Origin: Isurus oxyrinchus
Taxonomy: Eukaryota
NCBI GenBank assembly: GCA_026770705.1
Contig: JANJGN010000010.1
Location: 39,680,001-39,744,000 of the forward strand
Length of the DNA stretch: 64,000 bases
Direction of reading: 5' to 3'
Both the position numbers and the translations under genes were made by a program. Positions 1-64,000 of the stretch are shown here, piece after piece. Positions within the stretch are counted from its first letter, which is position 1; the number at the start of each line of letters is the position of its first letter. The notes under the pieces are model-generated. The model was not told the origin of the DNA and searched no databases. It worked only from the letters and a program-made list of their open reading frames with translations.

Positions 1-3000
1 AGTTTAGGATGAGGGGTCTTTTTGTTGTGCACATGCTCCCCAATCTTAGAAGATTAAACAATCCACCAACAAGAGACAATGAGCGCAAAGTTTCTTGCGG
101 AGCGTTTTGCTAGTGCTGTTGGGAGGGCTTTAAACTAACTCAGCAGGGTTGTGGGAACCAATAAAAAATATTAGAGAGGAATATCAGGGTGCATAAAATA
201 TTGGGAGGGACAGATAGCACTAGCATAGGGAATAGTAAGTTAATAGGTAAAATCTGGGTAAGGGAGAAAGTAACACAATCTAAATCAGGTTTACTATGCA
301 TATATGTGAATGCACAGAGTATAGTAAATAAGATTGGGGAGTTACAGGCACAGATTACCATGTGGAAATATGATGTTGTGGTGATAACTGAGATCTGGCT
401 CAAGGAAGGGCAGAATTGGATGTTAAATATGCCCAAGGTATTCAGAAGAGGTAAGGAAAGGAGGAGGGGTGGTGGTATTGGTTAAGGAGAGCATTGCAAT
501 GCTGGAGAAAGAGGATGTCCCAGAGGGTTCAAGGACAGAATCAATTTGGCTAGAGCTAAGGAACAAAAAGGGTGCAATTACATTGCTCGGTGTCATCTAT
601 ACACCATCAAATAGCGAGAAGGATGTAGAAGAACAATTCTGCGGGGAAATCACAGAGATGCAAGCATTATAGAGTAGTTATAATGGGGAACTTTAATATC
701 TGAACGTAGACTGGACAGTGATAGTGTAAAGGGCAGAGAGGGGCAAAACTTCCTAGATTGTGTTCAGGAGAATTTTCTACAGCATTATATGTCCAATCCA
801 ACAAGAAGAGTCCTGGTTCTTGGAAATGAGGTGGGCTAAGTAGATCAAGCGTCAGTGGAGGAACATTTAGGAGACAGTGATCATTATATGTTTTAGGATG
901 ATGATAGAGAAGGAAGATAGGCAATCCAAAGTAAAAATAATTAACTGGACAAGAGCCGACATCGATGGGGCAAGAACGGAACTGGGCCAAATAGACTGGA
1001 ATTAAAGCTTGGCAGAAAAACTGTAGCTGAACAATGGGCTACCTTCTTTTCAAAAAAAAATTGGTTCGGGCGCAGTCAAGATTTTTCCATCGAAAGGGAT
1101 AGGTAGGACAAACAAATCCAGAGCTCCCTGGATGAAAAAGGAGATTGAAGTTAAGATAAAGAAGAAAAGTGCGCTTATGACAGGTGTCAGGTAGAAAATA
1201 CAATTGAGAACCAAGAAGAGTACAGAAGATTCAGAGGAAAAATGAAAAAGCATATTAGAGAAGCAAGGAAGGGTTATGAGAGAGGGCTGGCAGCCAACAT
1301 AAAAGGGAATGCCAAAGTCTTCAATAGGCATATAAATAGTAAAAAGGAGTAGGGCCAATTAAGGACCTAAAAGGGAATTTATAAATGGACGAAGGGGCCA
1401 TGGTTGAGGTATTAAATGAATACTTTTCATCTGCCTTTACAAGGGAGGTAGATGCTACCCAGGCCATGGTGACAGAAGAGGAAACTCTGTCACTAGAAGG
1501 GTTCAAAATTATTGCGGAGGAAGTGTTGAATAGGTTATCAGCACTTAAAGTTGACAAAGCACCAGGACTGGGCAAGATGCATCCAAGAATATTGAAGGAA
1601 GTGAGAGCAGAAATTGCAGGGGCACTGGCCATAATCTTTCAGTCTTTCCGAGACTCAGGGGTGGTGCCAGAGGACTGGAGAATTGCAAACATTACATCCT
1701 TGTTCAACAAAGGTTGTAAGCATAAGCCCAGCAATTACAGACCAGTCAGTTTAACTTCAGTGGTGGGCAAGATTCTAAAACCAATTATTCGGGATAGAAT
1801 TAGTAGTCACTGAAAAATATGGTTTGGAAAGGAAGAGCCAGCATGGAATTCTAAAGGGGAAATCATGTTTTAACTACTTGCTGGAGTTTTTTGAAGAGGT
1901 AACAGAAAAAGTTGATGAAGGTAATGGTGTTGATGTGGCGTACATGGACTTTGAAAAGGGATTGATACAGTGCCACACAGCAGACTTGTGAGAAAAGTTA
2001 TTGCTCATGGAATAAAAGGGACAGTAGCAACATGGATATAAAATTGGCTGAAAAATAGGAAGCAGAGGGTGATGGTCAATGGATATTTTTCAGGCTGGAG
2101 GAAGGTTTATAGTGGAGATCCCCAGGGGTCGGTATTGGGACCCTTGCTTTTCCCAATATATATTGATGATCTAGATCTTGATGTGCAGGGGACAATTTCA
2201 AACTTTGCAGGTGATACGAAGCTTGGGAGTGTTGTGAACTGTGAGGAGGATGGTGTGGAACTTCAAGAGGACATAGATAAGTTGGCAGAGTGGGCAGGTA
2301 AGGGGCAGATGAAGTTCAATGTAGAGAAGTGTGAGATGATGCATTTTGGTACAGAGAACATGGACAGAATATAAAATAAGGGGTGAAATTTTGAAGGGGG
2401 TGCAAGAGTAGAAAGACTTGGGTGTATATGTGCATAGATCATTGAAGCTGGCAGGACAGGTGGAGAGAGCAGTTAAGAAAGCACATAATATCCTGGACTT
2501 TATTAATAGGGGCATAGAATACAAAAGCAGGGAAGTTATGCTGAATTTATATAAGACACTCGTTAGACCTCAGCCGGAATATTATGTGCAGTTCTGGGCA
2601 CCATTTTAGAGGAAGGATGTGAACACATTGGAGAGAATGCAGAAAAGGTTTACAAAAATGGTTCCAGGGATGAGAAACTTCTGCTATAAGGATAGATTGG
2701 AGAGGTTGGGACTGTTCTCCTTGGAGAGAAGGCAAATGAGAAGAGATTTGATAGAGATGTTCAAAATCATGAAAGGGTTGGACAGAGTAAATAGGGAAAA
2801 GATGTTCCCACTCCTAAAAGGATCAATAAGAGGGCACAGATTTAAAGTGATTTGCAAAAGAAGCAAGTGTGACATGAGAAAAACCATTTTCACACAAGTA
2901 GTTCGGGTCTGGAATGCACTGCCTGGAAGTATGGTGGAGGCAGGTTCAATCAAGGCATTCAAGAGGGCATTAGATGATTATTTAAATAGAAACAATATGC

Positions 3001-3120
3001 AAGGGTACAGGGAAAAGGCAGGGCAACGGCACGAGGTCATAATGCTTATTTGGAGAGCCGGTGCAGACATGATGGGCCGAATGGCCTCCTTCTATGCCAT
3101 TAAGATTCTGTGATTTCATA
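1..3120 (+). mobile_element. CR1 LINE (HER1-like), ORF1 tail plus degenerate APE-RT ORF2
   Basis: APE motifs (YVNAQSIVNK, DVVVITEIWL), RT motifs (NYRPVSLTS, PQGSVLGPLLF, LERLGLFSLERR), and CR1 3' end gggccgaatggcctccttct..gattctgtg. Confidence 0.9.
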
Positions 3121-3305
3121 AGCAAGAACACATCAGTGCTGACTAGCAAAATTTATTTTGATACAACACATTTGTGGTAAATCTGCATTTGTTGTTATTT
3201 AATTATGTGAAAGTTTGACAAAATATTCCAATTTATGGAATTGTTCAGCTTAAATGAAGTTTAGTCCCAATTTAGTAATAGAAAAAATATGCGCTAAATT
3301 CTTAC

Positions 3306-3629
3306 CTCCAAGACACAAGATGAAACTGGACCTTGAAGGCCTGTGTGAAGTTGGGAAATGAAGAACCTCAACTATGAATTCCATCTGATGATATTCTGGC
3401 TTAATTAACAATTTCCATCGACTTTCACGGTAGAAGAAGCCAGTCGCTTCATCTAACTGGGGGTCGGTAGAAGTGATTCCTGGATCATCAGTTCTCTCAT
3501 CATTTTTAAACCACATGAACATTGTTTCTTTTGGAAAGAAGCCATATGCATTGCATACAATCGTTGCTTCTTTTCCTGCCTCTGGGAATTCTGGTTCACA
3601 TCTTATGTATCCTACTAATGGAGGAGATA
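3306..3629 (-). CDS. Gene A exon 8, post-TM C1-like Ig domain, F-strand Cys lost
   Basis: gttacag|TA acceptor, G|gtaag donor, 324 nt. SPPLV..TIVCNAYGFFPKETMFMWFKN..EFIVEVLH. The N-terminal part lies upstream of the ORF-track start. Confidence 0.85.
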
Positions 3630-4089
3630 CTGTAACAACACAAAATAAATGTTAAATGTTGTAGTATCTTGCAAGTTACTTCAATAACTGACAGAAAATA
3701 AAATTTAAAAATGCTAGTAAAGTTATTTGTCACAAACATATAGCTGGAAGATGAGGTTACACTAAATCTCAAATTTTGGTCATTCAGATCCTATTATTTA
3801 GTGAATATCATTGTGTGCCATAATGATATACACAACGCAAATTCAGACATTTAAAATGACTATAGAACCTGTTGCTTGTTTGCATCAAAATTATGCACAT
3901 AAATAATCATTTAAACTGATGTCCTACAAATACATTGCCAGCAAAACTACGTGACATGTCAATGAATGGAACAACGTGTGATTATATCAGGTTTTGGCAT
4001 GAATGTGCTTCTATCCCTCAGTATAGATAATACATTGGGAAAACAAATATTCTGTTTGTATTATGATAAATTATACTATAAAGCAGATG

Positions 4090-4730
4090 TACCAAGCTCA
4101 ACGCAAACTGGAGGAACAGCACCTCATCTACCAACTAGGCACTTTACAGTCTTCCAGACCGAATATTGAGTTCAAAACTTTAGATCATGAACTCTCTCCT
4201 CCATTCCCACCCCCTTTCCAATCCACCTTTTTTTTCCAATAATTTATATATATTTTTCTTTCCCCACCTATTTCCATTATTTTTAAATGTATTTCCATGC
4301 ATTGTTTTATCTCCACCTTTTAGCCTATTTCGATCCCTTCCTCCCACCCCACCCCCATTAGGGCTATCTGTACCTTGCTCATCCTGCTTTCTACCCTTAA
4401 TGTTACCTATTAGCACATTTCTTAGCTACTATCACCACCGTCAGCACCTCTTTGTCCCTTTGTCTATGATATCTTTTGGCAATCTCCACCTATCACTGGC
4501 CCTCTATCCAGCTCTACCTGTCCCACCTTCCCCTCCCCTCCCCCCCCAAACCAGCTTATATTTCCCCTCTCTTCTATTTTTCCTTAGTTCTGTTGAAGAG
4601 TCATACAGACTCGAAACATTAACTGTATTCCTCTCCACAGATGCTGTCAGACCTGCTGAATTTTTCCAGGTATTTTTATTTTTGTTTTTGTTTTGGATTT
4701 CCAGCATCCGCAGTTTTTTGCTTTTATCTT
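4090..4730 (+). mobile_element. Penelope-like element 3' fragment (pLTR)
   Basis: caacgcaaactggaggaacagcacctcatc and the terminus gatgctgtcagacctgctgaatttttccagg..atttccagcatccgcag are shared with the GIY-YIG element at 31-32 kb. Confidence 0.8.
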
Positions 4731-4814
4731 AGTGTACCATATTAATATGCTGCGCTGATAACGGAAATAAAAGTATCAAGCAGTTCATGATATGATTTTC
4801 TCCCTTTTATTAAA

Positions 4815-5090
4815 CAACATGTAATTATATAACACCTTTAACATAGTAAAATGTACTAAGGCATTTCACTGGTGCATTGTTGAACAAAATTTGACACCAA
4901 GTGACATGAGATATTAGGGCAGACTGGTCAAAGGGGTAGGTTTTAAAGGAGCATCTCAAATGAAATAAGATGGGTAGCAAGATCAAGGAAGGAAATTCAA
5001 GAGTTTAGGGCCTCAGGAGCTGCAGAGAGGACCACAAATGATGGAGTGATCAAAACTGGGGATGCGCGAGAAGCCAGAATTGGAGGAGCT
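4815..5090 (-). mobile_element. L2-like LINE 3' fragment
   Basis: Reverse complement resembles an L2-type tail; similar to 24530-25530. Confidence 0.5.
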
Positions 5091-5339
5091 TCATTACATC
5101 TGTTGTAGAAAAATATGCATTGCTTACATGACACTAATGAATAAAGGTAAAATCTGATTGATGGCACAACTCTCTCCAGTTCACAGGCACTATATATATA
5201 TAGCCTAAAAGAAGGATTCTTTTTACATACCCACTCAGCTGCAGGCCACAGATCACAAATACACTACTCTTCCCACTTAATTTTAGAGGCTCTCCTTTAG
5301 CTCCTATCCTTCAGAGGCATTTTTGTCTCTCCCCAAATG

Positions 5340-7510
5340 CTGGCTAACATTAGCTATACTGTAGGCCAAGAGTATAAATCAAGACATAATGCGAGAAAAT
5401 GTGCTGCAATAATCATGGGCAACTTTAATGTTCATATAGATTGGACAAATCAAATTGGTAAAGATAGCCTTCAGGAGTTCACAGAGTCTATTCAGGACAG
5501 TTTCTTAGAAAACTATGCTGTAAAACTAAGGAATGGGCTATTTTAAATCTGGTAAAGTGTAATAAGACAGGATTAATTAATGATCTCACTATAAAGGATC
5601 CTCTAGAGAAGAATGATTATAAACTGAATATGAAATTCAATCATGCTGAGGATGAGAAACTTGGGTCTGAAACCAGTGACTTAAATAAAGGCAATTACAA
5701 AGATATGAAGACTGAGTTGGCTGAAGTGGACTGGAAAAATGGATTAAAAGGTAAGGTAGATATGTAGTGGCAGGCTTTAAGGAGATATTTCATAATTCTC
5801 AACAAAGACATATTCCTGAGAAAGACAGACTTCCAGAAAGATGAACCATATATAGATAAAACAAATGTCGGTCCCTTGGAGGATTTGATGGGGAATTATT
5901 AATGGGAAACAAAGAAATAGCAGACTTTGAACAAATATTTTATTTCTGTCTTCATGATTGAAGACACTAAAAGCATCCCAACAATGGGAGAAAAATAGGA
6001 GGCAAAAGAAAAGAAGGAACTTAAAACAACTGTCACTGGTGGAAAAAGTACTAGGGACCAAAGGCTGACAAGTCTCCTGAACCTGCATCCTAGGGTCTTA
6101 AAAATATAGCTACAGAAATAGTGGATGCATTGGTTGTAATATTCCAAAATTCCCTAGATTCTGGAAAGGACCCAGTGGTTTGGAAAACCTCAAAAGTAGA
6201 GCCTATAATTCAAGCAAGGAGGGAGACAAAAAGCAGGAAATGACTGTCCAGTTAGTCTAAAATCTATCATTGAAAACATGTTGGAATCCATTATTAAAGT
6301 AGTAGTAACTGGAGATTAAGAAAATTAAGAAAAGTAGATTCAACATAGTTTTATAAAAAGGAAATTTTGTTTGACAAATTTATTAGATTTCTTTGAGGGT
6401 GTATGGAGCAGGGTGGATAAAAGAGAATGTCTAGATGTGGTACAATTGGATTTCCAAAAGGCACTCGATAAGGTGACACAAAAGATTACCACAAAATCAG
6501 AGCTCATTGTATTGGAGCTAATATATTAACATGGATAGAGGATTGGCTAACCAGCAGAAAGCAGAGTTAAGAAATACGGATCATTTTCAGGTTGACAAAT
6601 TGAAACCAGTGGAGTGCCGCAGAGATTCGTGCTGCATTTACAATCTATGTTAATGACTTGGATGAAGGGACTGAGTGTGTGGTAACCAAATTTGCTGACG
6701 ATATAATGATAGGTGCAAAAGCAAGTTAGGAGAACACAAATAGTCTGCGAAGGGATATAGATAGGCTTAAGTGGGCAAAAATTTAGCAGATGGAATATAA
6801 TACAGGAAACATGGTAGAAAGAATAGAAAAGCAAGATATTTTTTAAATGGATAGAGACTACAGACTGCTGCAGTATAGAGGAATCTGTGCATCGTCAAAA
6901 ACAAAGCACAAAAAAAGCATGCAGCTACAACAAGTAATTAAGGCAGCAGATGAAATGCTGATCTTTATTGAAAAGGAAATACAGCATAAAAGTAGGGAAG
7001 TATAGCTACAGCTGTTGGCGAAACTACATCTCAAGTATGACAAACTTGTTTTGGTCTCCTTATTTAAGAGGGATGCATTTGCATTGGAGTCAGTTCACAG
7101 AAGGTTCACTAGTTGAGTCCTGGGATGAAGGGGTTGTCTTAAGAGGAAAGGTTGAGCTGGTTGGACCTACACTCATTGGAGTATAAAAGAATGAGAGGTA
7201 ATCTTATTGAAACATGTAAGATTCTGAGGGGGTCTTGTCAGAGTAGATGCTAAGAGGATATTTCAGAATAAGAGGTCACCCATTTAAGATGGAGATGAGG
7301 AGTATATTTTCTCAGAGGGTTGTGAATCTTTGGAGGAACCATGCAGACTGAATATATTTGTGGCTGAAGTTTCCTATAGGGGAGTCATGGATTATGGGGA
7401 ACAGATTGGATCTTGGCCTCAACTCCATTTTCCTATCAGCCACGATCTTATTGAATGGCAGAGCAGCTTTGAGAAGTTGTATGTTCTGAACCTGCTTCTA
7501 CTTCTTATGT
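5340..7510 (+). mobile_element. Degenerate CR1 LINE ORF2
   Basis: Remnants IIMGNFN, KFADD, FWSPYLR and the CR1 3' tail, with many stops and frameshifts. Confidence 0.8.
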
Positions 7511-8683
7511 TCTGGCTCCATTCATTACTCTGAGATGCTATGCTCACAGGTTCTCGGTCATACCTGAAGGCTTTTCCTTTTGAGCACACCACCTGCCACA
7601 AACTGCAGAAAAAAATCCCTTATACAGCAAAATCTACTGCATGTTAAATACACAGCAAAGAAACTAGCCTTGCAAGCTAAGCATCTTCAGACAGTGATGA
7701 TACCAGTAGAAAGAATGCTTCAGGGAACAAACCAGCAGGGAAGAAGTATTCGGGAAGAAACCAACAGGAAAGAGTATCAGGGAGCAAACTAGTGGTGATC
7801 CACTTCATTTGACCTTTGTCTAATCTTTTAATGAATTGAATGCAGATGGAAAAAAACTTGTATTTGATACACAAAGTTTAAAGCTTGTCCGATAAATTGT
7901 GAAAATCTACTACAAGAAATAGGTGAAATGACTATAACAGATACATTCAAGGGGAAGCTAAATAAACACAAAAGCGAGAAAGGAACACAGGGATATGTTA
8001 ATGAAATTAGGAGAAGGAGGGGGATGGGAGGAGGTATGTTTGGAGCATAAATACCAACATTGGGCTGAATGGTCTGTTTTCGTGCTGTTAATACTATATT
8101 GTAATTCAAAACTTTTAGTAGTGTTAGTTTTACTTTTGGAATGGTGGCCTTCAAGATGAAAATGGTCAGTATTAAAGGGAGAAATTATTTTTTCCAACTT
8201 CATCTCCAGTTTCAATTTCAAGTATTCCCAAGTCAAGTCTAGTACAGCCAGCTACTGAGCAAACCCCATTCAGTCTGTCCAGGATTGTAGCTCGAGCCTC
8301 AGCCGGCATCAGTATGAATTTTTCTACTTTCTACGATATTCCTTCTGGCATTTCTGACTAGGTTTCCAGTTTTGTAATGAATAATATTAAGTTAAGGGTA
8401 ATTTCGTGTTCGTGTCAACTAGAAACTGAAGTTGCCAATCTCATTTCATAGAAGACAACAGGCAACAAGGAAAAGAGATCTTCATTTCATCAATCTGGCT
8501 GTTATCGAACTACAACCCTGACATTAAAATAAGGTCCATGAAACCAGTATGTTACCTGTTCCACTAAACAGTTTTTTTTTTACAAAAAAGTTAACAAAAT
8601 CTACCATAGAGGAATTGTTTTCTAAGGCGAACATTAGAATGTTTTAAAATAATATGTTAACAAATATAAAACATTTTACTTAC

Positions 8684-8995
8684 TCAAAGGAATCAGTGCA
8701 TAATCAGTTTTTCTGCACTCTCTGATACTTTCATGTTGGAATTCACAAGTTAACATTTTCCCGATATCTTCCCTAACAGGAACAAATTTCAAATGACTTA
8801 TGAAATTACAAAGGCCATCCTCTCCGAAGACCACTTCAGAATCAGCATTCATTGTCTTCAGTAAGATACCATCCTTTTTCCAAATAACTTTAATAATTTT
8901 TGGAAAGAAGGAATATATTCTACAAGATGCATATGCAGGTTCATCTACAATTGGAATTTCTGGTGACAGTTTTATATTATCACATTTTGGGATAG
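8684..8995 (-). CDS. Gene A exon 7, post-TM C1-like Ig domain
   Basis: ttcttcag|CT acceptor, A|gtaagt donor, 312 nt. ASCRIYSFFP..WKKDG..LTCEFQHES. Confidence 0.85.
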
Positions 8996-10037
8996 CTGAA
9001 GAAAAATGAGAAAAGAAGTTATAAAATTTTGATAGGAATGAACAATAGTGAAACAAACTGCAACAATTTTTTGAACTAATTTTAGATTGAATCATCAAAA
9101 GGAAACAGATAACTGCTAACAGAAACTGACTTCAGCTCAGCAACATCATAAACAATGGTACAAATGTTTGATTTTAATTATACATCTGTATTGCCACCCC
9201 TCCACAAAATGCAATGAAGCAAAGTTAAAAACGAAAAAGCTACTATCTATTCTATCCCTGGATAAGCCCATTAGCTGTACCTCCCTGATCATTTCTGAAA
9301 TGTAACCCCACTGGAAGGGATATTCTAACTTCACAGTGCTGGTCTGCATGCTTTGAAGTTCCCGCCCTAAACGCCTGCACCTCTCCACATCATTCTGCTC
9401 TTTCAAGATTCTCCTTACCCTCCCAATACCTGCTTCTCTAGCTTTTTTCTGATTACACCTCTATGAAGCACCTTCTCCTCAGGGGAATGGCAGACTAGGA
9501 AAGTGTGAATAAGTCAAGAGAAAGTAACTCCAGTCACAAAAACCAGTCTGATATCAAAGTTAAATTCACCATAAATTGAGGTTAAAGCAGATGAGTTCAA
9601 AATTTTAGGAAGATGTTCAATACATTAAAATTAATGCAAAACAGAATCCACTATATTTAATAACCAGAAACTCTTGGTTACAATTTTCAATTCTTCACTT
9701 GATTACTTTCACTGCAGAAAGATAATCCACGAGAAGTACTTCACATTATAACAAATGTCTTTCTCACCCCCAGGTGGAATGTTCCACTATTCTAAGTTGT
9801 TCCTTATCCAAGATCTTATAAATCTTGTCACAGTTTAAGGGGCAATTAGTCCTGGGATTGCAACACAAGCAATATTAGGTAACATTTTTATTGATAATCA
9901 ATCATTTATCCTACCCAATATTCTTTTAACCGCTAAAAATGCATTTCAATTATTGATTCTGTGCTGGGACATGTTAAATATTGTAGATAAATTTGTAGAA
10001 AAGCATTTTAAATAAAATGGAGAAATGCTGACAATAC

Positions 10038-10415
10038 CTTTTATATTTAAATTAACCTCTTTACATATTTTTGAAGCTGTGGCTGGATGTGTTACTTCAC
10101 AAATATATACTGCTCCGCGGTCTTCATTAATGGTTGGTATAAAATGCAAAACACTGGTAACACTGTGCGTCCTATCTTCATATTCCAGCTCAGTTGTACT
10201 GTGGGCATATTTGGGTTGCTCGGTTTCACTCCCTTCAATGAACTCTGCTTGTTCTGGGTGCAGTTTCACAATTTCTTTTGTTACATTGTCCCTCTTTTTG
10301 GACCAAGTGATAGCCAGGGGTCTGGGTTTAAATCCATTAATTGGGCAGGTCACAGCCAGCACTTCTTCATGAATAATACAAGGCGGTATCACTATATCAG
10401 TCATCCTCGGTTCAA
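10038..10415 (-). CDS. Gene A exon 6, post-TM C1-like Ig domain
   Basis: aag|TT acceptor, G|gtattg donor, 378 nt. VTCPINGFKP..ITW..DRTHSVTSVL..YICEVTHPA. Confidence 0.85.
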
Positions 10416-11079
10416 CTTTTTTTTAAAAAAGGGAAAAAATAGAATTATGTTTTAAAAGTTCTCAGAAATTATAAAATATAAACTACTTAAAAAAACACCC
10501 GAGAGTTTATAGAACCTACTACCCTATCAAGTATAAAGGGCAATTCTGAAATCCTGGCCAAAAAAAGCTGCTAATGTTGCAGCTGTAAGATTCAAACTGT
10601 GTGTTGGCAAACTGGTCAGCTGGCCTTGCCAGGTGCTACAAGACAGCCAGGATTTAAAACATGGTCTGCGCTACTTCAGTCATATTCAGAAAATGTAATA
10701 TGGGAGACCATACAAAATATTGCAAATGTGCAGTTTTCAAGGCTCAAATTTAAAAGGACGTACCCACTTAAAAGAAATGGCCAAAGGAGAGAAAACAAAA
10801 TTAAACATTTTAACCTTTACAAATGTAGCATGGGAGAGGAAAAAATGGCAAGCAAGAATTAATCGGCAAGATCTGAGAACAAGTGTGTGTGAAGATCTTA
10901 AACTTAGAAGAATCTCGTAAGTGAAACCATTCCAACAGTACCATATATCTGCTAAACAGCCCAAAGTTCCAAGTCACAAAACATTGCCTTGCTCACCCAT
11001 GCCAAGTCTTCTCTCAACATTACACTTCTTTCACTGTCTCTCATGCCTCTGCAGGGCAAGCAGTCAAGTTGCAGTACAC

Positions 11080-11316
11080 TAAGATAAAAACAAAAAACTG
11101 CAGATGCTGGAAATCTAAAACAAAAAATAAAAATACCTGGAAAAATTCAGCAGGTCTGACAGCATCTGCGGAGAGGAACACAGTTAACGTTTCGAGTTTG
11201 TATGACTCTTCAACAGAACAGGTCTGTTGAAGAGTCATACGGACTCGAAACGTTAACTGTGTTCCTCTCCGCAGATGCTGTCAGACCTGCTGAATTTTTC
11301 CAGGTATTTTTATTTT
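11080..11316. mobile_element. Palindromic Penelope terminus insertion with 14-bp TSD
   Basis: Inverted arms 11124-11217 and 11223-11316. The direct repeat aagttgcagtacac lies at 11066-11079 and 11317-11330. Confidence 0.85.
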
Positions 11317-12220
11317 AAGTTGCAGTACACAACTGAAAGCTTTGTGGAATAGGGGCTTAATTCGATAATCCATTACAACACAAACATAGCCACTTGCTTC
11401 ATATAAAATGAGCCTTCAGTCTGGGCACATGTCAGCATCAGCGTCTTTGCCCTTCCACCCTACTTTGCAAAGTGAAGCAGTGTGATGACATTGGGAAGCT
11501 GTGTCATGTGATCAATTATGAAAGGAGATGAAAGTGCTGATCACCGTAATTGTTTGCTTTGGTGAGCATCACATTAGGTATAGGAATGAAGAGAAGGTGT
11601 AGTAGCATTTATTGGCAATTAGGGATGGGCAATGAACACTAGCCTAGCCAGCAACGCTCTCATCCCGTAAATGAATAAAAAAAATAGCCTAATGGACTGG
11701 TGACCTTGCCTCCCACTAAGGCTGCCATATGTATGTTGTAAGGTGTCTGCAAATGTCCTTTTTGTAGATAGTATAGGCCAAGAACTGATTCCGGGTAATT
11801 TATAATAAACAGGGACAGATGTTCTTAGCCATTTGCAAGATGGTGTGCCAATATCTATATTATGGTATAGTTCCTACTGATTGCCTGGTCATGATTTATT
11901 TTATTCTGTCAGTTCATTCAAAAAAAAAGTGCATGTGAGACAGTTTGTTAAAAAATTACAAATAGTAAATAAAAATTGGCTTCTAAAAATTGCTCTATAG
12001 ATTCCAATAACATGGAATCAAAAACGGTCCTAAATGCGACCAAAAGCTCCTTCACTTATAGCTTGTTCTCATTCTCATCAATTCACAAAGAAAAATGAGC
12101 AAACCTGGCACAAAAGCTACAGAATTGTGTCTGATGCTTGTTCAAATATTCTTCCACATAACCTTGAGCTTAAATGACACTAAGACATAAAATCTGCACA
12201 AGTACTTCATCTATCTAAAT

Positions 12221-13892
12221 CAGGGATTGGCAGCACCTGGCTCTGAAGCCACATGCAGCTAATTAACATCTCATTTTCAGCTCCCAACCTTTTCCAGTTT
12301 AATGGCATTAATTTTTTTAGGTTTTTTTCTAAGTTAAGTCAAGAAAATGACAAATCAAGGAGCTCGAGAGCAACATAATTTTCCTATTGAACTATTCAGT
12401 TGCTTCATCAAAAATTTAGTTTCTGTGCCATTGGGTTTCAAAGTGGCATCTTTAGAAATTATTCTAAACAATATATGCTAATTGTCATCTTAAAAATATA
12501 AATATAATGTTCAAACCACCCTTAACATTACAGTCTCCTAGTTGTTGACAGTTTATCTCATAATTCAATTCACAGATGTCAAAGAATTTAGCATTCACAA
12601 TTATTTAATGCTGGAATTTATTAAATTATATCGAAGTGATATTAGGAGAAATATCACTGGGAATTTGCTCGCTTTTTTTAAAGTGGGGATAAAAAGTTAA
12701 TTAGGCTGCACTTTATGGTTTTGAAAAGTTGAACAAAAACATCATTGTGCTCTAAATAAACTGTTTGAGTGGTATAGCTACAGCACAGTTATAAATAGTG
12801 CTTTTGGCTCAAGCAACAGGTTTTACGGTTGCAACCATTATTGTTTCTGGAATAGGGAAAGCCATAAATTAAATGTGCTGTTAAAATCTGTTCTTTATCA
12901 TTAAAATCAATGGCTGGAAGAACTGTCACAATTCTACGTGAAAAGAAACATATCACAATGATTCTCCAGGATATAATACAAAGTTGAAGACAAATTGAAG
13001 ATCGGTGTAGCATCAAGATTCAACTTTGAAAGCCAAAATAACTGTTTTTACCTATTCAGGCAATGTCGGAACTGGATTTTTTTCCCAATCTATATACAGG
13101 GTTGTTTTTTTTTATTCATTCACGGGGTGTGGGCTTCGCTGGCTCAGCCAGCATTTCTTGCCCATCCCTAACAGCCCTTGCGAAGGTGATGATGAGATGT
13201 CTTCTTGAACCGCTGCAGTCCATGTGGTGTAGGCACACCCACAGTACTGTTAGGGAAGGAGTTCCAGGATTCTGACACAGTGACAGCGAAGGAACAGTGA
13301 TATGTTTCCAACTCAAGATGGTGTGTGGCTTGCAGGGGAACTTCCAGGTGGTGGTCTTCCCATGCATTTGCTGCCCTTGTCCTCCAAGATGAAAGCAGTC
13401 ATGGAAGGCGCTGTCTAAAGAGGCTTGGTGAGTCCTTGCAATGCATCTTGTAGATGGTACACACTGCCACTGTGCATCGGTGGTGGAGGGAGTGAATGTT
13501 TGTGGATGGGGTGCCAATCAAATGGGCTGCTTTGTCTTGGATGAGGTCGGACTTCTTGAGTTGTTGGAACTGCATTCATCCAAGCAAGTGGAGAGTATTC
13601 CATCACACTCCTGACTTGTACCTTGTAGATGGTGGTCAGGCTTTGGGGAATCAGGAGATGGGAGAGGAAATTACCCAAAATTTACTTGTAACTGCAGTCA
13701 CTCTTATAAACGCCAGAGAGATTAATGCAAATGACCTTTTACAGCATCAAATATGTGCATAATATTCCTTAGGCTCCCAATAAACAACTGCTTTCCTCTT
13801 AAGGTGTGCTTATGCTTTTAACCATTGCTTATTTTTGTTTTGTTGAGGTTCCCAATAGTTTGTATTTTTTTTAAACAAGTTGCCAACCCCTA
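12221..13892. mobile_element. Non-autonomous hAT (Charlie-like) DNA transposon, interrupted by a LINE fragment
   Basis: TIRs cagggattggcagc / gttgccaaccccta and an imperfect 8-bp TSD atctaaat / gtctaaat. Confidence 0.6.
13105..13660 (-). mobile_element. CR1-group LINE family 2 (Zenon-like), 3' fragment
   Basis: YKVQVRSVMEYSPLAWM and 3' tail gggatgggcaa..cccgtgaatgaataaaa. Confidence 0.8.
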
Positions 13893-14237
13893 GTCTAAAT
13901 GTACAAGGTTAATGAATTATAGTCCAGTAAGTAATATAGTATCTGCTCTCCAAATGTTGCGATCCTGCTGCATCTATTGCTCTTTATGTAAGGTTAATTC
14001 TAAATACAAGGGCAGTGGAATTAAAGGAGGCAACAAAAAACATACAGAATGAGTTGGATAAAATACATAACTGGACAGAGCGATTAGGGACTTGACATGC
14101 CAGTGACAAGTTTATTCTGGAAACCATTCTACAACAAGATAGTTTCATTGTGTCAAAATAAATGTACATGTATATCTCTTTATGAACAATATTTCTTTGA
14201 CTCTGTTCACTTAGCATCACTTGTAATTTACACTTAC

Positions 14238-14672
14238 TTCCTTCAACTTTCAGCTTGACTTCCTTAATTACAGGCTTTTCAAGGGTACTATGTTGGACTT
14301 GAACCTGGAGGATAGCTTCATTATCTCTATGAATATCAGGCCAGAACATAACTTTACAATTCACACTGGAGCTACCATCATTGTTGTGTTCAACAGCTGG
14401 CATCTCAAATGTGAAGGATTCATCTTGTTCACCAAATTGAGATCCACAATTTGAAATAAGCTGCTGATGGTCATCTACTACAGGATCCTGCAAGTCCCTC
14501 GGTGTATAGTTCCACTGATGAATGGTATTTGGTTTACTTTCCCATTTTCTTTGTAGCAACCAGTGAACAGAAATATTCTTGGGCCTATACCCAGAAATCT
14601 GACAATTCAGAAGAGCTTCTTGCAAATGTATAATCCGTGGAGGTTTGCTGATGTCAGAAACTTTTGGAGGAA
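14238..14672 (-). CDS. Gene A exon 5, post-TM C1-like Ig domain with ~40-aa loop insertion, F-strand Cys lost
   Basis: tttttag|TT acceptor, A|gtaagt donor, 435 nt. VPPKV..LLNCQISGYRP..W..NNDGSSSV..LQVQVQHSTL. Confidence 0.85.
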
Positions 14673-16565
14673 CTAAAAAAAGAACATTTGGCAGTTAATC
14701 CATTCTTGATCACGAGCCTGTCATTTCAAAAATATCAGCATGAATACATCCTATGCTGGACATTATTACTGGAATAACAAATATTAACACAATACAACAG
14801 TAGAGGTAAGCTCTAACTAAAAATGAAATAAAATAACCTGTTTCTTATTGAAACAAATGATCATTAGGATTCCTGAGTTAAAATAAAAGTATGAGAGGTA
14901 GAAAGGCACAAATAGACAAATCACAAACCAAGTATGAAACTAAGGCAAAAGTACAGAAACATCAAGATAAAAGGACAGAAGTCAGTAACTAAACAGAACA
15001 GCAGAGATCAGTAATGCATGAAGGAAGCCAGTGTTCCACAAAATAGTGAGAAAATCATCCAAGAAAAATCTAGACCCAGAGGGAAATCAAATAGGCATAG
15101 AGATCTGGGGAGAAAGATCAGTGGACATAAAAATCAGGCAACCACCACAATGAGTGTCACAAGAAGGGAGAGAGAGGACAAAATAGAGAGACATTATGTG
15201 TCTCACCATGAGCAACATTATAGGAGATTTAAAATATACTGGTATCTTAAAAACAATCTTACATCTCCAAATATGCCTCATGACACTTGACTTCCTGCTA
15301 TCACTCTCTTATTACTCTTTTTATAAATTGTTCTGCTCAGATTTACAATGGTTTTGCTGATGCAACCAAGTCATTTTGTGAAATCTTGGAACACAAGTTC
15401 CCACAAATAACTCAAAATACTTTGTAAAATAGTTTTGCATCCAACATTATAACTATTAGTTTCTGCGGGAAATAATATCAAAATAAGATGTAAAAATACT
15501 TGTAATTATCATATCAACATGATTAAATTCATTGATGTCTTCTAATGCATTCATTAAAGTTTTTACTGAAGACTTCAGCCTGGCCCAAAGCCTTGGCTTA
15601 GAATTGACGCATTTGTTTGAATCTGTGACTTTCAGTTGAATTTATTTTTTGTACTATGGCCACATGTAGGGCACCGAATTTGTCTGGATATATTCGTACC
15701 AGTTAGCTGTACCATTTTCATCAGCTGCTAGCACTTACACCTGGAAGTATTCTTGGGCAAGAAATCAAATGGGATACATTTCAAAAGCATAATAAAATAT
15801 ATTGATTTTTTTTAAAAACAATATTTATGAATGATCAGCACTGGTGTGTTAACAGAACACTGTATTGTGTTTATAAACTCGGAAAATATATTTAGCCGAA
15901 TGTGAGACAGAGGTGAGAACACACAAAGGGGTGAGAGCATGAGCACTCACAAACATGATAGTGGTGTGGCGGGAGGGCAAACAGGGAGAAGCAGTAGTTT
16001 TCAAGCTCCTTGCATTTAATTTCTACATTTCCTGCTCCTCAGTTCAGAGCTGTTATTTCATTTTGAGTGAAATGTTCAAGCCAGAGAACAGAAGTTCATG
16101 ATATCTTATGAATATTTATATTTCCCTCTTTTGATGGACATTGTAACTTTAATCTGAGCTGTTCAGAAGTAAACAAATGCAAAGTAGTATTTAGTCACAT
16201 GCAGAGTAAAATAGTTATTTTTAAAAATGTGGAGTTTGGTAACTTAAGAAAAAAGCCTGGGTTAATACTTTGTTTACAGTACTTTTGACTATTTGCAAAT
16301 AATATTGATAAAACTAAGTTTATTCCCAAAAATCTAAAGTTTCTTATTTGAAAGGCCTGCTATGTTGGGGCTCCTTGCCAATATACCGCAGTAATATCAC
16401 TCATGCTGCTTCTTGCATAACTTTAGATTGACCTCTGATAAAATCAATAGTTGCCCAGTTCTAAGAAAAGCACTCAAACAAAAACTCCAACAGAGATGAG
16501 CCATCTCAGTACAGATCAAGAATAATCCCTCTTGTATTTCTAAAGTGATTTGAAGAATATTTTAC

Positions 16566-16682
16566 CTTTTCTGAAATACTTCAAGTACATTAAAAATCCA
16601 ATGCCAATGATTGCTGTACACACCAATATGCTAACAATGACACTTGCAGTTATTATCCCCACTGGTATAACAACTTCTGGCT
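16566..16682 (-). CDS. Gene A exon 4, transmembrane segment
   Basis: ctacag|AG acceptor, G|gtaaaa donor, 117 nt. EPEVVIPVGIITASVIVSILVCTAIIGIGFLMYLKYFRK is a hydrophobic helix followed by basic stop-transfer residues. Confidence 0.85.
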
Positions 16683-17069
16683 CTGTAGATAAAATAAACA
16701 TGTATTTCAACTGTGAATAGCAAAATGGAGCAATATCTGTAAACTGAGACTTATTCCAAGACAATGGTTTATCTTAAAAGTAAAATAAAATACAAATGGA
16801 CAGCAAGTTGATAAAGTTTAACGCCTCATGTTAAAGGCTCTCAGAGTTGTGATTAATATTAACCTATATCCCTCAAATGTTGATCAGTCTTTGCATCTTT
16901 TCAGAATTTCTTGATTTTACTTGAGCTCCAGAATTTGAAGTTTTTCTAAATCTTCACAATACTTCTAAGAAATGAAAACATTACTATGATGTAGCTTTCT
17001 TAACTCATTGTACACTGCACTGGTCAGGAACAGTATGTCACATCAATTAAAAAAAATTCAAAATTCCAG

Positions 17070-17830
17070 ATATTAGAAATCTGAAACAAAAACAGAAAAT
17101 ACTGCAAACATTCTGCTGGTCAAGTGGTATCTGTGGAGAGAGAACAGAGAAGTTAATTTTTTGGGTGCTGAATCATTATCAAAACAGGAGAAAGAGGTAG
17201 ACATGGGTGTTAGTACAATTAGATGTGATGGGGAAAACTTTTTTTTAAACAACCGCCAAACCCAGTAAGGAATCATTAAGTTCAAAAGACCACTGAACTG
17301 GATTAAAACAGTAAATAAAGAACATGACAAATGAATAGCATTTAAAAAGGAACTGCAGAAAATGAGACAAGAACCTTGAGAGATATAAACAAATAAAGAA
17401 TATACATTACACAGAGTACATACAAACAGCTGAGGCTGTGGGAAGCTAGGCAGATAGAATTAAAGTACAGAAAACTGACAAAGCGAAGTTCAATCCAGCA
17501 GCTCAGGAACCTTGGAACACCAAGAACGAAGGTTGCCTGCTAGTCGAGCATTTCCTTACCTGGAAACACAAGCACATCCATCCCAATCACCAGTACCTCC
17601 TACCAAAGAGAAAGTGGGAACCGAAGCTAGTAAAGTCAAGGTTAAGATTAAAGGATTGAAGAGTGCTTGATAGAAAGGTAAGGTGCTCTATCTGGAGCTT
17701 GATTTGAGCTTCATTAGAACAATTTAGAAGGCTAAAGACAGACATGACAGAGTGGAAATAGGATGGAGAAAGTAGCAAGCAATAGGAAATTTTGAACCAC
17801 ACCTATGTTCAGCAAAATGATCACTGAATC
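17070..17830 (-). mobile_element. Old Penelope-like fragments
   Basis: Degenerate pLTR terminus at 17073-17185 and a GIY-YIG C-terminal remnant (CSNEAQIKLQIEHL). Confidence 0.5.
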
Positions 17831-18895
17831 TGATGTTGGAACTGATGGAAATGAAGGAAGATCATCTACTGGATATGGAAGTGGACCCAGCGAGGCTTAA
17901 AACAGCACAAGGAGGAGCAAGAGCAGACTCAAAATCTAATGTGAACTTTTCAAAACATTCAAATTAAAAGACATGCTTTACTGAGTGTTTCTTTCCAATC
18001 TGGTTAAATAGTGATCAGAACTTGAAAATTGTTTCCAGAGAGATATGGGAAGTATTCTGTTCCTCTTCTACAGTTGGTCTGTACGATTATAATTTTTTTT
18101 TGAGAAGCTGTCTTTAATTCTTTTGGTCTTAAAATCCTGGCTACACCAAAAAATAATCTTAGGTGAGAAATGTCTTGCAAAACATTAAAAGATTTTGAAA
18201 CAACTGCAATTTAATCTAAGTTTGAGAAAAGTTGAAGAAAGGGTAGCAAAATAATCTTTTGAAATTCAGAGTTTAAAATGGAGTTTGGATCTTCTGATCA
18301 GAGTGTTTAAAAATACTTAAACTGACAATTGTGAGCATTTGAGAATGTCTTCCTCCACCCCTTGGAAAAACAAGCAGAGAACCCTTTTTACTGACAGCTG
18401 TTTTTTAAACTCACCACACAACTTTTATATTGCTAAGTGCATATATTTTAGACCTTACTAAAATTTAAGTTTCTAAATTTATAGATATTAAAGACATTTA
18501 TAGACAGATTAACCCATTGGGCTCCTAAAAACAGCCAAAATGGATTCTGTTTTTTTTGTTTATTTTTTAAAACAGGTTTCCAGGGCTAGATGAGTACTGA
18601 TAATACAGCAAGGGACCAGGTGTCTTACAAATTCAAGAACTTATCTACAGACATCAAACTTGGACTAAAGGTTTGCCTTGTGACTTGGTTTTAACCATTT
18701 AGTCTTTTGTTACCACTTGTTATCTTTCGAGACAAAGTGTTTGAGTACTAGGAGCTGGGGGAGGGGAGGCATGAAAGTCACCTCTAAACTGACTGCAAAC
18801 ACTTCTGTCTCTAAATATAAAAACATCATTTAAAACCAATCCTGGCCATAATTATTTCTGAAATTGGAACTGATAAAATAACTTGCTATGAATTG

Positions 18896-19975
18896 CTATT
18901 TATTAGTATTCTTTGTGAGATCATAAGCCTCTTCCTTTAATCTAGTACTATCCTTTATCTCCTTAGTAAGCCACAGATGGATCTTTCTTCCTGAGTTTTT
19001 GATTTTCAATGGAATGTGTTTTTGTTGAACGGTTTGAATTGTTTCTTCAAAGAGTGAAGAAATTATGGTAACTAACATCAGTAAAGATAAAGTATTGGAG
19101 AAATTTCAGGGACTAAAATCCAAAAAATCCCCAGCATCTGTTGGCCTATATCTCAGAGTTCCAAAAAAGAAAGCTTCAGAGATAGCTGATTATGGTTTTC
19201 TGAAGTTCTCCAGATTATGGAACAATCTCGGCAGATTCAAAGTCAGCAAATGCAACACTCATATTCAAGAAAGGAAGGTGGGAGAAAAAAAGGGAGAAAA
19301 CTGGCCAGTTAGCTTGACATTAGTTGCTGGAATCTACAAAGGGAGTCTTAGCAATGCATTAGAAAATCACAGTATGATCAGACAAAGTCAACATTAATTT
19401 ACAATTGTGTTTGACAAATTAATAGTGTTTTTTGAGGATGCAACTAATTGGGTAGATAAAGAGGAACCAGTAGATATAGCATACTTGGATTTCAAAAAGT
19501 CATTTGGTAAGGTGCCACATAAAAGCTTAATAGGCAAGATAAAGGCTCACGGAGTAAGATATTAGCATGAATGGACATGAATAGCTAATGGACAGGAAGC
19601 GAAGGGTAGGGATAAATGCCACAAGGATCAGTGCTGGGGCCTCAGCTGTTTGCAATCTATATTAGTGACCATGACGGAGATACAGAGAGTAATGAATCTA
19701 GGTTTGCTGATGATATAAAATTAGGTGGGAATGTAAGCTGTGAAGAGGTCACAAAGAGGTTGCAAAGAGTTATAGATAGGTTAAGTGCATGGGCAACAAA
19801 GTGGCAAGGTGGAATATAATGTGAGGTAGTGTGTAGTTATTCACTTGGTTGCAAGAATAGAAAAGCAGAATTTTTTTTTAAAAAGGTGTGAAACTTGTAA
19901 ATGTTGATGTGCAGAGGGGCTTGGGTATACTCATAGAAGGAACAATTTAGCAAGCAGGTCCAGCAAGCAACGGTG
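18896..19975 (+). mobile_element. CR1 LINE fragment with 5' inversion
   Basis: PQGSVLGPQLF and RFADD on the + strand; a linker fragment on the - strand at 18896-19050. Confidence 0.75.
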
Positions 19976-20069
19976 AGGCTTGATGATAACCTAACTTGAA
20001 TTTCATCCTTGGATGTAAATTTGGTGTTTAAGTACGGCTAGAGGCAAGACCAGCGATTTAAGTAGCTGT

Positions 20070-21270
20070 TTAAAAGTAACAGCAGAAGCTATTCTGATGA
20101 GAACTACCATGAGAAAGTCCATCTGAAAAGACCACCTGGAGATGGTTTTGGTGGGGAAAGAGATCATTGTCTACTTCCCTCTGAAGTGTGCCTTTGCAAA
20201 CAATGTCCAGAGAGTAATGCAGCAGTTTATATTGAGGTTTATCCTGAGCAGATCTGTGATGCAGGGTTCTGTGCTCTATAGTCTGTTCCCAGGAATGCAC
20301 ACCAAGATAAATATCAACTACGGCTGGAGGGCCATCAACTTGGTGAAAGATACTCATTCGTCTGCCTGAAATTTGATGTCTTCCAGTGCAAAGAGTTGTC
20401 CTCAACTGAGTGTTGCAGACTGGCACATTCTAAGGCCCAGGACTGCGTGCTAAAGGACACACTAAAGCTTGGGGCAGCTGCAGCAAAGGCAGAGGCACAA
20501 TGGGGAAAGACTGCTTCTATGGCCCTTCAGCCATAGTACAATGAGGGGCTGGAAACTGTATAAAACACCTGGGGCTGTATGCCTGACTAAGAATGCACAT
20601 TATGAACATCAAGAGTATTGAAAGGGTATTGAGGGGCCTCAAAGTGGAACATGCTGTATGGAGAAAAGTTGAATTCTATTACACTTTTAATTTTCAATTT
20701 TTAACATTTTGGCCAGAATTTTATGTTCGGTCAGGCGGGCCCAACTGACTCGGTGGCGGATGGGCTGCCAATTGCCGCTGGCAAAACCGGCCGCGCCACC
20801 ATTTTCCGTGGGCAGGCCTCAACTCCCGTAGAGAACGGGAAAATAGTCGCGGGGGCGGGCAGCCTGTTCAAAGGGTGGCCAGGCAGCCTGCTTGAAGCTG
20901 TGCACCACGGTCAATTGGCAAGTTAAGGGGCTTAATGAGCCCTTCAATTAATGGTGGTAAGCTGAGCGTGCTCACCCACCGAAATATCGTGATGCCACAC
21001 GCTGATGTCAGCACGCTCGCGCGACATTTTACATGCTGACGTGCAGGGTACGTCAGCTGGGAAATTCTGCCCTTTGCTCTATGATTGTATTCTTGACATG
21101 GAATGTATATTGTAAATATCAAGGGTTTTACAACTCTATTGAGGCACCCTAGAGTAGAACCTGCTGTATGGAAACAAGATGAATTTTTTTGCAGTCATTT
21201 CCAAGTTGAAATGTTTTGTATTGTACTATTACAAATTTTAAAATTAAATTATATTCTTGGGGGAAAAAAA
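20070..21270 (+). mobile_element. L1/Tx1-like LINE 3' fragment, interrupted by a MITE
   Basis: C-terminal remnant VLYSLFPG..WRAINLVKD..W/S.RN, then an AT-rich 3'UTR ending in an A-run near 21270. Confidence 0.55.
20711..21072. mobile_element. GC-rich MITE, probably Harbinger-type
   Basis: TIRs ggccagaattt / aaattctgccc with TTT on both flanks; resembles the Harbinger end at 39905-39916. Confidence 0.6.
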
Positions 21271-22289
21271 ATCCAAAAAGCTATCAAACCAGCCACAAGA
21301 CAATTCAATCAAGCTAAAACAGCTATACCTGGAAAGAGAAGAAAGAAATCTTCGCCCCAGCTTGTTCCAACTTCAAGTTAACCTGAGAACTGACCTCCTG
21401 GCAATTCAACTACAAGAACCTCAGAGGTTATTGAGAATCCTCTGCTTTTATCTGAACTCCACTACAGCATTCAGTTAAGAAACAACAGGTCTGCTGCAAA
21501 AGAGGCTGAAATTACATTACAACTTGTAACTGTATTGCTTTTCTACTCATCCTTATCTATTGCACGCGAGATATTGTATTAAAACCACAGGACAAGAGTG
21601 TGATAATAAATAATCTTTGTTTTTAAAATCGCAAAAGCTTGCTGCTGGAAATTATTTAAATTAAGACAAATCATTCTGAGGGTAACTAAAAACACATACC
21701 TCACACATAAAAGACACTTTAATCATAGACAACAATAAGACACAAAAATTGTGACCATGATATTATATAATCACAATTATTGAAATGCTCTGCACGCTTG
21801 TGTTGATTTTTCCCTTACCAAGTTTCTTCCAGAAAGTTCCATGGCTTATGGTCATCATCTAACACCTCACTCAAGCAATCATTGTTGATATGCTAAAATT
21901 GACACTCCGTTTTGGAAGGCTATTTAACTATGGAGATCAAGTCAAAATTGATACAATCATAATACTCCAAAATCAGAAACTTTCAACAGAGGTCATTTAG
22001 TCCATATAAATTTCAGATTGTTTTGGGTTCCTACTACAATTGCCAATCAAGGGCACTGAAGTTTCAGTTTAAATTATAATAAAAAAACTCAGCTTGAAAT
22101 TAAGATAGATACTTACTACATTCCAATTTCATTAGAACTATTAAATCCAAACCGCAGAATTTCAGATGAGCACATTAAACTTCAATGCACATTTTGATAA
22201 TAAAATAAAATTACAGTGTTCATTTTGCATCTGCAGTTTTTAAACACAAACCACACTTCACGTGCAAGTACATAAAAACATAAACTTAC

Positions 22290-22610
22290 CTTTGACAGTC
22301 AGTTGGGTTGTCAATTGTAAAGCTTCACTAAGTGATCGGTGTTTCACATAGCATATATAAGTATTGCCATCATCTTGGAGAGTTGGGCGCAACCTCAAAC
22401 GGCTAGAAACACTGTAGGTTCCATCATCATTTTTAACTGGAGATCCTGTGCAGATGTGTTTTGAAATTATTTGTTCACCATCTTTTGTTTTTTGTCTCCA
22501 ATTCATCTCAATTGAGACAGGATAAAAGCCAACAATGTCACACTTCACTGACTTCTCCGTACCATTCTCAATTGTGATTGTGGCCGAGGATAAGCTCACC
22601 TTTGGTGAGG
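22290..22610 (-). CDS. NCR3LG1: Gene A exon 3, extracellular Ig C1-set domain
   Basis: ttcacag|CC acceptor, G|gtaagt donor, 321 nt. ASP..KCDIVGFYP..W..KNDDGTYSVSS..YICYVKHRSL is a canonical C1 pattern similar to the B7-H6 C1. Confidence 0.9.
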
Positions 22611-23107
22611 CTGTGAAGATCAACATAACAGATGTTTAATATTTAAGGAAGGCATTTTTTTCACCCTTTCACATCATATGGACATGTAATGATGGCACAC
22701 ATTGAAATGTATAGAGCTGAAAATATCCTTTCCTCACAACTGGACAGAAAAGCATACAATGTGTAGGGAAAAGCAGTACATTGGTGGAACATAGGATAAT
22801 CAGGTGTCTCTACCCTCAGAAAACAAGCACTTGATGTTGTTGCCATTTTCTAGTTTAATGCAAAGAAAATTAATACAGTTCACTGAATGTCGCTGTCAAT
22901 TAATCAGCTCGCTCTTTTGTTTATTTACATGTAACTGTGATGTGTGAAGATAACATTTTTTTTTATCCTGCAGTAAGAAAACATTTTATTTCCCAGGCAT
23001 GAATGAAAACACAATTACTTCATTCTCTGACCTCAACTCAAGCAATATTCTCCCAAAATCCTTCAAAGAGCCATATGTACCCCTTCCCCTCCTGCATCAT
23101 TTTTTTT

Positions 23108-23292
23108 TATTCATTCATGGGATGTGGGCATCTCTGGTTAGGCCAGCATTTATTTCCCATCCATAACTGCCCTTGTTCAGGGTGCATTTAAGAGTCAACC
23201 ACATTGCTCTGGGTCTGGAGTCGAATGTAGGCCAGACCAGGTAAGGACTGCAGATTCCTTCCCTAAAGTACACTAATGAACCAGATGGGTTT
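23108..23292 (-). mobile_element. SINE (tRNA-headed, LINE family-2 derived), 5'-truncated
   Basis: Same internal junction (ctgaacaagggca) and tail as 60180-60525. Confidence 0.7.
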
Positions 23293-23670
23293 AAGAGAGT
23301 AAGAGGCAACTTGATTGAAACATATAAGATCCTGAGGGGTCTTGACAGGGTCGATGTGGACAGGACATTTCCTTTTGTGGAAGAGTATGGCACATTGTGT
23401 AAAAATATGGGGTCGCCCATTTTCTCTCAGAGGGTAGTGAGTCTTTGGAACTCTCTTCCTCAAAGAACTCTCTTCCAGCAGAGTCTTTGAATATTTTTAA
23501 GGCAGAGGTAATAGATTTTTAATAAGCAAGGGGGTGAAAGGGTAGCAGGTGTAGTTGAGAATGTGGAGTTGAGGTTACAGTCAGATCAGCCATGCTATTA
23601 CTGAATGGCAGAGCAGGCCTGAAGGGCCATGTGGTCTACTCCTGCTCCTAATTCTTTTTTTGTATGTCCT
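23293..23670 (+). mobile_element. CR1 3' fragment
   Basis: RVRGNLIETYKILRGLDRVD plus the CR1 tail. Confidence 0.75.
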
Positions 23671-23862
23671 GTCTGATTCCAGGTCCCATGTCCAAAATCC
23701 AGGAAAACCTGAAAATCCGGCACAGTCTCAATTCCAAAGATGTTGGATTTTGTGACGTGTGTGTGGGATCATGAACATCTTTGCCTGACCTGTTTTAAAA
23801 TGAATGCAGTAGCTATTCAACAGATTGTATGATCAAAAGAGGAAAGTGTGAGAGACTCTTAC

Positions 23863-24225
23863 CTGAAACAGTCATTGATGATTTTCCACTTCCATTATCT
23901 GGGGTTATAAAAACAACACAAGTGTAATCTCCTTCTTCAGCAAATTGCACATTTGGAAGAAAAAGAGAAGCGATTCCCATCTTTAAGTCGTCATCAAGAA
24001 TTGTTGCTCCTTTTCTGTACGGCGTATGTTTTCCACTAGTGAATTGATACACCTCTTGTCTGAGTGTATCTGGAGTGCCTAATTTTTGGAAGAACCACTG
24101 GACCCCCATGTTTTTAAGGTCAATTTCTCTCATATGACCAGACACTCGGCATTCAAGATGAACATCATCATTTACTTTGGCTTTCACAGTTCTTGAATTC
24201 ATTGACACAATTAGGTCACCTTGCT
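23863..24225 (-). CDS. NCR3LG1: Gene A exon 2, Ig V-set domain (B7-H6-like)
   Basis: ttgcag|AG acceptor, G|gtaaga donor, 363 nt. VHLEC..MGVQWF..GIASLFLPNVQFAEEGDYTCVVFITP has the canonical C-W-DxxYxC pattern and matches recalled B7-H6 motifs (MGITWF, GDASLRLP, YRCEVVVTP). Confidence 0.9.
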
Positions 24226-24529
24226 CTGCAATAATTGAGACCAAAGTTATCAGTATATAAAATTAATCTAACAGTGGGCCAAAAAGTCAAAATGAGGACT
24301 TATTCAATTGTTATAAATCAGTGGCTCTAAAGTTATTCCTTTCATCGCGTAAGCACGAATATCATCATAGAACAGTGTATCCTTTGACCTACTAAACAAC
24401 TCCATTGGGAGGTTTCCTAACATTTTGACAAAGATGCTATGGAAATGATATGGATCTTTATTATTTAGTCTTGCACATAACATTCACGAGTGAAATTCTT
24501 CCTGTCACTTCAGCCATTCTAACATCATC

Positions 24530-25530
24530 TTGCATTCATGTAACACCTTCAAAACAGGATAACATCCCAAGTGTTTCACAAAAAGCGCAGTCAAAATTTA
24601 ACACCAAAACAAAAGGAGATATTTGATGGGTTGACTGAAAGCTTGGTCAAAAGAAGTAGGTTTTAATGAGATATTTAAAAGGAGGACAAAAAGCTGAAGG
24701 GGTTTCAGTGCAGGAAGGAAATTTTAGAGGCATGGGCCTAAAGAACGGAAGATTCAGCTGCCAATGGTGGGACAAACGGAGTTGGGGCTGCACAAGGCCA
24801 AAATTGGAGGGACACAGAGTTAACTAAGAGTTTTGAGTTACAGAGTTGAGGAGGGGTGAGGCTATGAAGGATTTGAATGATTGAGAATTTTAAATTAGAG
24901 GTTTTGGGGAGTCAAGAACAAAACTAGGTCAGTGAGCATAAGGCTAACTAGTTACCAGGATTTAGTAGCAGTTGGATGATGGGTAGCAGATCTTTCAATG
25001 AGCTGAAGTTTATAGTTGGTGGAAAATGAAAAGCAGGGAAGGGGTGCTTTTAGAATAGTTGAGTCTGGGAGTTGACAAAACCATGGTTGAGGCTTTTCAT
25101 GAGGCCCAGGTAGAGACATGGAATATTATAAATGTGGAAGTAGGCAGTCTTTGACATGGAACAAAATAGGATCAGAAACTCAGCTCAGGGTCAAATAAGA
25201 TATTGCAATTTTGAACAGTCTGTTTCAACCTGAAACAGGAGCTGTAAAGAATTTGCAACTGAGATAAAGGTACCTCTACGTGAGTCTGTGGAAGGGGCAT
25301 TGGTTTTACTGATGTCCAACTTGAACAAACTGCAGTCTATCCCTGACTTGGACTAGTTGTGAGAAAACATGCTGATAGGGGCAGTGGAGGAGTTCAGACA
25401 GGTAGTGATGTTGAGCTGGGTGTCATCAGTGGTACATGTAGACAAAGACTGTCTTCAGATGGCATCACCTAGGCAACATTTAGAGGAGGAAAAGGTTGAG
25501 CCAAGAATAGATCGAGTAACTCCAGAGGTA
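24530..25530 (-). mobile_element. Degenerate L2-like LINE
   Basis: The reverse strand contains YxDDTQL-like and G..LGS RT remnants plus an L2-type tail. Confidence 0.55.
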
Positions 25531-26159
25531 ATGCTGCACAGATATCATACTTTAACATATTTATGATACATTTTGAGCAATGATTCATGGTGGCACATAT
25601 TTGGTAAAATACAAAGGTGCTTAAATGCTAAAGGTAGTTGCTTTCCCCAAAGACAAGACATTAAGCAATTAATTAGCTTGTCTCAAAATTCAATAAATAT
25701 TTGGCAAGAATTGCACTTGGGAGTCTCAGGTCCAGGGCGCTTGACAAAGGAACTGTAGGCTTTCCTTTCCAGCTACTCATGGAAAAGAAAAAATAGAGAC
25801 AATGACACATGAATCTAGTTCAGTAGAGGCTGCAGGGTGAAACATTGGAGTGGAGTATTTGATTTTTCTTAAGCCAAGAGAAATGATGTAGTGATGTGGG
25901 GTAAAATAGTGCATTCATTATTTTGTTTTACACAAAAACAAGTTGCATGGATTGAACCAACTGAATGTGATACCTGTCCTATGTTTATTTCTATAAAATA
26001 AAGTAACTTAACAATTTACATTTATCATCTGACCTATTGTTTGCTTCCATCCCTCTGAAGATGGACTGAATGTATGTACAAACATGATTATCAAGTCATA
26101 GAAGGGTACCTATGCCAAATCCCTGTCTCATGCAATCGTATGGTTAGATACTGAGCGCA

Positions 26160-28977
26160 CAGGGAGGTGATGGCATAGTGGTACTCACTGGACTTGTAAT
26201 CCAGAGACCCAGGGTAATGCTCTGAATACTACCATGGCAAACAGTGAACTTTGAATCAAAAATATCTGGAATTAAAAGTCTAATGATGACCATGAAACCA
26301 TTGTCGGTTGTCGTAAAAACCCATCTAATTCACTAATGTCCTTTAAGGAAGAAAATCTGCCTTTCACACCTGGTATGGCCTACTTGTGACTCCAAACCCA
26401 AAGCAATATGGCTGACTCTGAAATGGCCTGGCAAGCCACTCAGTTGTATCAAACTGTTAAAAAGCCGAAAAGGAATGAAACTGGATTGACCACACAGCAT
26501 CAACCTTGGCACCGGAAACAACAAAGGCAAACTCAGCTCTGTTAATCCTGCAAAGTCCTCCTTACTAACATCTGGGGCTTGTGCCAACATTGGGAGAGCT
26601 GTCTCACAGACTAGTCAAGCAACAGCCTGGTACTCACAGAATCATATCTTACAGATAATGTCCCACAAACCACCAGCAAAAGTAGTGGCACACTGGTATA
26701 CAGTCGGGAGGGGGTTGCCCTGGGAGTCCTCGGCATCGATTCCATGAAGTCTCAAAGCATCAGGCCAAACATGGGCAAGGAAACCTCCTGCTGATTAGTA
26801 CCTACCGCTGCCCCTCCCGCCCTCTCTCTCTCCCCACCCACCCCCCTACCCACCCCCACCCTCCCACCCACCCCCCTACCCACCCCCACCCTCCCACCCA
26901 CACCCACCCCCACCCCCATACCCCCCACCCACCCCCACACACTTCTATTGATGAATCAGTACAGCTCCATGTGGACCATGACTTGGAGGAAGCACCGAGG
27001 GTAGCAAGAGCGCAGATTGTAATCTGGGCGGGTGACTTCATTGTCCATCACCAGGAGTGGCTCAGTAGCACCGCTACTGACCGAGCTGGCTGAGTCCTAA
27101 AGGACACAGCTGCTAGACTGGGTCTGTGGCAGGTGATGAAGGAACCAACAAGAGGGAAAAACATACTTAACCTCATTCTCATCAACCTTCATCTGTCCAT
27201 GTCAGTATCGATAGGAGTGACAACAGCACAGTCTTTGTGGAGACGAAGTCCCATCTTCACATTGAGGATACCCTCCAGCATGTTGTGTGATACTACCACT
27301 ATGCTAAATGTGATAGATTTTGAACAGATCTAACAACTCAAGATTGGTCAACCATGAGGCGCTGTGGGCCATCATCAGCAGCAGAACTGTATTCAACCAC
27401 AATCTATAGCCTCATGGCCTGGCATATAACACAGTCCACCATTACAACCAAGCCAGGGGGTCAACACTGATTCAATGAAGAGTGCAGCAGGACATGCCAG
27501 GATAAGCATCAGGCATACCTAAAAATGAGGTGTCAACTTAATGAAGCTACAACATAGGACTAGTGTGCCAAATGGCATAAGCAACAAGCGATAGACAGAG
27601 CTAAGCTACTCCAAAAGCAACAGATCAGGACTAGGCTCTGCGGTCCTGCCACATCCAGTTGTGAATGATGGTGGGCAATTAAACAACACTCTGGCAGAGG
27701 AAGCTCCACAAATATCACCATCATCAATGATGGAGGATCCAAGCACATCAGCTCAAAAGATAAGGCTGAAGCATTTGCAACAATCTAGTCAAGCAACAGC
27801 CTGACACTCACGGAATCATCTCTTACAGATAATGCCCCAGACACCACCAGCAGAAGTAGCGGCACAATGGTATACAGTCACGGTGCAAAGATTGCAGCAT
27901 TTGATCGACTGTGGCATCAAGTCACAGTCTAGTCAAACTGGAGTCAACTGGAATCAGGTGGAAAGCTCTCCACTGGTCATACCTAGCACAAAGGAAGATG
28001 GTTGTGATTGATGGAGATCAATCATCTCAGTTCCAGGATATCATTGCTGGAGTTTCTCAGGGTCATATCCTTGGCCCAACTATCTTCAGCTGCTTCATCA
28101 ATGACCTTCCTTCTATCGTAAGGTCAGAAGTGGGGATGTTCTCTGATGATTGCACAATGTTCAGCACCATTGGCGACTCCTCAGACACTGTTGCAGTCCT
28201 CGTCCAAATGCAGCAAGACCTGGACAATAGCCAGGCTTGGGCTGACAAATGGCAAGTAACATGCACGCCACACAAGTGCCGGGAAATGACCATCTCCAAC
28301 AAGGGAGAATCTAACCTTCACCCCTTGACATCCAATAGCATTATCATCACTGAATCCCCCACTATCAATATCCTGAGCATTACCACTGACCAGAGACTGA
28401 ACTGGACTAGCCATTAAATACTGTGGCTACAAGAGGGGGTCAGAAGCTAGGAATCATCCTGACTCCCCAAAGCCCATCCACCATCTACAAGGCACGAGTC
28501 AGGAGTGTGGTGGAATACTCTCCACTTGCCTGGATGAGTGCAGCTCCAACAACACTCAAAAAGCTTGACACCATCCAGGACAAAGCAACCTGCTTGATTG
28601 GCACACCATCCACAAATAATCAGTCCGTCCACCACCGATGCACAGTGACAGCAGTGTGTACCATCTACAAGGTGCACTGCAAGAATTCACCAAGCCTCCT
28701 TCAACAGCACCTTCCAAATCTTCTAGAAGGACAAGGGGAGCAGACACATGGGAACACCAACACCTGGAATTTCTCCTCCAAGCCACTCACCATCCTGATT
28801 TGGAAATATATCACTGTTCCTTCACTGTTGCTGGGTCAAAATCCTGGAACTCCCTCCCTAACAGTACTGAGGGTGAACTACACCACATGCATTACCACCT
28901 TCTGAAGGGCAATTAGGGATGGGCAATAAATGCTGGCCAAGTCATTGATGCCCACATTCCATGAATGAATAAAAAGA
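26160..28977 (+). mobile_element. Near full-length CR1-group LINE family 2 with tRNA-like head and single APE-RT ORF (degenerate)
   Basis: Head tggcatagtgg; APE start NIWGL..LGELSHRLVKQQP at about 26566; RT (SQGHILGPTIFSCFINDL, MFSDD); tail catgaatgaataaaa. Confidence 0.85.
26811..26942. repeat. C-rich (CCCACCC)n simple repeat; G-rich on gene A sense strand
   Basis: Tandem ccacccacccccctacccaccccc units inside the LINE. Confidence 0.85.
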
Positions 28978-29219
28978 CATAAACATAAGACACTCAGATG
29001 ACTTAAATTGAGCTTGTAAACTCAGAGCTGTAAGTTTCAAGTTCTGTAAAGGAATTTCAAGGATCTAAATTCTAGATTAAGGAACAGAAGTGCCAGAGTT
29101 GTAATTCCTCGATTACTCCTTGTGCCATACACTAGACCAGACAGACAATGAAACATTTTGATTGTCATTGTGTGGCTGGGGGGAAGGTTTTCAGATTTCT
29201 TTGACATGATGCTTCAATT

Positions 29220-29760
29220 GTAGAGCCTTGGTCAAAACCAATACGGGTTACTGCGTTCAGTTTTGAGCACTGAATCTTGGAAAATATAAATTGACTTTGG
29301 ACGGGGTGCAGCACAGATTGTCAGAATGATAGCAAGACAAAGGGTGAAATTATGAGGTTTGGTTGTATAAACCTGGCTTGTATTCTCTTGAATTTAAAAG
29401 GCTGGGGTAATCTAATTAAGGTGTTAAAATGGTAAAGTTTCAATAGGGTAGATGCTACTGCTTTTCTATTGGGCAAATCCAGAACAAGGGAGCATAATCT
29501 TAAAATTAGAACTAAGCCGTTCAAAGGGAAATCAGGAAGCACTCCTTCACACAAAATGTAGCAGAAGTCTGGAACATACACTCCTCCAAAAAGCTATTGG
29601 AGCTCAGCCAATTGAAAATGTCAAAACTGAAATTGAGACTTTTGTTAGACAAGGATATTAGGGTCACTGCACCGACATGCAGCTAAGATCCAAACTAGCC
29701 ATGATCTGACTGAATAGTGAAATAGGCTCAAGGGGCTATTTCCCATTCCTATGTTCCAAA
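29220..29760 (+). mobile_element. Degenerate CR1 3' fragment
   Basis: YRALV..YCVQF remnant and CR1 tail. Confidence 0.65.
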
Positions 29761-30110
29761 AAGTGTATAGCAACAGATCCGCACCTGATGAAAGTTTTAC
29801 TTGATTGGAAGTGAAACAATATCAGCACAGCATTGCCTGGTGAAATTGGGAACTTTCACAAGCAGTACTAGTGCAGAGTCTCACCGGGCTATGTAGTTTG
29901 GAGAGAAAAAATAAGGATGAGAAAATTAAAAAGCAACAGAGGAAAGATCTTCAGAAAATTCATCAACTTGGTTGCCTTCCATCTTTAAGCCCCTGTGCTG
30001 AAGTAGGCTGCTATGTTAGCTGATGTCACTTAGTACAACCACTGGGGCACCTCACAGCTTCCAGTCCTCACCCAGGCAGCAAAGGAGGGAAACCAGATAC
30101 GACTTCTGGA

Positions 30111-32079
30111 ACAAAAACAGAATTACCTGGAAAAAACTCAGTAGGTCTGGCAGCATCGGCGGAGAAGAGTTGACGTTTCGAGTCCTCATGACCCTTCGAC
30201 AGAACTTGAGTTCGAGTCCAAGAAAGAATTGAAATATAAGCTGGTTTAAGGTGTGTGTGTGGGGGGCGGAGAGATAGAGAGAGAGAGGTGGGGGGGTGTG
30301 GTAGTAGGGACAAACAAACAGTGATAGAAGCAGATCATCAAAAGATGCCAACGACAATAGTACAATAGAACACATAGGTGTTAAAGTTAAAGTTGGTGAT
30401 ATTATCTAAACGAATGTGCTAATTAAGAATGGATGGTAGGGCACTCAAGGTATAGCTCTAGTGGGGTTTTTTTTTTATATATAATGGAAATAGGTGGGAA
30501 AAGGAAAATCTTTATAATTTATTGGAAAAAAAAGAAAGGGGGAAACAGAAAGGGGGTGGGGATGGGGGAGGGAGCTCACGACCTAAAGTTGTTGAATTCA
30601 ATATTCAGTCCGGATGGCTGTAAAGTGCCTAGTCAGAAGATGAGGTGTTGTTCCTCCAGTTTGCGTTGGGCTTCACTGGAACAATGCAGCAAGCCAAGGA
30701 CAGACATGTGGGCAAGAGAGCAGGGTGGAGTGTTAAAATGGCAAGCGACAGCGAGGTTTGGGTCATTCTTGTGGACAGACCACAGGTGTTCAGCAAAGCG
30801 GTCGCCCAGTTTACGTTTGGTCTCTCCAATGTAGAGGAGACCACATTGGGAGCAACGAATGCAGTAGACTAAGTTGGGGGAAATGCAAGTGAAATGCTGC
30901 TTCACTTGAAAGGAGTGTTTGGGTCCTTGGACGGTGAGGAGAGAGGAAGTGAAGGGGCAGGTGTTGCATTTTTTGCGTGGGCATGGGGTGGTGCCATAGG
31001 AGGGGGTTGAGGAGTAGGGGGTGATGGAGGAGTGGACCAGGGTGTCCCGGACATCTTCCCTTCACCCCCCTTATCGGCACTCCGTAGGGATCGCTCCCTC
31101 CGGGACACCCTGGTCCACTCCTCCATCACCCCCTACTCCTCAACCCCCTCCTAAGGCACCACCCCATGCCCACGCAAAAGATGCAACATCTGCCCCTTCA
31201 CTTCCTCTCTCCTCACCGTCCAAGGACCCAAACACTCCTTTCAAGTGAAGCAGCATTTCACTTGCATTTCCCCCAACTTAGTCTACTGCATTCGTTGCTC
31301 CCAATGTGGTCTCCTCTACATTGGAGAAACCAAACGTAAACTGGGCGACCGCTTTGCAGAACACCTGTGGTCTGTCCGCAAGAATGACCCAAACCTCCCT
31401 GTCGCTTGCCATTTTAACACTCCACCCTGCTCTCTTGCCCACATGTCTGTCCTTGGCTTGCTGCATTGTTCCAGTGAAGCCCAACGCAAACTGGAGGAAC
31501 AACACCTCATCTTCCGACTAGGCACTTTACAGCCATCCAGACTGAATATTGAATTCAACAACTTTAGGTCGTGAGCTCCCTCCCCCATCCCCACCCCCTT
31601 TCTGTTTCCCCCTTTCTTTTTTTTCCAATAAATTATAAAGATTTTCCTTTTCCCACCTATTTCCATTACATATATTAAAAAAAAACCACTAGAGCTATAC
31701 CTTGAGTGCCCTACCATCCATTCTTAGTTAGCACATTCGTTTAGATAATATCACCAACTTTAACACCTATGTGTTCTATTGTACTATTGTCGTTGACATC
31801 TTTTGATGATCTGCTTCTATCACTGTTTGTTTATCCCTACAACCACAGCCCCCCCCCCACCTCTCTCTCTCTCTCTATCTCTCCGCCCCCCACACACACA
31901 CCTTAAACCAGCTTATATTTCAACTCTTTCATGGACTCGAACTCAAGTTCTGTCCAAGGGTCATGAGGACTCAAAACGTCAACTCTTTTCTTCTCCGCCG
32001 ATGCTGCCAGACCTGCTGAGTTTTTCCAGGTAATTCTGTTTTTGTTTTGGATTTCCAGCATCCACAGTTTTTTTGTTTT
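30111..32079. mobile_element. Penelope-like element, inverted duplication encoding the GIY-YIG endonuclease C-terminus, with 13-bp TSD
   Basis: Arms 30111-31051 (-) and 31099-32045 (+). FTCISPNLVYCIRCSQCGLLYIGETKRKLGDRFAEHL. TSD tacgacttctgga at 30098-30110 and 32080-32092. Confidence 0.9.
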
Positions 32080-32428
32080 TACGACTTCTGGATACTACTC
32101 ATCTGTCAAACAGCCCCTGGACAGTCAATGTTTAAGCACAGTAACAAAATATATTGTTTTAATGCATACAATTTCAACTAAAGTTATTTTAGTAACAAAA
32201 TAAAAGTGAAAGTCAGGAATAATTCATGTACATTTTTTTTAATCGCATTAACTTCTGCTTTGCAACCCAATCCCCAAAAGGAACATCAGTAACAGACGAG
32301 AGAGGGTTGGCTCTGCTCCAATATCATTTTAAACCCGGGAAAATCCGCAGCCAAAGTACAAACCCAGCCTGAAGCCGGCCCGATTAGCGCTCCGCCCGCT
32401 CACTGCCACCGCCCGTCCCGTCCTTTAC

Positions 32429-32504
32429 CTGAAAGCGGTGCCAGAGTCACCAGCGCGACCACGACCTGTATCAGGAACGGCAACGAGTTCTCGGCCCAGC
32501 CCAT
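32429..32504 (-). CDS. NCR3LG1: Gene A exon 1, signal peptide MGWAENSLPFLIQVVVALVTLAPLS
   Basis: Strong Kozak GGGGCCATGG, hydrophobic core, donor TCAG|gtaaag, 76 nt (phase 1), inside a CpG-rich island. Confidence 0.85.
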
Positions 32505-32586
32505 GGCCCCTCTCTTTCTCTTTCTCGGTCGGCTCCGAGTTTCTCTCGCTGTCAGCAAGAAGCAGGAACAGCCTCGGCTCCGCGCA

Positions 32587-32598
32587 AGTTTCACTTTC
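32587..32598. promoter_or_regulatory. ISRE / IRF element AGTTTCACTTTC
   Basis: Perfect match to the consensus AGTTTCNNTTTC, 83-94 nt upstream of the gene A ATG. Confidence 0.7.
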
Positions 32599-32749
32599 GC
32601 CGGGAGCCGGGAGGGAGCGGGCGGGGTTTGCGCGCGCACCCTCTGTTTGCAGATTGAGTGGCAAAGATCACCTGGTGCATGTGGATCCCTCAATTAACAT
32701 CACCCAAAAAAACAGATCAAACATATTACGGTACAACATAACGTCCGTT

Positions 32750-34315
32750 TCAATAAGGAAATGTACAGCCCTCTCAAACTTTCCTGGGGTAAATGGATGA
32801 AATAAATGTATCCCAGGCTGTTGAGGGAGGAAAGGGAAGTGATAACAGCGGCCCAGGCAGTAATTTTCAAATCCTCTCTGGCCACTGGTGAGGTGCCAGA
32901 GGACTAGAGGACTGCTACCGTTCTCCCATAAAAAGGGAGGAAGGGATAGACCAGGAAATTAAAGGCCATCAGTCTAACCTCTGGTGGGAAGTTACTCGAA
33001 AGAATTCTACGGGACAGAATATATCTGCACTTGGAGAGACACAGATTAATCAGGGATAGTCCGCATGGATTGGTTAAGGGAAGGCCGTGTTTGACAAATT
33101 TGTTTGAATTTTTTGATGAGGTAACCAGGAGTGTTGATGAGAGTAATGCACTTGAAGTGGTCTACATAGACTTTAGCAAGGCTTTTGATAAGCTCCGTCA
33201 TGGTAGACTGGTCAAGAAAGTAAGAGCCCAAGGCAAAGTGGCATGTTGGATCCAAAATTAGTTGTGAGGCAGGAAGCAGAGGGTTATGGTAGAGAGATGT
33301 TTCTGTGGCTGGAAGTCTGTTTCCAGTGGAGTTTCGCAGGACTCGGTGCTAGAGCCCTTGCTGTTTGTAGTGTACATAAATGATTTGGACTTAAATGTCA
33401 GGGGTATGATCAAGAAGTTCGTGGATGACACAAAAATCGGTAGGGTGATAAATAGTGAGGAGGATAGCTGTAAACAGCAGGAGGATATCAATGGACTGGT
33501 CAGGTGGGCAGTGCTGAGGCAAGTGGAATTTAAACTGGAAAAGTGTGAGGTAATGCACTTGGGGAGGGCTAACAAGGTAAGGGATTACACAATGAATGGT
33601 AGGGCCCTGGAAAGTACTGAAGATCAGAGGGACCTTCATGTGCATATCCACAGATCCCTAACGTTAGCTGGACAGGTAGTTACGGTGGTTAAGAAGGCCT
33701 GTGAGATACTTGCCTTTATTAGCTGAGGCATAGAATACAAGAGCAGGGAGTTTATGCTGGAACTGTGTAAAACACTGGTTGGGCCACAGCTTGAGTACTC
33801 TGTACAGTTCTGGTCACCACATTATAGGAAGGATGTGATTGCCCTGAAGAGGGTGCAGAGGAGATGTACCAGAATGCTGCTTTTGCTGGAAGATTGGATA
33901 GGCTGGGGTTGTTTTCCTTGGAGCAGCGAAGGTTGAGAGGGGATCTGATAGAGGTGTATAAGACTATGAGTGGGGTAGATAGAGTGGATAGGAAGGCACT
34001 TTTTCCATTAGTACAGGGGTCAATAACCAGGGGGCATAGATTTAAAGTAAGAGATAGAAGACTAAGAGGGGAGTTGAGGAGAAATGTTTTCATCCAGTGG
34101 GTGGTGGGAGTCTGGAACTCACTGCCTGAGAGGGCGGTTGAGTCAGAAACTCTCATAACATTTAAGAAGTATTTAGATATTCACTTGCATTGCTGTAGCC
34201 TCCAGAACTATGGGTCAAGCACTGGAAAATGGAATTAGTATAGTCAGATCTTTCTTGACCGGCATGGACACAATGGGCCGAATGGCCTCTTTCTGTGCTG
34301 TAAATGTCTATGAGT
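32750..34315 (+). mobile_element. CR1 LINE, 5'-truncated
   Basis: YIDFSKAFDK, KFVDDTKIG, LDRLGLFSLEQRRLRGDL and the CR1 tail. Confidence 0.9.
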
Positions 34316-34629
34316 AAAACAACTGAATTTAAATCCATTAAAACAAAATTACAACATCCCAGCTAAACAACTTAAAGAAGTAGAAGTCCTTCAAGCTTAT
34401 TTTGGTCCATCATTTTACACCATCTGTACTTCAGCTCATATCACACACCTCACAAAGTGTAAGGTGATTTACTCCTAGAGCAAGGGTACATCTGATAGCA
34501 GGAGCAACATTAGAAACATATAAAGTTTACGCTGTAGAAAGAGGCCACTTGGCCCATCCTGACTGCACTTTTGCAGCAAATGGAATCCACCCCCAGCTAA
34601 AGGTAAAGCAGTCTTACCTTGGCCAAGGA

Positions 34630-35005
34630 GCAAGCTCTCACCATCGAGTCAGAAAGCTGAAGCCCATAATCTTGGCTGAGCTCAGTACTGCACCAAAAGA
34701 GTGTGGCATTATCAGAGGTGTCACTTCTTGGGGTGACATGTTAAAGTCAGGCCCTGTCTGCCTGTTTAAGTAGATATAAAAGATCATATGACACTACTTA
34801 GAGATCAGGAGAACTGTCCAACATTTGATTTATTCCTCAGCTAATACCACTGAAACAGTGTGACTGGTTACTTATCTCCTGTTGTTTGAGGAACTTTGTT
34901 TGTTTACCTACCTGGCAACAGTGATTACATTTCAAAAGTAATGTGTTGCCTAAGAATGTTTTGGGATGACCCGGAATGTGAAAGCTGTTTCATGAATGCA
35001 GTTGT
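34630..35005 (+). mobile_element. DeuSINE (SacSINE1-like), degenerate
   Basis: Deu core-like ggccctgtctgcc..taaaagatc.atg.cacta. Confidence 0.55.
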
Positions 35006-35012
35006 TTTTTTT

Positions 35013-36222
35013 TTCATTTATGGGATGTGGGCATCGTGGCTGGACCAGCATTTATTGCCCATCCCTAATTGCCCTTCATAATGAGGTGGTGAGCTGCCTT
35101 CTTGAACTGCTGCCATCTCTGTGGTGTAGGTACATCCACAGTGCTGCTAGGGAGGGAGTTCCAGGATTTTCACCCAGTGACAGTGAAGGAACAGTGATAT
35201 ATTTCCAAGTCAGGATTGTGAGTGGCTTGGAAGAGAACTTCCAGATGGTGGTGTTCCTATGTGTCTGTTGCCCTTGTCCTTCTAGATGTTCGTGGTTGTG
35301 GGTTTGGAAGGTGCTGTCTAAGGAGCCTTTGTGATTTTCTGCAGTGCATCTTGTAGATGGTACACACTGCTGCCACTGTTCCAGGGTAGTGGAGAGAATT
35401 AATGTTTGTGCAACCTAGTGCCAATCAAGTGGATTACATTGTCCTGGATGGTGTCAAACTTCTCCAGTGTTGTTGAAACTGCACTCATCCAAGCAAGTAG
35501 GGAGTATTCCATTACACTCCTGACTTGTGCCTTGTAGATGGTGAACTGGCTTTAGGGAGTCGGGAGGCGAGATACTCGCCACCAGATTCTTAGTCTCTGA
35601 CCTGCTCTTGTAGCCACAGTATTTATCTGGCTAGTCCAGTTCAGTTTCTGGTCAATGGTTACCTCCAGGATGTTGTTAGTGAGGGATTCAGTGATGGTAA
35701 TGTCATTGAATGTCAAGAGGTGATGGTTAGATTCTCTCTTGTTGGGGATGGTCATTGCCTGGCACTTATGTGGCCTGAATACTAATTGCCACTTGTCAGC
35801 CCAAGCCTGTATATTGTTCAGGTCTTGCTGCATTTGGACATGGACTGCTTCAGTAACTGAGGAGATGCAAATGGTGCTGAAAATTGCACAATCATCAGCG
35901 AATATCCCATTTCTGACTTTATAATGGAAGGATTGATGAAGCAGCTGAAGATAGTTGGGCCGAGGACACTACCCTGAGGAACTCTAGCAGCGATGTCCTG
36001 GATCTGAGCTGACTGACCTCCTTTGTGCTAGGTATGACTCCAACAGCGGAGAGATTTCCCCCTGATTCCCATTGACTCCAGTTTTGCTAGGGCTCCTTGA
36101 TGCCACACTCGGTCAAATGCTGCCTTGGTGTCAAGGTCAGTCACTCTCACCTCACCTCTGGCATTCAGCTCTTTTGTCCATGTTTGAACCAAGGCTGTAA
36201 TGAGGTCAGAAGCTGATTGACC
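35013..36222 (-). mobile_element. CR1-group LINE family 2 fragment
   Basis: MQQDLNNIQAWADKWQ..ILEVTIDQKLNW and the family tail. Confidence 0.85.
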
Positions 36223-39200
36223 CTCTCATCATTCTCTCATACACACCTTCATTGTCCTCATCCCGTCCATCAGAGTATGCACCACCCACACATGCCAGGC
36301 ACACTTATCATCACACCTGGTAGGTGTTCTGCTTTCACTCCCTCCATCTATATTCATTCAGGACAAGCTGGCACACAACAAAAGTAAGAAGTTGTAGACT
36401 GGTGGAGGAATGCCTGAAATCAAGGTCCTCAGGACATTGAAAATAGAGTCATCCAGTTGGTGGCGAGGATCTGGAGCATTCCTATGCCGATGGTGAGGTC
36501 AGCGGTGTTCAACCAAGTGAGGATACAGTAGTGAAAAATCCATTAGACACCCGTGCTGTGAGTAATGTGTCCTGTTTCACAGGACACTGCCATGAACTAA
36601 TTATCTCTCCTTGTTTTCACAGGCACATCTAGGAAACAATCGAGGGAATCCTCAATCCAAGGCCTTGACTCAAGCCTTGAAGATACCCCAAAAGAGGAAT
36701 CTGCTGAAACCATCATTGAAAACCTGTCACAGTGCTCACCTACACTCTCCACCCGAGCAGAGACACACACCTCATGGGACTCAGCTTTAGAGTAGCCTGG
36801 CATCAAAATCTGGTGAGCACATCACACTGTCTGATCCACAGCAGTTAGCTGCAGGGACTTTCCAGGTTTCCGGCTCTCGGCGGGCTCCTAGAGACCAGAA
36901 ATCTGCTGAGCCAAGTCAGATGATGAGTCTCTGGACTCAGTCATACCTCAGTTGCTGGACCTGCAAAGCCAAGCTTGGAAACATCAGGAAGAGATGTCTG
37001 GTGCACCCCTCAGATTGCAAGGCACAATGGAGGAGTTCGTCCACCTTCAGTCTGAGGTGATAATGCCAGCATGCCAACGCTCCGAGGGCAACACTGGTAT
37101 GATGGTGGCCGCTCTGGAGACTTTGGTCCAGGGCATCGGTCCTGCACTTCTGTGCAGGCTGAACTCCATTGCTGATGCTATAGTTGTCTTCCATTAGTGT
37201 TTGACCCAGCAACAGTTAAGGAACAGTGATATATTTTCAAGTCAGGGTGGTGAGTAACTTGGAGGAAAACTTCCAGGTGGTGGTGTTCCCATCTATCTGC
37301 TACCCTTGTCCTTCTAGATGGTAGTGGTCGCAGGTTTGGAAGGTGCTGTCGAAGGAGCATTGGTGAATTCCTGCAATGCATCTTGTAGATGGTACACACC
37401 GCTGCTACTGTGCATTGGTGGTGCAGGGAGTGAATGTTTGTAGATGTGGTGCCAATCAAGTAGGCAGCTTTGTCCTGGACGGTGGCAAGTTTTTTGAGTG
37501 TTGTGGGAGCTGCACTCATTCAGGCAAGTGGGGAGTATTCCATCACACTCCTGACTTGTGCCTTATAGATAGTGAACATGCTCTGGGGAGTCAGGAGGTG
37601 AGATACTCATCATAGGATTCCTAGCCTCTGACCCTCTCTTGTAGCCACAGTATGGATATGGCTAGTCCAGTTCAGTTTTTGGTCAATGTCAATGTCCAGG
37701 ATGTTGACAGTGTGGGATTCAGTGATGGTAATGCCATTGAACACGAAGGGATGATGGTTGGATTCTCTGTTATTGGAGATGGTCATTGCCTGAAACTTAT
37801 GTGGCGTGAATGTTACTTGCCACTTGACAGCCTAATCCTGGATATTGTCCAGGTCTTGATGTCAATGCAAGAGGGGCGTGGGGCAGCTCGATCTCACTCC
37901 AGCTTCCCCTTCTCTTCAAGGAGTCAGCCAGGGGCCTCGGGCACCCATAAGGTGGAAGCTTAATAGGTGCACTCCCAGGGGACATCCAGTCAGGTGACTC
38001 TGGGATTGTCCAGCCCATCTGAATCCCCTTTTCCTGTGACACCAGTAAATTCAGCTCCATAAGTCGAGGAGGTTGCCATTGCCACACAGCAGAACCTTGA
38101 AAGTAGGCCCGGGCCCGCCATAGCTCAACCCTCCAGAGGATGACCATCAAAGTTATCATAAACAGGGCATAGCAGTCAGCTGGCTGCCTCCACCTCTGCT
38201 GTGGATGTTGGTGTAGTTGACCGAGATCTGAGCGACACGTGAGCGGGGTCGACAGCACCCAGCACCTGTGGAAAACCAGAGATCTGGATAAATCCCAGTG
38301 CTGTTGCTTCTTGGCTTTCCTGATCCCAGGTGAAATGCGGAGAGTTCTGTGCCTTCATGAAGGTGAGGTCCATGACCTCATGAATGCATTTGTGCATGGA
38401 GGCTTGCGATATCCCACAGAGGTCATCTGTGGAGCCCTGAAAGGACCCACTGGTGTAAAAATTGAGTGCTGTGGTCACTTACATGGCCACTGGCAAAGAG
38501 TGTCCTCCATGTCCCCATGGCACCAAATCCTGCAGCAGGTGGCAGGTGCGACCAACCAGTTCTCTGGACATGTGTAGCTTCAGCGACACTTGTTCTCGGT
38601 CATCTGGAGGAATGACAAGCACTGTCTATAAACCCTGGGTCTAGCTAGGCAGCGACTAACAATGGCTCACTGTGGCTCTTCAGTAGTGTGCCTGGGAGCA
38701 CCAGCCACCCCTTCTTCCTGAGGGTGCTACTCCTCACGCTGCCCAGCTAGGTGTCTCCATCACTCTCTTCTCCTTCATCTCCACTCTCTGTAAACCATAA
38801 GGCATACAGTTAGTTCACCAGGCTCCATGCTCCTGATGTACTCCTCCTGTAGGATGAAAGAGAGAGACATGTGAGTTAGCTTGCGTGTACTAAGAATTTC
38901 TCTTGGTTATGTCTGAACGCCCCTTAATGCATCCTGGAAAGTGTTGACCACCAGTTGGATGGCCAGTGCATAGTGCATTGCACAGCTGCCTGGAAGCCCA
39001 CCCACCTCTGCCTTACTCCGACAGGTGGCAGCTTAGTCCACTGGACTCCATGCTGTGCTCTCATCTCAGGCATAGACATTCTCCTAACCCACACTGCAAG
39101 GTTGCGCTGTTAGCTTGAACACTGGGGCAGACCAATTGTTCTGCAGTCCACTAAAATGCTCATTAGTTTGCAGCCTGTGCCTGAGGGATGAAAAGCTCTG

Positions 39201-39916
39201 GAGCATTTGTTGGCACTTTCAGGCTTCTACATTGTTTGAATGGGCACATAAGCTAGAGGCCCAAGCTAGAGGCCCAACTCCAAGAATGTCAATGTGGCTG
39301 CACCTGAACTGTCTCAGTTACGGAGAGTGAGCACTTTATACAAGGTTTCCCTTATGTGTGGTTGCTTCCCTCCACCTCCCCCCCACCCCCCCCACCGCCA
39401 ATAACCCTGCATGTCCTTTGTCCTTGAGCACTACCATCAACAGCAGTGCAGCCTTTGCCCCGGCAGTGTACTGTCAGCCAGCCAGGAAAAAACAACTTGC
39501 CTGTGCCCTCACCTGAATACGTGACACCTCAACCTTGAAGTCCAACAGGCAACGCTCGCAAACACTGCACAATGTTACTGTGCACTCAGCTCCGAGTTCC
39601 CCTTGAAGTGCAGCTCGCCAGGTGCCAGATGCATGCCTTAGAAATCCTTTTGTGAAACACGTAGGCGTGGACGTGCCCAGATGATCCAGCGTGGAGGGAT
39701 GATTTTGCTGAACAGAGCTTATAATGATATGCAGATGTATTAAAATGAAGTTCCTAATGTCTAGTGGCAGGAAACGAGGCCCACCATTGTTGGGCTGAGC
39801 AGACAATTGCAAACTGGTTTCACAACGTTGTGAAACGTATTTTTGGCCTTCCTGCCATATTGTCCGCTCACACCTGCCATGAAGCCCAACGCCAACCGGC
39901 GCAGAAAATTCCACCC
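36223..39916. mobile_element. Harbinger/PIF DNA transposon remnant (Myb/SANT gene on +, transposase on -)
   Basis: Minus-strand 38176-38478 LNFYTSGSFQ..GISQ..GFPQVLGAVD resembles a HARBI1-like DDE transposase. Plus-strand DKLAHNK..TGGG at about 36360 resembles the Myb/SANT partner. TIR-like aaaattccaccc at 39905-39916. Confidence 0.8.
37198..37860 (-). mobile_element. CR1-group LINE family 2 fragment nested in the Harbinger
   Basis: MSAAPTTLKKL..QDKAAYLIG..SLHHQCTVAAVCTIYKMHC. Confidence 0.8.
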
Positions 39917-40894
39917 CATGAATGAAGCAAGAATGAGTTGGAAATTATTCTGTTTAGGTTGATGTAGGAAAACCAAACTGTGAAAGTCCCTCACCTTTAG
40001 AGTTCTTCTTTGCACGAATATTCATTTGCCAACCTGAAGGATTCCAATTCGTCTGCTCACTCATCTATCCTGATTACTTTTCCACTGTCCTTGTTGGATT
40101 TTGTTCCATTGCTGCTCCTTGCCCACCTACCAACTTATCCGCCTGCCCAGGCAATAGCAAGTACCTGCAGACTCACTGGCCTCGCTTCCATGCTTCCTGC
40201 CCACAAACTCAGCTATTTGCCTCACACTTTTCCTACCCATTCACCAGACTAAGTGGATCTCAGCATACCTCACTTCCTCAAATGTTTCTTGGCCCATCTA
40301 GAGTGTCTAGAGTGCTTGCTGACCCACCTACCAACCAACTCCCACTAGCCAAATGCGTCCTTGGCTGTCCAACCCAAATGAATTCCACCTTGCCAAACAA
40401 GTTGTTTGTTTTTATTCATTGTTAGGATCTGAGCGTTGCTAACTAGATAAGCATTTGTTCTGTTAGGGGGAATACAGTAAGAATTTATTGAAAGGGAATT
40501 ACTTAGAATCTCCAGGCAGACAGTGCCATCAAGTACATTAACATTTAATGGTTACCAGAGGAACTTTGCTCACCCTTAGGGCCTGCAATCACCAGGAAGT
40601 CTCTGGGAGCCAAACTGGAGACGGAGGATGGAAACAAGATAGATTAAGTGTGCTCGACAACAGATGAAGAAAGGACAGATGGTCCCAGATTAGATAGGGG
40701 GAGAAGGCTCTGCCTGGGTGAAGGCTGAACAATGTTCTTGTCAGTGATGTATAAATAAGCTGTATATTTGTAATTTGGTAGAGTGCTACCTCAAGCTGCT
40801 TTGGGGTGGTTCTCTCCTTGCAATTGCTCGAATAAACGATAGTAACCTGTACTTGAGACTCCTGTGGTTCATTTGTCAAAGTTACCACAACAGT

Positions 40895-43065
40895 TCCCAA
40901 ATTACCCTTGAAAAGGTGGTGGTGAGCCAGGTTCTTGAACTGCTGCAGTCCATGTGTTGTAGGTACACCAACCGCACTATTGGGGAGGGAGTTATGGGAT
41001 CTTGGCTCACTGAAGGAGTGGCATTAGAGTTTCAAGCCAGGATGGTAACTTGGAGGGGAACTTGCAGGCGTTGGTGTTCCCATGCATCTGCTGCCCTTGT
41101 CCTTCTAGGTGGTAGATGTTGCGGGTATGGAAGAAGCTGTCAAAGGAAACTTGGTGAATCACTGCAGTGCATCTTGTAGATGGTACACACCGTTGCCACT
41201 GTGCGTTGGTGGTGCAGGGAGCAAATGTTTAATGTGGTGGGTGGGGTATCAATCAAGTGTCATGGATGATGTCAAACTCTTGAGTATTGGAGCTGCACTC
41301 ATCCAGGCAAATAGAGATAATTAGAATCTCTTGTTGGAGATGATCATTGTTGGGCACTTGTGTGGCGCAGATATTACTTGCCATTTATCAGCCCTTGCCT
41401 CAATGTTGTCCATCCAGGTCTTACTGCATCTGGGCACAGACTGCTTCAGTAACTGAGGAGTACTGAATGTTTCTGAACTTTGCACAATCATCAGTGAATA
41501 TCCCCATCTCGACTTGAGATCTTATGATGGAGGGAAGGTCACAGCTGAAGCAGCTGAATATGGTTGCACCAGGGGAACTACCCTGAGGAACTCTTCCAGT
41601 GATGTCCTGGAGCTGAAATGATTGGCCTTTAACATCCATTACTTTGATGATGATTGAAAGTAGGCTGATGGTATGGCAATTGGCCATGTTGGATTTCCCT
41701 TGCTTTTTGTGAACAGGATGTACATGGGCAATTTTCCACATTGGCGGGTAGATGCCATTGTTGTAGCTCTACCAGAATAGTTTAGCTACAAGCATTGCTA
41801 GTTATGAACAATAGGTCTTCAGTGCTACAGCCAGGATGTTACCAGGACCCATAGTGTTTGCTATATCCATGAGCAGGTTATTGCTAATCCAGTGTGACTT
41901 GATAGTACTGTCAATGACACCTTCCATCACTTTACTGATAATTGAGAATAGACTGATGGGCATAATTGGGAATTGGCCCAACAATGCTGTTCCTAATTAC
42001 CAACAACTGGAAATGATGGACATGCTGAATAAGGACAGTATTTATAACAGAGGAAGAGGTCTGTATGCCATACATTCCAAGGACACTGATATTGGAAACA
42101 GCAATAACCTGCTCACTGATGCTCAGTTTGGTTTCACCAGGGCCACTCAGCTCTTGGCCTCATTACAGCCTTAGTCCAAACATGAACCAAAGAGCTGAAC
42201 ACTCAAGAGGTGAGGTGAGAGTGACTCCCCTAGACACCAAGGCAGCATCTGACTGAGTTTGGCATCAAGGAGCCCTGGGAGAAGTTAATGGGAATCAGGG
42301 GGAAAATTCTCCATTGGTTGGAGTCACACCTAGCACAAAGAAAGATTGTTGTGGTTGTAGGTGGTCAATCATCTCAGCCCCAAGGCATTGATCCATGAGT
42401 TCTGAGGGTAATGTCCTATGCCCAACTAGAAATCTAACTGGACTAGCCATTTAAATACTATGGCTACAAAAGCAAGTCAGAGACTGGGAAGACTGCGGTG
42501 AGTCACCTCCTGACTCTCCAATGCCTGTCCACCATCTTAAAGTCACAAATGAGGACTGTGATGAAATAATCTCCCCTTGCCTGGATGAATGCAGCTCCAA
42601 CAACACTCAACAATCTCGACACAATCCAGGACAAAGCAGCCCACTTGATCAGCACTCCATCCACCACCTTAAACGTTCACTCCCTCTAACCACCGATGCA
42701 CAGTGGCAGCATTGAGCACCATATAAAAGATGCACTGCAGCAACTCACCAACGCTCCTTCCAAATGCACAAAATCTACCATCTAGAAGGACAACACCAAC
42801 ATCTGCAAGTTCCCCTCCAAGTCACACACCATTGAAATATATGCTATTTCTTCTGTAGCTATTCTAAGTGCTATTCCTTCACTGTCATGAGATCAAAATC
42901 CTGGTTCTCCCTTCCTTATAGCACCGTGGGTGTAAATGCACGAGGTGAACTGCAGTGGTTCAAGAAGATGGCTCATAACCATCTGTTCAAGGGCCATGAG
43001 GGATGGACAACAAATATTGGTCTTGCCAGTAACATTACATTCCATGAAAGAATATATATAAAAAA
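40895..43065. mobile_element. Rearranged CR1-group LINE family 2 fragments (- strand 40895-41975, + strand 42095-43065)
   Basis: WKIAHVHPVHKKQ, ISLLSII.KVM, NNLLTDAQFGF remnants and family tails. Confidence 0.7.
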
Positions 43066-44402
43066 ACAGGGCCTCTCCAAAATTAACGTCAGCAAAATAA
43101 CAGTAAAGAAGAAAATAATGGTACTGATGAGTGACAAATCCTCAGGATCAGATGATGTATATGTTAAAGGAAGTGGGCGAGAACATTGCAAAGGTCCGAA
43201 CTATAAACTTGCAAATTTCTCTCAAATCCATTTCTTAAGCAAGGTGACAGAGGGATGTCAGAGAATTATAGGCCAGTTAGCTTAATATCCGTTTTCAGGA
43301 AATGATTTCATAATTAAGGATAGGCTGACCGAGGGCCTTAAAATGTCTCAGCTCATTAGAGCCAGTATGGATTTGAAAAAGGGTAGATCATGGCTGGGGA
43401 ATTTAATTGATCGTTTGAAAAGGTTAACAATTTATTGGTAGGGGAATGTCTATGGATGTCACTTGTATGGATAGAAAGCATTTGATAAGGTCCTTGACAG
43501 GGATGTTAGCTAAAGTTTAAGTTCATAGAACTGAAAGTAAATCACTCAACCGATTAGAAAATTAGCTGAGCAGCAGGAGATAGAGCAAGGAGAGAATGGG
43601 CAGCTATTCAAATTTGCAGAATATGACAAATTACACCCCATATAAACCTGTGTTGGAGCTCCAACTCTTCAACATATTTGCTAATAACCTAGCTGATAGA
43701 ATAGAAAACCACAAATCTAAATTTGCTAATAACATAACACAGCATTATAAGCAGCATAGATGGAAGCGTAAAATTACAAAGAGATATTGATAGATTAAGT
43801 GAATCAGCAAAACTGTGGCAAATCAATTCCAATGTAGCCAAATGTGAGATCCTCAAATATGGACCTACAAAGGATAGAACAGGGTCCTTTCTAAATGGTG
43901 AAAAGCTAAAAATGCTGCAGGTCCAAAGAGCCTTGAGGAGTCCAGATACACATATCATTAAAATGTAGTGAACAGGAACAGAAAATAAGCAAAAACCCTA
44001 ATGAAATGCTGGCCTTTCTATCCAAAGGGGGTAGAAGACATGATTCAGCTACCCAAAGCCCTGGTTAGACCATTCCTGGATTACAGTGAGCAGTTGTGGG
44101 CATCACACCATAGGAAGGATATATTGGTGTCACAGAGAGTGCAGTGTAGATTTACTAGAATGATTGTTGCACTTGATGGTTTAGATTATGAGGAGAGATT
44201 ACAAAAACGAGGGTTGTACTCTCTGGAATTTAGAAGGTGAAGAGGTGACTTGAGCAAAGTTTTCAGATATTATGCGAAACAGACAGGGGGGATAGAGAGA
44301 AACTATTCCCTTTAGTTGGGGAGTCCAGGTCAAGGGGGAATAGTGTAATAATCAGAGACATGATATTAGGAAAGAGTTCTACACACAAAGAGTGGTAGAA
44401 GT
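43066..44402 (+). mobile_element. Degenerate CR1 fragment
   Basis: KALVRPFLDYSEQLW and YEERLQKRGLYSLEFRR. Confidence 0.7.
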
Positions 44403-44404
44403 AT

Positions 44405-45670
44405 TTTTTATTCATTTACACGATTGTGGGCTTCGCTGGCTAGGCCAACATTTATTGCCCATCCCTAGTTGCCCTTGAGAAGGTGATGATGAGCTGCCTT
44501 CTTGAACTGTTGCAGTCCCTGTGGTGTACACACTCACAGTGCTGTTAGGGAGTTCCAAGATTTTAACCCAGCGACAGTGAAGGAACAGCAATATATTTCC
44601 AAGTCAGGATGATGAGTGGCTTGGAGGCGAATTCTTGGAGGGTGGTGGTGTTCCCATCTATCTGTTGCCCTTATCCTTTTAGATGGTAGCTGTCATGAGT
44701 TTGGAAGGTGTTACCTAAGGAGCCTTTGTGAGTTTCTGCAGTGCATCTTGTAGATGACACACACTGCTGCCAATGTGCGTCAGTGATGGACGGAATGAAT
44801 GTTTGTGCAACCTGGTGCCAATCAAGCAGACTACTTTGTCCTGGATGGTGTCAAGCTTCTTGAGTGCTATTGGAGGTGCACTCATCCACAGAAGTGGGGA
44901 GTATTTCATCACACTCCTGACTTGGGCCTTGTAGATGGTGGACAGGCTTTGGGGAGTCAGAAGATGAGTTACTTGTCACAAGATTCTTAGCCTCCGACCT
45001 GCTCTTGTAGCCACACTGTTTCTATGGTTAGTCCATTTCAGTTTCTGGTCAATGGTAACCCCCAGGATGTTGATAGTGGGGGATTCAGTGATGGTAATGC
45101 CATTGAATGTTAAGGGCCAATGGTTGGATTCTCTTTTGTTGGAGATGGTCATTGCCTGACACCTGTGTGGCACAAATGTTATTTGCCACTTGTCTGCCCA
45201 AGCCTGAATATTGGCCAGGTCTTGGTGCATTTGGACATGGACTGCTTCAGTATCTGAGGAGTCACGAATGAAAGTGGTGCTACAGCAATGAATTTCAAGC
45301 CCATTCCGTTTCCTAGTCACAAGAGTGTCCTACACATGGCACATGATTTATTATGGCTTTCCTGTGGCATTGCTCAAGAAGAAAAAAGCATTCTCACAAC
45401 AATTGCTACTTTCTCTGAACACTGTGCAATCATCAGCGGACATCCCCACTTCTGACCTTATGATGGAAAGGTCATTGATGAAGCAGCTGACGATGCCTGG
45501 GCTGAAGACCCTACCCTGAGGAACTACTGCAGTGATGGCCTGGAACTAAGATGATTGACTTCCAACAACCACAACCATCTTCCTTTGCACTAGGTATGAC
45601 TCCAACCAGCAGAGAGCTGTCCCCCTGATTTCAATTTTGCTAGAGTTCCTTGATACTACACTCAGTCAAA
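44405..45670 (-). mobile_element. CR1-group LINE family 2 fragment carrying a templated insertion
   Basis: Family ORF motifs and tail, interrupted at 45269-45415. Confidence 0.8.
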
Positions 45671-47827
45671 TGTTTGAATCGCTGTTGCATAAATGCAATG
45701 TCAATTGTTTATTTTAAAACTGAAATTGATAGAATTTGTTAACTAGTGTATTAAAGAATATGGGACAAATTAAGACAGGCACATGGAGTTAGGTTGTAGA
45801 TCAGCCATTAAGTGGTGAAACAGGCTTGACGGCCTAAACAGCTGACTATTGTTCCTCGAACTCTGCCACACTTTGCACTGTTCCAAGGTATTTGAAGTCC
45901 ATGCACACATTCTGCAGTTTCCAACCCCTCGGTACTTAATGTTTCACTCAATGTTGCCACACTCCAATCCAGTGACATCTATCCTCAGCATAACACATCC
46001 AGATACTTAATTGTATCACTTCTCCCTATCCTGTCCGTCTCATTGGTCCAAACCCTTCTATGATCAAGAACTGTGAAATAGTATGGTCTGTAGTCCAAAA
46101 TCTCTAAACATTTGAATCCTTTTTAAGCACATCACCTCTCTAGAGTGGTCAGAGGCAATTGTATCCTTGCCCCTATTGATCCCAGGCCTTACTGTGCAGA
46201 CCTATCCATGTGCTGCCAAATCTAACCCACACTCAAAAGTCTTCCCAGACTCTTTACTGCAATCCCAAAGAATACCCTCACTCCGAGAGATAGTAATTAA
46301 AATTGCGATAATGGGGAAAGAAAGAACTATGCAATGATAGAAGCAAGTCAAAAATATCAGAGCAATACAGCCTTCAAAGGATTGGGAAAGTGAATGAACA
46401 TGGACAGGAGGTAGAAGCAACTTCCACTGTGACCTTTTAATTTAGATTCCAGGAACCTGCTATCATAACCAACTGACAGCTTTGTGTTGTTAAGCCCAAT
46501 GACCATAAACCAAAGCTGACATCCATATGCAGTTTAATATATTTGTGGCCAAGTCCAAGGAAAAAAGATTTAGTGGCGTAAGTTCTGAAAACCAGGTCAT
46601 GGATCCCAGAATCCAAATTAAAGACCAATATAAATGGCTCTATAGACAGGAGGGAGTGGGGAGAAAGTAGCAATTGTTGCGAGAATGCTTTTTTCTTCTT
46701 CTTGAGCAATGCCACAGGAAAGCCATAATAAATCATGTGCCATGCGTAGGACACTAGTGACTAGGAAACGGAATGGGCTTGAAATTCATTGCTGTAGCAC
46801 CACTTTCAGTAGTGCCTACCTCTGTTTCCAGGGGCACAAAGCACCGCTTGCAGATCCCTGCATGACCCTTGAGGTGTTGCTGGAGAATAAGAGTGCAAGC
46901 TGATGCATCCCATGTGTGTGCTGGAAGACGTTAATTTGACACTATTCTTATGTTAAACATCTCAACCAGCTGATGTAACAACAGGATCCCAAATTTGGAC
47001 ACAGAATATGCAGACAGCATCTGTGTTTACATATGACAAAAGAAGTATGAAGCTGCAAAATGAGCCCGGCAGTTGCATTATTTAAGAAGTCAGGTATCCT
47101 GAATGAGGCAAGTATGAGGCTGGCAGCATTGGTAGGTGTGTGAAGGGCACGTTGAATACCTATATGAATATTTGGTATGAGTCCTAAATTTCAGGGATTA
47201 CTATTGAGTAAGTGATGGTGTATTGATTGGCATGAGAAGTTGATGGTGGGTAGCCAGAGGATATCACGTGAAAATGTATTCATTGATGTTGACCACCTGA
47301 ATGAGATCATTAGACCTCTTATAGCACTATTACTAGGTCCACGGGTCCAAACTCCACTCATGCTGCTAGCACCAAATCCATCACTATGAATTCCTCCGTC
47401 TGTCCTGGTGTTTACTTTGCAATAACGTATACTGCAGCAAGTCTTCTGTGCAGGCTCCCTTTGAGGTATTGATTGTCTTTAACAGCAGCAAGCTGGCTGT
47501 ACTATTTTGTCTACAAATCAATGCTGCTAGGGCCTACTGCTCCACACACAGCTCACTGGCAGTACTCAAGAGCAGACAACAGTGCTGGGGGTGCTCTAGA
47601 TAGTGTAGTTCAGATAACTTGGGAACAAGAATTTTGAAGATTGCCCACGTCGATCAGAATGGGTATAGGCAGGTCATGAATCACCAGCAGCCTGCCCAAA
47701 AACTGGGTTATCCAGCTTCTAGCTCAGTATCTTCCAACTTCACCTTAAGCAGCAATACAAGATCATCTAGTAGTTTGTGAAAGTCTTAGGAGCAAACCAT
47801 GCATGTTTAAACCAATAATACAAAATC

Positions 47828-47983
47828 TTTATTAGCTGCTTATTCCTATATCACAAAAGGAACAAAGATTTATAGCACAGTAGGTGATCGTGCCCATGCC
47901 AGCCAAATTTTGCAACTTCAAGCTTTAGCAAATTTTCACTTCAAATGACACATATCTGTCTTTTTGACCAACATCAATTTATT
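47828..47983 (-). terminator. Candidate polyadenylation signals of gene B (AATAAA at 47978-47983 and 47828-47833)
   Basis: TTTATT on the + strand about 1.1-1.2 kb past the stop, after an AT-rich, repeat-poor, 3'UTR-like stretch. Confidence 0.3.
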
Positions 47984-49033
47984 GCTAAAAGCAAGCTGTT
48001 AAATTAGTATTTTAGCTATTCTGTTCTACTTCTCCATTTTGGTGCACATCAAAATATATAAAAAGTATTTAAAACATTTGATTACTAAAATAGAATTACA
48101 TTTGCTGTTCATTCAAATGCAGAAATAGGTATACACCAAAAGAGATACAAATGCATTTTTTTTAAAAAGAAGGTAAAGATTTAAGTAAAGCATGAATATA
48201 CAGTGAAATTCTTGGCAGTTAAATATCACAAGGGTACTAAAAATCCCAAATAATTTGTTTGTAATAAATTTTAATAAAACAATAAATCTCAATTAAAAAC
48301 CTTTGAGCTATGAGACCATATCTGCTAAAGGTCTGTTTGTCAACTACCAGTCTTATAATTGCACTTTTGAGGTTACAAAAAGAAACTGAAAAAAGAAATG
48401 CTGCCACAGGATAAAGGAATGAATGAAGCAGCAATAGTCATTCCCACAACTGTGGCTGATCTTCTGCCTCAACTTTACTTTCCGGCAAGTTCTCGATATC
48501 CTGACTCCATGAAAGACCAAAAATCAATCAATGAAGCAAGCTATCCTAGCACTATCCTAGTGGCAACACTGAAGGAGATAACACCACATTCTCTTTTTCT
48601 CTTCTCACTTCTTTCTTACCCAACACACACTGTGTAACAAAGTGTAGAGATCATTTTAGCAGCCACTCCTTGTCCTTCACAGTATAATATAACCCTCTTT
48701 CATTCAGTTATTCTGTTTTCACAGAGTGGCTTTGAAGGTCTGTCCTCAAAACTCATTCTTTCAGTTTCCAAATACAGTATCTAATTAATGGCTTTTCTTC
48801 ATGTATTTCATCATTCATTCATTCATTGATAAATGTATTAATGATTAGAAAATTGAGACGATAATGAATAAATATAAAAATAAAACTGATATTGGCCATA
48901 CACCATTTCAGTCACCCATGGGAAACATTTTAATGCATTATACATGACGTGAGGTCAAAACAAGGAAGCTGTTTCCATTTTTCACATCAAATCACAATGC
49001 ATTGCTACAGTTTCCAGAAAAAGCCACACCAAC

Positions 49034-49338
49034 TCAACTTAATTTCAGCTTGAAATATCTGCTAATTGGGTCCATCTCAGTGATGACATCAACTTGCAGC
49101 TGACAGTTGTGATCTTCTTGCTTTGGTATATAAGTTAGAGTTGTGGTGAATCCTGTACCAGATTGAAGTGGTGTGTTTGCAATGCAGCTTACATCGTAAA
49201 AAGGGTAAGCATCTCTGAACCAAGTGATGTGAGATTCTTCTATGGTGGCTCCTTCAATCGTGCAGGAAACTGTTACGGGCTGGCCAGCTTTAGGATAGTT
49301 TGTTTGGCAAGTTATCTGTGACACCTTCGGAAAATCAT
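49034..49338 (-). CDS. Gene B terminal exon, divergent C1-like Ig domain ending at the stop
   Basis: ttccaacag|AT acceptor. FPKV..VTVSCTIEG..ITWFRD..FTTTLTYIP..KLKLS*, with TGA at 49034-49036 and no good donor nearby. Confidence 0.8.
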
Positions 49339-50759
49339 CTGTTGGAATAAAATTTGAAATAAATAAAAATCTTGATAACATTAAAAAAATATAGATTTTA
49401 CTATATTAAAAAAAAAACACAAGGAAAGTTGGTAGTTCTAGCAGCAGAGCTCTGCAATCCTACACTCAGGGCCTTTTCATCTTAATCCCAACTGCTTCTG
49501 ACATTCTACAAGAAATGAGCCATTTTATTAAGAATCACCAAATCCTTGCATAAATCATGAGCCTTGATGTCCAAGGAGAGAATAAAAAGATGACAGCAAT
49601 CAGAGAGTATCTAGCCATCCTTTTGTCTCAATTAATTGGACACGGAGTTGAAAGAATAATGAAGATGGAGTCATAGAAGAGAGAAGAAACAAAAATATTC
49701 AAGAATGAGATAAGAAGGAATTCTGTTCTTCAAACTGGGAACTTTGAGTGCGAGATTAAAGTTCTATATATACCCTAATCCTAGTTAAATAGTTAAAAAC
49801 CAAATTATTACAACTTATTCATTTGTGGGCAAAAAATTGTGTGTTACAAATCAAAGCAGGCATGTTTCCAACATCGGAGATTTTACTAAATTTGATACAA
49901 TTATGGAACATAAGCAAACGTTGGGAACTGACAAATGGGGAGTCACAGGAAATATGCAGGGCAGTTAGCATGACATCAACTATTAAGCACACAGTCACCC
50001 CATGCCACAAAAAGCTTAAAAACCTTGAGCAGCAGCTCAGGTAAGATACAAGGAGCCAGCCAATAATGCACAATCTACCATTTATCCAAAGTTTTCACTA
50101 ACTGTATTAAAATGCTTGAATAACTTACCACAGGAACACAGACACAGGAGTAAACCACTTAGTACTTGGTTTTAATGTTGGAATCATGCTACGATAGTGC
50201 ATGCTTTAGTTTGTAATTGAGAGCAGCTGCCACCAATTGGGGAAAGATTAGGGAATTATTCCAAGTGTATAAAAAACAACTTATATTGGGTTTAGGGGAG
50301 TAATAAAGAACTCTATGCTTACATCCTGTGGTCTTGTGAATAAACCTGGATTAAGGAAAAGAGTGGCTTCAGATTCATCCTTCCCTCAATGTATGAACTT
50401 AACATAAAAACAGAGAATGAACATTGATCTCTGGTGATTGGACGTTGAATATGAGTTTTTATTTTGCCTGCATCCTATGAAAAAAATAAATTTATGACTC
50501 CTGGCAACCTTTGGTGCAAAATGGCTGAGGCCTGATGCAAATTCTCAATTTGATTATTTACTCATTTTTTTCAGCGTCTGGACTCTATGGCAGTGGAAAA
50601 ATAAGGCGGAATTATGGACATGGGTTATCTTGTTCTCCTGGAGGAAGCAAAGTATGACTTTGGCTTTCTTATTACCATGAAAAAGAAAGATTAGGAATGT
50701 AGTATTTTTGGAACTGGATATGAGTTACTTGGAGACTGAAGAACGATCAAATCTCTTCT

Positions 50760-53700
50760 GTTATGAGGATATGAATTAGGAGCAGGAATAGGCCACTTGG
50801 CCCTTTAAGCATGCTCTGTCATGCAGGAATGTGGAATTGAGGTTATAATGAGATCACGGTTGATCTGATTATAACCTCAATTCCACATTCCTGCCCACCC
50901 AGTTAAAACCTTTCACCCCCTTACTTATCAAGCTTCTACCTACCTCTGCCATTGAATATTCAAAGACTCTACTTCCACCACCTTTTGTGGAAGAGAATTT
51001 CAAAGATTCACAACCCTCAAAAAAATTCTCATGTGTCACAGAATTGTAACAACAAAAAAGGAGGCCATTCAGCCCATCATGTTTGCACTGATTTCCAAAT
51101 GAGCATAATAACCTAGTGCCATTGCCCTGCCTTTTCCCCTGCACATTGTTTCCATTCAAATAATCATCTAATTCCCTCCTGATTGCCTTGATTGAACCTG
51201 CCTCCACCACACTTCCACGCTGTGCATTCCAGACAAAAACCACTCATTGTGCGAAGAAGCTTTTTCTCACATCAGATTTGCTTCTTTTGCAAATCACTTC
51301 AAATCTGTGCCCTCACATTCTTGATCCTTTTATGAGTGGCAACAGCTTCTCCATATCTACTCTGTCCAGCCCCTTCATGATTTTGAACATCTTTATCAAA
51401 TCTCCTCTTAGCCGTCTTTTCTCCAAGGAGAACAGTCCCAACCTCTCCAATCTATCTTTGTAACTGAAGTTTCTCATCCCCGGAATCATTCTTGAAAACC
51501 TTTTCTACACTCTCTCTAATATGTTCACATCCTTCCTATAAGTGGTGCCCAAAATACTTCAGCTAGGTCTAACAAGTGTTTTATATAAATTCAGCATAAG
51601 CTCATTGCTCTTGTACTCTATGCCCATATTATTAAAGCCCAGGATACTATATGTTTTATTAACTGCTCTCTTCACCTGTCCTTCCACTTTCAATGATCTA
51701 TGTACATATACACCCAGATCTTTCTGCTCCTGCACCCCCTTCAAAATTTCACCCTTTATTTTATATTGTCTGTCCATGTTTTTCCTACCAAAATGCATCA
51801 CCTCACACTTCTCCGCATTGAACTTCATCTGCTACCTAGCTGCCCACTCCACCAACTTGTCTCTGTGCTTTGAAGTTCTGCACTGTCCTCGCAGTTTACA
51901 ACACTCCCAAGCTTTGTATCATCCACAAACTTTGAAACTGTCCCATGCACACCAAGATCTAATTCACTGGTATATATCAGGAAAAGCAAAGGTCCCAATA
52001 CCGACCACTGGGTAACTCCATTACAAACCTTCCTCCAGCCCGAAAAAAATCCTGAATATCCTGAATAGATGACCACTTATTTTCTGAACAGTGGCCCCTA
52101 GTACAAGATTCTCCCACAAGAGGAAACACCGTCACCACATCGACCCTGTCAAGACCCCTCAGGATGTTTTGTTTTTCAATCAAGTTGCCTCTTACTCTTC
52201 TAAACTCCAGCAAATACAAGCCTAACCTGTCCAACCTTTCCTCATGAGACACCAACCCATTCTAGGAATTAGTTGAGCAAACCTTCTCTGAACTGCTTCC
52301 AAAGCATTTATGTCCTCCCTTAAATAAGGAGACCAATACTGTACACAGTGCTCCAGTTGTGGTCTCACCAATACCCTGTACAACTGAAGCATAATCTCCC
52401 TACCTTTGCATTCCAATTCCCCTTGCAATAAACTGTAACATTCTATTAATTTTCCTATTTACTTGCTGTAGCTGCATATTAGTCTTTTGTGATTCATGCA
52501 CTAGGACCCCTAGATCGCTCTGCAATCTTTCAACATTTGGATAATATGCTTTTTTATTTTTCTGCCAAAATGGACAATTTCACACTTTCCAACATTTTAT
52601 TCCATTCCATTTGCCAGGTCTTTGCCTGCTTACTTAACATATCTATATCCCTTTGCCGTTTCCTTGTATCCTCTTCACATCTTGCTATCCTATCTATTTT
52701 TGTGTCATCAGCAAATTTAGCAACCATATCTTCGGCCCATTCATCCAAGTGATTTATATAAATTGTAAAAAGTCGAGGCACCAGCAATGATCCCTCTGCC
52801 ACACCACTCATTGCATCCAGCCAACTAGAAAAAAAAACTGATTTATGCCTACCTTCTGTTTCCTGTTAGCTAGCCAATCTTCTATCTGCTCCACACCATA
52901 AGCTTTTATTTTTCACAATAACATTGAAAGTGGCACTTTATCAAATGCCTTCTGGAAATCTAAATACAGTATGTCCTCCGGTTCCCCTTTTTTCGCAGTG
53001 TATGTTACTTTATCAAAGGACTCCAATAAGCTGGTTAAACATGGTTTGCTTGTCACAAAACCATGTTGACTCTGCCTGATTACCCTGAGTTTATCGAAAT
53101 ACCCTGCTATAACATCTTTAATAATTGCTTCTAAGATTTTCCCTAAGACAGATGTTAAGCCTGTAGTTCCAGGTTTTCTGTCTCCCTTTTTGAATAAAGG
53201 AGTTACATTTGCTATTTTCCAATCTAATTGAAGTTTTCGTGAATTTAGGGGATATTGGAAAATTAAAACCAACGCATCAACTATCTCACTAGCCACTTCT
53301 TTTAAGACCCTAGAATGAAGTCCATCAGAACCGGGGGACTTTCGGTCTGCAGCACTAACAGTTTTCACAGTGCCACTATCCTAGTGATTGTAATTTCCTC
53401 TCTCCTTTCCATTTCCCGATTTACAGCTATTTCTGGGATGGTACTTATATCCTCCGTGGTGAAGACCAATACAAAATACCAGTTCAGTTCATCTGCCAGC
53501 TCCTTATTTTCCATCATTAATTCACCAGACTCTTTTTCTATGGAATCAACACTCACTTTGTTAACCATTAACTCTTTTCTTTATTAAATTTCTATAGAAA
53601 CTCTGACTATCTGTCTTTATATTTCTAGCTAGCTTTCTCTCATCTTCTAATTTTTCCTTCCTTTTCAACCTTTTGGTCATTCTTTGCTATTTTTTTATAT

Positions 53701-55580
53701 TCTGTCCACTCTTCTGACCTGCCATCCACCTTTGCTCAATTATATGATTTATCTTTAAGTTTGGTGACTATCTTTAACTTTTTTAGGTAACCATTGATAG
53801 AGTCCTCCCCTTGGAATTATTCTCTCATTGGAATATATCTATTCTGTAAATTCTGAAATATCCTCTTAAATATCTGTCACTACATCTATATTGACCTATT
53901 CCTTCATCTAATTTGCCAGTTCACTTGAGCTAGCTGTGCTTTCATGCCCTCATAACTTCCCTTATTTAAGTTTAAAATATTAGCCTTGGATCCAGTCTTC
54001 TCTCCCTCAAACTGAATGTAAAATTCAATATTATGATTGTTACTACCTTGGGGCACCTTCAATATGAAGTCATTAATTAATCTGATCATGTTGCAAAATA
54101 CCAGCTTTAGTATAGTTGGCTCTTTGGTTGGCGCCAGAATGTGCTGTTCTAAGAAATTATCCCGAAAACATTCTCTAACTTCCTCATCTAGGCTACCTTT
54201 ACCTATCTGATTTTCCCAGTCTATATGCAGATTAAATTCCACTATGATTATTGTCATTTCTTTCTGATAACCTCCCATTATTTCTTCCTTTATACCCCAT
54301 TCTACTGTGTGGTTACTGTTAGGGGGCCTGTACTCCACTCCCACATGTAACTTCTTGCCTTTATCATTTTTCATCTTTACGCAGATCATTTATACATCCT
54401 GAACTCCTGGACTTAGGTCATGCCTCTCTATTGTGCTAATAGCATCATTATTAAACAGAGCCGCCCCTTCACCTTTTCCTAGCTTCCTGTCCCTCCTAAA
54501 TGTCACATACCTTCAATATTCAGATCCCAATCTATATAATCCTTCTATAATGTCTCTGTAATGGGTTTCAGATCGTACTTATTTATTTCTATTTGCGCTC
54601 TCAGTTCATCTGTTTTGCTTCAAATGCCAAGTGCATTCAGATACAGAGCCTTTAGTTTTGTCCTTTTACTATTTTTGTAACCTCTAGCCTTATCGGCTGA
54701 CTTACTCCTAGATTTGTACTCTATGTACTCTCTGTACCTTCTTGTTATGGTCTGGTTATCATTTCTCACATTAATACCTTTCTCTCATCTTTTCTCTGCA
54801 CTTTGATTTACCATATCTTGCCAAATTTGATCCTTTGATCCTGCTATTTAGTTTAAAGACCTCTCTACTTCCCTAGTTATGAGGCTTGCTAGAACACTGG
54901 TCCCAGCACTGTTCTGGTGCAGACCCTCCCAACGGAAAAACCCCACTTTCCCCAATACTGGTGCCAACACCCCATGACCTGGAACCCACTTCTCTCACAC
55001 GTCTTTGAGCCACATATTCATCTCTCTAATTTTATTTATCCTATGACAATTTGCATGTGGCTCAGGTAATAATCCAGAGATTATTACCTTTTGAGGTTCT
55101 GCTTTTTAATTTGGTGCCTAGCTCCTCATACTGTCTATGCAGAACCTCTTTCCTAGTTCTACCCATGTTGTTGGTACCTCAACGGACCACAATTACTAGA
55201 TCCTCCCCATCCCACTGCAAGTTCCTCTCCAGCCCTCAGTGCATATCCAAACCTTGGCAACGAGCAGGCAATGCAGCTGTCTGGATTCTTGCTCTTTGCT
55301 ATAGAGAACAATGTCAATCCCTCTTACTATACTGTCACCTACTACCACTACATTCCATTTTGCTTCCCCCACTTGCATGGCTTCCTGTACCCCGGCGCCA
55401 TGGTCAGTTTGTTCATCCACCCTTCAGCCCCCTCACTCATCCAAACAAGCCAAGAGAGCCTCAAACCTATTGGACAATTGCAAAGGCCGAGATTCCTCCC
55501 CTCTGGGTTCCCTTACCTGCCTCGCTCACAGTCATCCCAACCTGTCCCTGACCAAATCAGAAGACCCTATCCTAAGTGGT
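50760..55580 (-). mobile_element. Near full-length CR1 LINE (ORF1 esterase plus APE-RT) with a second CR1 (about 51035-52055) nested inside
   Basis: ORF1 VVVVGDSIVRGID, APE GVEYRPPNS, RT YLDFQKAFDKVP and KFADDTK; two CR1 tails. Confidence 0.85.
50823..50894. repeat. Hairpin with 34-bp arms (1 mismatch, 4-nt loop)
   Basis: gcaggaatgtggaattgaggttataatgagatca-cggt-tgatctgattataacctcaattccacattcctgc. Confidence 0.9.
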
Positions 55581-58097
55581 GTGATTTGGACAGGCTTTAC
55601 AAGAAAGATGATTTGCTGGAAGCTGATGAAGTGTAGCCAACTTTTGATGTCAGTCAGTCCATGGAAGAGTATATTATGGACTTTGATAGGTGGTACAAGA
55701 GACTGACAAAGTTTGACCTAGAAATGATGGAGTCTGTGCTTACATTCAAGTTACTGGATTGTGCACAGATTTCACACATAGATCGACTTCTGGTATCTTG
55801 GGGGTTCAGTTTCATGGAAAAACTCTCTTAGACCAAATGTCTGCTGCCCTGAAAAAAATTTTGGGAAAGCAGACTTTCCAAATACTTTCAAAGCAAATAC
55901 AGGCAACAGTCTGACTAGACTACACAGTAAAATGGAGAATGCAGAACCATCATGACACAATAGTAGAAGCAGAATTATATATGACCAAGAAGGTTTTATA
56001 ACAGAGAACAAATTAGGAAATAAAACTATACAGGAGACTTAACAGAGAGAGAGCGCGAGTTTGGCGTGTAGTCAGAGGTCCCAAATAGGGGTCAGCCAAC
56101 ACTATTGCATTATCTACATCGAAAACGTCCTATCAGATGGAGCTTAAAGCCAAGGCTAGGTTAGTAGCCTGATGTTTTGAAGAATGTTTAGCAGATAGAG
56201 CTCAGAGTGGACTCGACCACAGCAGGAAAGGTAATGCTCTTTTTGCAATGTTTACTTGGGAATGCAGGGGATCACCTCCAGGGGGATGTTTTCAAACCTC
56301 CTCAGGAGGCACCAGATGTAGAGGGAAAATTTTGGAAGCATTGTTCAAATAGATACACTTATTTAAATACCATAGATACACTAATTTAACTTACAGAGTA
56401 CCATGGTGGAAAAGAAAGAACCATGGTGTGAGAGAGAGCGAGAAATTGTTTCGCCAAAAGGAACACTTCTAATGAGAAATTATTAGGAGTATTATAAGAG
56501 GGCCAATTAAAGATGTGAGTCTTAAATGTGAGTTATGTCTTCAGTTGATTTTGTCTACAAAAAATGCATTTAAGTTTCTTTAAGAAAGGAATCTGTTAAT
56601 GTTGGAATCATGCTACAATGGAGTGCATGCTTTCTTGTAATTGAGAGCAGCTGCCACCAATTGGGGTAAGATTAGGGAATTATTCCGAGTGTATAAAAAG
56701 CTTTTTGTACCAGGAATAGGGGAAGATACATGCTCTCCTGCAAACTGCTCAGTTTCCAACATAAAAAGAGGAAAGGATGCAGGCGGGCCAAATTTCTCAG
56801 GCAGCCTACAACAGATCCACCTTAGAACTGTTCTGCCTTCAGGAAACTGTTCATACTGGCATAAAATCCAGCCTACTCACACCACCTTGTTACTTAGATG
56901 GCACCTAGGAAAACCGCTAAAACTGTGGTTGCATTGAAGTTGCATGTACAGACATTGTCCATGGCAAAATTTGAAAAGGGATTTGATTAGATGGCACGAA
57001 GAAAAACTATTAGTTAACGCATTCAGCAAAAAGTTGTGGGGTAAAATGCGCACAAGAGGGTTGTGCAATGACCAGATGTGGTAGATATGAGAGCCTCTTG
57101 CCTCAATATAGCAGAAATATGTTCTGCATGAGGGAAATGGTTGTGCTCTATTTCATCCTCAAGCCTCTGCTGCTGTTCCTTCTCTTCCTCAAGTAAATGC
57201 AGAAAAGGTCATCTCATTCCGTATCCTCAAGTGTGGATTACTATTGGGGAGATGTCATGGGCTTCCAGTGCAACCTCACCAACCCAATTTCCTTTCCCGT
57301 CCAGGGAGCATACTGACGTAGAAATCTATGTTATGTCTTAGCTGAAGGTAGGGGCTCATGGTGAAATGGCAGAGAGTGAAGCATTAGGAACAGCAAACAA
57401 AAATACTAAATTACTGAAGAAATAAGGATTTTGCAAGGCCTTAATTATGTGTTTGGTCTTTCAAATATGTTTTTGTCTTTTCCCCAGCATCCTAGTATTG
57501 TCCAATAGTGCCCATTGTATATGGGCATCTTTAGAACTCAATGTAAATAAGGCAGTAATGATGGAAAATGGGATGCAGGATGTGGTCATATTATTATGGC
57601 CTTATTTTAAAAGGATTACCCATTTAGGGTGGATACTTCTGCCATAAACAGACCTAAAAAGGAATATCTGGGTTATTCTGTATAATAAACTGAAATGACA
57701 CGTTGACATCACTACGGATTACATCAAACACACACAAAACAGGAACTTCTCAAAATCTTCACTTTACCTTCACCACTGTGTATGTTTTCATAAAGCACAT
57801 CTTCATCTTTAACACCTGAACATAGAAACAACCTAGTTAAATTCAACACTGGTCAAATTAAATTAAGACTTACAACGTTAGAGTATTAAGTAACTCTCCA
57901 ATGGTATTGCAACAAAATGAAGTCACCAAAATTAACTATTCTCAGCGGTGAAAAAACATTGTTTATTGAATATAAAGTTTCAATGTCAAATACACATTCA
58001 AATGCATGCTTCGAGCTCAACAAAAACATCAACTTTACAATGACAATTGTAATGAAATGCTTTGTTCCAAATCCAACTCCAATAAAACAACACTCAC

Positions 58098-58409
58098 CTT
58101 TAAGGGATAATATGAATTTTTCCTCCTGAATTTCTTTTGTTGCTAAGTGAAGCACCGAACATCTGATCAAACTCGCATGATCCTTCTCAGCTACAATAAA
58201 TGTTAAGCTTGACTCTGATGAAAAAAGACCATCATCAGCAATCTTAGGCAGACTGTTAGTCACTCCTGTACAAGGTGCCCCATTTTTAAACCACTTTACT
58301 TGCACAGCAGCAGGAGCATAGTTTGTCAATGAGCTACTGAATGTGATAGGCTGATTAACTTCAGGCAGTTTTGGATCAACTTTAATTGGAGACAAGGTAG
58401 GAGAATAAG
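58098..58409 (-). CDS. Gene B internal exon, C1-like Ig domain (B-strand Cys replaced by Ser)
   Basis: ctttcag|CT acceptor, G|gtgagt donor, 312 nt. ITFSSSLTNYAP..WFKNG..DGLFSSESSL..IRCSVLH. Confidence 0.85.
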
Positions 58410-58674
58410 CTGAAAGACAAATAAAAAGGTTCATGAATGTTTAGTTATTGAAGCCAGCTGATTAATTTCTGAATATAAAAAGAAAATAAAGGGTGCTTTT
58501 CTAGTCTGAATTATACACAAATTTATGAAAGAAAATTTAAGATCTCATGAGTTTGCTCAAAAGTTACTATTAGAATTTTTCTAATATTTTCTATAGACAA
58601 ACAACTTACATAGTTACAGAAAAGACTTTTTGAAAACAGCACTGATCTTAAAGTGAAGATGGTGCTGGTGTATT

Positions 58675-58790
58675 TTTTTATTCATTCACGGGCTGTGGGC
58701 TTCGCTGGCTGGGCCAGCATTTATTGCCCATCCCTAGTTGCCCTTGAGAAGCTGGTGGTGAGCTGCCCTCTTGAGCCGCTGCAGTCCATT
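58675..58790 (-). mobile_element. LINE family 2 3' end fragment
   Basis: Family tail sequence. Confidence 0.7.
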
Positions 58791-59424
58791 GGTTTACTAC
58801 ATTAAAGCAGCATGTAGTAACAGATACTTTGACAAATGGATATCAAAGGGACGTCCCAAAAATGGTCACTGAATTAATGGTCAGGCAGGAAGTAGTGTCA
58901 GACAGAAGGGAAATAAAACAAATTCAAAAATCATAATTATAGTAATTTGATCCAAACCCTATTAGGATGATTAGGATAATAAAAGTTAAATATTTTTAGC
59001 AAACCGAAGAACTGATGTCTTCAGGTAAGAAAAGCTTCCGAACTAGTGAGAATTAGCTCCAATAAATGAAATTACTTTAAAAGATACATTTATTTGGAAT
59101 CTGTTTTTACAGTGAATATAATGATCTTAAATCAAATATCCTTCCTTTAAGTAACTTCAATTGAAGTTTTCCTTCTCCAATTTATCGAATTTCAATTTGC
59201 TCACAATCATTTAATGTGAAATGACTCCTAAATGTGTCTCCCCATAAGCATCTCCCCTCCCCCATCACCACCACCCAGCACATTGCACTACCTCTAGTAT
59301 CTAGTCAAATTCTTCCAGGTTATTTCTGGGTGACCTAGTGAAGTATATTCACTTAATCACAAATATTTAAATATGAAGTGGAACTTTTCAAACTTGTGGA
59401 GAGAAGCATCAGGGTAAAACCTAC

Positions 59425-59736
59425 CTTGAAGTGTTAGAACTGTCTGCTTTGTAACTGGAGTTTTTAAATTAACATGCTCCACACGGAAGGAAAATTCTTC
59501 TTCAAAATCTAGTGCAGTTGGAGTTACTTGCAATCGGGAAGTCAACCGATAAGTTCTATTGTTCTCCATCACAGGTCCTTTAACCGTAATCCCTTCGACT
59601 ATCCGGTTTCCATTTTTTAGCCAAGCTGTATCAATGGCTTGTGGGTAAAAGTTAGTGACGTTGCAGATCAAAGCAAGATCTCTACCATACGTGGCTTCTG
59701 GTGGGTCAAGTTTGATATCTTCAACAGATGGAACTC
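59425..59736 (-). CDS. Gene B internal exon, C1-like Ig domain (F-strand Cys lost)
   Basis: ttttacag|GA acceptor, G|gtaggt donor, 312 nt. LICNVTNFYPQAIDTAWLKNG..NRTYRLTSRL..FSFRVEH. Confidence 0.85.
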
Positions 59737-60179
59737 CTGTAAAAGTTGCATGAATCCACAGTTGATTACTCTACCAAATAGCCATCATGTTGAAGGATCA
59801 AAAAGGAGATTCAAAAGATCTATCTTTTCCCCCCAAATGTTGAATGTTTAAACAAGGGCAGTCATCAAATCTTTCATTGTGCAAGTTAGACCTTTATCAA
59901 AGATAACGACAACTTAAAAAACCCTTTACCTTACAGAACATTTATGCTACTGATTTGATAATCACAGCCATGTTGGAATAGCACAATTTAGGGCCAATGC
60001 AGCCACAGAAAGGAACTTGGAGGTCACAGACAAACAAGGAATGTAATGTGAGGTGGCACTGTTCCTGAAGGTTAGGCTGATCTCAAAGAGGTAGCACAAG
60101 CCTGTGGCTCCAATGGCAAAGTTATCATCATCCCCAAAATAAAAGCAATGCTAGCATCCTGTTAGAAATAGCTATGTAG

Positions 60180-60525
60180 GGAGAGGAGGTGTCATAGTGG
60201 TATTGTCACTAGACTAGTATTCCAAAGACCCAGGGTAATGCTCTGGGGACTCGGGTTCAAATTCCACCATGGCAGATGATGAAATTGGAATTCAATAAAA
60301 ATCTGCAACTAAAAGTTTGATGATGACCACCATGAAACCATTGCTGATTGTTGTAAAAACCCATCTGGTTCACTAATGCCTTTTAGAGAAAGTATTTTCT
60401 GCTTTCCTTGCCTGGTTTGGCCTACATGTCACTCCAGACCCAGAGCAATGTGGTTGACTCTTAAATGCCCTCTGAACAAGGGCAACTAGAGATGGGCAAT
60501 AAATGCTGAACGGAAAATAAAAAAT
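60180..60525 (+). mobile_element. tRNA-derived SINE sharing both ends with LINE family 2
   Basis: A box tgtcatagtgg (60190-60200), B box ggttcaaattcc (60254-60265), and LINE-type tail gatgggcaataaatgctg. Confidence 0.8.
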
Positions 60526-61119
60526 GTTTTTGGCCACTAATAGAGTACATATTTGAAGACCTTACAGCTGCATGTAAAGTTTTATTTAATGCAAGCTTAT
60601 TGCACTGCAGAACTGATTCAGGAGTCATTCCAGTTACGTTAGTGTAATATTTGTAAAACCAAGTTGATTCTCAACAATTATTGCTATGCCATCAACTTAG
60701 TCCAGGCTTGTCCAACCTGTGGCCCCTGGGCCGCACTGCAGTCTGCGAAGACCCCCAATGTGGCCCCCGGAACGACTGTTGAAAATGCCAGCTCAGTACA
60801 TTTGAAGATTTCTTCAGGAGCCTGCTCCTCCTATCAAAGCCTGCTTTTCTCCTGCGTTTGCTGCTGATAGGCAACAGCAAGTATTTGAAGATAGAGAGAC
60901 ACACTTTGGAGCACATGTTCACCACGCTTTCCCCAGGCTATTGGTGCTTTAGCCCAGCTCCGTTCCTCTGGCTCTCCCCCAGTACTCCCTGCATCCCACC
61001 AGTTCTCCCCTGGCCCTCCACATTTGGGCACCGCTAGGCCTCAGACTTTGCTCCAGCTCATATCACACCTACCCCTGCCACCAAGCCAAGTTCATGAGTG
61101 ATGGTAAGTGAGCATAAGG

Positions 61120-61480
61120 GTGAGTCAGCGAGTGAGTGAGGGAGTGAGTGCAGATGAGTGTGTGTTTGTGGTTGAGTGTGTATGTGTGCATGCCCACACG
61201 CGAGACAGAGGGGGAGCGCACACGCGAGAGGGAGCGCACATGGGAGCGAGGGAGGGAGGGGGAGCGCGCGCGCAAGGGAGGGGGAGCGCGTGTGCGAGGG
61301 AGGGAGGGGGACCATGCGTGCGCCAGAGGGAGGGGGAGTGCACGTGCGCGAGGGAGGTGGGAGGGGGAGCGCACGCCAGAGGGAGGGGGAGCGCCGCAAG
61401 AGGGAGAGAAAGGGTGACAGAAAGGGTGAGCGCACGTGCCTGCGCATGAGCGAGAGAGAGCGAGAGAGGGGGGGACAGGG
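61120..61480. repeat. G/A-rich, CpG-rich imperfect tandem repeat (gaggggggagcgcacgcgc-like units), possibly inside a hAT-like element starting near 60703
   Basis: Low-complexity repeated units; ccaggcttgtccaacctgtggccc resembles a hAT terminus. Confidence 0.7.
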
Positions 61481-61737
61481 CTGATAAGGAGCAGACAGTG
61501 TGTGTCTGGCTCCCAGCTGCAGGGTTCTCATTCACCCTCACCTCCGCCCACCAACTGGCACTCTCACAGGGGATGAAGGTGAATGAGTGAGCACCCTGAG
61601 ACTCGGAGACTGAGTCGCTTCTATTAAAACATGTCATTTTAATGAATTGGAAACATATCTGGCCGTTTCCAAATAACCTATTCAATATTCTACAATTGTT
61701 ACTGTGAAGTTGCACTTCTTGTTGAAATGAGACTTAC

Positions 61738-62058
61738 CCATTATTTTCAAAATATGACTGGATGAGACAGGTTTGTTTGAAGTTGCAGAGTGAAGGATTT
61801 GCATTTTGAACTCTTTTCCATGGTCCTGATAAGTTGGAATGAATGTCCTTTTGGACCATTGATAGTACGAATCAGTTGTTTTATCAAACTGGACTTCAGA
61901 TGTTTCAACTCCATCCATGGTTTTAACAAACCCTTCGAACCAGAATATTTGATTGTCTTTTGGAAAGAAGCTGTGTGCTTTGCAGGAAAGTTGTACAGAT
62001 TTTCCCACTTCTGGGTGTACAGGATCTGCTGTAACTTCTGTTACCTTTGGCATTGACA
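61738..62058 (-). CDS. Gene B internal exon, C1-like Ig domain (F-strand Cys lost)
   Basis: gtgcag|TG acceptor, G|gtaagt donor, 321 nt. QLSCKAHSFFP..FWF..EFKMQILHSA. Confidence 0.85.
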
Positions 62059-62489
62059 CTGCACACAATCAACATAAACAGTGTTAATAAGACTGCATAA
62101 CTGAAAGAACACCAAAATATTTTAAAAAGACTAGTGCATCTTGACAAATTGTCAAACATCAATTTCTTCAATAAAAAGTATCCTTTTTCTCTGCCGCTGT
62201 TTTTCCTCGCACCCTGTTACAGGCCACAATTGCTCCCATATCTCTCGGAAATTTCCACTCACTGTCTGTGAGATTGAACATTGAATACTCGGAGGCTATT
62301 CAAGCCTAGCCTTGCATTCAACAGGGAATCATTAGAAAGTGATAATTCATCAAGTCCATGGAAGCGGGGGTGGGGGTTTTGGGGGGGGGGGTGGCCCAAG
62401 GCAGATTGTAGCACTCCACCAATACCTCAGCTGGGATCAGATAACTCAGGGATTGGACTTGTAACCTTACAGTTTTAAATCACTAGTTA

Positions 62490-62885
62490 AGCCCCAGTTG
62501 GAGTATTGCATTCAATTCTGGGCACCATACAGTGGGAAGGATGTTTAGGGGCACGGGCGAGATTTACCATAGTGGCACCAGGGATTGAGAGGTTTCCATT
62601 ATGTGGAGGGGCTGGAGAAGCTGCAACTGTTCTGCTCAGAACACAGAAGGTTAAGAAAGGATTTGACAAAAGGTGTTTACAGTCATGAGCTGCCTTAGGG
62701 TGTCGTGGAGGCAGAATCAATCGTGGCTTTCAAAAATGAATTGAAAAATTATCTGAAGATAAAAAAAATTGGAGGACTAATGGAAAAGATGGGGGAGTGA
62801 GAATAGCTGAGTTGCCCCAGCAGAAACCGGCACAGACATGACAGGCTGAATGGCCTCCCTGCTGGAGCCATTCTATGGTTCTACT
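62490..62885 (+). mobile_element. Degenerate CR1 3' fragment
   Basis: PQLEYCIQFWAPY remnant and CR1 tail. Confidence 0.65.
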
Positions 62886-63019
62886 TCTCAGTTGTTCAGG
62901 CCGAAGTTGGGTGACATGTTCTCCCAATGGGCTAACAGAGAGCTGCAAACAATCCTTTCCAACACCATTCACCTTGGTTCACTTGTACTACCTTTTGCCT
63001 CTGAAGAAGGCCTAGTTTC

Positions 63020-63320
63020 TACTGCTGCTCCAGGACTTGAAGTAATTTGCAGTGTTAGGTCAGCACAATACAAAAACAGTACTGCAGCACTGAAAGCAGC
63101 TGGATCCACCTCTTCAGGTGGACATAAAAGATCTCATTGAACTTTTTCCAAGAGTAAGGGATTCTCCTGGGCTAGCCAACATTTCACCCTCAAACAAACT
63201 CAGCAAAAAAACAAATTAACAGGTTGTTCCTCACATCGTTGTTGGTGGGACACTGCTTTGTACAAATTGCCCTGTTTGCCTACAAAACCACAGACAACAT
63301 TCCAAAAAGAATTCATTAAC
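63020..63320 (+). mobile_element. DeuSINE-like fragment
   Basis: tcaggtggacataaaagatctcattg..ggctagccaacatttcaccctcaa resembles the Deu core. Confidence 0.55.
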
Positions 63321-63334
63321 ATCATGGAATCGTC

Positions 63335-64000
63335 CCAGATTTCCACTAAGTGGGGTAAAAGGCAGGTAAAATGTCAATTTACCTGCCATTGTGGCTGGTG
63401 GGTTTTCACGCCATATCTTCCCAAACTTGCCACACTATTGACGCATTCCCGGGAAACACGTAGTTTCCATGGCAGGAAAGCTCTCATTCACCCACCTGCC
63501 ATCACCTCGCCACTTTGTCACGCCAGGAGTCATATTTAAAGTCCAGCCATGCGCACACATCTCAGTGCTTCCAGCCCATGACTGCTGCAGAGAAGATGTC
63601 CCCGAGCCCCCAGGTTTAGCGGTGTTTCACTGGAATGCCTTTTGAATGCTGTGGAGTCCCACCAGGATGTCCTCTAACCCTGCTCTGTCCGCAAGATGGG
63701 CAGCAGAGTGATCTACCTGGTTGGGAGGCGGTGGCAGTAATGCTCAGCTTTCAAAAGAGGATAAACATTCAGTGCCTCAAGAGGGTGAATGATCTCCTTG
63801 GTTCTGCCAGGGTAAGTCACTCTTTTCATCACTCTCAACTCACACACACACAAATCCATCTCACATCCACAGGGATCTCACTCACTGATAGTTCAAGGGA
63901 CATCACCATTCAATCTCTCGCACTCACCGTCATTGTCCTCATCCCATCCATGGGACCACTCACCACCCACACTGGCATACTTATCATCTGGCCTGACAAG
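63335..64000 (+). mobile_element. Harbinger left end with Myb/SANT exon remnant
   Basis: PRFSGVSLECLLNAVESHQDVL..W..VA..QC.KRVNDL followed by a gtaagt donor. The intron sequence matches 36225-36320. Confidence 0.65.

What the first reader, a model, noticed from the sequence alone, without database searches (positions are those of the whole stretch)
3306..32504. B7-H6-like receptor/ligand with a tandem array of C1 Ig domains on the cytoplasmic side
Seen: signal peptide, V, C1 and a single TM exon (followed by KYFRK) splice in frame to at least four further C1-type exons, and I found no second TM exon between them. Established: C1-set domains are normally lumenal or extracellular (Ig, TCR, MHC, tapasin, SIRP, B7-H6), B7-family tails are usually short, and human B7-H6 has a Gag-derived tail. 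Inference: this is a type I protein with an NKp30-ligand-like ectodomain and a large intracellular Ig-C1 scaffold, which would be an unusual immune signalling or sensor architecture. I cannot confirm that it is undescribed.
Basis: partly seen in the sequence, partly recalled or inferred. Interest (0 to 1): 0.92.

Follow-up and report, generated by a model that had tools for sequence, protein, structure and literature searches.

The report
Shark B7-H6 with post-membrane Ig array
This is a shark version of the natural-killer-cell ligand B7-H6 whose main messenger RNA places at least four antibody-constant-type (C1) domains after the membrane-spanning helix, so probably inside the cell; many non-mammalian vertebrates share this layout and I found no paper that describes it.

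Summary
On the minus strand, a signal-peptide exon, V, C1 and a 117-nt TM exon are followed by four phase-1 C1-type exons. Spliced contigs from four runs of four studies join the TM exon directly to the next Ig exon (16566|14672, GT..AG).

The gene is 89-98% identical to great white shark LOC121283124 and collinear with a 980-aa nurse-shark entry deposited as B7H6. The V exon's best solved relatives are human B7-H6.

The V-C1-TM-(C1)n layout occurs in 90 of the 150 best family representatives, from chimaera to snakes.

A cytoplasmic location is inferred, not shown:
- There is a signal peptide, one TM with KYFRK after it, and no second TM.
- Only 49% of tail domains keep the canonical cysteine pair, against 85-95% in extracellular controls.
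- The tail has half the glycosylation-sequon density.

Caveats:
- Two lamniform isoforms skip the TM exon, which would give an all-secreted form.
- Two tail domains keep invariant cysteine pairs.

No open paper describes the layout, and two key papers were not held. First readers noted similar genes in other windows of this genome.

The parts
32587..32598 (-). ISRE-type motif (GAAAGTGAAACT) about 85-95 nt upstream of the ATG. A second GAAANNGAAA-type site lies at 32514-32524.
   Evidence: Pattern search and sequence read. A motif match only; no function tested.
32429..32504 (-). Coding part of exon 1: ATG and signal peptide, with a phase-1 donor after 32429.
   Evidence: 89% identical to residues 1-28 of the great white orthologue P0183.
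23863..24225 (-). V-set Ig exon (B7-H6-like).
   Evidence: Pfam V-set 3.2e-11. Best PDB relatives are B7-H6 6yjp, 3pv6 and 4zso at 8e-13 to 2e-12. 90% identical to P0183.
22290..22610 (-). Extracellular C1-set Ig exon.
   Evidence: Pfam C1-set 2.3e-13. PDB hits: UrIg2, IgA1, B7-H6. 96% identical to P0183.
16566..16682 (-). TM cassette exon of 117 nt (39 codons, phase 1-1): a hydrophobic helix followed by KYFRK.
   Evidence: Present in contigs of four runs and joined to the next exon. 97% identical to P0183. AF2 predicts a helix at 263-290 of P0183.
14238..14672 (-). Tail Ig exon 1 (Ig3): C1-like with a roughly 40-residue insert. It has the B-strand Cys but no F-strand Cys.
   Evidence: Joint 16566|14672 in RNA contigs. 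94% identical to P0183. Pfam C1-set 19.6 bits, below the 21-bit cut-off.
10038..10415 (-). Tail Ig exon 2 (Ig4): C1-set with the canonical Cys pair.
   Evidence: Pfam C1-set 1.3e-09. Acceptor read. 98% identical to P0183.
8684..8995 (-). Tail Ig exon 3 (Ig5): C1-set with the canonical Cys pair.
   Evidence: Pfam C1-set 9.9e-08.. Collinear with P0183 residues 564-667.
3306..3629 (-). Tail Ig exon 4 (Ig6): C1-like, with the B-strand Cys only. A phase-1 donor follows, so the gene continues beyond the window start.
   Evidence: 98% identical to P0183 residues 668-776. The terminal coding exon is not in 1-3305.

Best explanation
This is a lamniform-shark orthologue of B7-H6 (NCR3LG1). B7-H6 is the V-C1 self-ligand of NKp30-type natural-killer receptors.

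Its predominant mRNA encodes a signal peptide, V, C1 and one TM helix. An array of C1-set Ig domains follows in frame straight after the stop-transfer residues KYFRK. Four of these domains lie in the window; related sharks have four or six.

By ordinary type I topology, V-C1 faces outward and the Ig array lies in the cytoplasm. I infer that it folds there without disulfides and acts as a conserved docking or clustering scaffold that couples the ligand to intracellular partners.

The 117-nt TM exon is a phase-1 cassette. Skipping it, as annotated in two lamniform sharks, would convert the protein into a fully secreted multi-Ig chain.

Shown: the gene model, the TM-to-Ig splice in RNA, orthology, and conservation of the architecture.
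Inferred: the compartment of the tail and its scaffold role.
For: Gene model and RNA:
- The joint 16566|14672 appears in contigs of four runs from four studies. One 3957-nt contig carries 352 nt upstream of the TM exon and 3051 nt downstream of Ig3. Contigs of 1265 and 1033 nt carry about 711 nt upstream of the TM exon, the length expected for the C1 exon, the V exon and part of exon 1.

Orthology:
- The exons are 89-98% identical and collinear with great white isoform X1 (781 aa). They are collinear with nurse-shark 'B7H6' QTT61907.1 at 60-83%.
- The V exon's best solved relatives are B7-H6.
- Snake and frog proteins that NCBI names NCR3LG1 have the same layout.

Family breadth:
- A profile of the tail exons finds 311 representatives at E<1e-30.
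- 90 of the best 150 have an internal TM followed by three or more Ig domains.
- Of the 41 annotated sequences (isoforms, paralogues and fragments) checked, 38 keep the TM.

Topology:
- There is a single TM, with a mean net charge of +2.6 just after it.
- The canonical Cys pair is kept in 49% of 505 tail domains. It is kept in 85% of ecto C1 domains and 95% of classical Ig-heavy-chain-like arrays. The core Trp stays at 95% in tail domains.
- N-glycosylation sequons per 100 aa: 0.69 in the tail, 1.22 in the ectodomain, 1.42 in Ig-heavy-like chains.

Functional constraint:
- Tail domains are as conserved across 21 cartilaginous fishes (0.56-0.64 mean identity) as V (0.70), C1 (0.66) and TM (0.63).
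- AF2 folds them as beta-sandwiches at pLDDT of about 85-92.
Against: - No experiment shows the topology.
- Isoform X2 of great white and of basking shark lacks exactly the 39 TM residues. A secreted form is therefore likely real, and the tail may act there.
- Ig4 and Ig5 keep both canonical cysteines in all 21 cartilaginous-fish orthologues. Ig3 has an invariant B-strand plus E-strand cysteine pair. Both would fit disulfides formed in the secretory pathway.
- Tail sequons are still slightly above random expectation (O/E 1.2).
- In run X1 an unspliced contig runs from the TM exon into the intron. Read-through stops after 8 codons, so a short-tailed membrane form is possible.
- The scaffold role is a guess. 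No partner is identified.
Confidence: 0.68

Rival explanations
1. The Ig array works mainly outside the cell. The functional long product is the TM-skipped, secreted V-C1-(C1)n chain, acting as a soluble ligand or decoy. In TM-containing transcripts the tail is a tolerated by-product, or those transcripts are mostly truncated by intron retention to give a short-tailed membrane B7-H6.
For: - TM-less isoforms X2 are annotated in two lamniform sharks.
- Canonical cysteines are invariant in Ig4 and Ig5.
- Sequon O/E in the tail is 1.2.
- An unspliced TM-exon-to-intron contig appears in X1, with a stop 8 codons into the intron.
Against: - In three of the four runs, the listed contigs that cover the 5' end of Ig3 come from the TM exon.
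- 38 of 41 annotated sequences, including the nurse-shark lab deposit, keep the TM.
- The TM exon and the basic residues after it are conserved across cartilaginous fishes (0.63 identity).
- Half of the tail domains family-wide lack the disulfide, which is rare for secreted C1 domains.
- Ig6 lacks the F-strand Cys in cartilaginous fishes yet is well conserved.
Confidence: 0.2
2. The downstream C1 exons belong to a separate tandem gene, or the join is an artefact of phase-1 exons being joinable by chance.
For: - All IgSF exons here are phase 1-1, so any join is in frame.
- Similar exons of a neighbouring paralogue lie upstream at 62053-49037.
Against: - Spliced contigs in four runs join the TM exon to Ig3.
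- Gene models and deposits from many species are collinear through the TM into the tail.
Confidence: 0.02

Closest known systems
Human B7-H6 (NCR3LG1), ligand of NKp30
   Same: The layout is signal peptide, V-set, C1-set and a single TM. B7-H6 chains are the best solved relatives of the V exon (8e-13) and among the best for the C1 exon (7e-14). Orthologues are named B7H6/NCR3LG1 in nurse shark, snake and frogs.
   Different: By my own knowledge (not tested here), the human tail is non-Ig, with a Gag-derived C-terminal part. Here the tail is an array of four or more C1-set Ig domains. Binding to NKp30 was not tested.
UrIg2 / UrIg (non-rearranging shark antigen-receptor-like genes; PMC12227049, PDB 9dmx)
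   Same: A V domain followed by many C1-set domains. UrIg2 is the top solved hit for the ecto C1 exon and a high hit for the tail profile.
   Different: UrIg2 has a VJ domain, nine C1 domains and then the TM at the C-terminal end, so all its Ig domains are extracellular. Here the TM sits after the first C1. The V domain is B7-type.
Ig heavy chains with many constant domains (IgM, and what I take to be IgW/IgD-type chains)
   Same: The tail domains are C1-set. Their best solved sequence relatives are Ig heavy-chain constant domains. Representatives with long C1 arrays and a C-terminal TM, which I take to be Ig heavy chains, also appear in the profile search.
   Different: Those chains have the TM at the C-terminus and keep the canonical disulfide in 95% of domains. 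Tail domains here keep it in 49%.
Cytosolic Ig-domain arrays of muscle proteins (titin, obscurin)
   Same: These are tandem Ig beta-sandwiches working in a reducing compartment without disulfides. Titin I65-I70 is the top Foldseek match of the whole model as a multi-Ig chain.
   Different: Those are I-set domains of soluble cytoskeletal giants. Here the domains are C1-set by sequence and are tethered to a type I immune ligand.
SIRP and tapasin/TAPBPR
   Same: These are V plus C1 ectodomain families. Some tetrapod members of this family are auto-named 'SIRP-like'.
   Different: TAPBPR hits to the V exon are much weaker (3.5e-05) than B7-H6 hits. SIRP has V-C1-C1 before the TM and a short ITIM tail.

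Membership tests
B7-H6 / NCR3LG1 (B7 family) | IgV followed by an IgC1 ectodomain behind a signal peptide. | tested here: met
   Pfam V-set 3.2e-11 and C1-set 2.3e-13. Signal peptide read.
B7-H6 / NCR3LG1 (B7 family) | Closest sequence relatives are B7-H6 rather than other B7, butyrophilin, tapasin or SIRP proteins. | tested here: met
   The top three PDB hits of the V exon are B7-H6, then CD276 and BTN1A1. The nurse-shark orthologue is deposited as B7H6, and snake and frog relatives are named NCR3LG1. No tree with mammalian B7 genes was built.
B7-H6 / NCR3LG1 (B7 family) | Single-pass type I membrane protein. | tested here: met
   One hydrophobic helix with KYFRK after it. AF2 helix at 263-290. 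No second TM in orthologues.
B7-H6 / NCR3LG1 (B7 family) | Binds NKp30 (NCR3). | not testable with these tools
   Needs a binding assay with shark NCR3-family receptors.
B7-H6 / NCR3LG1 (B7 family) | Non-Ig cytoplasmic tail (Gag-like in human). | tested here: not met
   The tail is made of C1-set Ig domains. This feature describes the mammalian protein, not necessarily the ancestral one.
C1-set Ig domain (tail exons) | Match to the C1-set profile above the curated threshold. | tested here: met
   Ig4 scores 38.7 bits and Ig5 32.7 bits against a cut-off of 21. Ig3 scores 19.6 bits, just below it. Ig6 was scanned only as a truncated ORF. The profile of all tail exons hits Ig constant domains at 1e-30 to 1e-39.
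C1-set Ig domain (tail exons) | Canonical B-F disulfide cysteines and core Trp. | tested here: inconclusive
   In the window, Ig4 and Ig5 have both cysteines, while Ig3 and Ig6 lack the F-strand Cys. Family-wide, the pair is present in 49% of tail domains and the Trp in 95%.
UrIg / UrIg2 | VJ-type V domain, C1 array, and TM at the C-terminal end. | tested here: not met
   Here the TM follows the first C1 and the V is B7-type. The UrIg2 architecture is taken from PMC12227049.

The most novel reading that the evidence does not exclude
Ancestral B7-H6 carried a functional cytosolic array of antigen-receptor-type (C1-set) constant domains. This would be the first case of C1-set domains working inside the cell. 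The array would have been conserved from chimaeras and sharks through coelacanth, lungfish, amphibians and reptiles, and no such tail was seen in the few mammalian hits. A cassette TM exon would let the same Ig array be placed either inside the cell or secreted.
Probability: 0.5. Interest if true: 0.85.

Novelty: new variant of a known kind. Interest (0 to 1): 0.72.

Why it matters
C1-set domains are treated as a hallmark of extracellular adaptive-immunity molecules: Ig, TCR, MHC, tapasin, SIRP and B7-H6.

If the array is cytoplasmic, three things follow:
- It would overturn that rule.
- It would imply that the ancestral NKp30 ligand had a large, strongly conserved intracellular module of unknown partners.
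- It would raise the question of what replaced that module in mammals.

The idea is directly testable by tagging, redox and glycan mapping, and interactome work. It may also explain how surface display of this stress ligand is controlled.

If only the secreted isoform uses the array, the finding is less far-reaching. It would still document a TM-cassette switch between a membrane and a long soluble B7-H6.

Tried and rejected
- Two-gene or chance-join reading: rejected by spliced contigs and collinear orthologues.
- UrIg2 identity: rejected. Its TM is at the C-terminal end and its V is VJ-type.
- Second TM: none found in the window exons or in the orthologues.
- Tail homodimer test (complex prediction, two copies of P0183 residues 293-781): no verdict, score 0.00. 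This is not evidence either way.
- Foldseek on the whole model gave only generic multi-Ig chains.
I could not fetch orthologue DNA, so no dN/dS was computed.
- Literature searches for cytoplasmic or intracellular Ig, IgSF or C1-set domains and for shark B7H6 found nothing relevant.
- Flajnik et al. 2012 (PMC3709836) and Kinlein et al. 2021 (PMC8273117) are not held. I cannot exclude that they mention the tail.
Exons were searched by reference, and natural orthologues (P0183, P0008, P0193) stood in for the full-length protein.
- Read laying covered only 11001-17000. The C1-to-TM joint and the Ig3-Ig4-Ig5-Ig6 joints therefore rest on contig lengths and orthologue models, not on laid reads.


Full report
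**Observation.**
The gene lies on the minus strand. I mapped these exons:
- ATG at 32504, with a signal-peptide exon ending at donor 32429
- V exon 24225-23863
- C1 exon 22610-22290
- a 117-nt TM exon 16682-16566, ending KYFRK
- four further Ig exons at 14672-14238 (Ig3), 10415-10038 (Ig4), 8995-8684 (Ig5) and 3629-3306 (Ig6)

All junctions are phase 1 with AG/GT sites.

Pfam calls V-set (3.2e-11) and C1-set for the ecto C1 exon (2.3e-13), Ig4 (1.3e-09) and Ig5 (9.9e-08). Ig3 is just under the threshold. Ig6 was scanned only as a truncated ORF. The full Ig6 exon aligns with the others, sharing the usual C1 landmarks.

Phase-1 IgSF exons can always be joined in frame, so the in-frame join alone proves little.

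**RNA.**
I laid contigs of four runs from four studies on 11001-17000. All four contain the joint 16566|14672, which skips 1893 nt with GT..AG on the minus strand.
- One contig of 3957 nt carries the TM exon and Ig3, with 352 nt upstream and 3051 nt downstream.
- Contigs of 1265 and 1033 nt carry about 711 nt upstream of the TM exon. That is the length expected for the C1 exon, the V exon and part of exon 1.
- In three runs, the listed contigs that reach the 5' end of Ig3 come from the TM exon.
- Run X1 also has an unspliced contig running from the TM exon into the intron. Read-through there would stop after 8 codons.

The runs are only guessed to be RNA, but spliced contigs imply cDNA. Only this 6-kb stretch could be laid. 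The other joints therefore rest on contig lengths and on orthologues.

**Identity.**
A profile of the tail exons (A1) found 4286 representatives at E<=0.001 and 311 at E<1e-30.

The window's exons are 89-98% identical to great white shark LOC121283124 isoform X1 (781 aa) and collinear with it. They are 67-84% identical to the horn shark model. They are 60-83% identical to a 980-aa nurse-shark protein deposited as 'natural killer cell cytotoxicity receptor 3 ligand (B7H6)', QTT61907.1.

The V exon's best solved relatives are human B7-H6 chains, followed by CD276 and butyrophilin. The C1 exon hits UrIg2, IgA and B7-H6.

The window comes from a lamniform shark close to, but not identical with, the great white. 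The last coding exon of that orthologue is not in 1-3305, so the gene runs off the window.

**Breadth.**
Of the 150 best representatives, 90 have an internal TM followed by three or more Ig domains. Another 21 have only a C-terminal TM; several of these carry a TM motif that I recognise, from memory, as that of Ig heavy chains. I used these 21 as a control.

Members come from sharks, rays, chimaera, coelacanth, lungfish, bichir, frogs, salamanders, lizards, a snake and a turtle. Most are named 'uncharacterized'. A few are named NCR3LG1 or SIRP-like.

A second subfamily, V-C1-TM-3 Ig of about 610 aa, is conserved in squamates, turtles and frogs. I saw no bird or mammal member in these limited samples.

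Exons at 62053-49037 are the last four tail domains of a neighbouring paralogue. That paralogue is orthologous to whale shark LOC109934976.

**Is the array cytoplasmic?**
For:
- There is an N-terminal signal peptide, one strongly hydrophobic helix and no second TM. The mean net charge after the TM is +2.6 across 90 proteins.
- The canonical B-F cysteine pair is kept in only 49% of 505 tail domains, and 25% have neither cysteine. It is kept in 85% of ecto C1 domains of the same proteins and in 95% of domains in the C-terminal-TM control arrays. The core Trp stays at 95% in tail domains, so misalignment is not the cause.
- N-glycosylation sequons run at 0.69 per 100 aa in the tail. They run at 1.22 in the ectodomain and 1.42 in Ig-heavy-like chains.
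- The tail is under constraint. Mean identity across 21 cartilaginous fishes is 0.56-0.64 per tail domain. It is 0.70 for V, 0.66 for C1 and 0.63 for the TM.
- AF2 folds the tail domains as beta-sandwiches at pLDDT of about 85-92, with a TM helix at 263-290.
- Ig6 has had no F-strand cysteine since before the chimaera-shark split, yet it is well conserved.

Against:
- Isoform X2 of great white and of basking shark lacks exactly the 39 TM residues, which gives an all-secreted chain.
- Ig4 and Ig5 keep both cysteines in all 21 orthologues. Ig3 has an invariant B-strand plus E-strand pair.
- Tail sequon O/E is still 1.2.

Of the 41 annotated sequences (isoforms, paralogues and fragments) I checked, 38 keep the TM. 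I therefore take the TM-containing form as the main product and the cytosolic location as likely. It is not shown.

**Mechanism.**
Shown: the gene model, the splice, the orthology and the conserved architecture.

Inferred:
- V-C1 is displayed as an NKp30-type ligand.
- The tail is a disulfide-independent intracellular rod of C1 domains that docks conserved partners or drives clustering.
- TM-exon skipping releases a soluble form.

An ISRE-type motif lies about 85-95 nt upstream of the ATG, which hints at interferon control. A homodimer test of the tail gave no verdict.

**Comparison and novelty.**
UrIg2 (VJ, nine C1 domains, then the TM) places all its Ig domains outside the cell. Ig heavy chains do the same. 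Titin-type cytosolic arrays are I-set.

Eight completed full-text searches found no paper describing post-TM Ig or C1 domains or the shark B7H6 architecture. The two most relevant papers are not held. The nurse-shark deposit shows that specialists have the full sequence.

I rate this a new variant of a known kind. It carries a real risk that the feature has already been remarked on in print.

**Limits.**
Natural orthologues were used instead.
- First-reader notes report similar genes elsewhere in this genome. I did not test those.

Noticed in passing
window 49037-62053 (-): Four C1-like exons (62053-61739, 59736-59425, 58409-58098, 49405-49037, the last ending in a stop). They are the final tail domains of a neighbouring paralogue. 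They are 61-71% identical to the C-terminal four domains of whale shark LOC109934976, whose V-C1-TM part must lie beyond 64000.
   Followed up: partly
window 32514-32598 (-): GAAAGTGAAACT (ISRE-type) about 85-95 nt upstream of the ATG, and a second GAAAGAGAAAG just before the ATG. The pattern occurs 8 times in the window against 2.3 expected.
   Followed up: partly
window 16540-16565 (-): If the donor after the TM exon is not used, the frame stops after 8 codons. That would give a classical short-tailed V-C1-TM protein. Run X1 has an unspliced contig covering 14778-16595.
   Followed up: partly
window 30433-31717: Two mirror-image copies of the same ORFs on opposite strands (30633-30905 minus and 31245-31574 plus; 30433-30834 plus and 31316-31717 minus). 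One ORF looks to me like a GIY-YIG endonuclease motif, as in Penelope-like retroelements. The pair is inserted head-to-head in intron 1.
   Followed up: no
window 189-3113 (+): ORFs that look like LINE-type reverse transcriptase, on the opposite strand. They sit inside the intron that follows the last tail exon in the window.
   Followed up: no
window 14713-14844 (-): A strongly hydrophobic ORF in the intron between the TM exon and Ig3. The RNA contigs splice it out, so it is not a second TM exon.
   Followed up: yes
P0167 vs P0191 (Hemiscyllium), P0177/P0194-P0198 (Chiloscyllium paralogue): Annotated isoforms differ by whole tail Ig exons. For example, Ig3 is skipped in epaulette shark X2, and the bamboo shark paralogue has six isoforms. 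The TM is kept in all of them, so the tail length appears to be varied by exon skipping.
   Followed up: partly

What the first reader, a model, noticed from the sequence alone, without database searches (positions are those of the whole stretch)
3306..62058. Systematic loss of the Ig disulfide in post-TM/terminal C1 domains (6 of 8)
The extracellular V and C1 keep both cysteines. F-strand Cys is replaced in A-ex5 (LQVQVQH), A-ex8 (FIVEVLH), B-61738 (FKMQILH), B-59425 (FSFRVEH) and B-49034 (LQVDVI). B-strand Cys is Ser in B-58098. The Trp and F/YxP motifs are largely retained, the reading frames stay open, and all but the terminal domain keep the post-F-strand His. This pattern is expected for Ig folds under selection in the reducing cytosol, as in many titin or filamin domains, and independently supports the intracellular topology.
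Basis: partly seen in the sequence, partly recalled or inferred. Interest (0 to 1): 0.8.

Follow-up and report, generated by a model that had tools for sequence, protein, structure and literature searches.

The report
Disulfide-free antibody-fold domains behind the membrane
Two neighbouring shark genes of the B7-H6 immune-ligand type carry, after their membrane anchor, a chain of antibody-type domains that probably sit inside the cell, most of which lost the usual internal disulfide bond over 400 million years ago.

Summary
On the minus strand, 6 of the 8 C1-set Ig exons that follow the membrane exon lack one canonical cysteine. The ectodomain V and C1 keep both.

RNA-type contigs from 4 of 4 runs (4 studies) splice the TM exon directly to the next Ig exon. 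The architecture SP-V-C1-TM-(C1)n is therefore real in mRNA.

A profile search found a conserved, almost wholly unnamed family with this layout, from chimaera, sharks and rays to coelacanth, lungfish, bichir, frogs and alligator.

The cysteine loss is old and tied to domain position:
- D3, D6 and D7 lost the F-strand Cys.
- D8 lost the B-strand Cys.
- D4 and D5 keep both almost without exception.

A cytosolic tail is supported by one TM with a positive-inside bias, and by sequons that are enriched in the ectodomain but at chance in the tail. AlphaFold models the Cys-less domains as confident C1 folds.

Retention in D4 and D5, relatives that keep every pair, and conserved non-canonical cysteines in D3 and D9 make cysteine loss weak independent evidence.

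I found no paper describing this tail, but Flajnik 2012 could not be read. The scan had noted similar genes nearby.

The parts
32587..32598 (-). ISRE-like motif about 85 bases upstream of the start codon of gene A
   Evidence: The exact consensus matches 2 times in the window against 0.64 expected, and 12 of 100 shuffles reach 2, so only its position is telling. It was noted earlier by the scan (s1-866119).
32429..32504 (-). Leader (signal peptide) exon of gene A: ATG at 32504, phase-1 donor after 32429
   Evidence: hydrophobic 25-residue leader with a CAG|GTAAAG donor; the first 28 residues of Heterodontus P0005 match here (50% identity, E 0.003). Its splice to the V exon was not verified with reads.
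23863..24225 (-). V-set exon (D1), both cysteines kept
   Evidence: the nearest solved structure is B7-H6 / NCR3LG1 (E 8e-13), then CD276.
22290..22610 (-). Extracellular C1-set exon (D2), both cysteines kept
   Evidence: C1-set, E 2e-13. UrIg2 4e-16, B7-H6 7e-14; the loose end behind 16684 reads as the end of this exon, so C1 is joined to the TM exon.
16566..16682 (-). Transmembrane exon, 117 nt, phase 1-1: hydrophobic core followed by a basic stretch
   Evidence: a joint from 16566 to 14672 in contigs of 4 of 4 runs. Because the exon is symmetrical, it could be skipped without a frame shift.
14238..14672 (-). D3 (A-ex5): C1-like domain with a long insert. F-strand Cys is replaced by Val; an extra E-strand Cys is present; the insert holds an acidic dileucine motif
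   Evidence: spliced to the TM exon upstream and to ex6 downstream.
10038..10415 (-). D4 (A-ex6): C1-set, both cysteines kept
8684..8995 (-). D5 (A-ex7): C1-set, both cysteines kept
3306..3629 (-). D6 of gene A (A-ex8): F-strand Cys replaced by Val. The exon ends in a donor site, so the gene continues outside the window
   Evidence: AlphaFold pLDDT 94.8; the best structural matches are IgM C-mu4, MHC class II beta2, beta2-microglobulin and IgE-Fc.
61738..62058 (-). D6 of gene B (B-1): F-strand Cys replaced by Met
   Evidence: 69% identical to Heptranchias P0183, which has the same C/M pattern.
59425..59736 (-). D7 of gene B (B-2): F-strand Cys replaced by Phe
   Evidence: C1-set, E 5e-15.. Phe in 16 of 21 family members at this position.
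58098..58409 (-). D8 of gene B (B-3): B-strand Cys replaced by Ser, F-strand Cys kept
   Evidence: B-strand Cys in 0 of 15, F-strand Cys in 15 of 15.
49034..49338 (-). D9 of gene B (B-4), the last coding exon with the stop codon. The canonical F position is Val. An A-strand Cys and a Cys four residues before the F position are kept
   Evidence: only a weak Ig_3 match.; the equivalent domain of P0003 folds as a seven-strand sandwich with pLDDT 76-90.

Best explanation
Both genes encode type I membrane proteins of the B7-H6 (NCR3LG1)-like branch of the B7 family. The layout is signal peptide, V domain, C1 domain, one transmembrane helix, then a rod of C1-set-derived Ig domains with almost no linker. 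There are seven domain positions in the shark genes: D3-D6 of gene A and D6-D9 of gene B lie in this window.

There is one stop-transfer helix, with acidic residues before it and basic residues after it, and no later hydrophobic segment. The tail should therefore stay in the cytosol, where the Ig disulfide cannot form.

The tail domains arose by duplication of phase 1-1 C1 exons placed behind the TM exon in an early jawed vertebrate. In D3, D6 and D7 the F-strand cysteine was replaced by Val, Leu, Ile, Met or Phe. In D8 the B-strand cysteine was replaced by an aliphatic residue. All of this predates the split of cartilaginous and bony fishes. D9 lost its F cysteine later in elasmobranchs. D4 and D5 keep both cysteines, most likely as buried core residues.

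Shown here: the sequence pattern, the splicing in RNA-type contigs, the family and its position-specific conservation, and the predicted folds.

Inferred: the cytosolic location, the absence of disulfides, and any function.

My guess at function is that the tail acts as a membrane-proximal scaffold or sensor. It would couple the state of the cell to surface display or endocytosis of an interferon-inducible ligand for NKp30-type receptors, in the way the cytosolic B30.2 domain serves butyrophilins.
For: Splicing: the joint 14672-16566 (GT..AG on the minus strand) is seen in one contig each from 4 of 4 runs, from 4 studies. Loose ends read as C1 joined to TM and ex5 joined to ex6. One contig continues 3051 nt beyond ex5.

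Family:
- 269 representatives at E<=1e-3, 31 at E<=1e-30.
- 33 of the 37 best hits have a hydrophobic segment (mean hydropathy 2.2-3.5) before the tail, and none of the core ones has a second such segment behind it.
- members in Callorhinchus, Heterodontus, Heptranchias, Pristis, Narcine, Amblyraja, Latimeria, Protopterus, Erpetoichthys, frogs and Alligator. Names are 'uncharacterized' or 'NCR3LG1'.

Cysteines by position, given as B then F:
- D2: 32/32, 34/34
- D3: 17/21, 0/23
- D4: 28/29, 29/30
- D5: 26/26, 25/26
- D6: 24/25, 0/24
- D7: 20/21, 3/21
- D8: 0/15, 15/15
- D9: 13/16, 8/15

five further elasmobranch orthologues of gene B show the same pattern.

Topology:
-, TM flanks over 25 proteins: K+R 39 and D+E 61 before the TM; K+R 66 and D+E 31 after it.
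-, sequons: 66 in 6066 ectodomain residues (47.9 expected by shuffling) against 96 in 18243 tail residues (100.3 expected); binomial p 1e-5.
- the only sequon column conserved in at least 25% of sequences is in D2 (19/36). There is none in D3-D9.
- an N-terminal hydrophobic leader in 25 of 31 family proteins.

Folds:
- in the Callorhinchus model every tail domain has block pLDDT of about 80-92. Low confidence falls only in the leader, the TM region, two inserts and the acidic linker.
- A-ex8 has pLDDT 94.8, and its nearest solved folds are classical C1 domains (TM-score 0.7-0.79).

Other:
- tail exons are as conserved against Heterodontus (75-84%) as V and C1 (81-85%).
- an acidic dileucine motif sits at one place in the D3 insert in about 9-10 of 24 sequences, against 0.106 per 100 residues elsewhere.
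Against: - There is no protein-level evidence of topology or of the redox state of any cysteine.
- D4 and D5 keep both cysteines almost invariantly. This is also what a real disulfide would give.
- Relatives with three post-TM C1 domains keep every pair: Pogona P0040, Ranitomeya P0045, Pelodytes P0051 and others.
- D3 has a conserved E-strand Cys that co-occurs with the B Cys in 14 of 23 sequences. D9 has an A-strand Cys (17/17) plus a Cys four residues before the F position (10/13). I could not measure distances, because no coordinates are returned.
- Three of the 37 best models (P0019, P0031, P0035) lack the TM segment, and the TM exon is symmetrical, so a TM-less secreted isoform is possible. 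Contigs drop rare variants.
- The four runs are only guessed to be RNA. One of them (X1) also holds the introns.
- The only nucleotide comparison available is ex5 in the contigs of three runs against the window. It shows 8 listed differences, all nonsynonymous, in 7 codons, so there is no sign of purifying selection on D3 at short range.
Confidence: 0.7

Rival explanations
1. The tail domains work outside the cell. The symmetrical 117-nt TM exon is a cassette. When it is skipped, the protein is a secreted chain of nine or ten Ig domains folded in the ER. The TM-containing form is then only a membrane variant whose tail is a passenger.
For: - The TM exon is phase 1-1.
- Three of the 37 best models run from D2 straight on without a TM.
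- D4 and D5 keep both cysteines.
- Conserved extra cysteines in D3 and D9 could pair.
- Multi-C1 extracellular proteins exist in sharks. One is UrIg2 (PMC12227049; outline and section 7 read, passages). Control hits P0034 and P0043 have all their C1 domains with both Cys and a C-terminal TM.
Against: - All junction-spanning contigs in 4 of 4 runs include the TM exon.
- 33 of the 37 best models include the TM. Short exons are easily missed by gene predictors.
- Sequons in the tail are at chance, and none is conserved.
- Four domain positions have carried an unpaired buried cysteine for over 400 million years.
Confidence: 0.12
2. The tail is cytosolic, but the cysteine losses have nothing to do with the compartment. 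They are neutral, lineage-old substitutions of a dispensable bond, and say nothing about topology either way.
For: - The loss is position-specific rather than general.
- 245 of 425 post-TM C1 domains in the wider set keep both Cys.
- Several relatives keep all of them.
- The orphan partner cysteine is itself conserved: D6 B 24/25, D8 F 15/15.
Against: C1 domains before the TM keep both Cys in 112 of 120 cases, against 245 of 425 behind it. Control proteins whose TM is at the C-terminus keep them in 10 of 10 and 11 of 11 domains. So relaxation does track the side of the membrane. This rival differs from the best explanation only in how much weight the cysteines carry.
Confidence: 0.15
3. The post-TM exons are decaying remnants: exonised or pseudogenised duplicates that no longer encode folded domains.
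For: - One canonical Cys is missing in 6 of 8 domains.
- 8 of 8 listed differences in ex5 between the contigs and the window are nonsynonymous.
Against: - Frames are open and splice sites intact.
- The exons are spliced in contigs of 4 runs.
- The same domains in the same order, with the same substitutions, run from chimaera to coelacanth and alligator.
- pLDDT is 80-95.
- Identity to Heterodontus equals that of the ectodomain.
Confidence: 0.01

Closest known systems
B7-H6 / NCR3LG1 (B7 family ligand of NKp30)
   Same: Both have a signal peptide, a V domain, a C1 domain and a single TM. The V exon's best solved match is human B7-H6 (E 8e-13), and the C1 exon also matches it (E 7e-14). NCBI names the alligator and some frog family members NCR3LG1.
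   Different: By my recollection, not from a call, the mammalian protein has a short non-Ig tail described as Gag-like. Here the tail is a chain of three to eight C1-set Ig domains. Orthology and NKp30 binding were not tested.
UrIg / UrIg2 of elasmobranchs (PMC12227049; outline and section 7 read, passages found)
   Same: Both are non-rearranging shark genes with a V exon followed by many phase 1-1 C1 exons that expand by exon duplication. UrIg2 is the best solved match of the ectodomain C1 (E 4e-16).
   Different: UrIg2 has a VJ-type V domain, all nine to eleven C1 domains outside the cell, and the TM at the C-terminal end. Here the TM follows the first C1. UrIg2-like control hits keep every disulfide.
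Butyrophilins (V-C1-TM-B30.2)
   Same: Both have a B7-like V-C ectodomain, one TM and a folded beta-sandwich module in the cytosol. BTN1A1 and BTN3A are among the V-exon matches. This is the nearest functional analogy: inside-out sensing.
   Different: The cytosolic module here is Ig C1-set, not B30.2/SPRY. No such Pfam match appears in any exon.
Cytosolic Ig arrays of titin, filamin and related muscle proteins
   Same: Both are strings of Ig-fold domains that fold without a structural disulfide in a reducing compartment. By my recollection, some titin domains keep the B and F cysteines unpaired.
   Different: Those are I-set or filamin-type domains in soluble proteins. Here the domains are C1-set by Pfam and by fold and hang from a membrane anchor behind an immune-type ectodomain.
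IGSF1
   Same: Both have an Ig chain interrupted by an internal hydrophobic segment.
   Different: By my recollection, IGSF1 has C2-type domains, is cleaved at the internal linker and has a second TM at the end. No second hydrophobic segment exists here.

Membership tests
B7-H6 / NCR3LG1-like B7 family | Signal peptide, one V-set and one C1-set domain, then a single TM | tested here: met
   Searches show the exons. One search shows the C1-TM splice. The leader-to-V splice was not verified.
B7-H6 / NCR3LG1-like B7 family | The V and C1 domains are closest to B7-H6 among characterised proteins | tested here: met
   B7-H6 8e-13, CD276 8e-11, BTN1A1 6e-7. B7-H6 7e-14, but UrIg2 (4e-16) and one IgA heavy-chain entry (3e-15) score higher for C1.
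B7-H6 / NCR3LG1-like B7 family | Orthology to mammalian NCR3LG1 by tree or synteny | not tested
   This rests only on the automatic NCBI names of alligator and frog relatives.
B7-H6 / NCR3LG1-like B7 family | Binds NKp30 | not testable with these tools
   This needs a binding assay.
UrIg / UrIg2 | All C1 domains extracellular, with the TM at the C-terminal end | tested here: not met
   The TM exon lies between the first and second C1 exon and is spliced there. The last exon, B-4, ends without a hydrophobic segment.
Butyrophilin | Cytosolic B30.2/SPRY domain | tested here: not met
   No such Pfam match appears in any of the 11 exons.
Titin-type cytosolic Ig (I-set) | The domains are I-set rather than C1-set | tested here: not met
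   C1-set is the best Pfam family for 9 of the 10 non-V Ig exons. The nearest solved folds of A-ex8 are IgM C-mu4, MHC II beta2 and beta2-microglobulin.
C1-set Ig domain | Seven-strand sandwich with the C-strand Trp and the F/Y-x-P and x-V-x-H motifs | tested here: met
   Trp in 9 of 9, His in 8 of 9. Searches give the strand pattern and pLDDT.
C1-set Ig domain | Canonical B-F disulfide pair | tested here: not met
   One partner is missing in 6 of the 8 post-TM domains of the window, and at D3, D6, D7 and D8 throughout the family.
IGSF1-like split Ig chain | A second TM after the internal hydrophobic linker | tested here: not met
   no second hydrophobic segment behind the internal one in the core relatives.

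The most novel reading that the evidence does not exclude
Jawed vertebrates from chimaeras to crocodilians keep a family of B7-H6-like surface ligands whose cytoplasmic tails are rods of three to eight C1-set immunoglobulin domains. C1-set is the domain type otherwise confined to antibodies, T-cell receptors, MHC and their extracellular kin. These tails would work without disulfides in the cytosol, as an inside-out sensor or scaffold that controls display of an interferon-inducible ligand for NKp30-type receptors. They would be the first C1-set domains known to function inside the cell.
Probability: 0.5. Interest if true: 0.85.

Novelty: new variant of a known kind. Interest (0 to 1): 0.7.

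Why it matters
C1-set domains are the hallmark of the adaptive immune system and are treated as strictly extracellular and disulfide-stabilised. A conserved family in which they have sat behind the membrane for over 400 million years matters in several ways:
- It would show that this fold can be selected to fold and function in the cytosol.
- Its position-specific replacements (Val, Leu, Ile, Met or Phe for Cys) are a natural series of disulfide-free C1 domains, of interest for intrabody design.
- It points to an unstudied signalling or sorting module attached to a B7-H6-type ligand in most non-mammalian jawed vertebrates.

The claim is directly testable with tagged constructs and thiol alkylation.

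Tried and rejected
Pseudogene decay is rejected, because of open frames, splicing, deep conservation and confident folds.

A separate gene for the tail exons is rejected, because the contigs join C1-TM-ex5-ex6.

UrIg2 membership is rejected on the position of the TM.

A D6 alternative pair (A-strand Cys with the Cys four residues before Trp) is unlikely. The two co-occur in only 11 of 28 sequences, with 5 and 3 singletons, and by strand geometry they lie at opposite ends of the domain. The geometry is my inference, not a measurement.

The paralogue pair A-ex8/B-1 is too diverged (35% protein identity).

Cys-Cys distances could not be measured, because structure prediction returns no coordinates.

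Literature: nine searches found no paper describing Ig domains in the cytoplasmic tail of B7-H6-like proteins.
- Flajnik et al. 2012 (PMC3709836) and Ohta & Flajnik 2015 (PMC4594805) are the papers most likely to mention it. Neither is held, so nothing of them was seen and the novelty claim is provisional.
- For PMC12227049 I read the outline and section 7, and passages by term search.
- For PMC10751288 and PMC3964593 I read only passages by term search.
- No supplements were opened. The UrIg2 supplement figures may bear on domain comparisons.

The search for homologous proteins with the tail of P0003 returned only 7 proteins, which is a limit of its word index. I did not build or search a joined (spliced) protein model of either gene. 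All searches were done exon by exon, or with database proteins.

Full report
WHAT IS THERE

The window is vertebrate DNA, rich in LINE-type repeats, with two genes on the minus strand.

I listed stop-to-stop frames, scored splice sites and fixed the exon ends.

Gene A:
- a candidate leader exon, 32504-32429;
- a V exon, 24225-23863;
- a C1 exon, 22610-22290;
- a 117-nt hydrophobic exon, 16682-16566;
- four further Ig exons: 14672-14238 (D3), 10415-10038 (D4), 8995-8684 (D5) and 3629-3306 (D6).

The last of these ends in a good donor site, so gene A runs on beyond the window start.

Gene B contributes four exons: 62058-61738, 59736-59425, 58409-58098 and 49338-49037, followed by a stop. Its 5' part lies beyond the window end.

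Every exon is phase 1-1. Pfam calls V-set for the first exon and C1-set for all the others except the last, which gets only a weak Ig_3 match. A tblastn of five family proteins against the window found no further Ig exon. I never joined the exons into a spliced model. All searches were made exon by exon or with database proteins.

THE OBSERVATION

A MAFFT alignment of the nine C1-type exons and an HMM built from it place the canonical residues without ambiguity:
- The B-strand Cys is present in all but B-3, which has Ser.
- The F-strand Cys is present only in the ectodomain C1, ex6, ex7 and B-3. It is Val in ex5, ex8 and B-4, Met in B-1 and Phe in B-2.
- The C-strand Trp is kept in 9 of 9.
- The His after the F strand is kept in 8 of 9.

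So 6 of 8 post-TM domains lack one partner, as claimed.

Two qualifications apply:
- A-ex8 and B-1 are each other's best match (35% identity, E 6e-22). They are the same position (D6) in two old paralogues, so the eight domains are seven positions.
- A-ex5 and B-4 hold other cysteines that turn out to be conserved (see 'The family' below).

IS THE TM EXON REALLY IN THE SAME mRNA?

This is the point on which 'post-TM' depends. The look-up of sequencing runs listed 19 runs, none on record as RNA and most only guessed to be RNA. I laid four runs from four studies on 13900-16900.

In 4 of 4 runs a contig joins 16566 to 14672, skipping 1893 bases with GT..AG ends on the minus strand. That is exactly the predicted TM-donor to D3-acceptor junction.

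The loose ends at the outer borders read as the end of the C1 exon and the start of ex6. One contig runs 3051 nt further downstream. Depth is confined to the two exons in three runs. The fourth run (X1) also holds the introns, either as pre-mRNA or as DNA.

No TM-skipped form appeared. But contigs drop rare variants, and the exon is symmetrical, so skipping would keep the frame.

THE FAMILY

A profile of A-ex8 plus B-1 was scored against 1.84 billion representatives. It gave 269 hits at E<=1e-3 and 31 at E<=1e-30.

The best hits are proteins of 800-1250 residues with the same layout. Of the 37 best:
- 33 have a strongly hydrophobic segment before the tail;
- three models lack it (P0019, P0031, P0035);
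- one (P0034, 'titin-like', great white shark) is a different, UrIg2-like protein with ten C1 domains and a C-terminal TM.

None of the core proteins has a second hydrophobic segment behind the first.

Cluster look-ups and one word-index search name the sources: Callorhinchus, Heterodontus, Heptranchias, Pristiophorus, Pristis, Narcine, Amblyraja, Leucoraja, Rhinoraja, Scyliorhinus, Latimeria, Protopterus, Erpetoichthys, several frogs, Alligator and Pogona. The names given are 'uncharacterized protein', 'Ig-like domain-containing', or by automatic transfer 'natural cytotoxicity triggering receptor 3 ligand 1' and 'SIRP-like'.

Among the proteins listed, gene A is closest to a Heterodontus protein (75-85% per exon). 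Gene B is closest to a Heptranchias protein (56-71%).

Against solved structures, the V exon is nearest to human B7-H6 (8e-13). The C1 exon is nearest to UrIg2 (4e-16), with B7-H6 also high among its matches at 7e-14.

CYSTEINES ACROSS THE FAMILY

I assigned each domain of the 37 best hits to a position by its best match to reference domains, and kept only confident assignments. The counts, as B-strand Cys then F-strand Cys, are:
- D2 (ectodomain): 32/32, 34/34
- D3: 17/21, 0/23
- D4: 28/29, 29/30
- D5: 26/26, 25/26
- D6: 24/25, 0/24
- D7: 20/21, 3/21 (Phe in 16)
- D8: 0/15, 15/15
- D9: 13/16, 8/15

Five more elasmobranch orthologues of gene B repeat the pattern C/M, C/F, [IV]/C and C/[VI].

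The losses seen in the window are therefore inherited. They are specific to domain position and predate the split of cartilaginous and bony fishes, except that of D9.

Over all 150 listed representatives, C1 domains before an internal TM keep both Cys in 112 of 120 determined cases, and those behind it in 245 of 425. These counts are not phylogenetically independent. The class 'no internal TM' mixes fragments with true controls, so I do not use it.

RESULTS AGAINST A SIMPLE 'REDUCING CYTOSOL' READING

- D4 and D5 have kept the pair throughout.
- Relatives with three post-TM domains keep every pair: Pogona P0040, Ranitomeya P0045, Pelodytes P0051 and others.
- D3 has an E-strand Cys (16/24) that co-occurs with the B Cys in 14 of 23 sequences.
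- D9 has an A-strand Cys (17/17) and a Cys four residues before the F position (10/13). Both are present in B-4.

By strand geometry these two pairs could be close in space. That is my inference, since no coordinates are returned.

It is not met: 2 of the 6 Cys-less domains of the window have such a candidate.

TOPOLOGY FROM OTHER FEATURES

- Charge. Over 25 family proteins, the 15 residues before the hydrophobic core hold 39 K+R and 61 D+E. The 15 after it hold 66 K+R and 31 D+E. The tail domain D3 starts within about seven residues of the core.
- Sequons. N-x-S/T sequons number 66 in 6066 ectodomain residues (47.9 expected from shuffling) and 96 in 18243 tail residues (100.3 expected). The difference in density has binomial p 1e-5.
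- Conserved sequons. The only sequon column shared by at least a quarter of sequences is in D2 (19/36). There is none in D3-D9.
- Leader. An N-terminal hydrophobic leader is present in 25 of 31 family proteins and in the candidate leader exon of gene A.
- Sorting motif. An acidic dileucine motif sits at one place in the D3 insert in about 9-10 of 24 sequences, including the window, Callorhinchus, Latimeria and Alligator. The background is 0.106 per 100 residues in the other domains. This is a hint only.

FOLDS

AlphaFold2 was run on Callorhinchus P0003 with a 36-row family alignment. Mean pLDDT was 80.8. Every tail domain shows block values of about 80-92 and a seven-strand pattern. Low confidence is confined to the leader, the TM region, the inserts of D3 and D4 and the acidic linker before D9.

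The window's own A-ex8, with a 27-row alignment, gave pLDDT 94.8 and pTM 0.84. Foldseek placed it next to IgM C-mu4, MHC class II beta2, beta2-microglobulin, IgE-Fc and light-chain constant domains (TM-score 0.7-0.79). The Cys-less domains are thus predicted to be ordinary C1 folds.

SELECTION

Per-exon identity to Heterodontus is as follows:
- ectodomain: V 81%, C1 85%;
- tail: D3 76%, D4 78%, D5 75%, D6 84%.

The tail is no less conserved than the ectodomain.

The only nucleotide-level comparison I could make is between the window and the contigs of three runs in ex5. There are 8 listed differences, all nonsynonymous, in 7 codons. The TM exon has 2 synonymous and 1 nonsynonymous difference. 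The intron between them differs by 27 of about 1818 bases. With so few changes this is compatible with neutrality or diversifying selection. It shows no short-range constraint on D3, and I report it as a result against a strongly constrained D3.

WHAT IT IS, AND WHAT IS KNOWN

The genes are members of a B7-H6-like lineage with a tail of C1-set domains behind the membrane.
- They are not UrIg2, whose C1 domains are all extracellular with the TM at the end (PMC12227049, section 7).
- They are not butyrophilins, because they have no B30.2 domain.
- They are not titin-type, because they are C1-set and not I-set.

The nearest working analogy is the butyrophilin plan: a V-C ectodomain plus a folded cytosolic beta-sandwich.

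An ISRE-like motif lies about 85 bases upstream of the start codon. This fits an interferon-inducible immune gene, though the motif count in the window is not significant by itself.

Nine literature searches found no description of such tails. The two papers most likely to mention them are not held. Novelty is therefore provisional.

Earlier notes of this scan describe the same two genes, and a third one 188 kb away, in similar terms. They are AI notes and I do not count them as support.

VERDICT

- It is an ancient, position-specific trait of a conserved, uncharacterised family.
- The cytosolic topology is the best reading (about 0.7), but it rests mainly on the TM, charge and sequon evidence and on the splicing. 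The cysteine pattern is consistent with it rather than independent proof.

Noticed in passing
window 32429-32598 (-): A candidate leader exon of gene A has a good Kozak context. An exact ISRE-type motif lies about 85 bases upstream of the ATG, in a GC-rich stretch. This suggests interferon induction.
   Followed up: partly
window 22290-22610 (-), residue 53 of the C1 exon: The ectodomain C1 carries a third cysteine, conserved in 30 of 34 family members. It is unpaired within the domain, so it may form an interchain bond (dimer).
   Followed up: no
window 14238-14672 and 16566-16682: Contigs of three runs share a variant of ex5 with 8 listed differences from the window, all nonsynonymous. The fourth run matches the window. 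Two of the variant residues equal the Heterodontus state. These are alleles, close species or recent copies, possibly under diversifying selection.
   Followed up: partly
window 14400-14480 (-), insert of D3: An acidic dileucine motif ([DE]xxxL[LI]) sits at the same place in the D3 insert in about 9-10 of 24 family sequences. It is a possible endocytic sorting signal.
   Followed up: partly
window 30427-31723: There is an inverted pair of near-identical ORFs: 30427-30831 (+) against 31319-31723 (-), and 30636-31061 (-) against 31155-31571 (+). One of them looks like a GIY-YIG-type nuclease as in Penelope-like elements (my recollection). This is a head-to-head repeat insertion in the long first intron of gene A.
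   Followed up: no
window 1-3250, 24300-49000, 50800-54400: There are many reverse-transcriptase ORFs of LINE type on both strands. The 25 kb between the two genes holds no Ig exon.
   Followed up: no
proteins P0038, P0041, P0056 (frogs, coelacanth): These larger relatives (777-2158 residues) have, behind the TM, an alternation of C1 domains that lost both cysteines (L..V or V..V) with domains that kept both. This looks like a two-exon repeat unit, as in UrIg2.
   Followed up: no
proteins P0019, P0031, P0035: In these gene models the TM segment is missing and D2 runs straight on into the tail. This is either a missed short exon or a real TM-skipped, secreted isoform.
   Followed up: partly
D7 of frog members (P0009, P0035, P0037 and, less surely, P0017, P0023, P0026, P0031): Frog sequences have Cys at the F position of D7, where sharks, coelacanth, lungfish and bichir have Phe. 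This is a possible reversion by a single base change, or a non-orthologous domain.
   Followed up: no

Follow-up and report, generated by a model that had tools for sequence, protein, structure and literature searches.

C1-type immunoglobulin (Ig) domains share the fold of antibody, T-cell receptor and MHC constant regions and in the textbook view serve adaptive immunity as disulfide-bonded modules outside the cell. The stretch of shark DNA analysed here (the window; 64,000 nt of contig JANJGN010000010.1) carries parts of two minus-strand genes, designated A and B, which both string such domains one after another, raising the question of what protein these arrays belong to and on which side of the membrane they work. 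We conclude that gene B is probably a spliced shark B7-H6 (NCR3LG1) gene whose product is likely a surface ligand for NKp30-type receptors and whose seven tail domains are predicted to form a cytosolic rod serving as a docking scaffold. The point of interest is this tail: its C1-set domains are likely cytosolic, and their order has been kept from sharks to lizards.

Exon structure and splicing of gene B

Gene B comprises 12 minus-strand exons joined through phase-1 introns into an open frame of 1107 aa, which encodes a signal peptide, a V domain, a C1 domain, a transmembrane (TM) segment and then seven Ig domains (d1-d7). Coordinates follow the window, with extended numbering for exons past its end. 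The first seven exons lie there, all on the minus strand, and encode the signal peptide (94456-94345), V (84425-84087), C1 (80722-80396), TM (77575-77459), d1 (75550-75113), d2 (74855-74475) and d3 (74157-73846). Within the window, again on the minus strand, the 3' part of intron 7 (62059..64000) leads into exon 8 (d4, 61738..62058), a C1-set domain with Met in place of the F-strand Cys that matches exon 8 of gene A. It is followed by two further C1-set exons, exon 9 (d5, 59425..59736), with Phe in place of the F-strand Cys, and exon 10 (d6, 58098..58409), with Ser in place of the B-strand Cys. Exon 11 (57768..57815) is a 48-nt acidic linker with the tyrosine motif VLYENI, which we take to be an ITIM-like or YxN motif, and the coding part of exon 12 (49034..49338) encodes d7, a divergent Ig sandwich with one Cys, and a TGA stop right behind its last strand. 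The 3' UTR spans 47806..49033 (minus strand), with AATAAA at 47833 and the longest contig ending at 47806. A CpG-rich stretch at +92 kb, considered as a first exon, proved to be a LINE-like reading frame.

A preliminary description had listed four Ig exons between 49034 and 62058. These are real: 62058-61738, 59736-59425, 58409-58098 and 49338-49034 all have AG/GT ends and phase 1 and occur in spliced contigs. The list overlooked the 48-nt exon, which is spliced on both sides in 4/4 runs. Splicing evidence consists of contigs from four runs, presumed to be RNA and used in assembled form, and most gene B junctions are backed by spliced contigs (4/4 runs). The joints TM-d1, d4-d5, d6-mini exon and mini exon-d7 appear in all four runs, those of C1-TM, d1-d2 and d5-d6 in three of the four, and one contig covers C1-TM-d1. 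In a single-domain Pfam scan that covered d4-d7, d4, d5 and d6 scored 28.2, 55.9 and 34.8 bits as C1-set domains, all above the cut-off of 21, while d7 fell below it and reached only Ig_3, at 19.7 bits vs a cut-off of 30.

The upstream exons overturn the view that gene B lacks both a TM segment and a signalling tail, as a TM exon is present at 77575-77459 and the entire Ig array is itself the post-TM tail, complete with an acidic tyrosine-motif exon. With its 5' end annotated as signal peptide-V-C1-TM, gene B is hence not an unrelated secreted protein.

Gene A, family identity and the surrounding cluster

Gene A (781 aa) occupies 3306..32504 on the minus strand of the window, with exons for the signal peptide (32504-32429), V (24225-23863), C1 (22610-22290), TM (16682-16566) and the tail domains d1 (14672-14238), d2 (10415-10038), d3 (8995-8684) and d4 (3629-3306); its last coding exon, of 20 nt, lies ~4.4 kb before the first base of the window. 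The gene B stop is 16,530 bp upstream of the gene A ATG, in agreement with the ~16.5 kb first reported. In a comparison of 23 domains, the d4 domains of the two genes are each other's best match (72 bits, 35%, E 1e-21). When the exons of genes A, B and C are translated, the three patterns proposed as a subtype signature of this pair match gene B d4 and gene A exon 8 alone, provided that two gaps of the first pattern are each made one residue longer. The claim that both genes have the same tail holds for d4 and fails for d5, d6 and d7, which have no counterpart in this species' gene A; because gene A ends after its fourth tail domain, three of the four gene B domains inside the window are without a partner there. 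Gene B's end was thus a poor guide to that of gene A, which stops after d4 via the 20-nt exon. Neither tblastn nor position-specific HMMs turned up another Ig exon of gene A in the interval from d4 to gene C. A tyrosine mini-exon was likewise not found downstream of gene A d4 or within gene C, where the best scores were 27 and 25, vs 72 for gene B. That gene B is a tandem paralogue of gene A in a local family, born of an old duplication with both copies intact, is borne out.

The proposed B7-H6 identity is supported by the best PDB match, named nurse shark orthologues and synteny. Gene B aligns at 94.5% with white shark XP_041053099.1 and at 57% over its full length (1099 columns) with its nurse shark orthologue QTT61906.1, which is named B7H6, as is the gene A orthologue QTT61907.1; since a shark B7H6 orthologous to gene B had already been deposited, gene B is not in itself a new find. 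Human B7-H6 is the top PDB sequence match of the ectodomain (E 2.5e-34, vs 6e-22 for the next protein) and also ranks first for the V domains of genes A and B and for the white shark orthologue; the predicted ectodomain superposes on it at 2.0-2.2 A (TM score 0.91). At the human NKp30-contact positions 6/11 residues are identical, including Thr127, Pro128 and Lys130, and 5/11 differ; we consider it likely that the gene B V domain binds a receptor of the NCR3/NKp30 family. The exons and splicing of gene B predict a type I protein whose IgV domain is distal and IgC domain proximal, the arrangement that defines B7-H6 in PMC6514059, and its Ig exons lie between phase-1 introns, a B7-H6 feature according to PMC2715080.

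About ten V-C1 units make up the cluster. Nucleobindin exons follow ~110 kb past its last V exon, and then come PIK3C2A and RPS13; the nucleobindin is probably NUCB2 because of these neighbours, the PDB match itself being NUCB1. Human NCR3LG1 presumably shares this synteny with NUCB2, PIK3C2A and RPS13. KCNJ11, the other suggested neighbour, we take to adjoin human NCR3LG1 as a matter of local gene order that does not define the family; the contig carries a KCNJ11-like gene about 14 Mb from the cluster, so the expected synteny is found on the nucleobindin side only. PIK3C2A was found by ORF scan and PDB search, a PF00792 profile search on the contig having missed it. Pfam returned nothing for six neighbour-gene exons, and Rfam gave no match in one 10-kb stretch of a 1748-bp array.

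Topology and ancestry of the Ig tail

After the signal peptide, there is a single hydrophobic peak of TM strength, followed by basic residues and a tail of seven beta-sandwich domains (~810 aa). We counted cysteines and N-glycosylation sequons across 27 aligned proteins; as these proteins are related, the counts do not represent independent events. V and C1 retain both canonical Cys in 27/27 proteins and d2 and d3 in 26/26, vs 0/27 for d1, 0/27 for d4, 3/22 for d5, 1/20 for d6 and 3/13 for d7; in the gene B tail, the B-F strand pair is complete only in d2 and d3. Sequons number 60 before the TM (43 expected) and 99 after it (102 expected). Among 150 representatives, 79 have the order C1-TM-Ig, and a V-C-tail with no TM found occurs in 7. 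The tail is likely cytosolic because there is one TM, the Cys pair is mostly missing in five of seven domains and sequons are not in excess, although the complete pairs of d2 and d3 count against this, as they are unexpected in a reducing compartment. On balance, type I topology with a cytosolic tail is very probable.

Shark d2-d7 are conserved as much as the ectodomain (56-79% vs 58-72%, six non-lamniform sharks), and conservation reaches 90% or more at 91 tail positions. In a tree of 78 domains, with position labels taken from the full-length alignment, 7/8 labels each form one group, the exception being d6, where gene C d6 falls apart; the tail domains of gene B cluster with those of gene A by position, as had been anticipated. 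This grouping by position extends over the tail domains of sharks, lungfish, bichir and amphibians, which makes it likely that the common ancestor of jawed vertebrates already had the tail. From sharks to lizards the domains stay in the same order and their number varies, from four in gene A through six in gene C to seven in gene B, which amounts to a natural deletion series; nurse shark gene A has six, a lizard tail lacks d2-d3 and gene D has d1-only repeats. Judging from the tree, the d1-d7 tail would be older than the cartilaginous/bony fish split and genes A and B would have separated before the shark/ray split, after which gene A may have lost d5-d6 in this lineage; the A+B block, roughly 90 kb, may have been duplicated again and then decayed. 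The Ig-tail layout is an old vertebrate design already represented in databases. Titles and abstract openings contained no description of the Ig tail, although fuller texts may hold one, and tblastn against viral contigs found no viral relatives of d5.

Function of the tail and comparison with known systems

We envisage gene B at the cell surface, where its V domain would engage a receptor of the NCR3/NKp30 family while the seven tail domains would form a cytosolic rod on which signalling and trafficking partners could dock. Tentatively, such a scaffold might set surface display and relay a reverse signal; phosphorylation of the exposed VLYENI tyrosine might be part of the mechanism in shark gene B. 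The linker has low confidence in the model and is likely disordered. The tyrosine motif is present in 9/44 linkers before d7, all from shark gene-B orthologues (6 species), and was not found in those of Scyliorhinus canicula, rays and bony vertebrates; so restricted, it cannot account for the tail in general.

An extracellular role would arise if skipping of the TM exon released a secreted V-C1-(Ig)n protein as a soluble NKp30 decoy, the cytosolic form being a by-product. This exon is 117 nt long and of phase 1-1, so its skipping preserves the frame; NCBI models of gene A in two lamniform sharks (white and basking) feature an isoform from which exactly the TM exon is missing; d2 and d3 retain their Cys pair; and the soluble form of human B7-H6 has been linked to impaired NK function (PMC6514059). 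By contrast, the gene B TM-d1 joint recurs in 4/4 runs and none of the 15 joints listed (176 more exist) skips the TM, the Cys pair is mostly absent from five of the seven domains, tail sequons are not enriched, and C1-TM-Ig outnumbers arrangements without an intervening TM by 79 to 7 among the 150 representatives, all of which makes a mainly extracellular tail improbable. 

We think it quite improbable, too, that the tail keeps the protein mostly in the ER/Golgi, as a chaperone of the tapasin/TAPBPR type or a stored stress ligand. The gene B C-terminus, KLKLS, presumably fits the KxKxx retrieval pattern, and Lys is at -3 in 10/11 gene-B entries, yet these lysines are in or directly after the last d7 strand, ~800 residues from the membrane, and the C-termini of genes A and C differ. 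Tapasin and TAPBPR carry an MHC-editing domain N-terminal to V-C1, whereas the gene B V comes directly after the signal peptide. TAPBPR is a weaker PDB match (E 2e-13) than the far better scoring B7-H6, even though NCR3LG1 clusters with TAPBP/TAPBPL in PMC13262535. That the tail is a passive spacer or a relic, binding no particular partners, would suit the widely differing domain numbers and the activation of NK cells by human B7-H6, whose Gag-like tail is unrelated (PMC2715080); this reading is very unlikely given tail identity equal to that of the ectodomain, the 91 conserved positions and the maintained domain order.

The docking scaffold that we favour has an analogue in integrin beta-4, a type I protein whose cytoplasmic chain of beta-sandwich domains, roughly 1000 aa, is a scaffold with phosphotyrosine sites; its domains are fibronectin III rather than Ig C1, and we claim no homology. 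Nurse shark QTT61906.1 shares the full gene B layout, SP-V-C1-TM-d1..d6-Tyr linker-d7, and nurse shark gene A (980 aa) retains d5-d6, unlike the 781-aa gene A here, which ends after d4. The long NCR3LG1 models of squamates, turtles, amphibians, lungfish, coelacanth and bichir likewise have V-C1-TM and position-matched Ig domains, but differ from gene B in single domains lost or added and in having no Tyr linker motif found. A search with the lizard tail gave 32 matches, none from a bird, crocodilian or mammal, which is weak evidence of absence there.

B7-H6 here sits in its cluster of about ten units, unlike the human gene, which we take to be single-copy. Human B7-H6 resembles gene B in its V-C1 ectodomain (34% identity), phase-1 introns, FG-loop VTPxK and chromosomal neighbours, and its tail also has an ITIM-like tyrosine. 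It differs in being 454 aa long with a Gag-homologous cytoplasmic domain (PMC2715080), which is absent from gene B with its ~810 aa of Ig domains. As tail order is kept from sharks to lizards, the human Gag-like tail would be the derived state. It is conceivable, although rather doubtful, that jawed vertebrates started out with two or more B7-H6 lineages acting as two-way receptors, in which as many as seven C1-type Ig domains made a cytosolic signalling rod free of disulfides and optional skipping of a single exon gave a secreted decoy, and that the human lineage swapped this rod for a retroviral Gag piece with similar tyrosine motifs.

Gene B and its place in the B7-H6 family

The window covers positions 39680001-39744000 of its contig in a 4.98-Gb genome. 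The four Ig exons that a preliminary description had assigned to gene B there (49034-62058) are real: they lie on the minus strand, their ends are AG/GT and their junctions are in phase 1. Among the tail domains, numbered d1-d7 from the transmembrane (TM) segment onwards, d4, d5 and d6 score above the Pfam C1-set cut-off, which d7 fails to reach. The proposed spacing also held, with 16,530 bp between the stop of gene B and the ATG of its neighbour gene A, as did the signature said to link the 61738-62058 domain to exon 8 of gene A, whose patterns match d4 of the two genes only. Comparison with the white shark orthologue, whose 94.5% identity marks the source animal as a closely related shark, added a previously overlooked 48-nt mini-exon at 57815-57768, and flanking DNA supplied minus-strand exons for the signal peptide (94456-94345), V (84425-84087), C1 (80722-80396), TM (77575-77459) and d1-d3 (75550-73846) domains. 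The resulting 12 exons join into 1107 aa without internal stops. Gene B had been described as ending without a C-terminal TM segment or signalling tail; the upstream TM exon and the mini-exon, which encodes an acidic linker with VLYENI, correct this.

Splice joints were read from 4 of 21 listed runs (three studies, two organisms), the data being contigs whose RNA status is guessed. Canonical joints were seen for TM-d1 in all four runs and for C1-TM and d1-d2 in three; d2-d3 was joined in three with the cut set a few bases off, d5-d6 in three, and d4-d5, d6-mini-exon and mini-exon-d7 in all four. The d3-d4 link comes from one run's 935-nt contig, whose offsets agree between the upstream and the downstream alignment, and the SP-V and V-C1 joints are predicted from orthologue alignment. 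Contigs place the end of the minus-strand 3' UTR near 47806, with AATAAA at 47833. At 48169-49105 (last exon and 3' UTR), the contigs of two runs differ at 14-15 sites and match the d4-d6 coding exons at 0-1 differences; an allele, conversion or an assembly effect are candidate causes.

A query with d4 of gene B yielded 16 candidates and, among them, 9 proteins, which all come from sharks and include nurse shark QTT61906.1, named B7H6; d4 of gene A gave 11 among 31, one cluster of which contains the likewise named QTT61907.1. Human B7-H6 was the best PDB sequence match. The white shark orthologue was modelled with AlphaFold2 (37-row alignment, mean pLDDT 83, pTM 0.39). The model contains nine beta-sandwich domains together with a helix at 273-296 and, at 995-1010, a linker of low confidence. 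Against B7-H6 structures, its ectodomain reaches TM-scores of 0.88-0.91; for the whole chain, the top structural matches are nonspecific strings of Ig domains, and their rmsd is poor. As read from the alignment, gene B is identical at 6 of the 11 human NKp30 contacts of B7-H6 listed in PMC3135353. The original assignment was correct, and gene B is a member of the already known B7-H6 family.

The surrounding cluster and gene A

In numbering extended beyond the window, a 1.23-Mb scan found Ig exons only from -67 kb to +615 kb, every one of them on the minus strand. They comprise gene C (980 aa, six tail domains), gene A (781 aa, four), gene B (seven), broken copies A' and B' (a duplication of ~90 kb at 88-95% identity), gene D (d1-only repeats), one broken unit and three V-C1 units with little or no detected Ig tail. 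The V exon of gene B has 13 genomic matches, 12 of them inside the cluster. NCR3LG1 synteny was borne out in part: nucleobindin exons flank the cluster at +723-732 kb, with PIK3C2A (+881-959 kb) and RPS13 (+1075 kb) beyond, but a KCNJ11-like gene lies ~14 Mb off; a MyoD-family gene is ~16 Mb away.

Gene D (+193 kb to +302 kb, about 39.87-39.98 Mb) consists of V-C1 followed by tandem d1-only exons, several frameshifted, in 14-kb repeat units; a Heterodontus model carries seven d1 repeats, all intact. Within the cluster, +479.5 kb to +584.6 kb (around locus L070) is a 105-kb tandem array of ~1748-bp units, one 10-kb piece of which had no Rfam match. An exon at about -191 kb (L026) presumably resembles the IFITM/dispanin C-terminus.

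Gene A, it had been suggested, may end as gene B does, directly after an Ig domain; instead it has four tail domains and, like its white shark counterpart, closes with a 20-nt coding exon near -4.4 kb. Gene A orthologues of Heptranchias, Rhincodon, Pristiophorus, Mobula and nurse shark keep d5-d6. For gene A, the models from both white shark and basking shark contain an isoform that lacks precisely the TM exon (16566-16682); the product of this isoform would be secreted. The TM exon of A' (+109684-109800) is identical to that of gene A at 117/117 positions, and the remaining A' exons are 89-94% identical to their gene A counterparts. Genes A and C share a signal-peptide exon (76/76 identical) within a 295-bp block of 93.6% identity (window 32363-32652 at gene A, -36121 to -36414 at gene C), and their V domains are 30% identical; we read exon 1, perhaps with the promoter, as recently copied or converted. 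Just within the first intron of gene A, 30110-32081 holds an inverted pair of a young repeat (~95% to regional copies), which we take to be Penelope-like.

Age and spread of the Ig tail

With the nurse shark protein as the single query sequence, HMMER gave 1713 representatives at E <= 0.001; the best 150 comprised 79 with C1-TM-Ig order, 7 with V-C1-Ig and no TM, and 64 others. Ten representatives traced to their source species include skate, electric ray, lungfish, bichir, frogs, caecilian and lizard, and a lizard tail as query found 32 matches in squamates, turtles, coelacanth, newts and Xenopus (one without a name). In a limited domain tree (78 domains, 11 chosen proteins, 111 columns), C1, d1-d5 and d7 come out as one group apiece, and d6 requires two changes. 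The domains of genes A and B belong to distinct shark clades, which are sister groups at d4 (99/83). At d1, d2, d3 and d5, gene C groups with a caecilian protein (98/88 at d2, lower at the others), suggesting a second lineage that predates the shark-bony fish split. P0101, P0125, P0127, P0142 and similar representatives, of 1000-1750 aa, read V-Ig(-Ig)-TM with numerous Ig domains behind it and may constitute another family that has Ig arrays after the TM.

A predicted cytosolic C1 array

The interest of gene B rests on its predicted cytosolic C1 array: a signal peptide and a single TM segment directly followed by basic residues predict that the tail lies in the cytosol. In a set of 27 proteins (24 hand-picked named homologues plus A, B and C), V, C1, d2 and d3 retain the complete Cys pair, which is nearly absent in d1 and d4-d7, and N-glycosylation sequons exceed expectation before the TM only. 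Tail constraint is about that of the ectodomain, d1 excepted. Together with the predicted topology, these patterns lead us to propose that the tail may form a rod-like scaffold that could control ligand display and might signal back into the cell. The tyrosine linker, doubled in one Heptranchias isoform and lost in some species, is an addition of shark gene B. Human B7-H6 has a Gag-like tail with ITIM, SH2- and SH3-binding motifs (PMC2715080), which is no more than a functional parallel.
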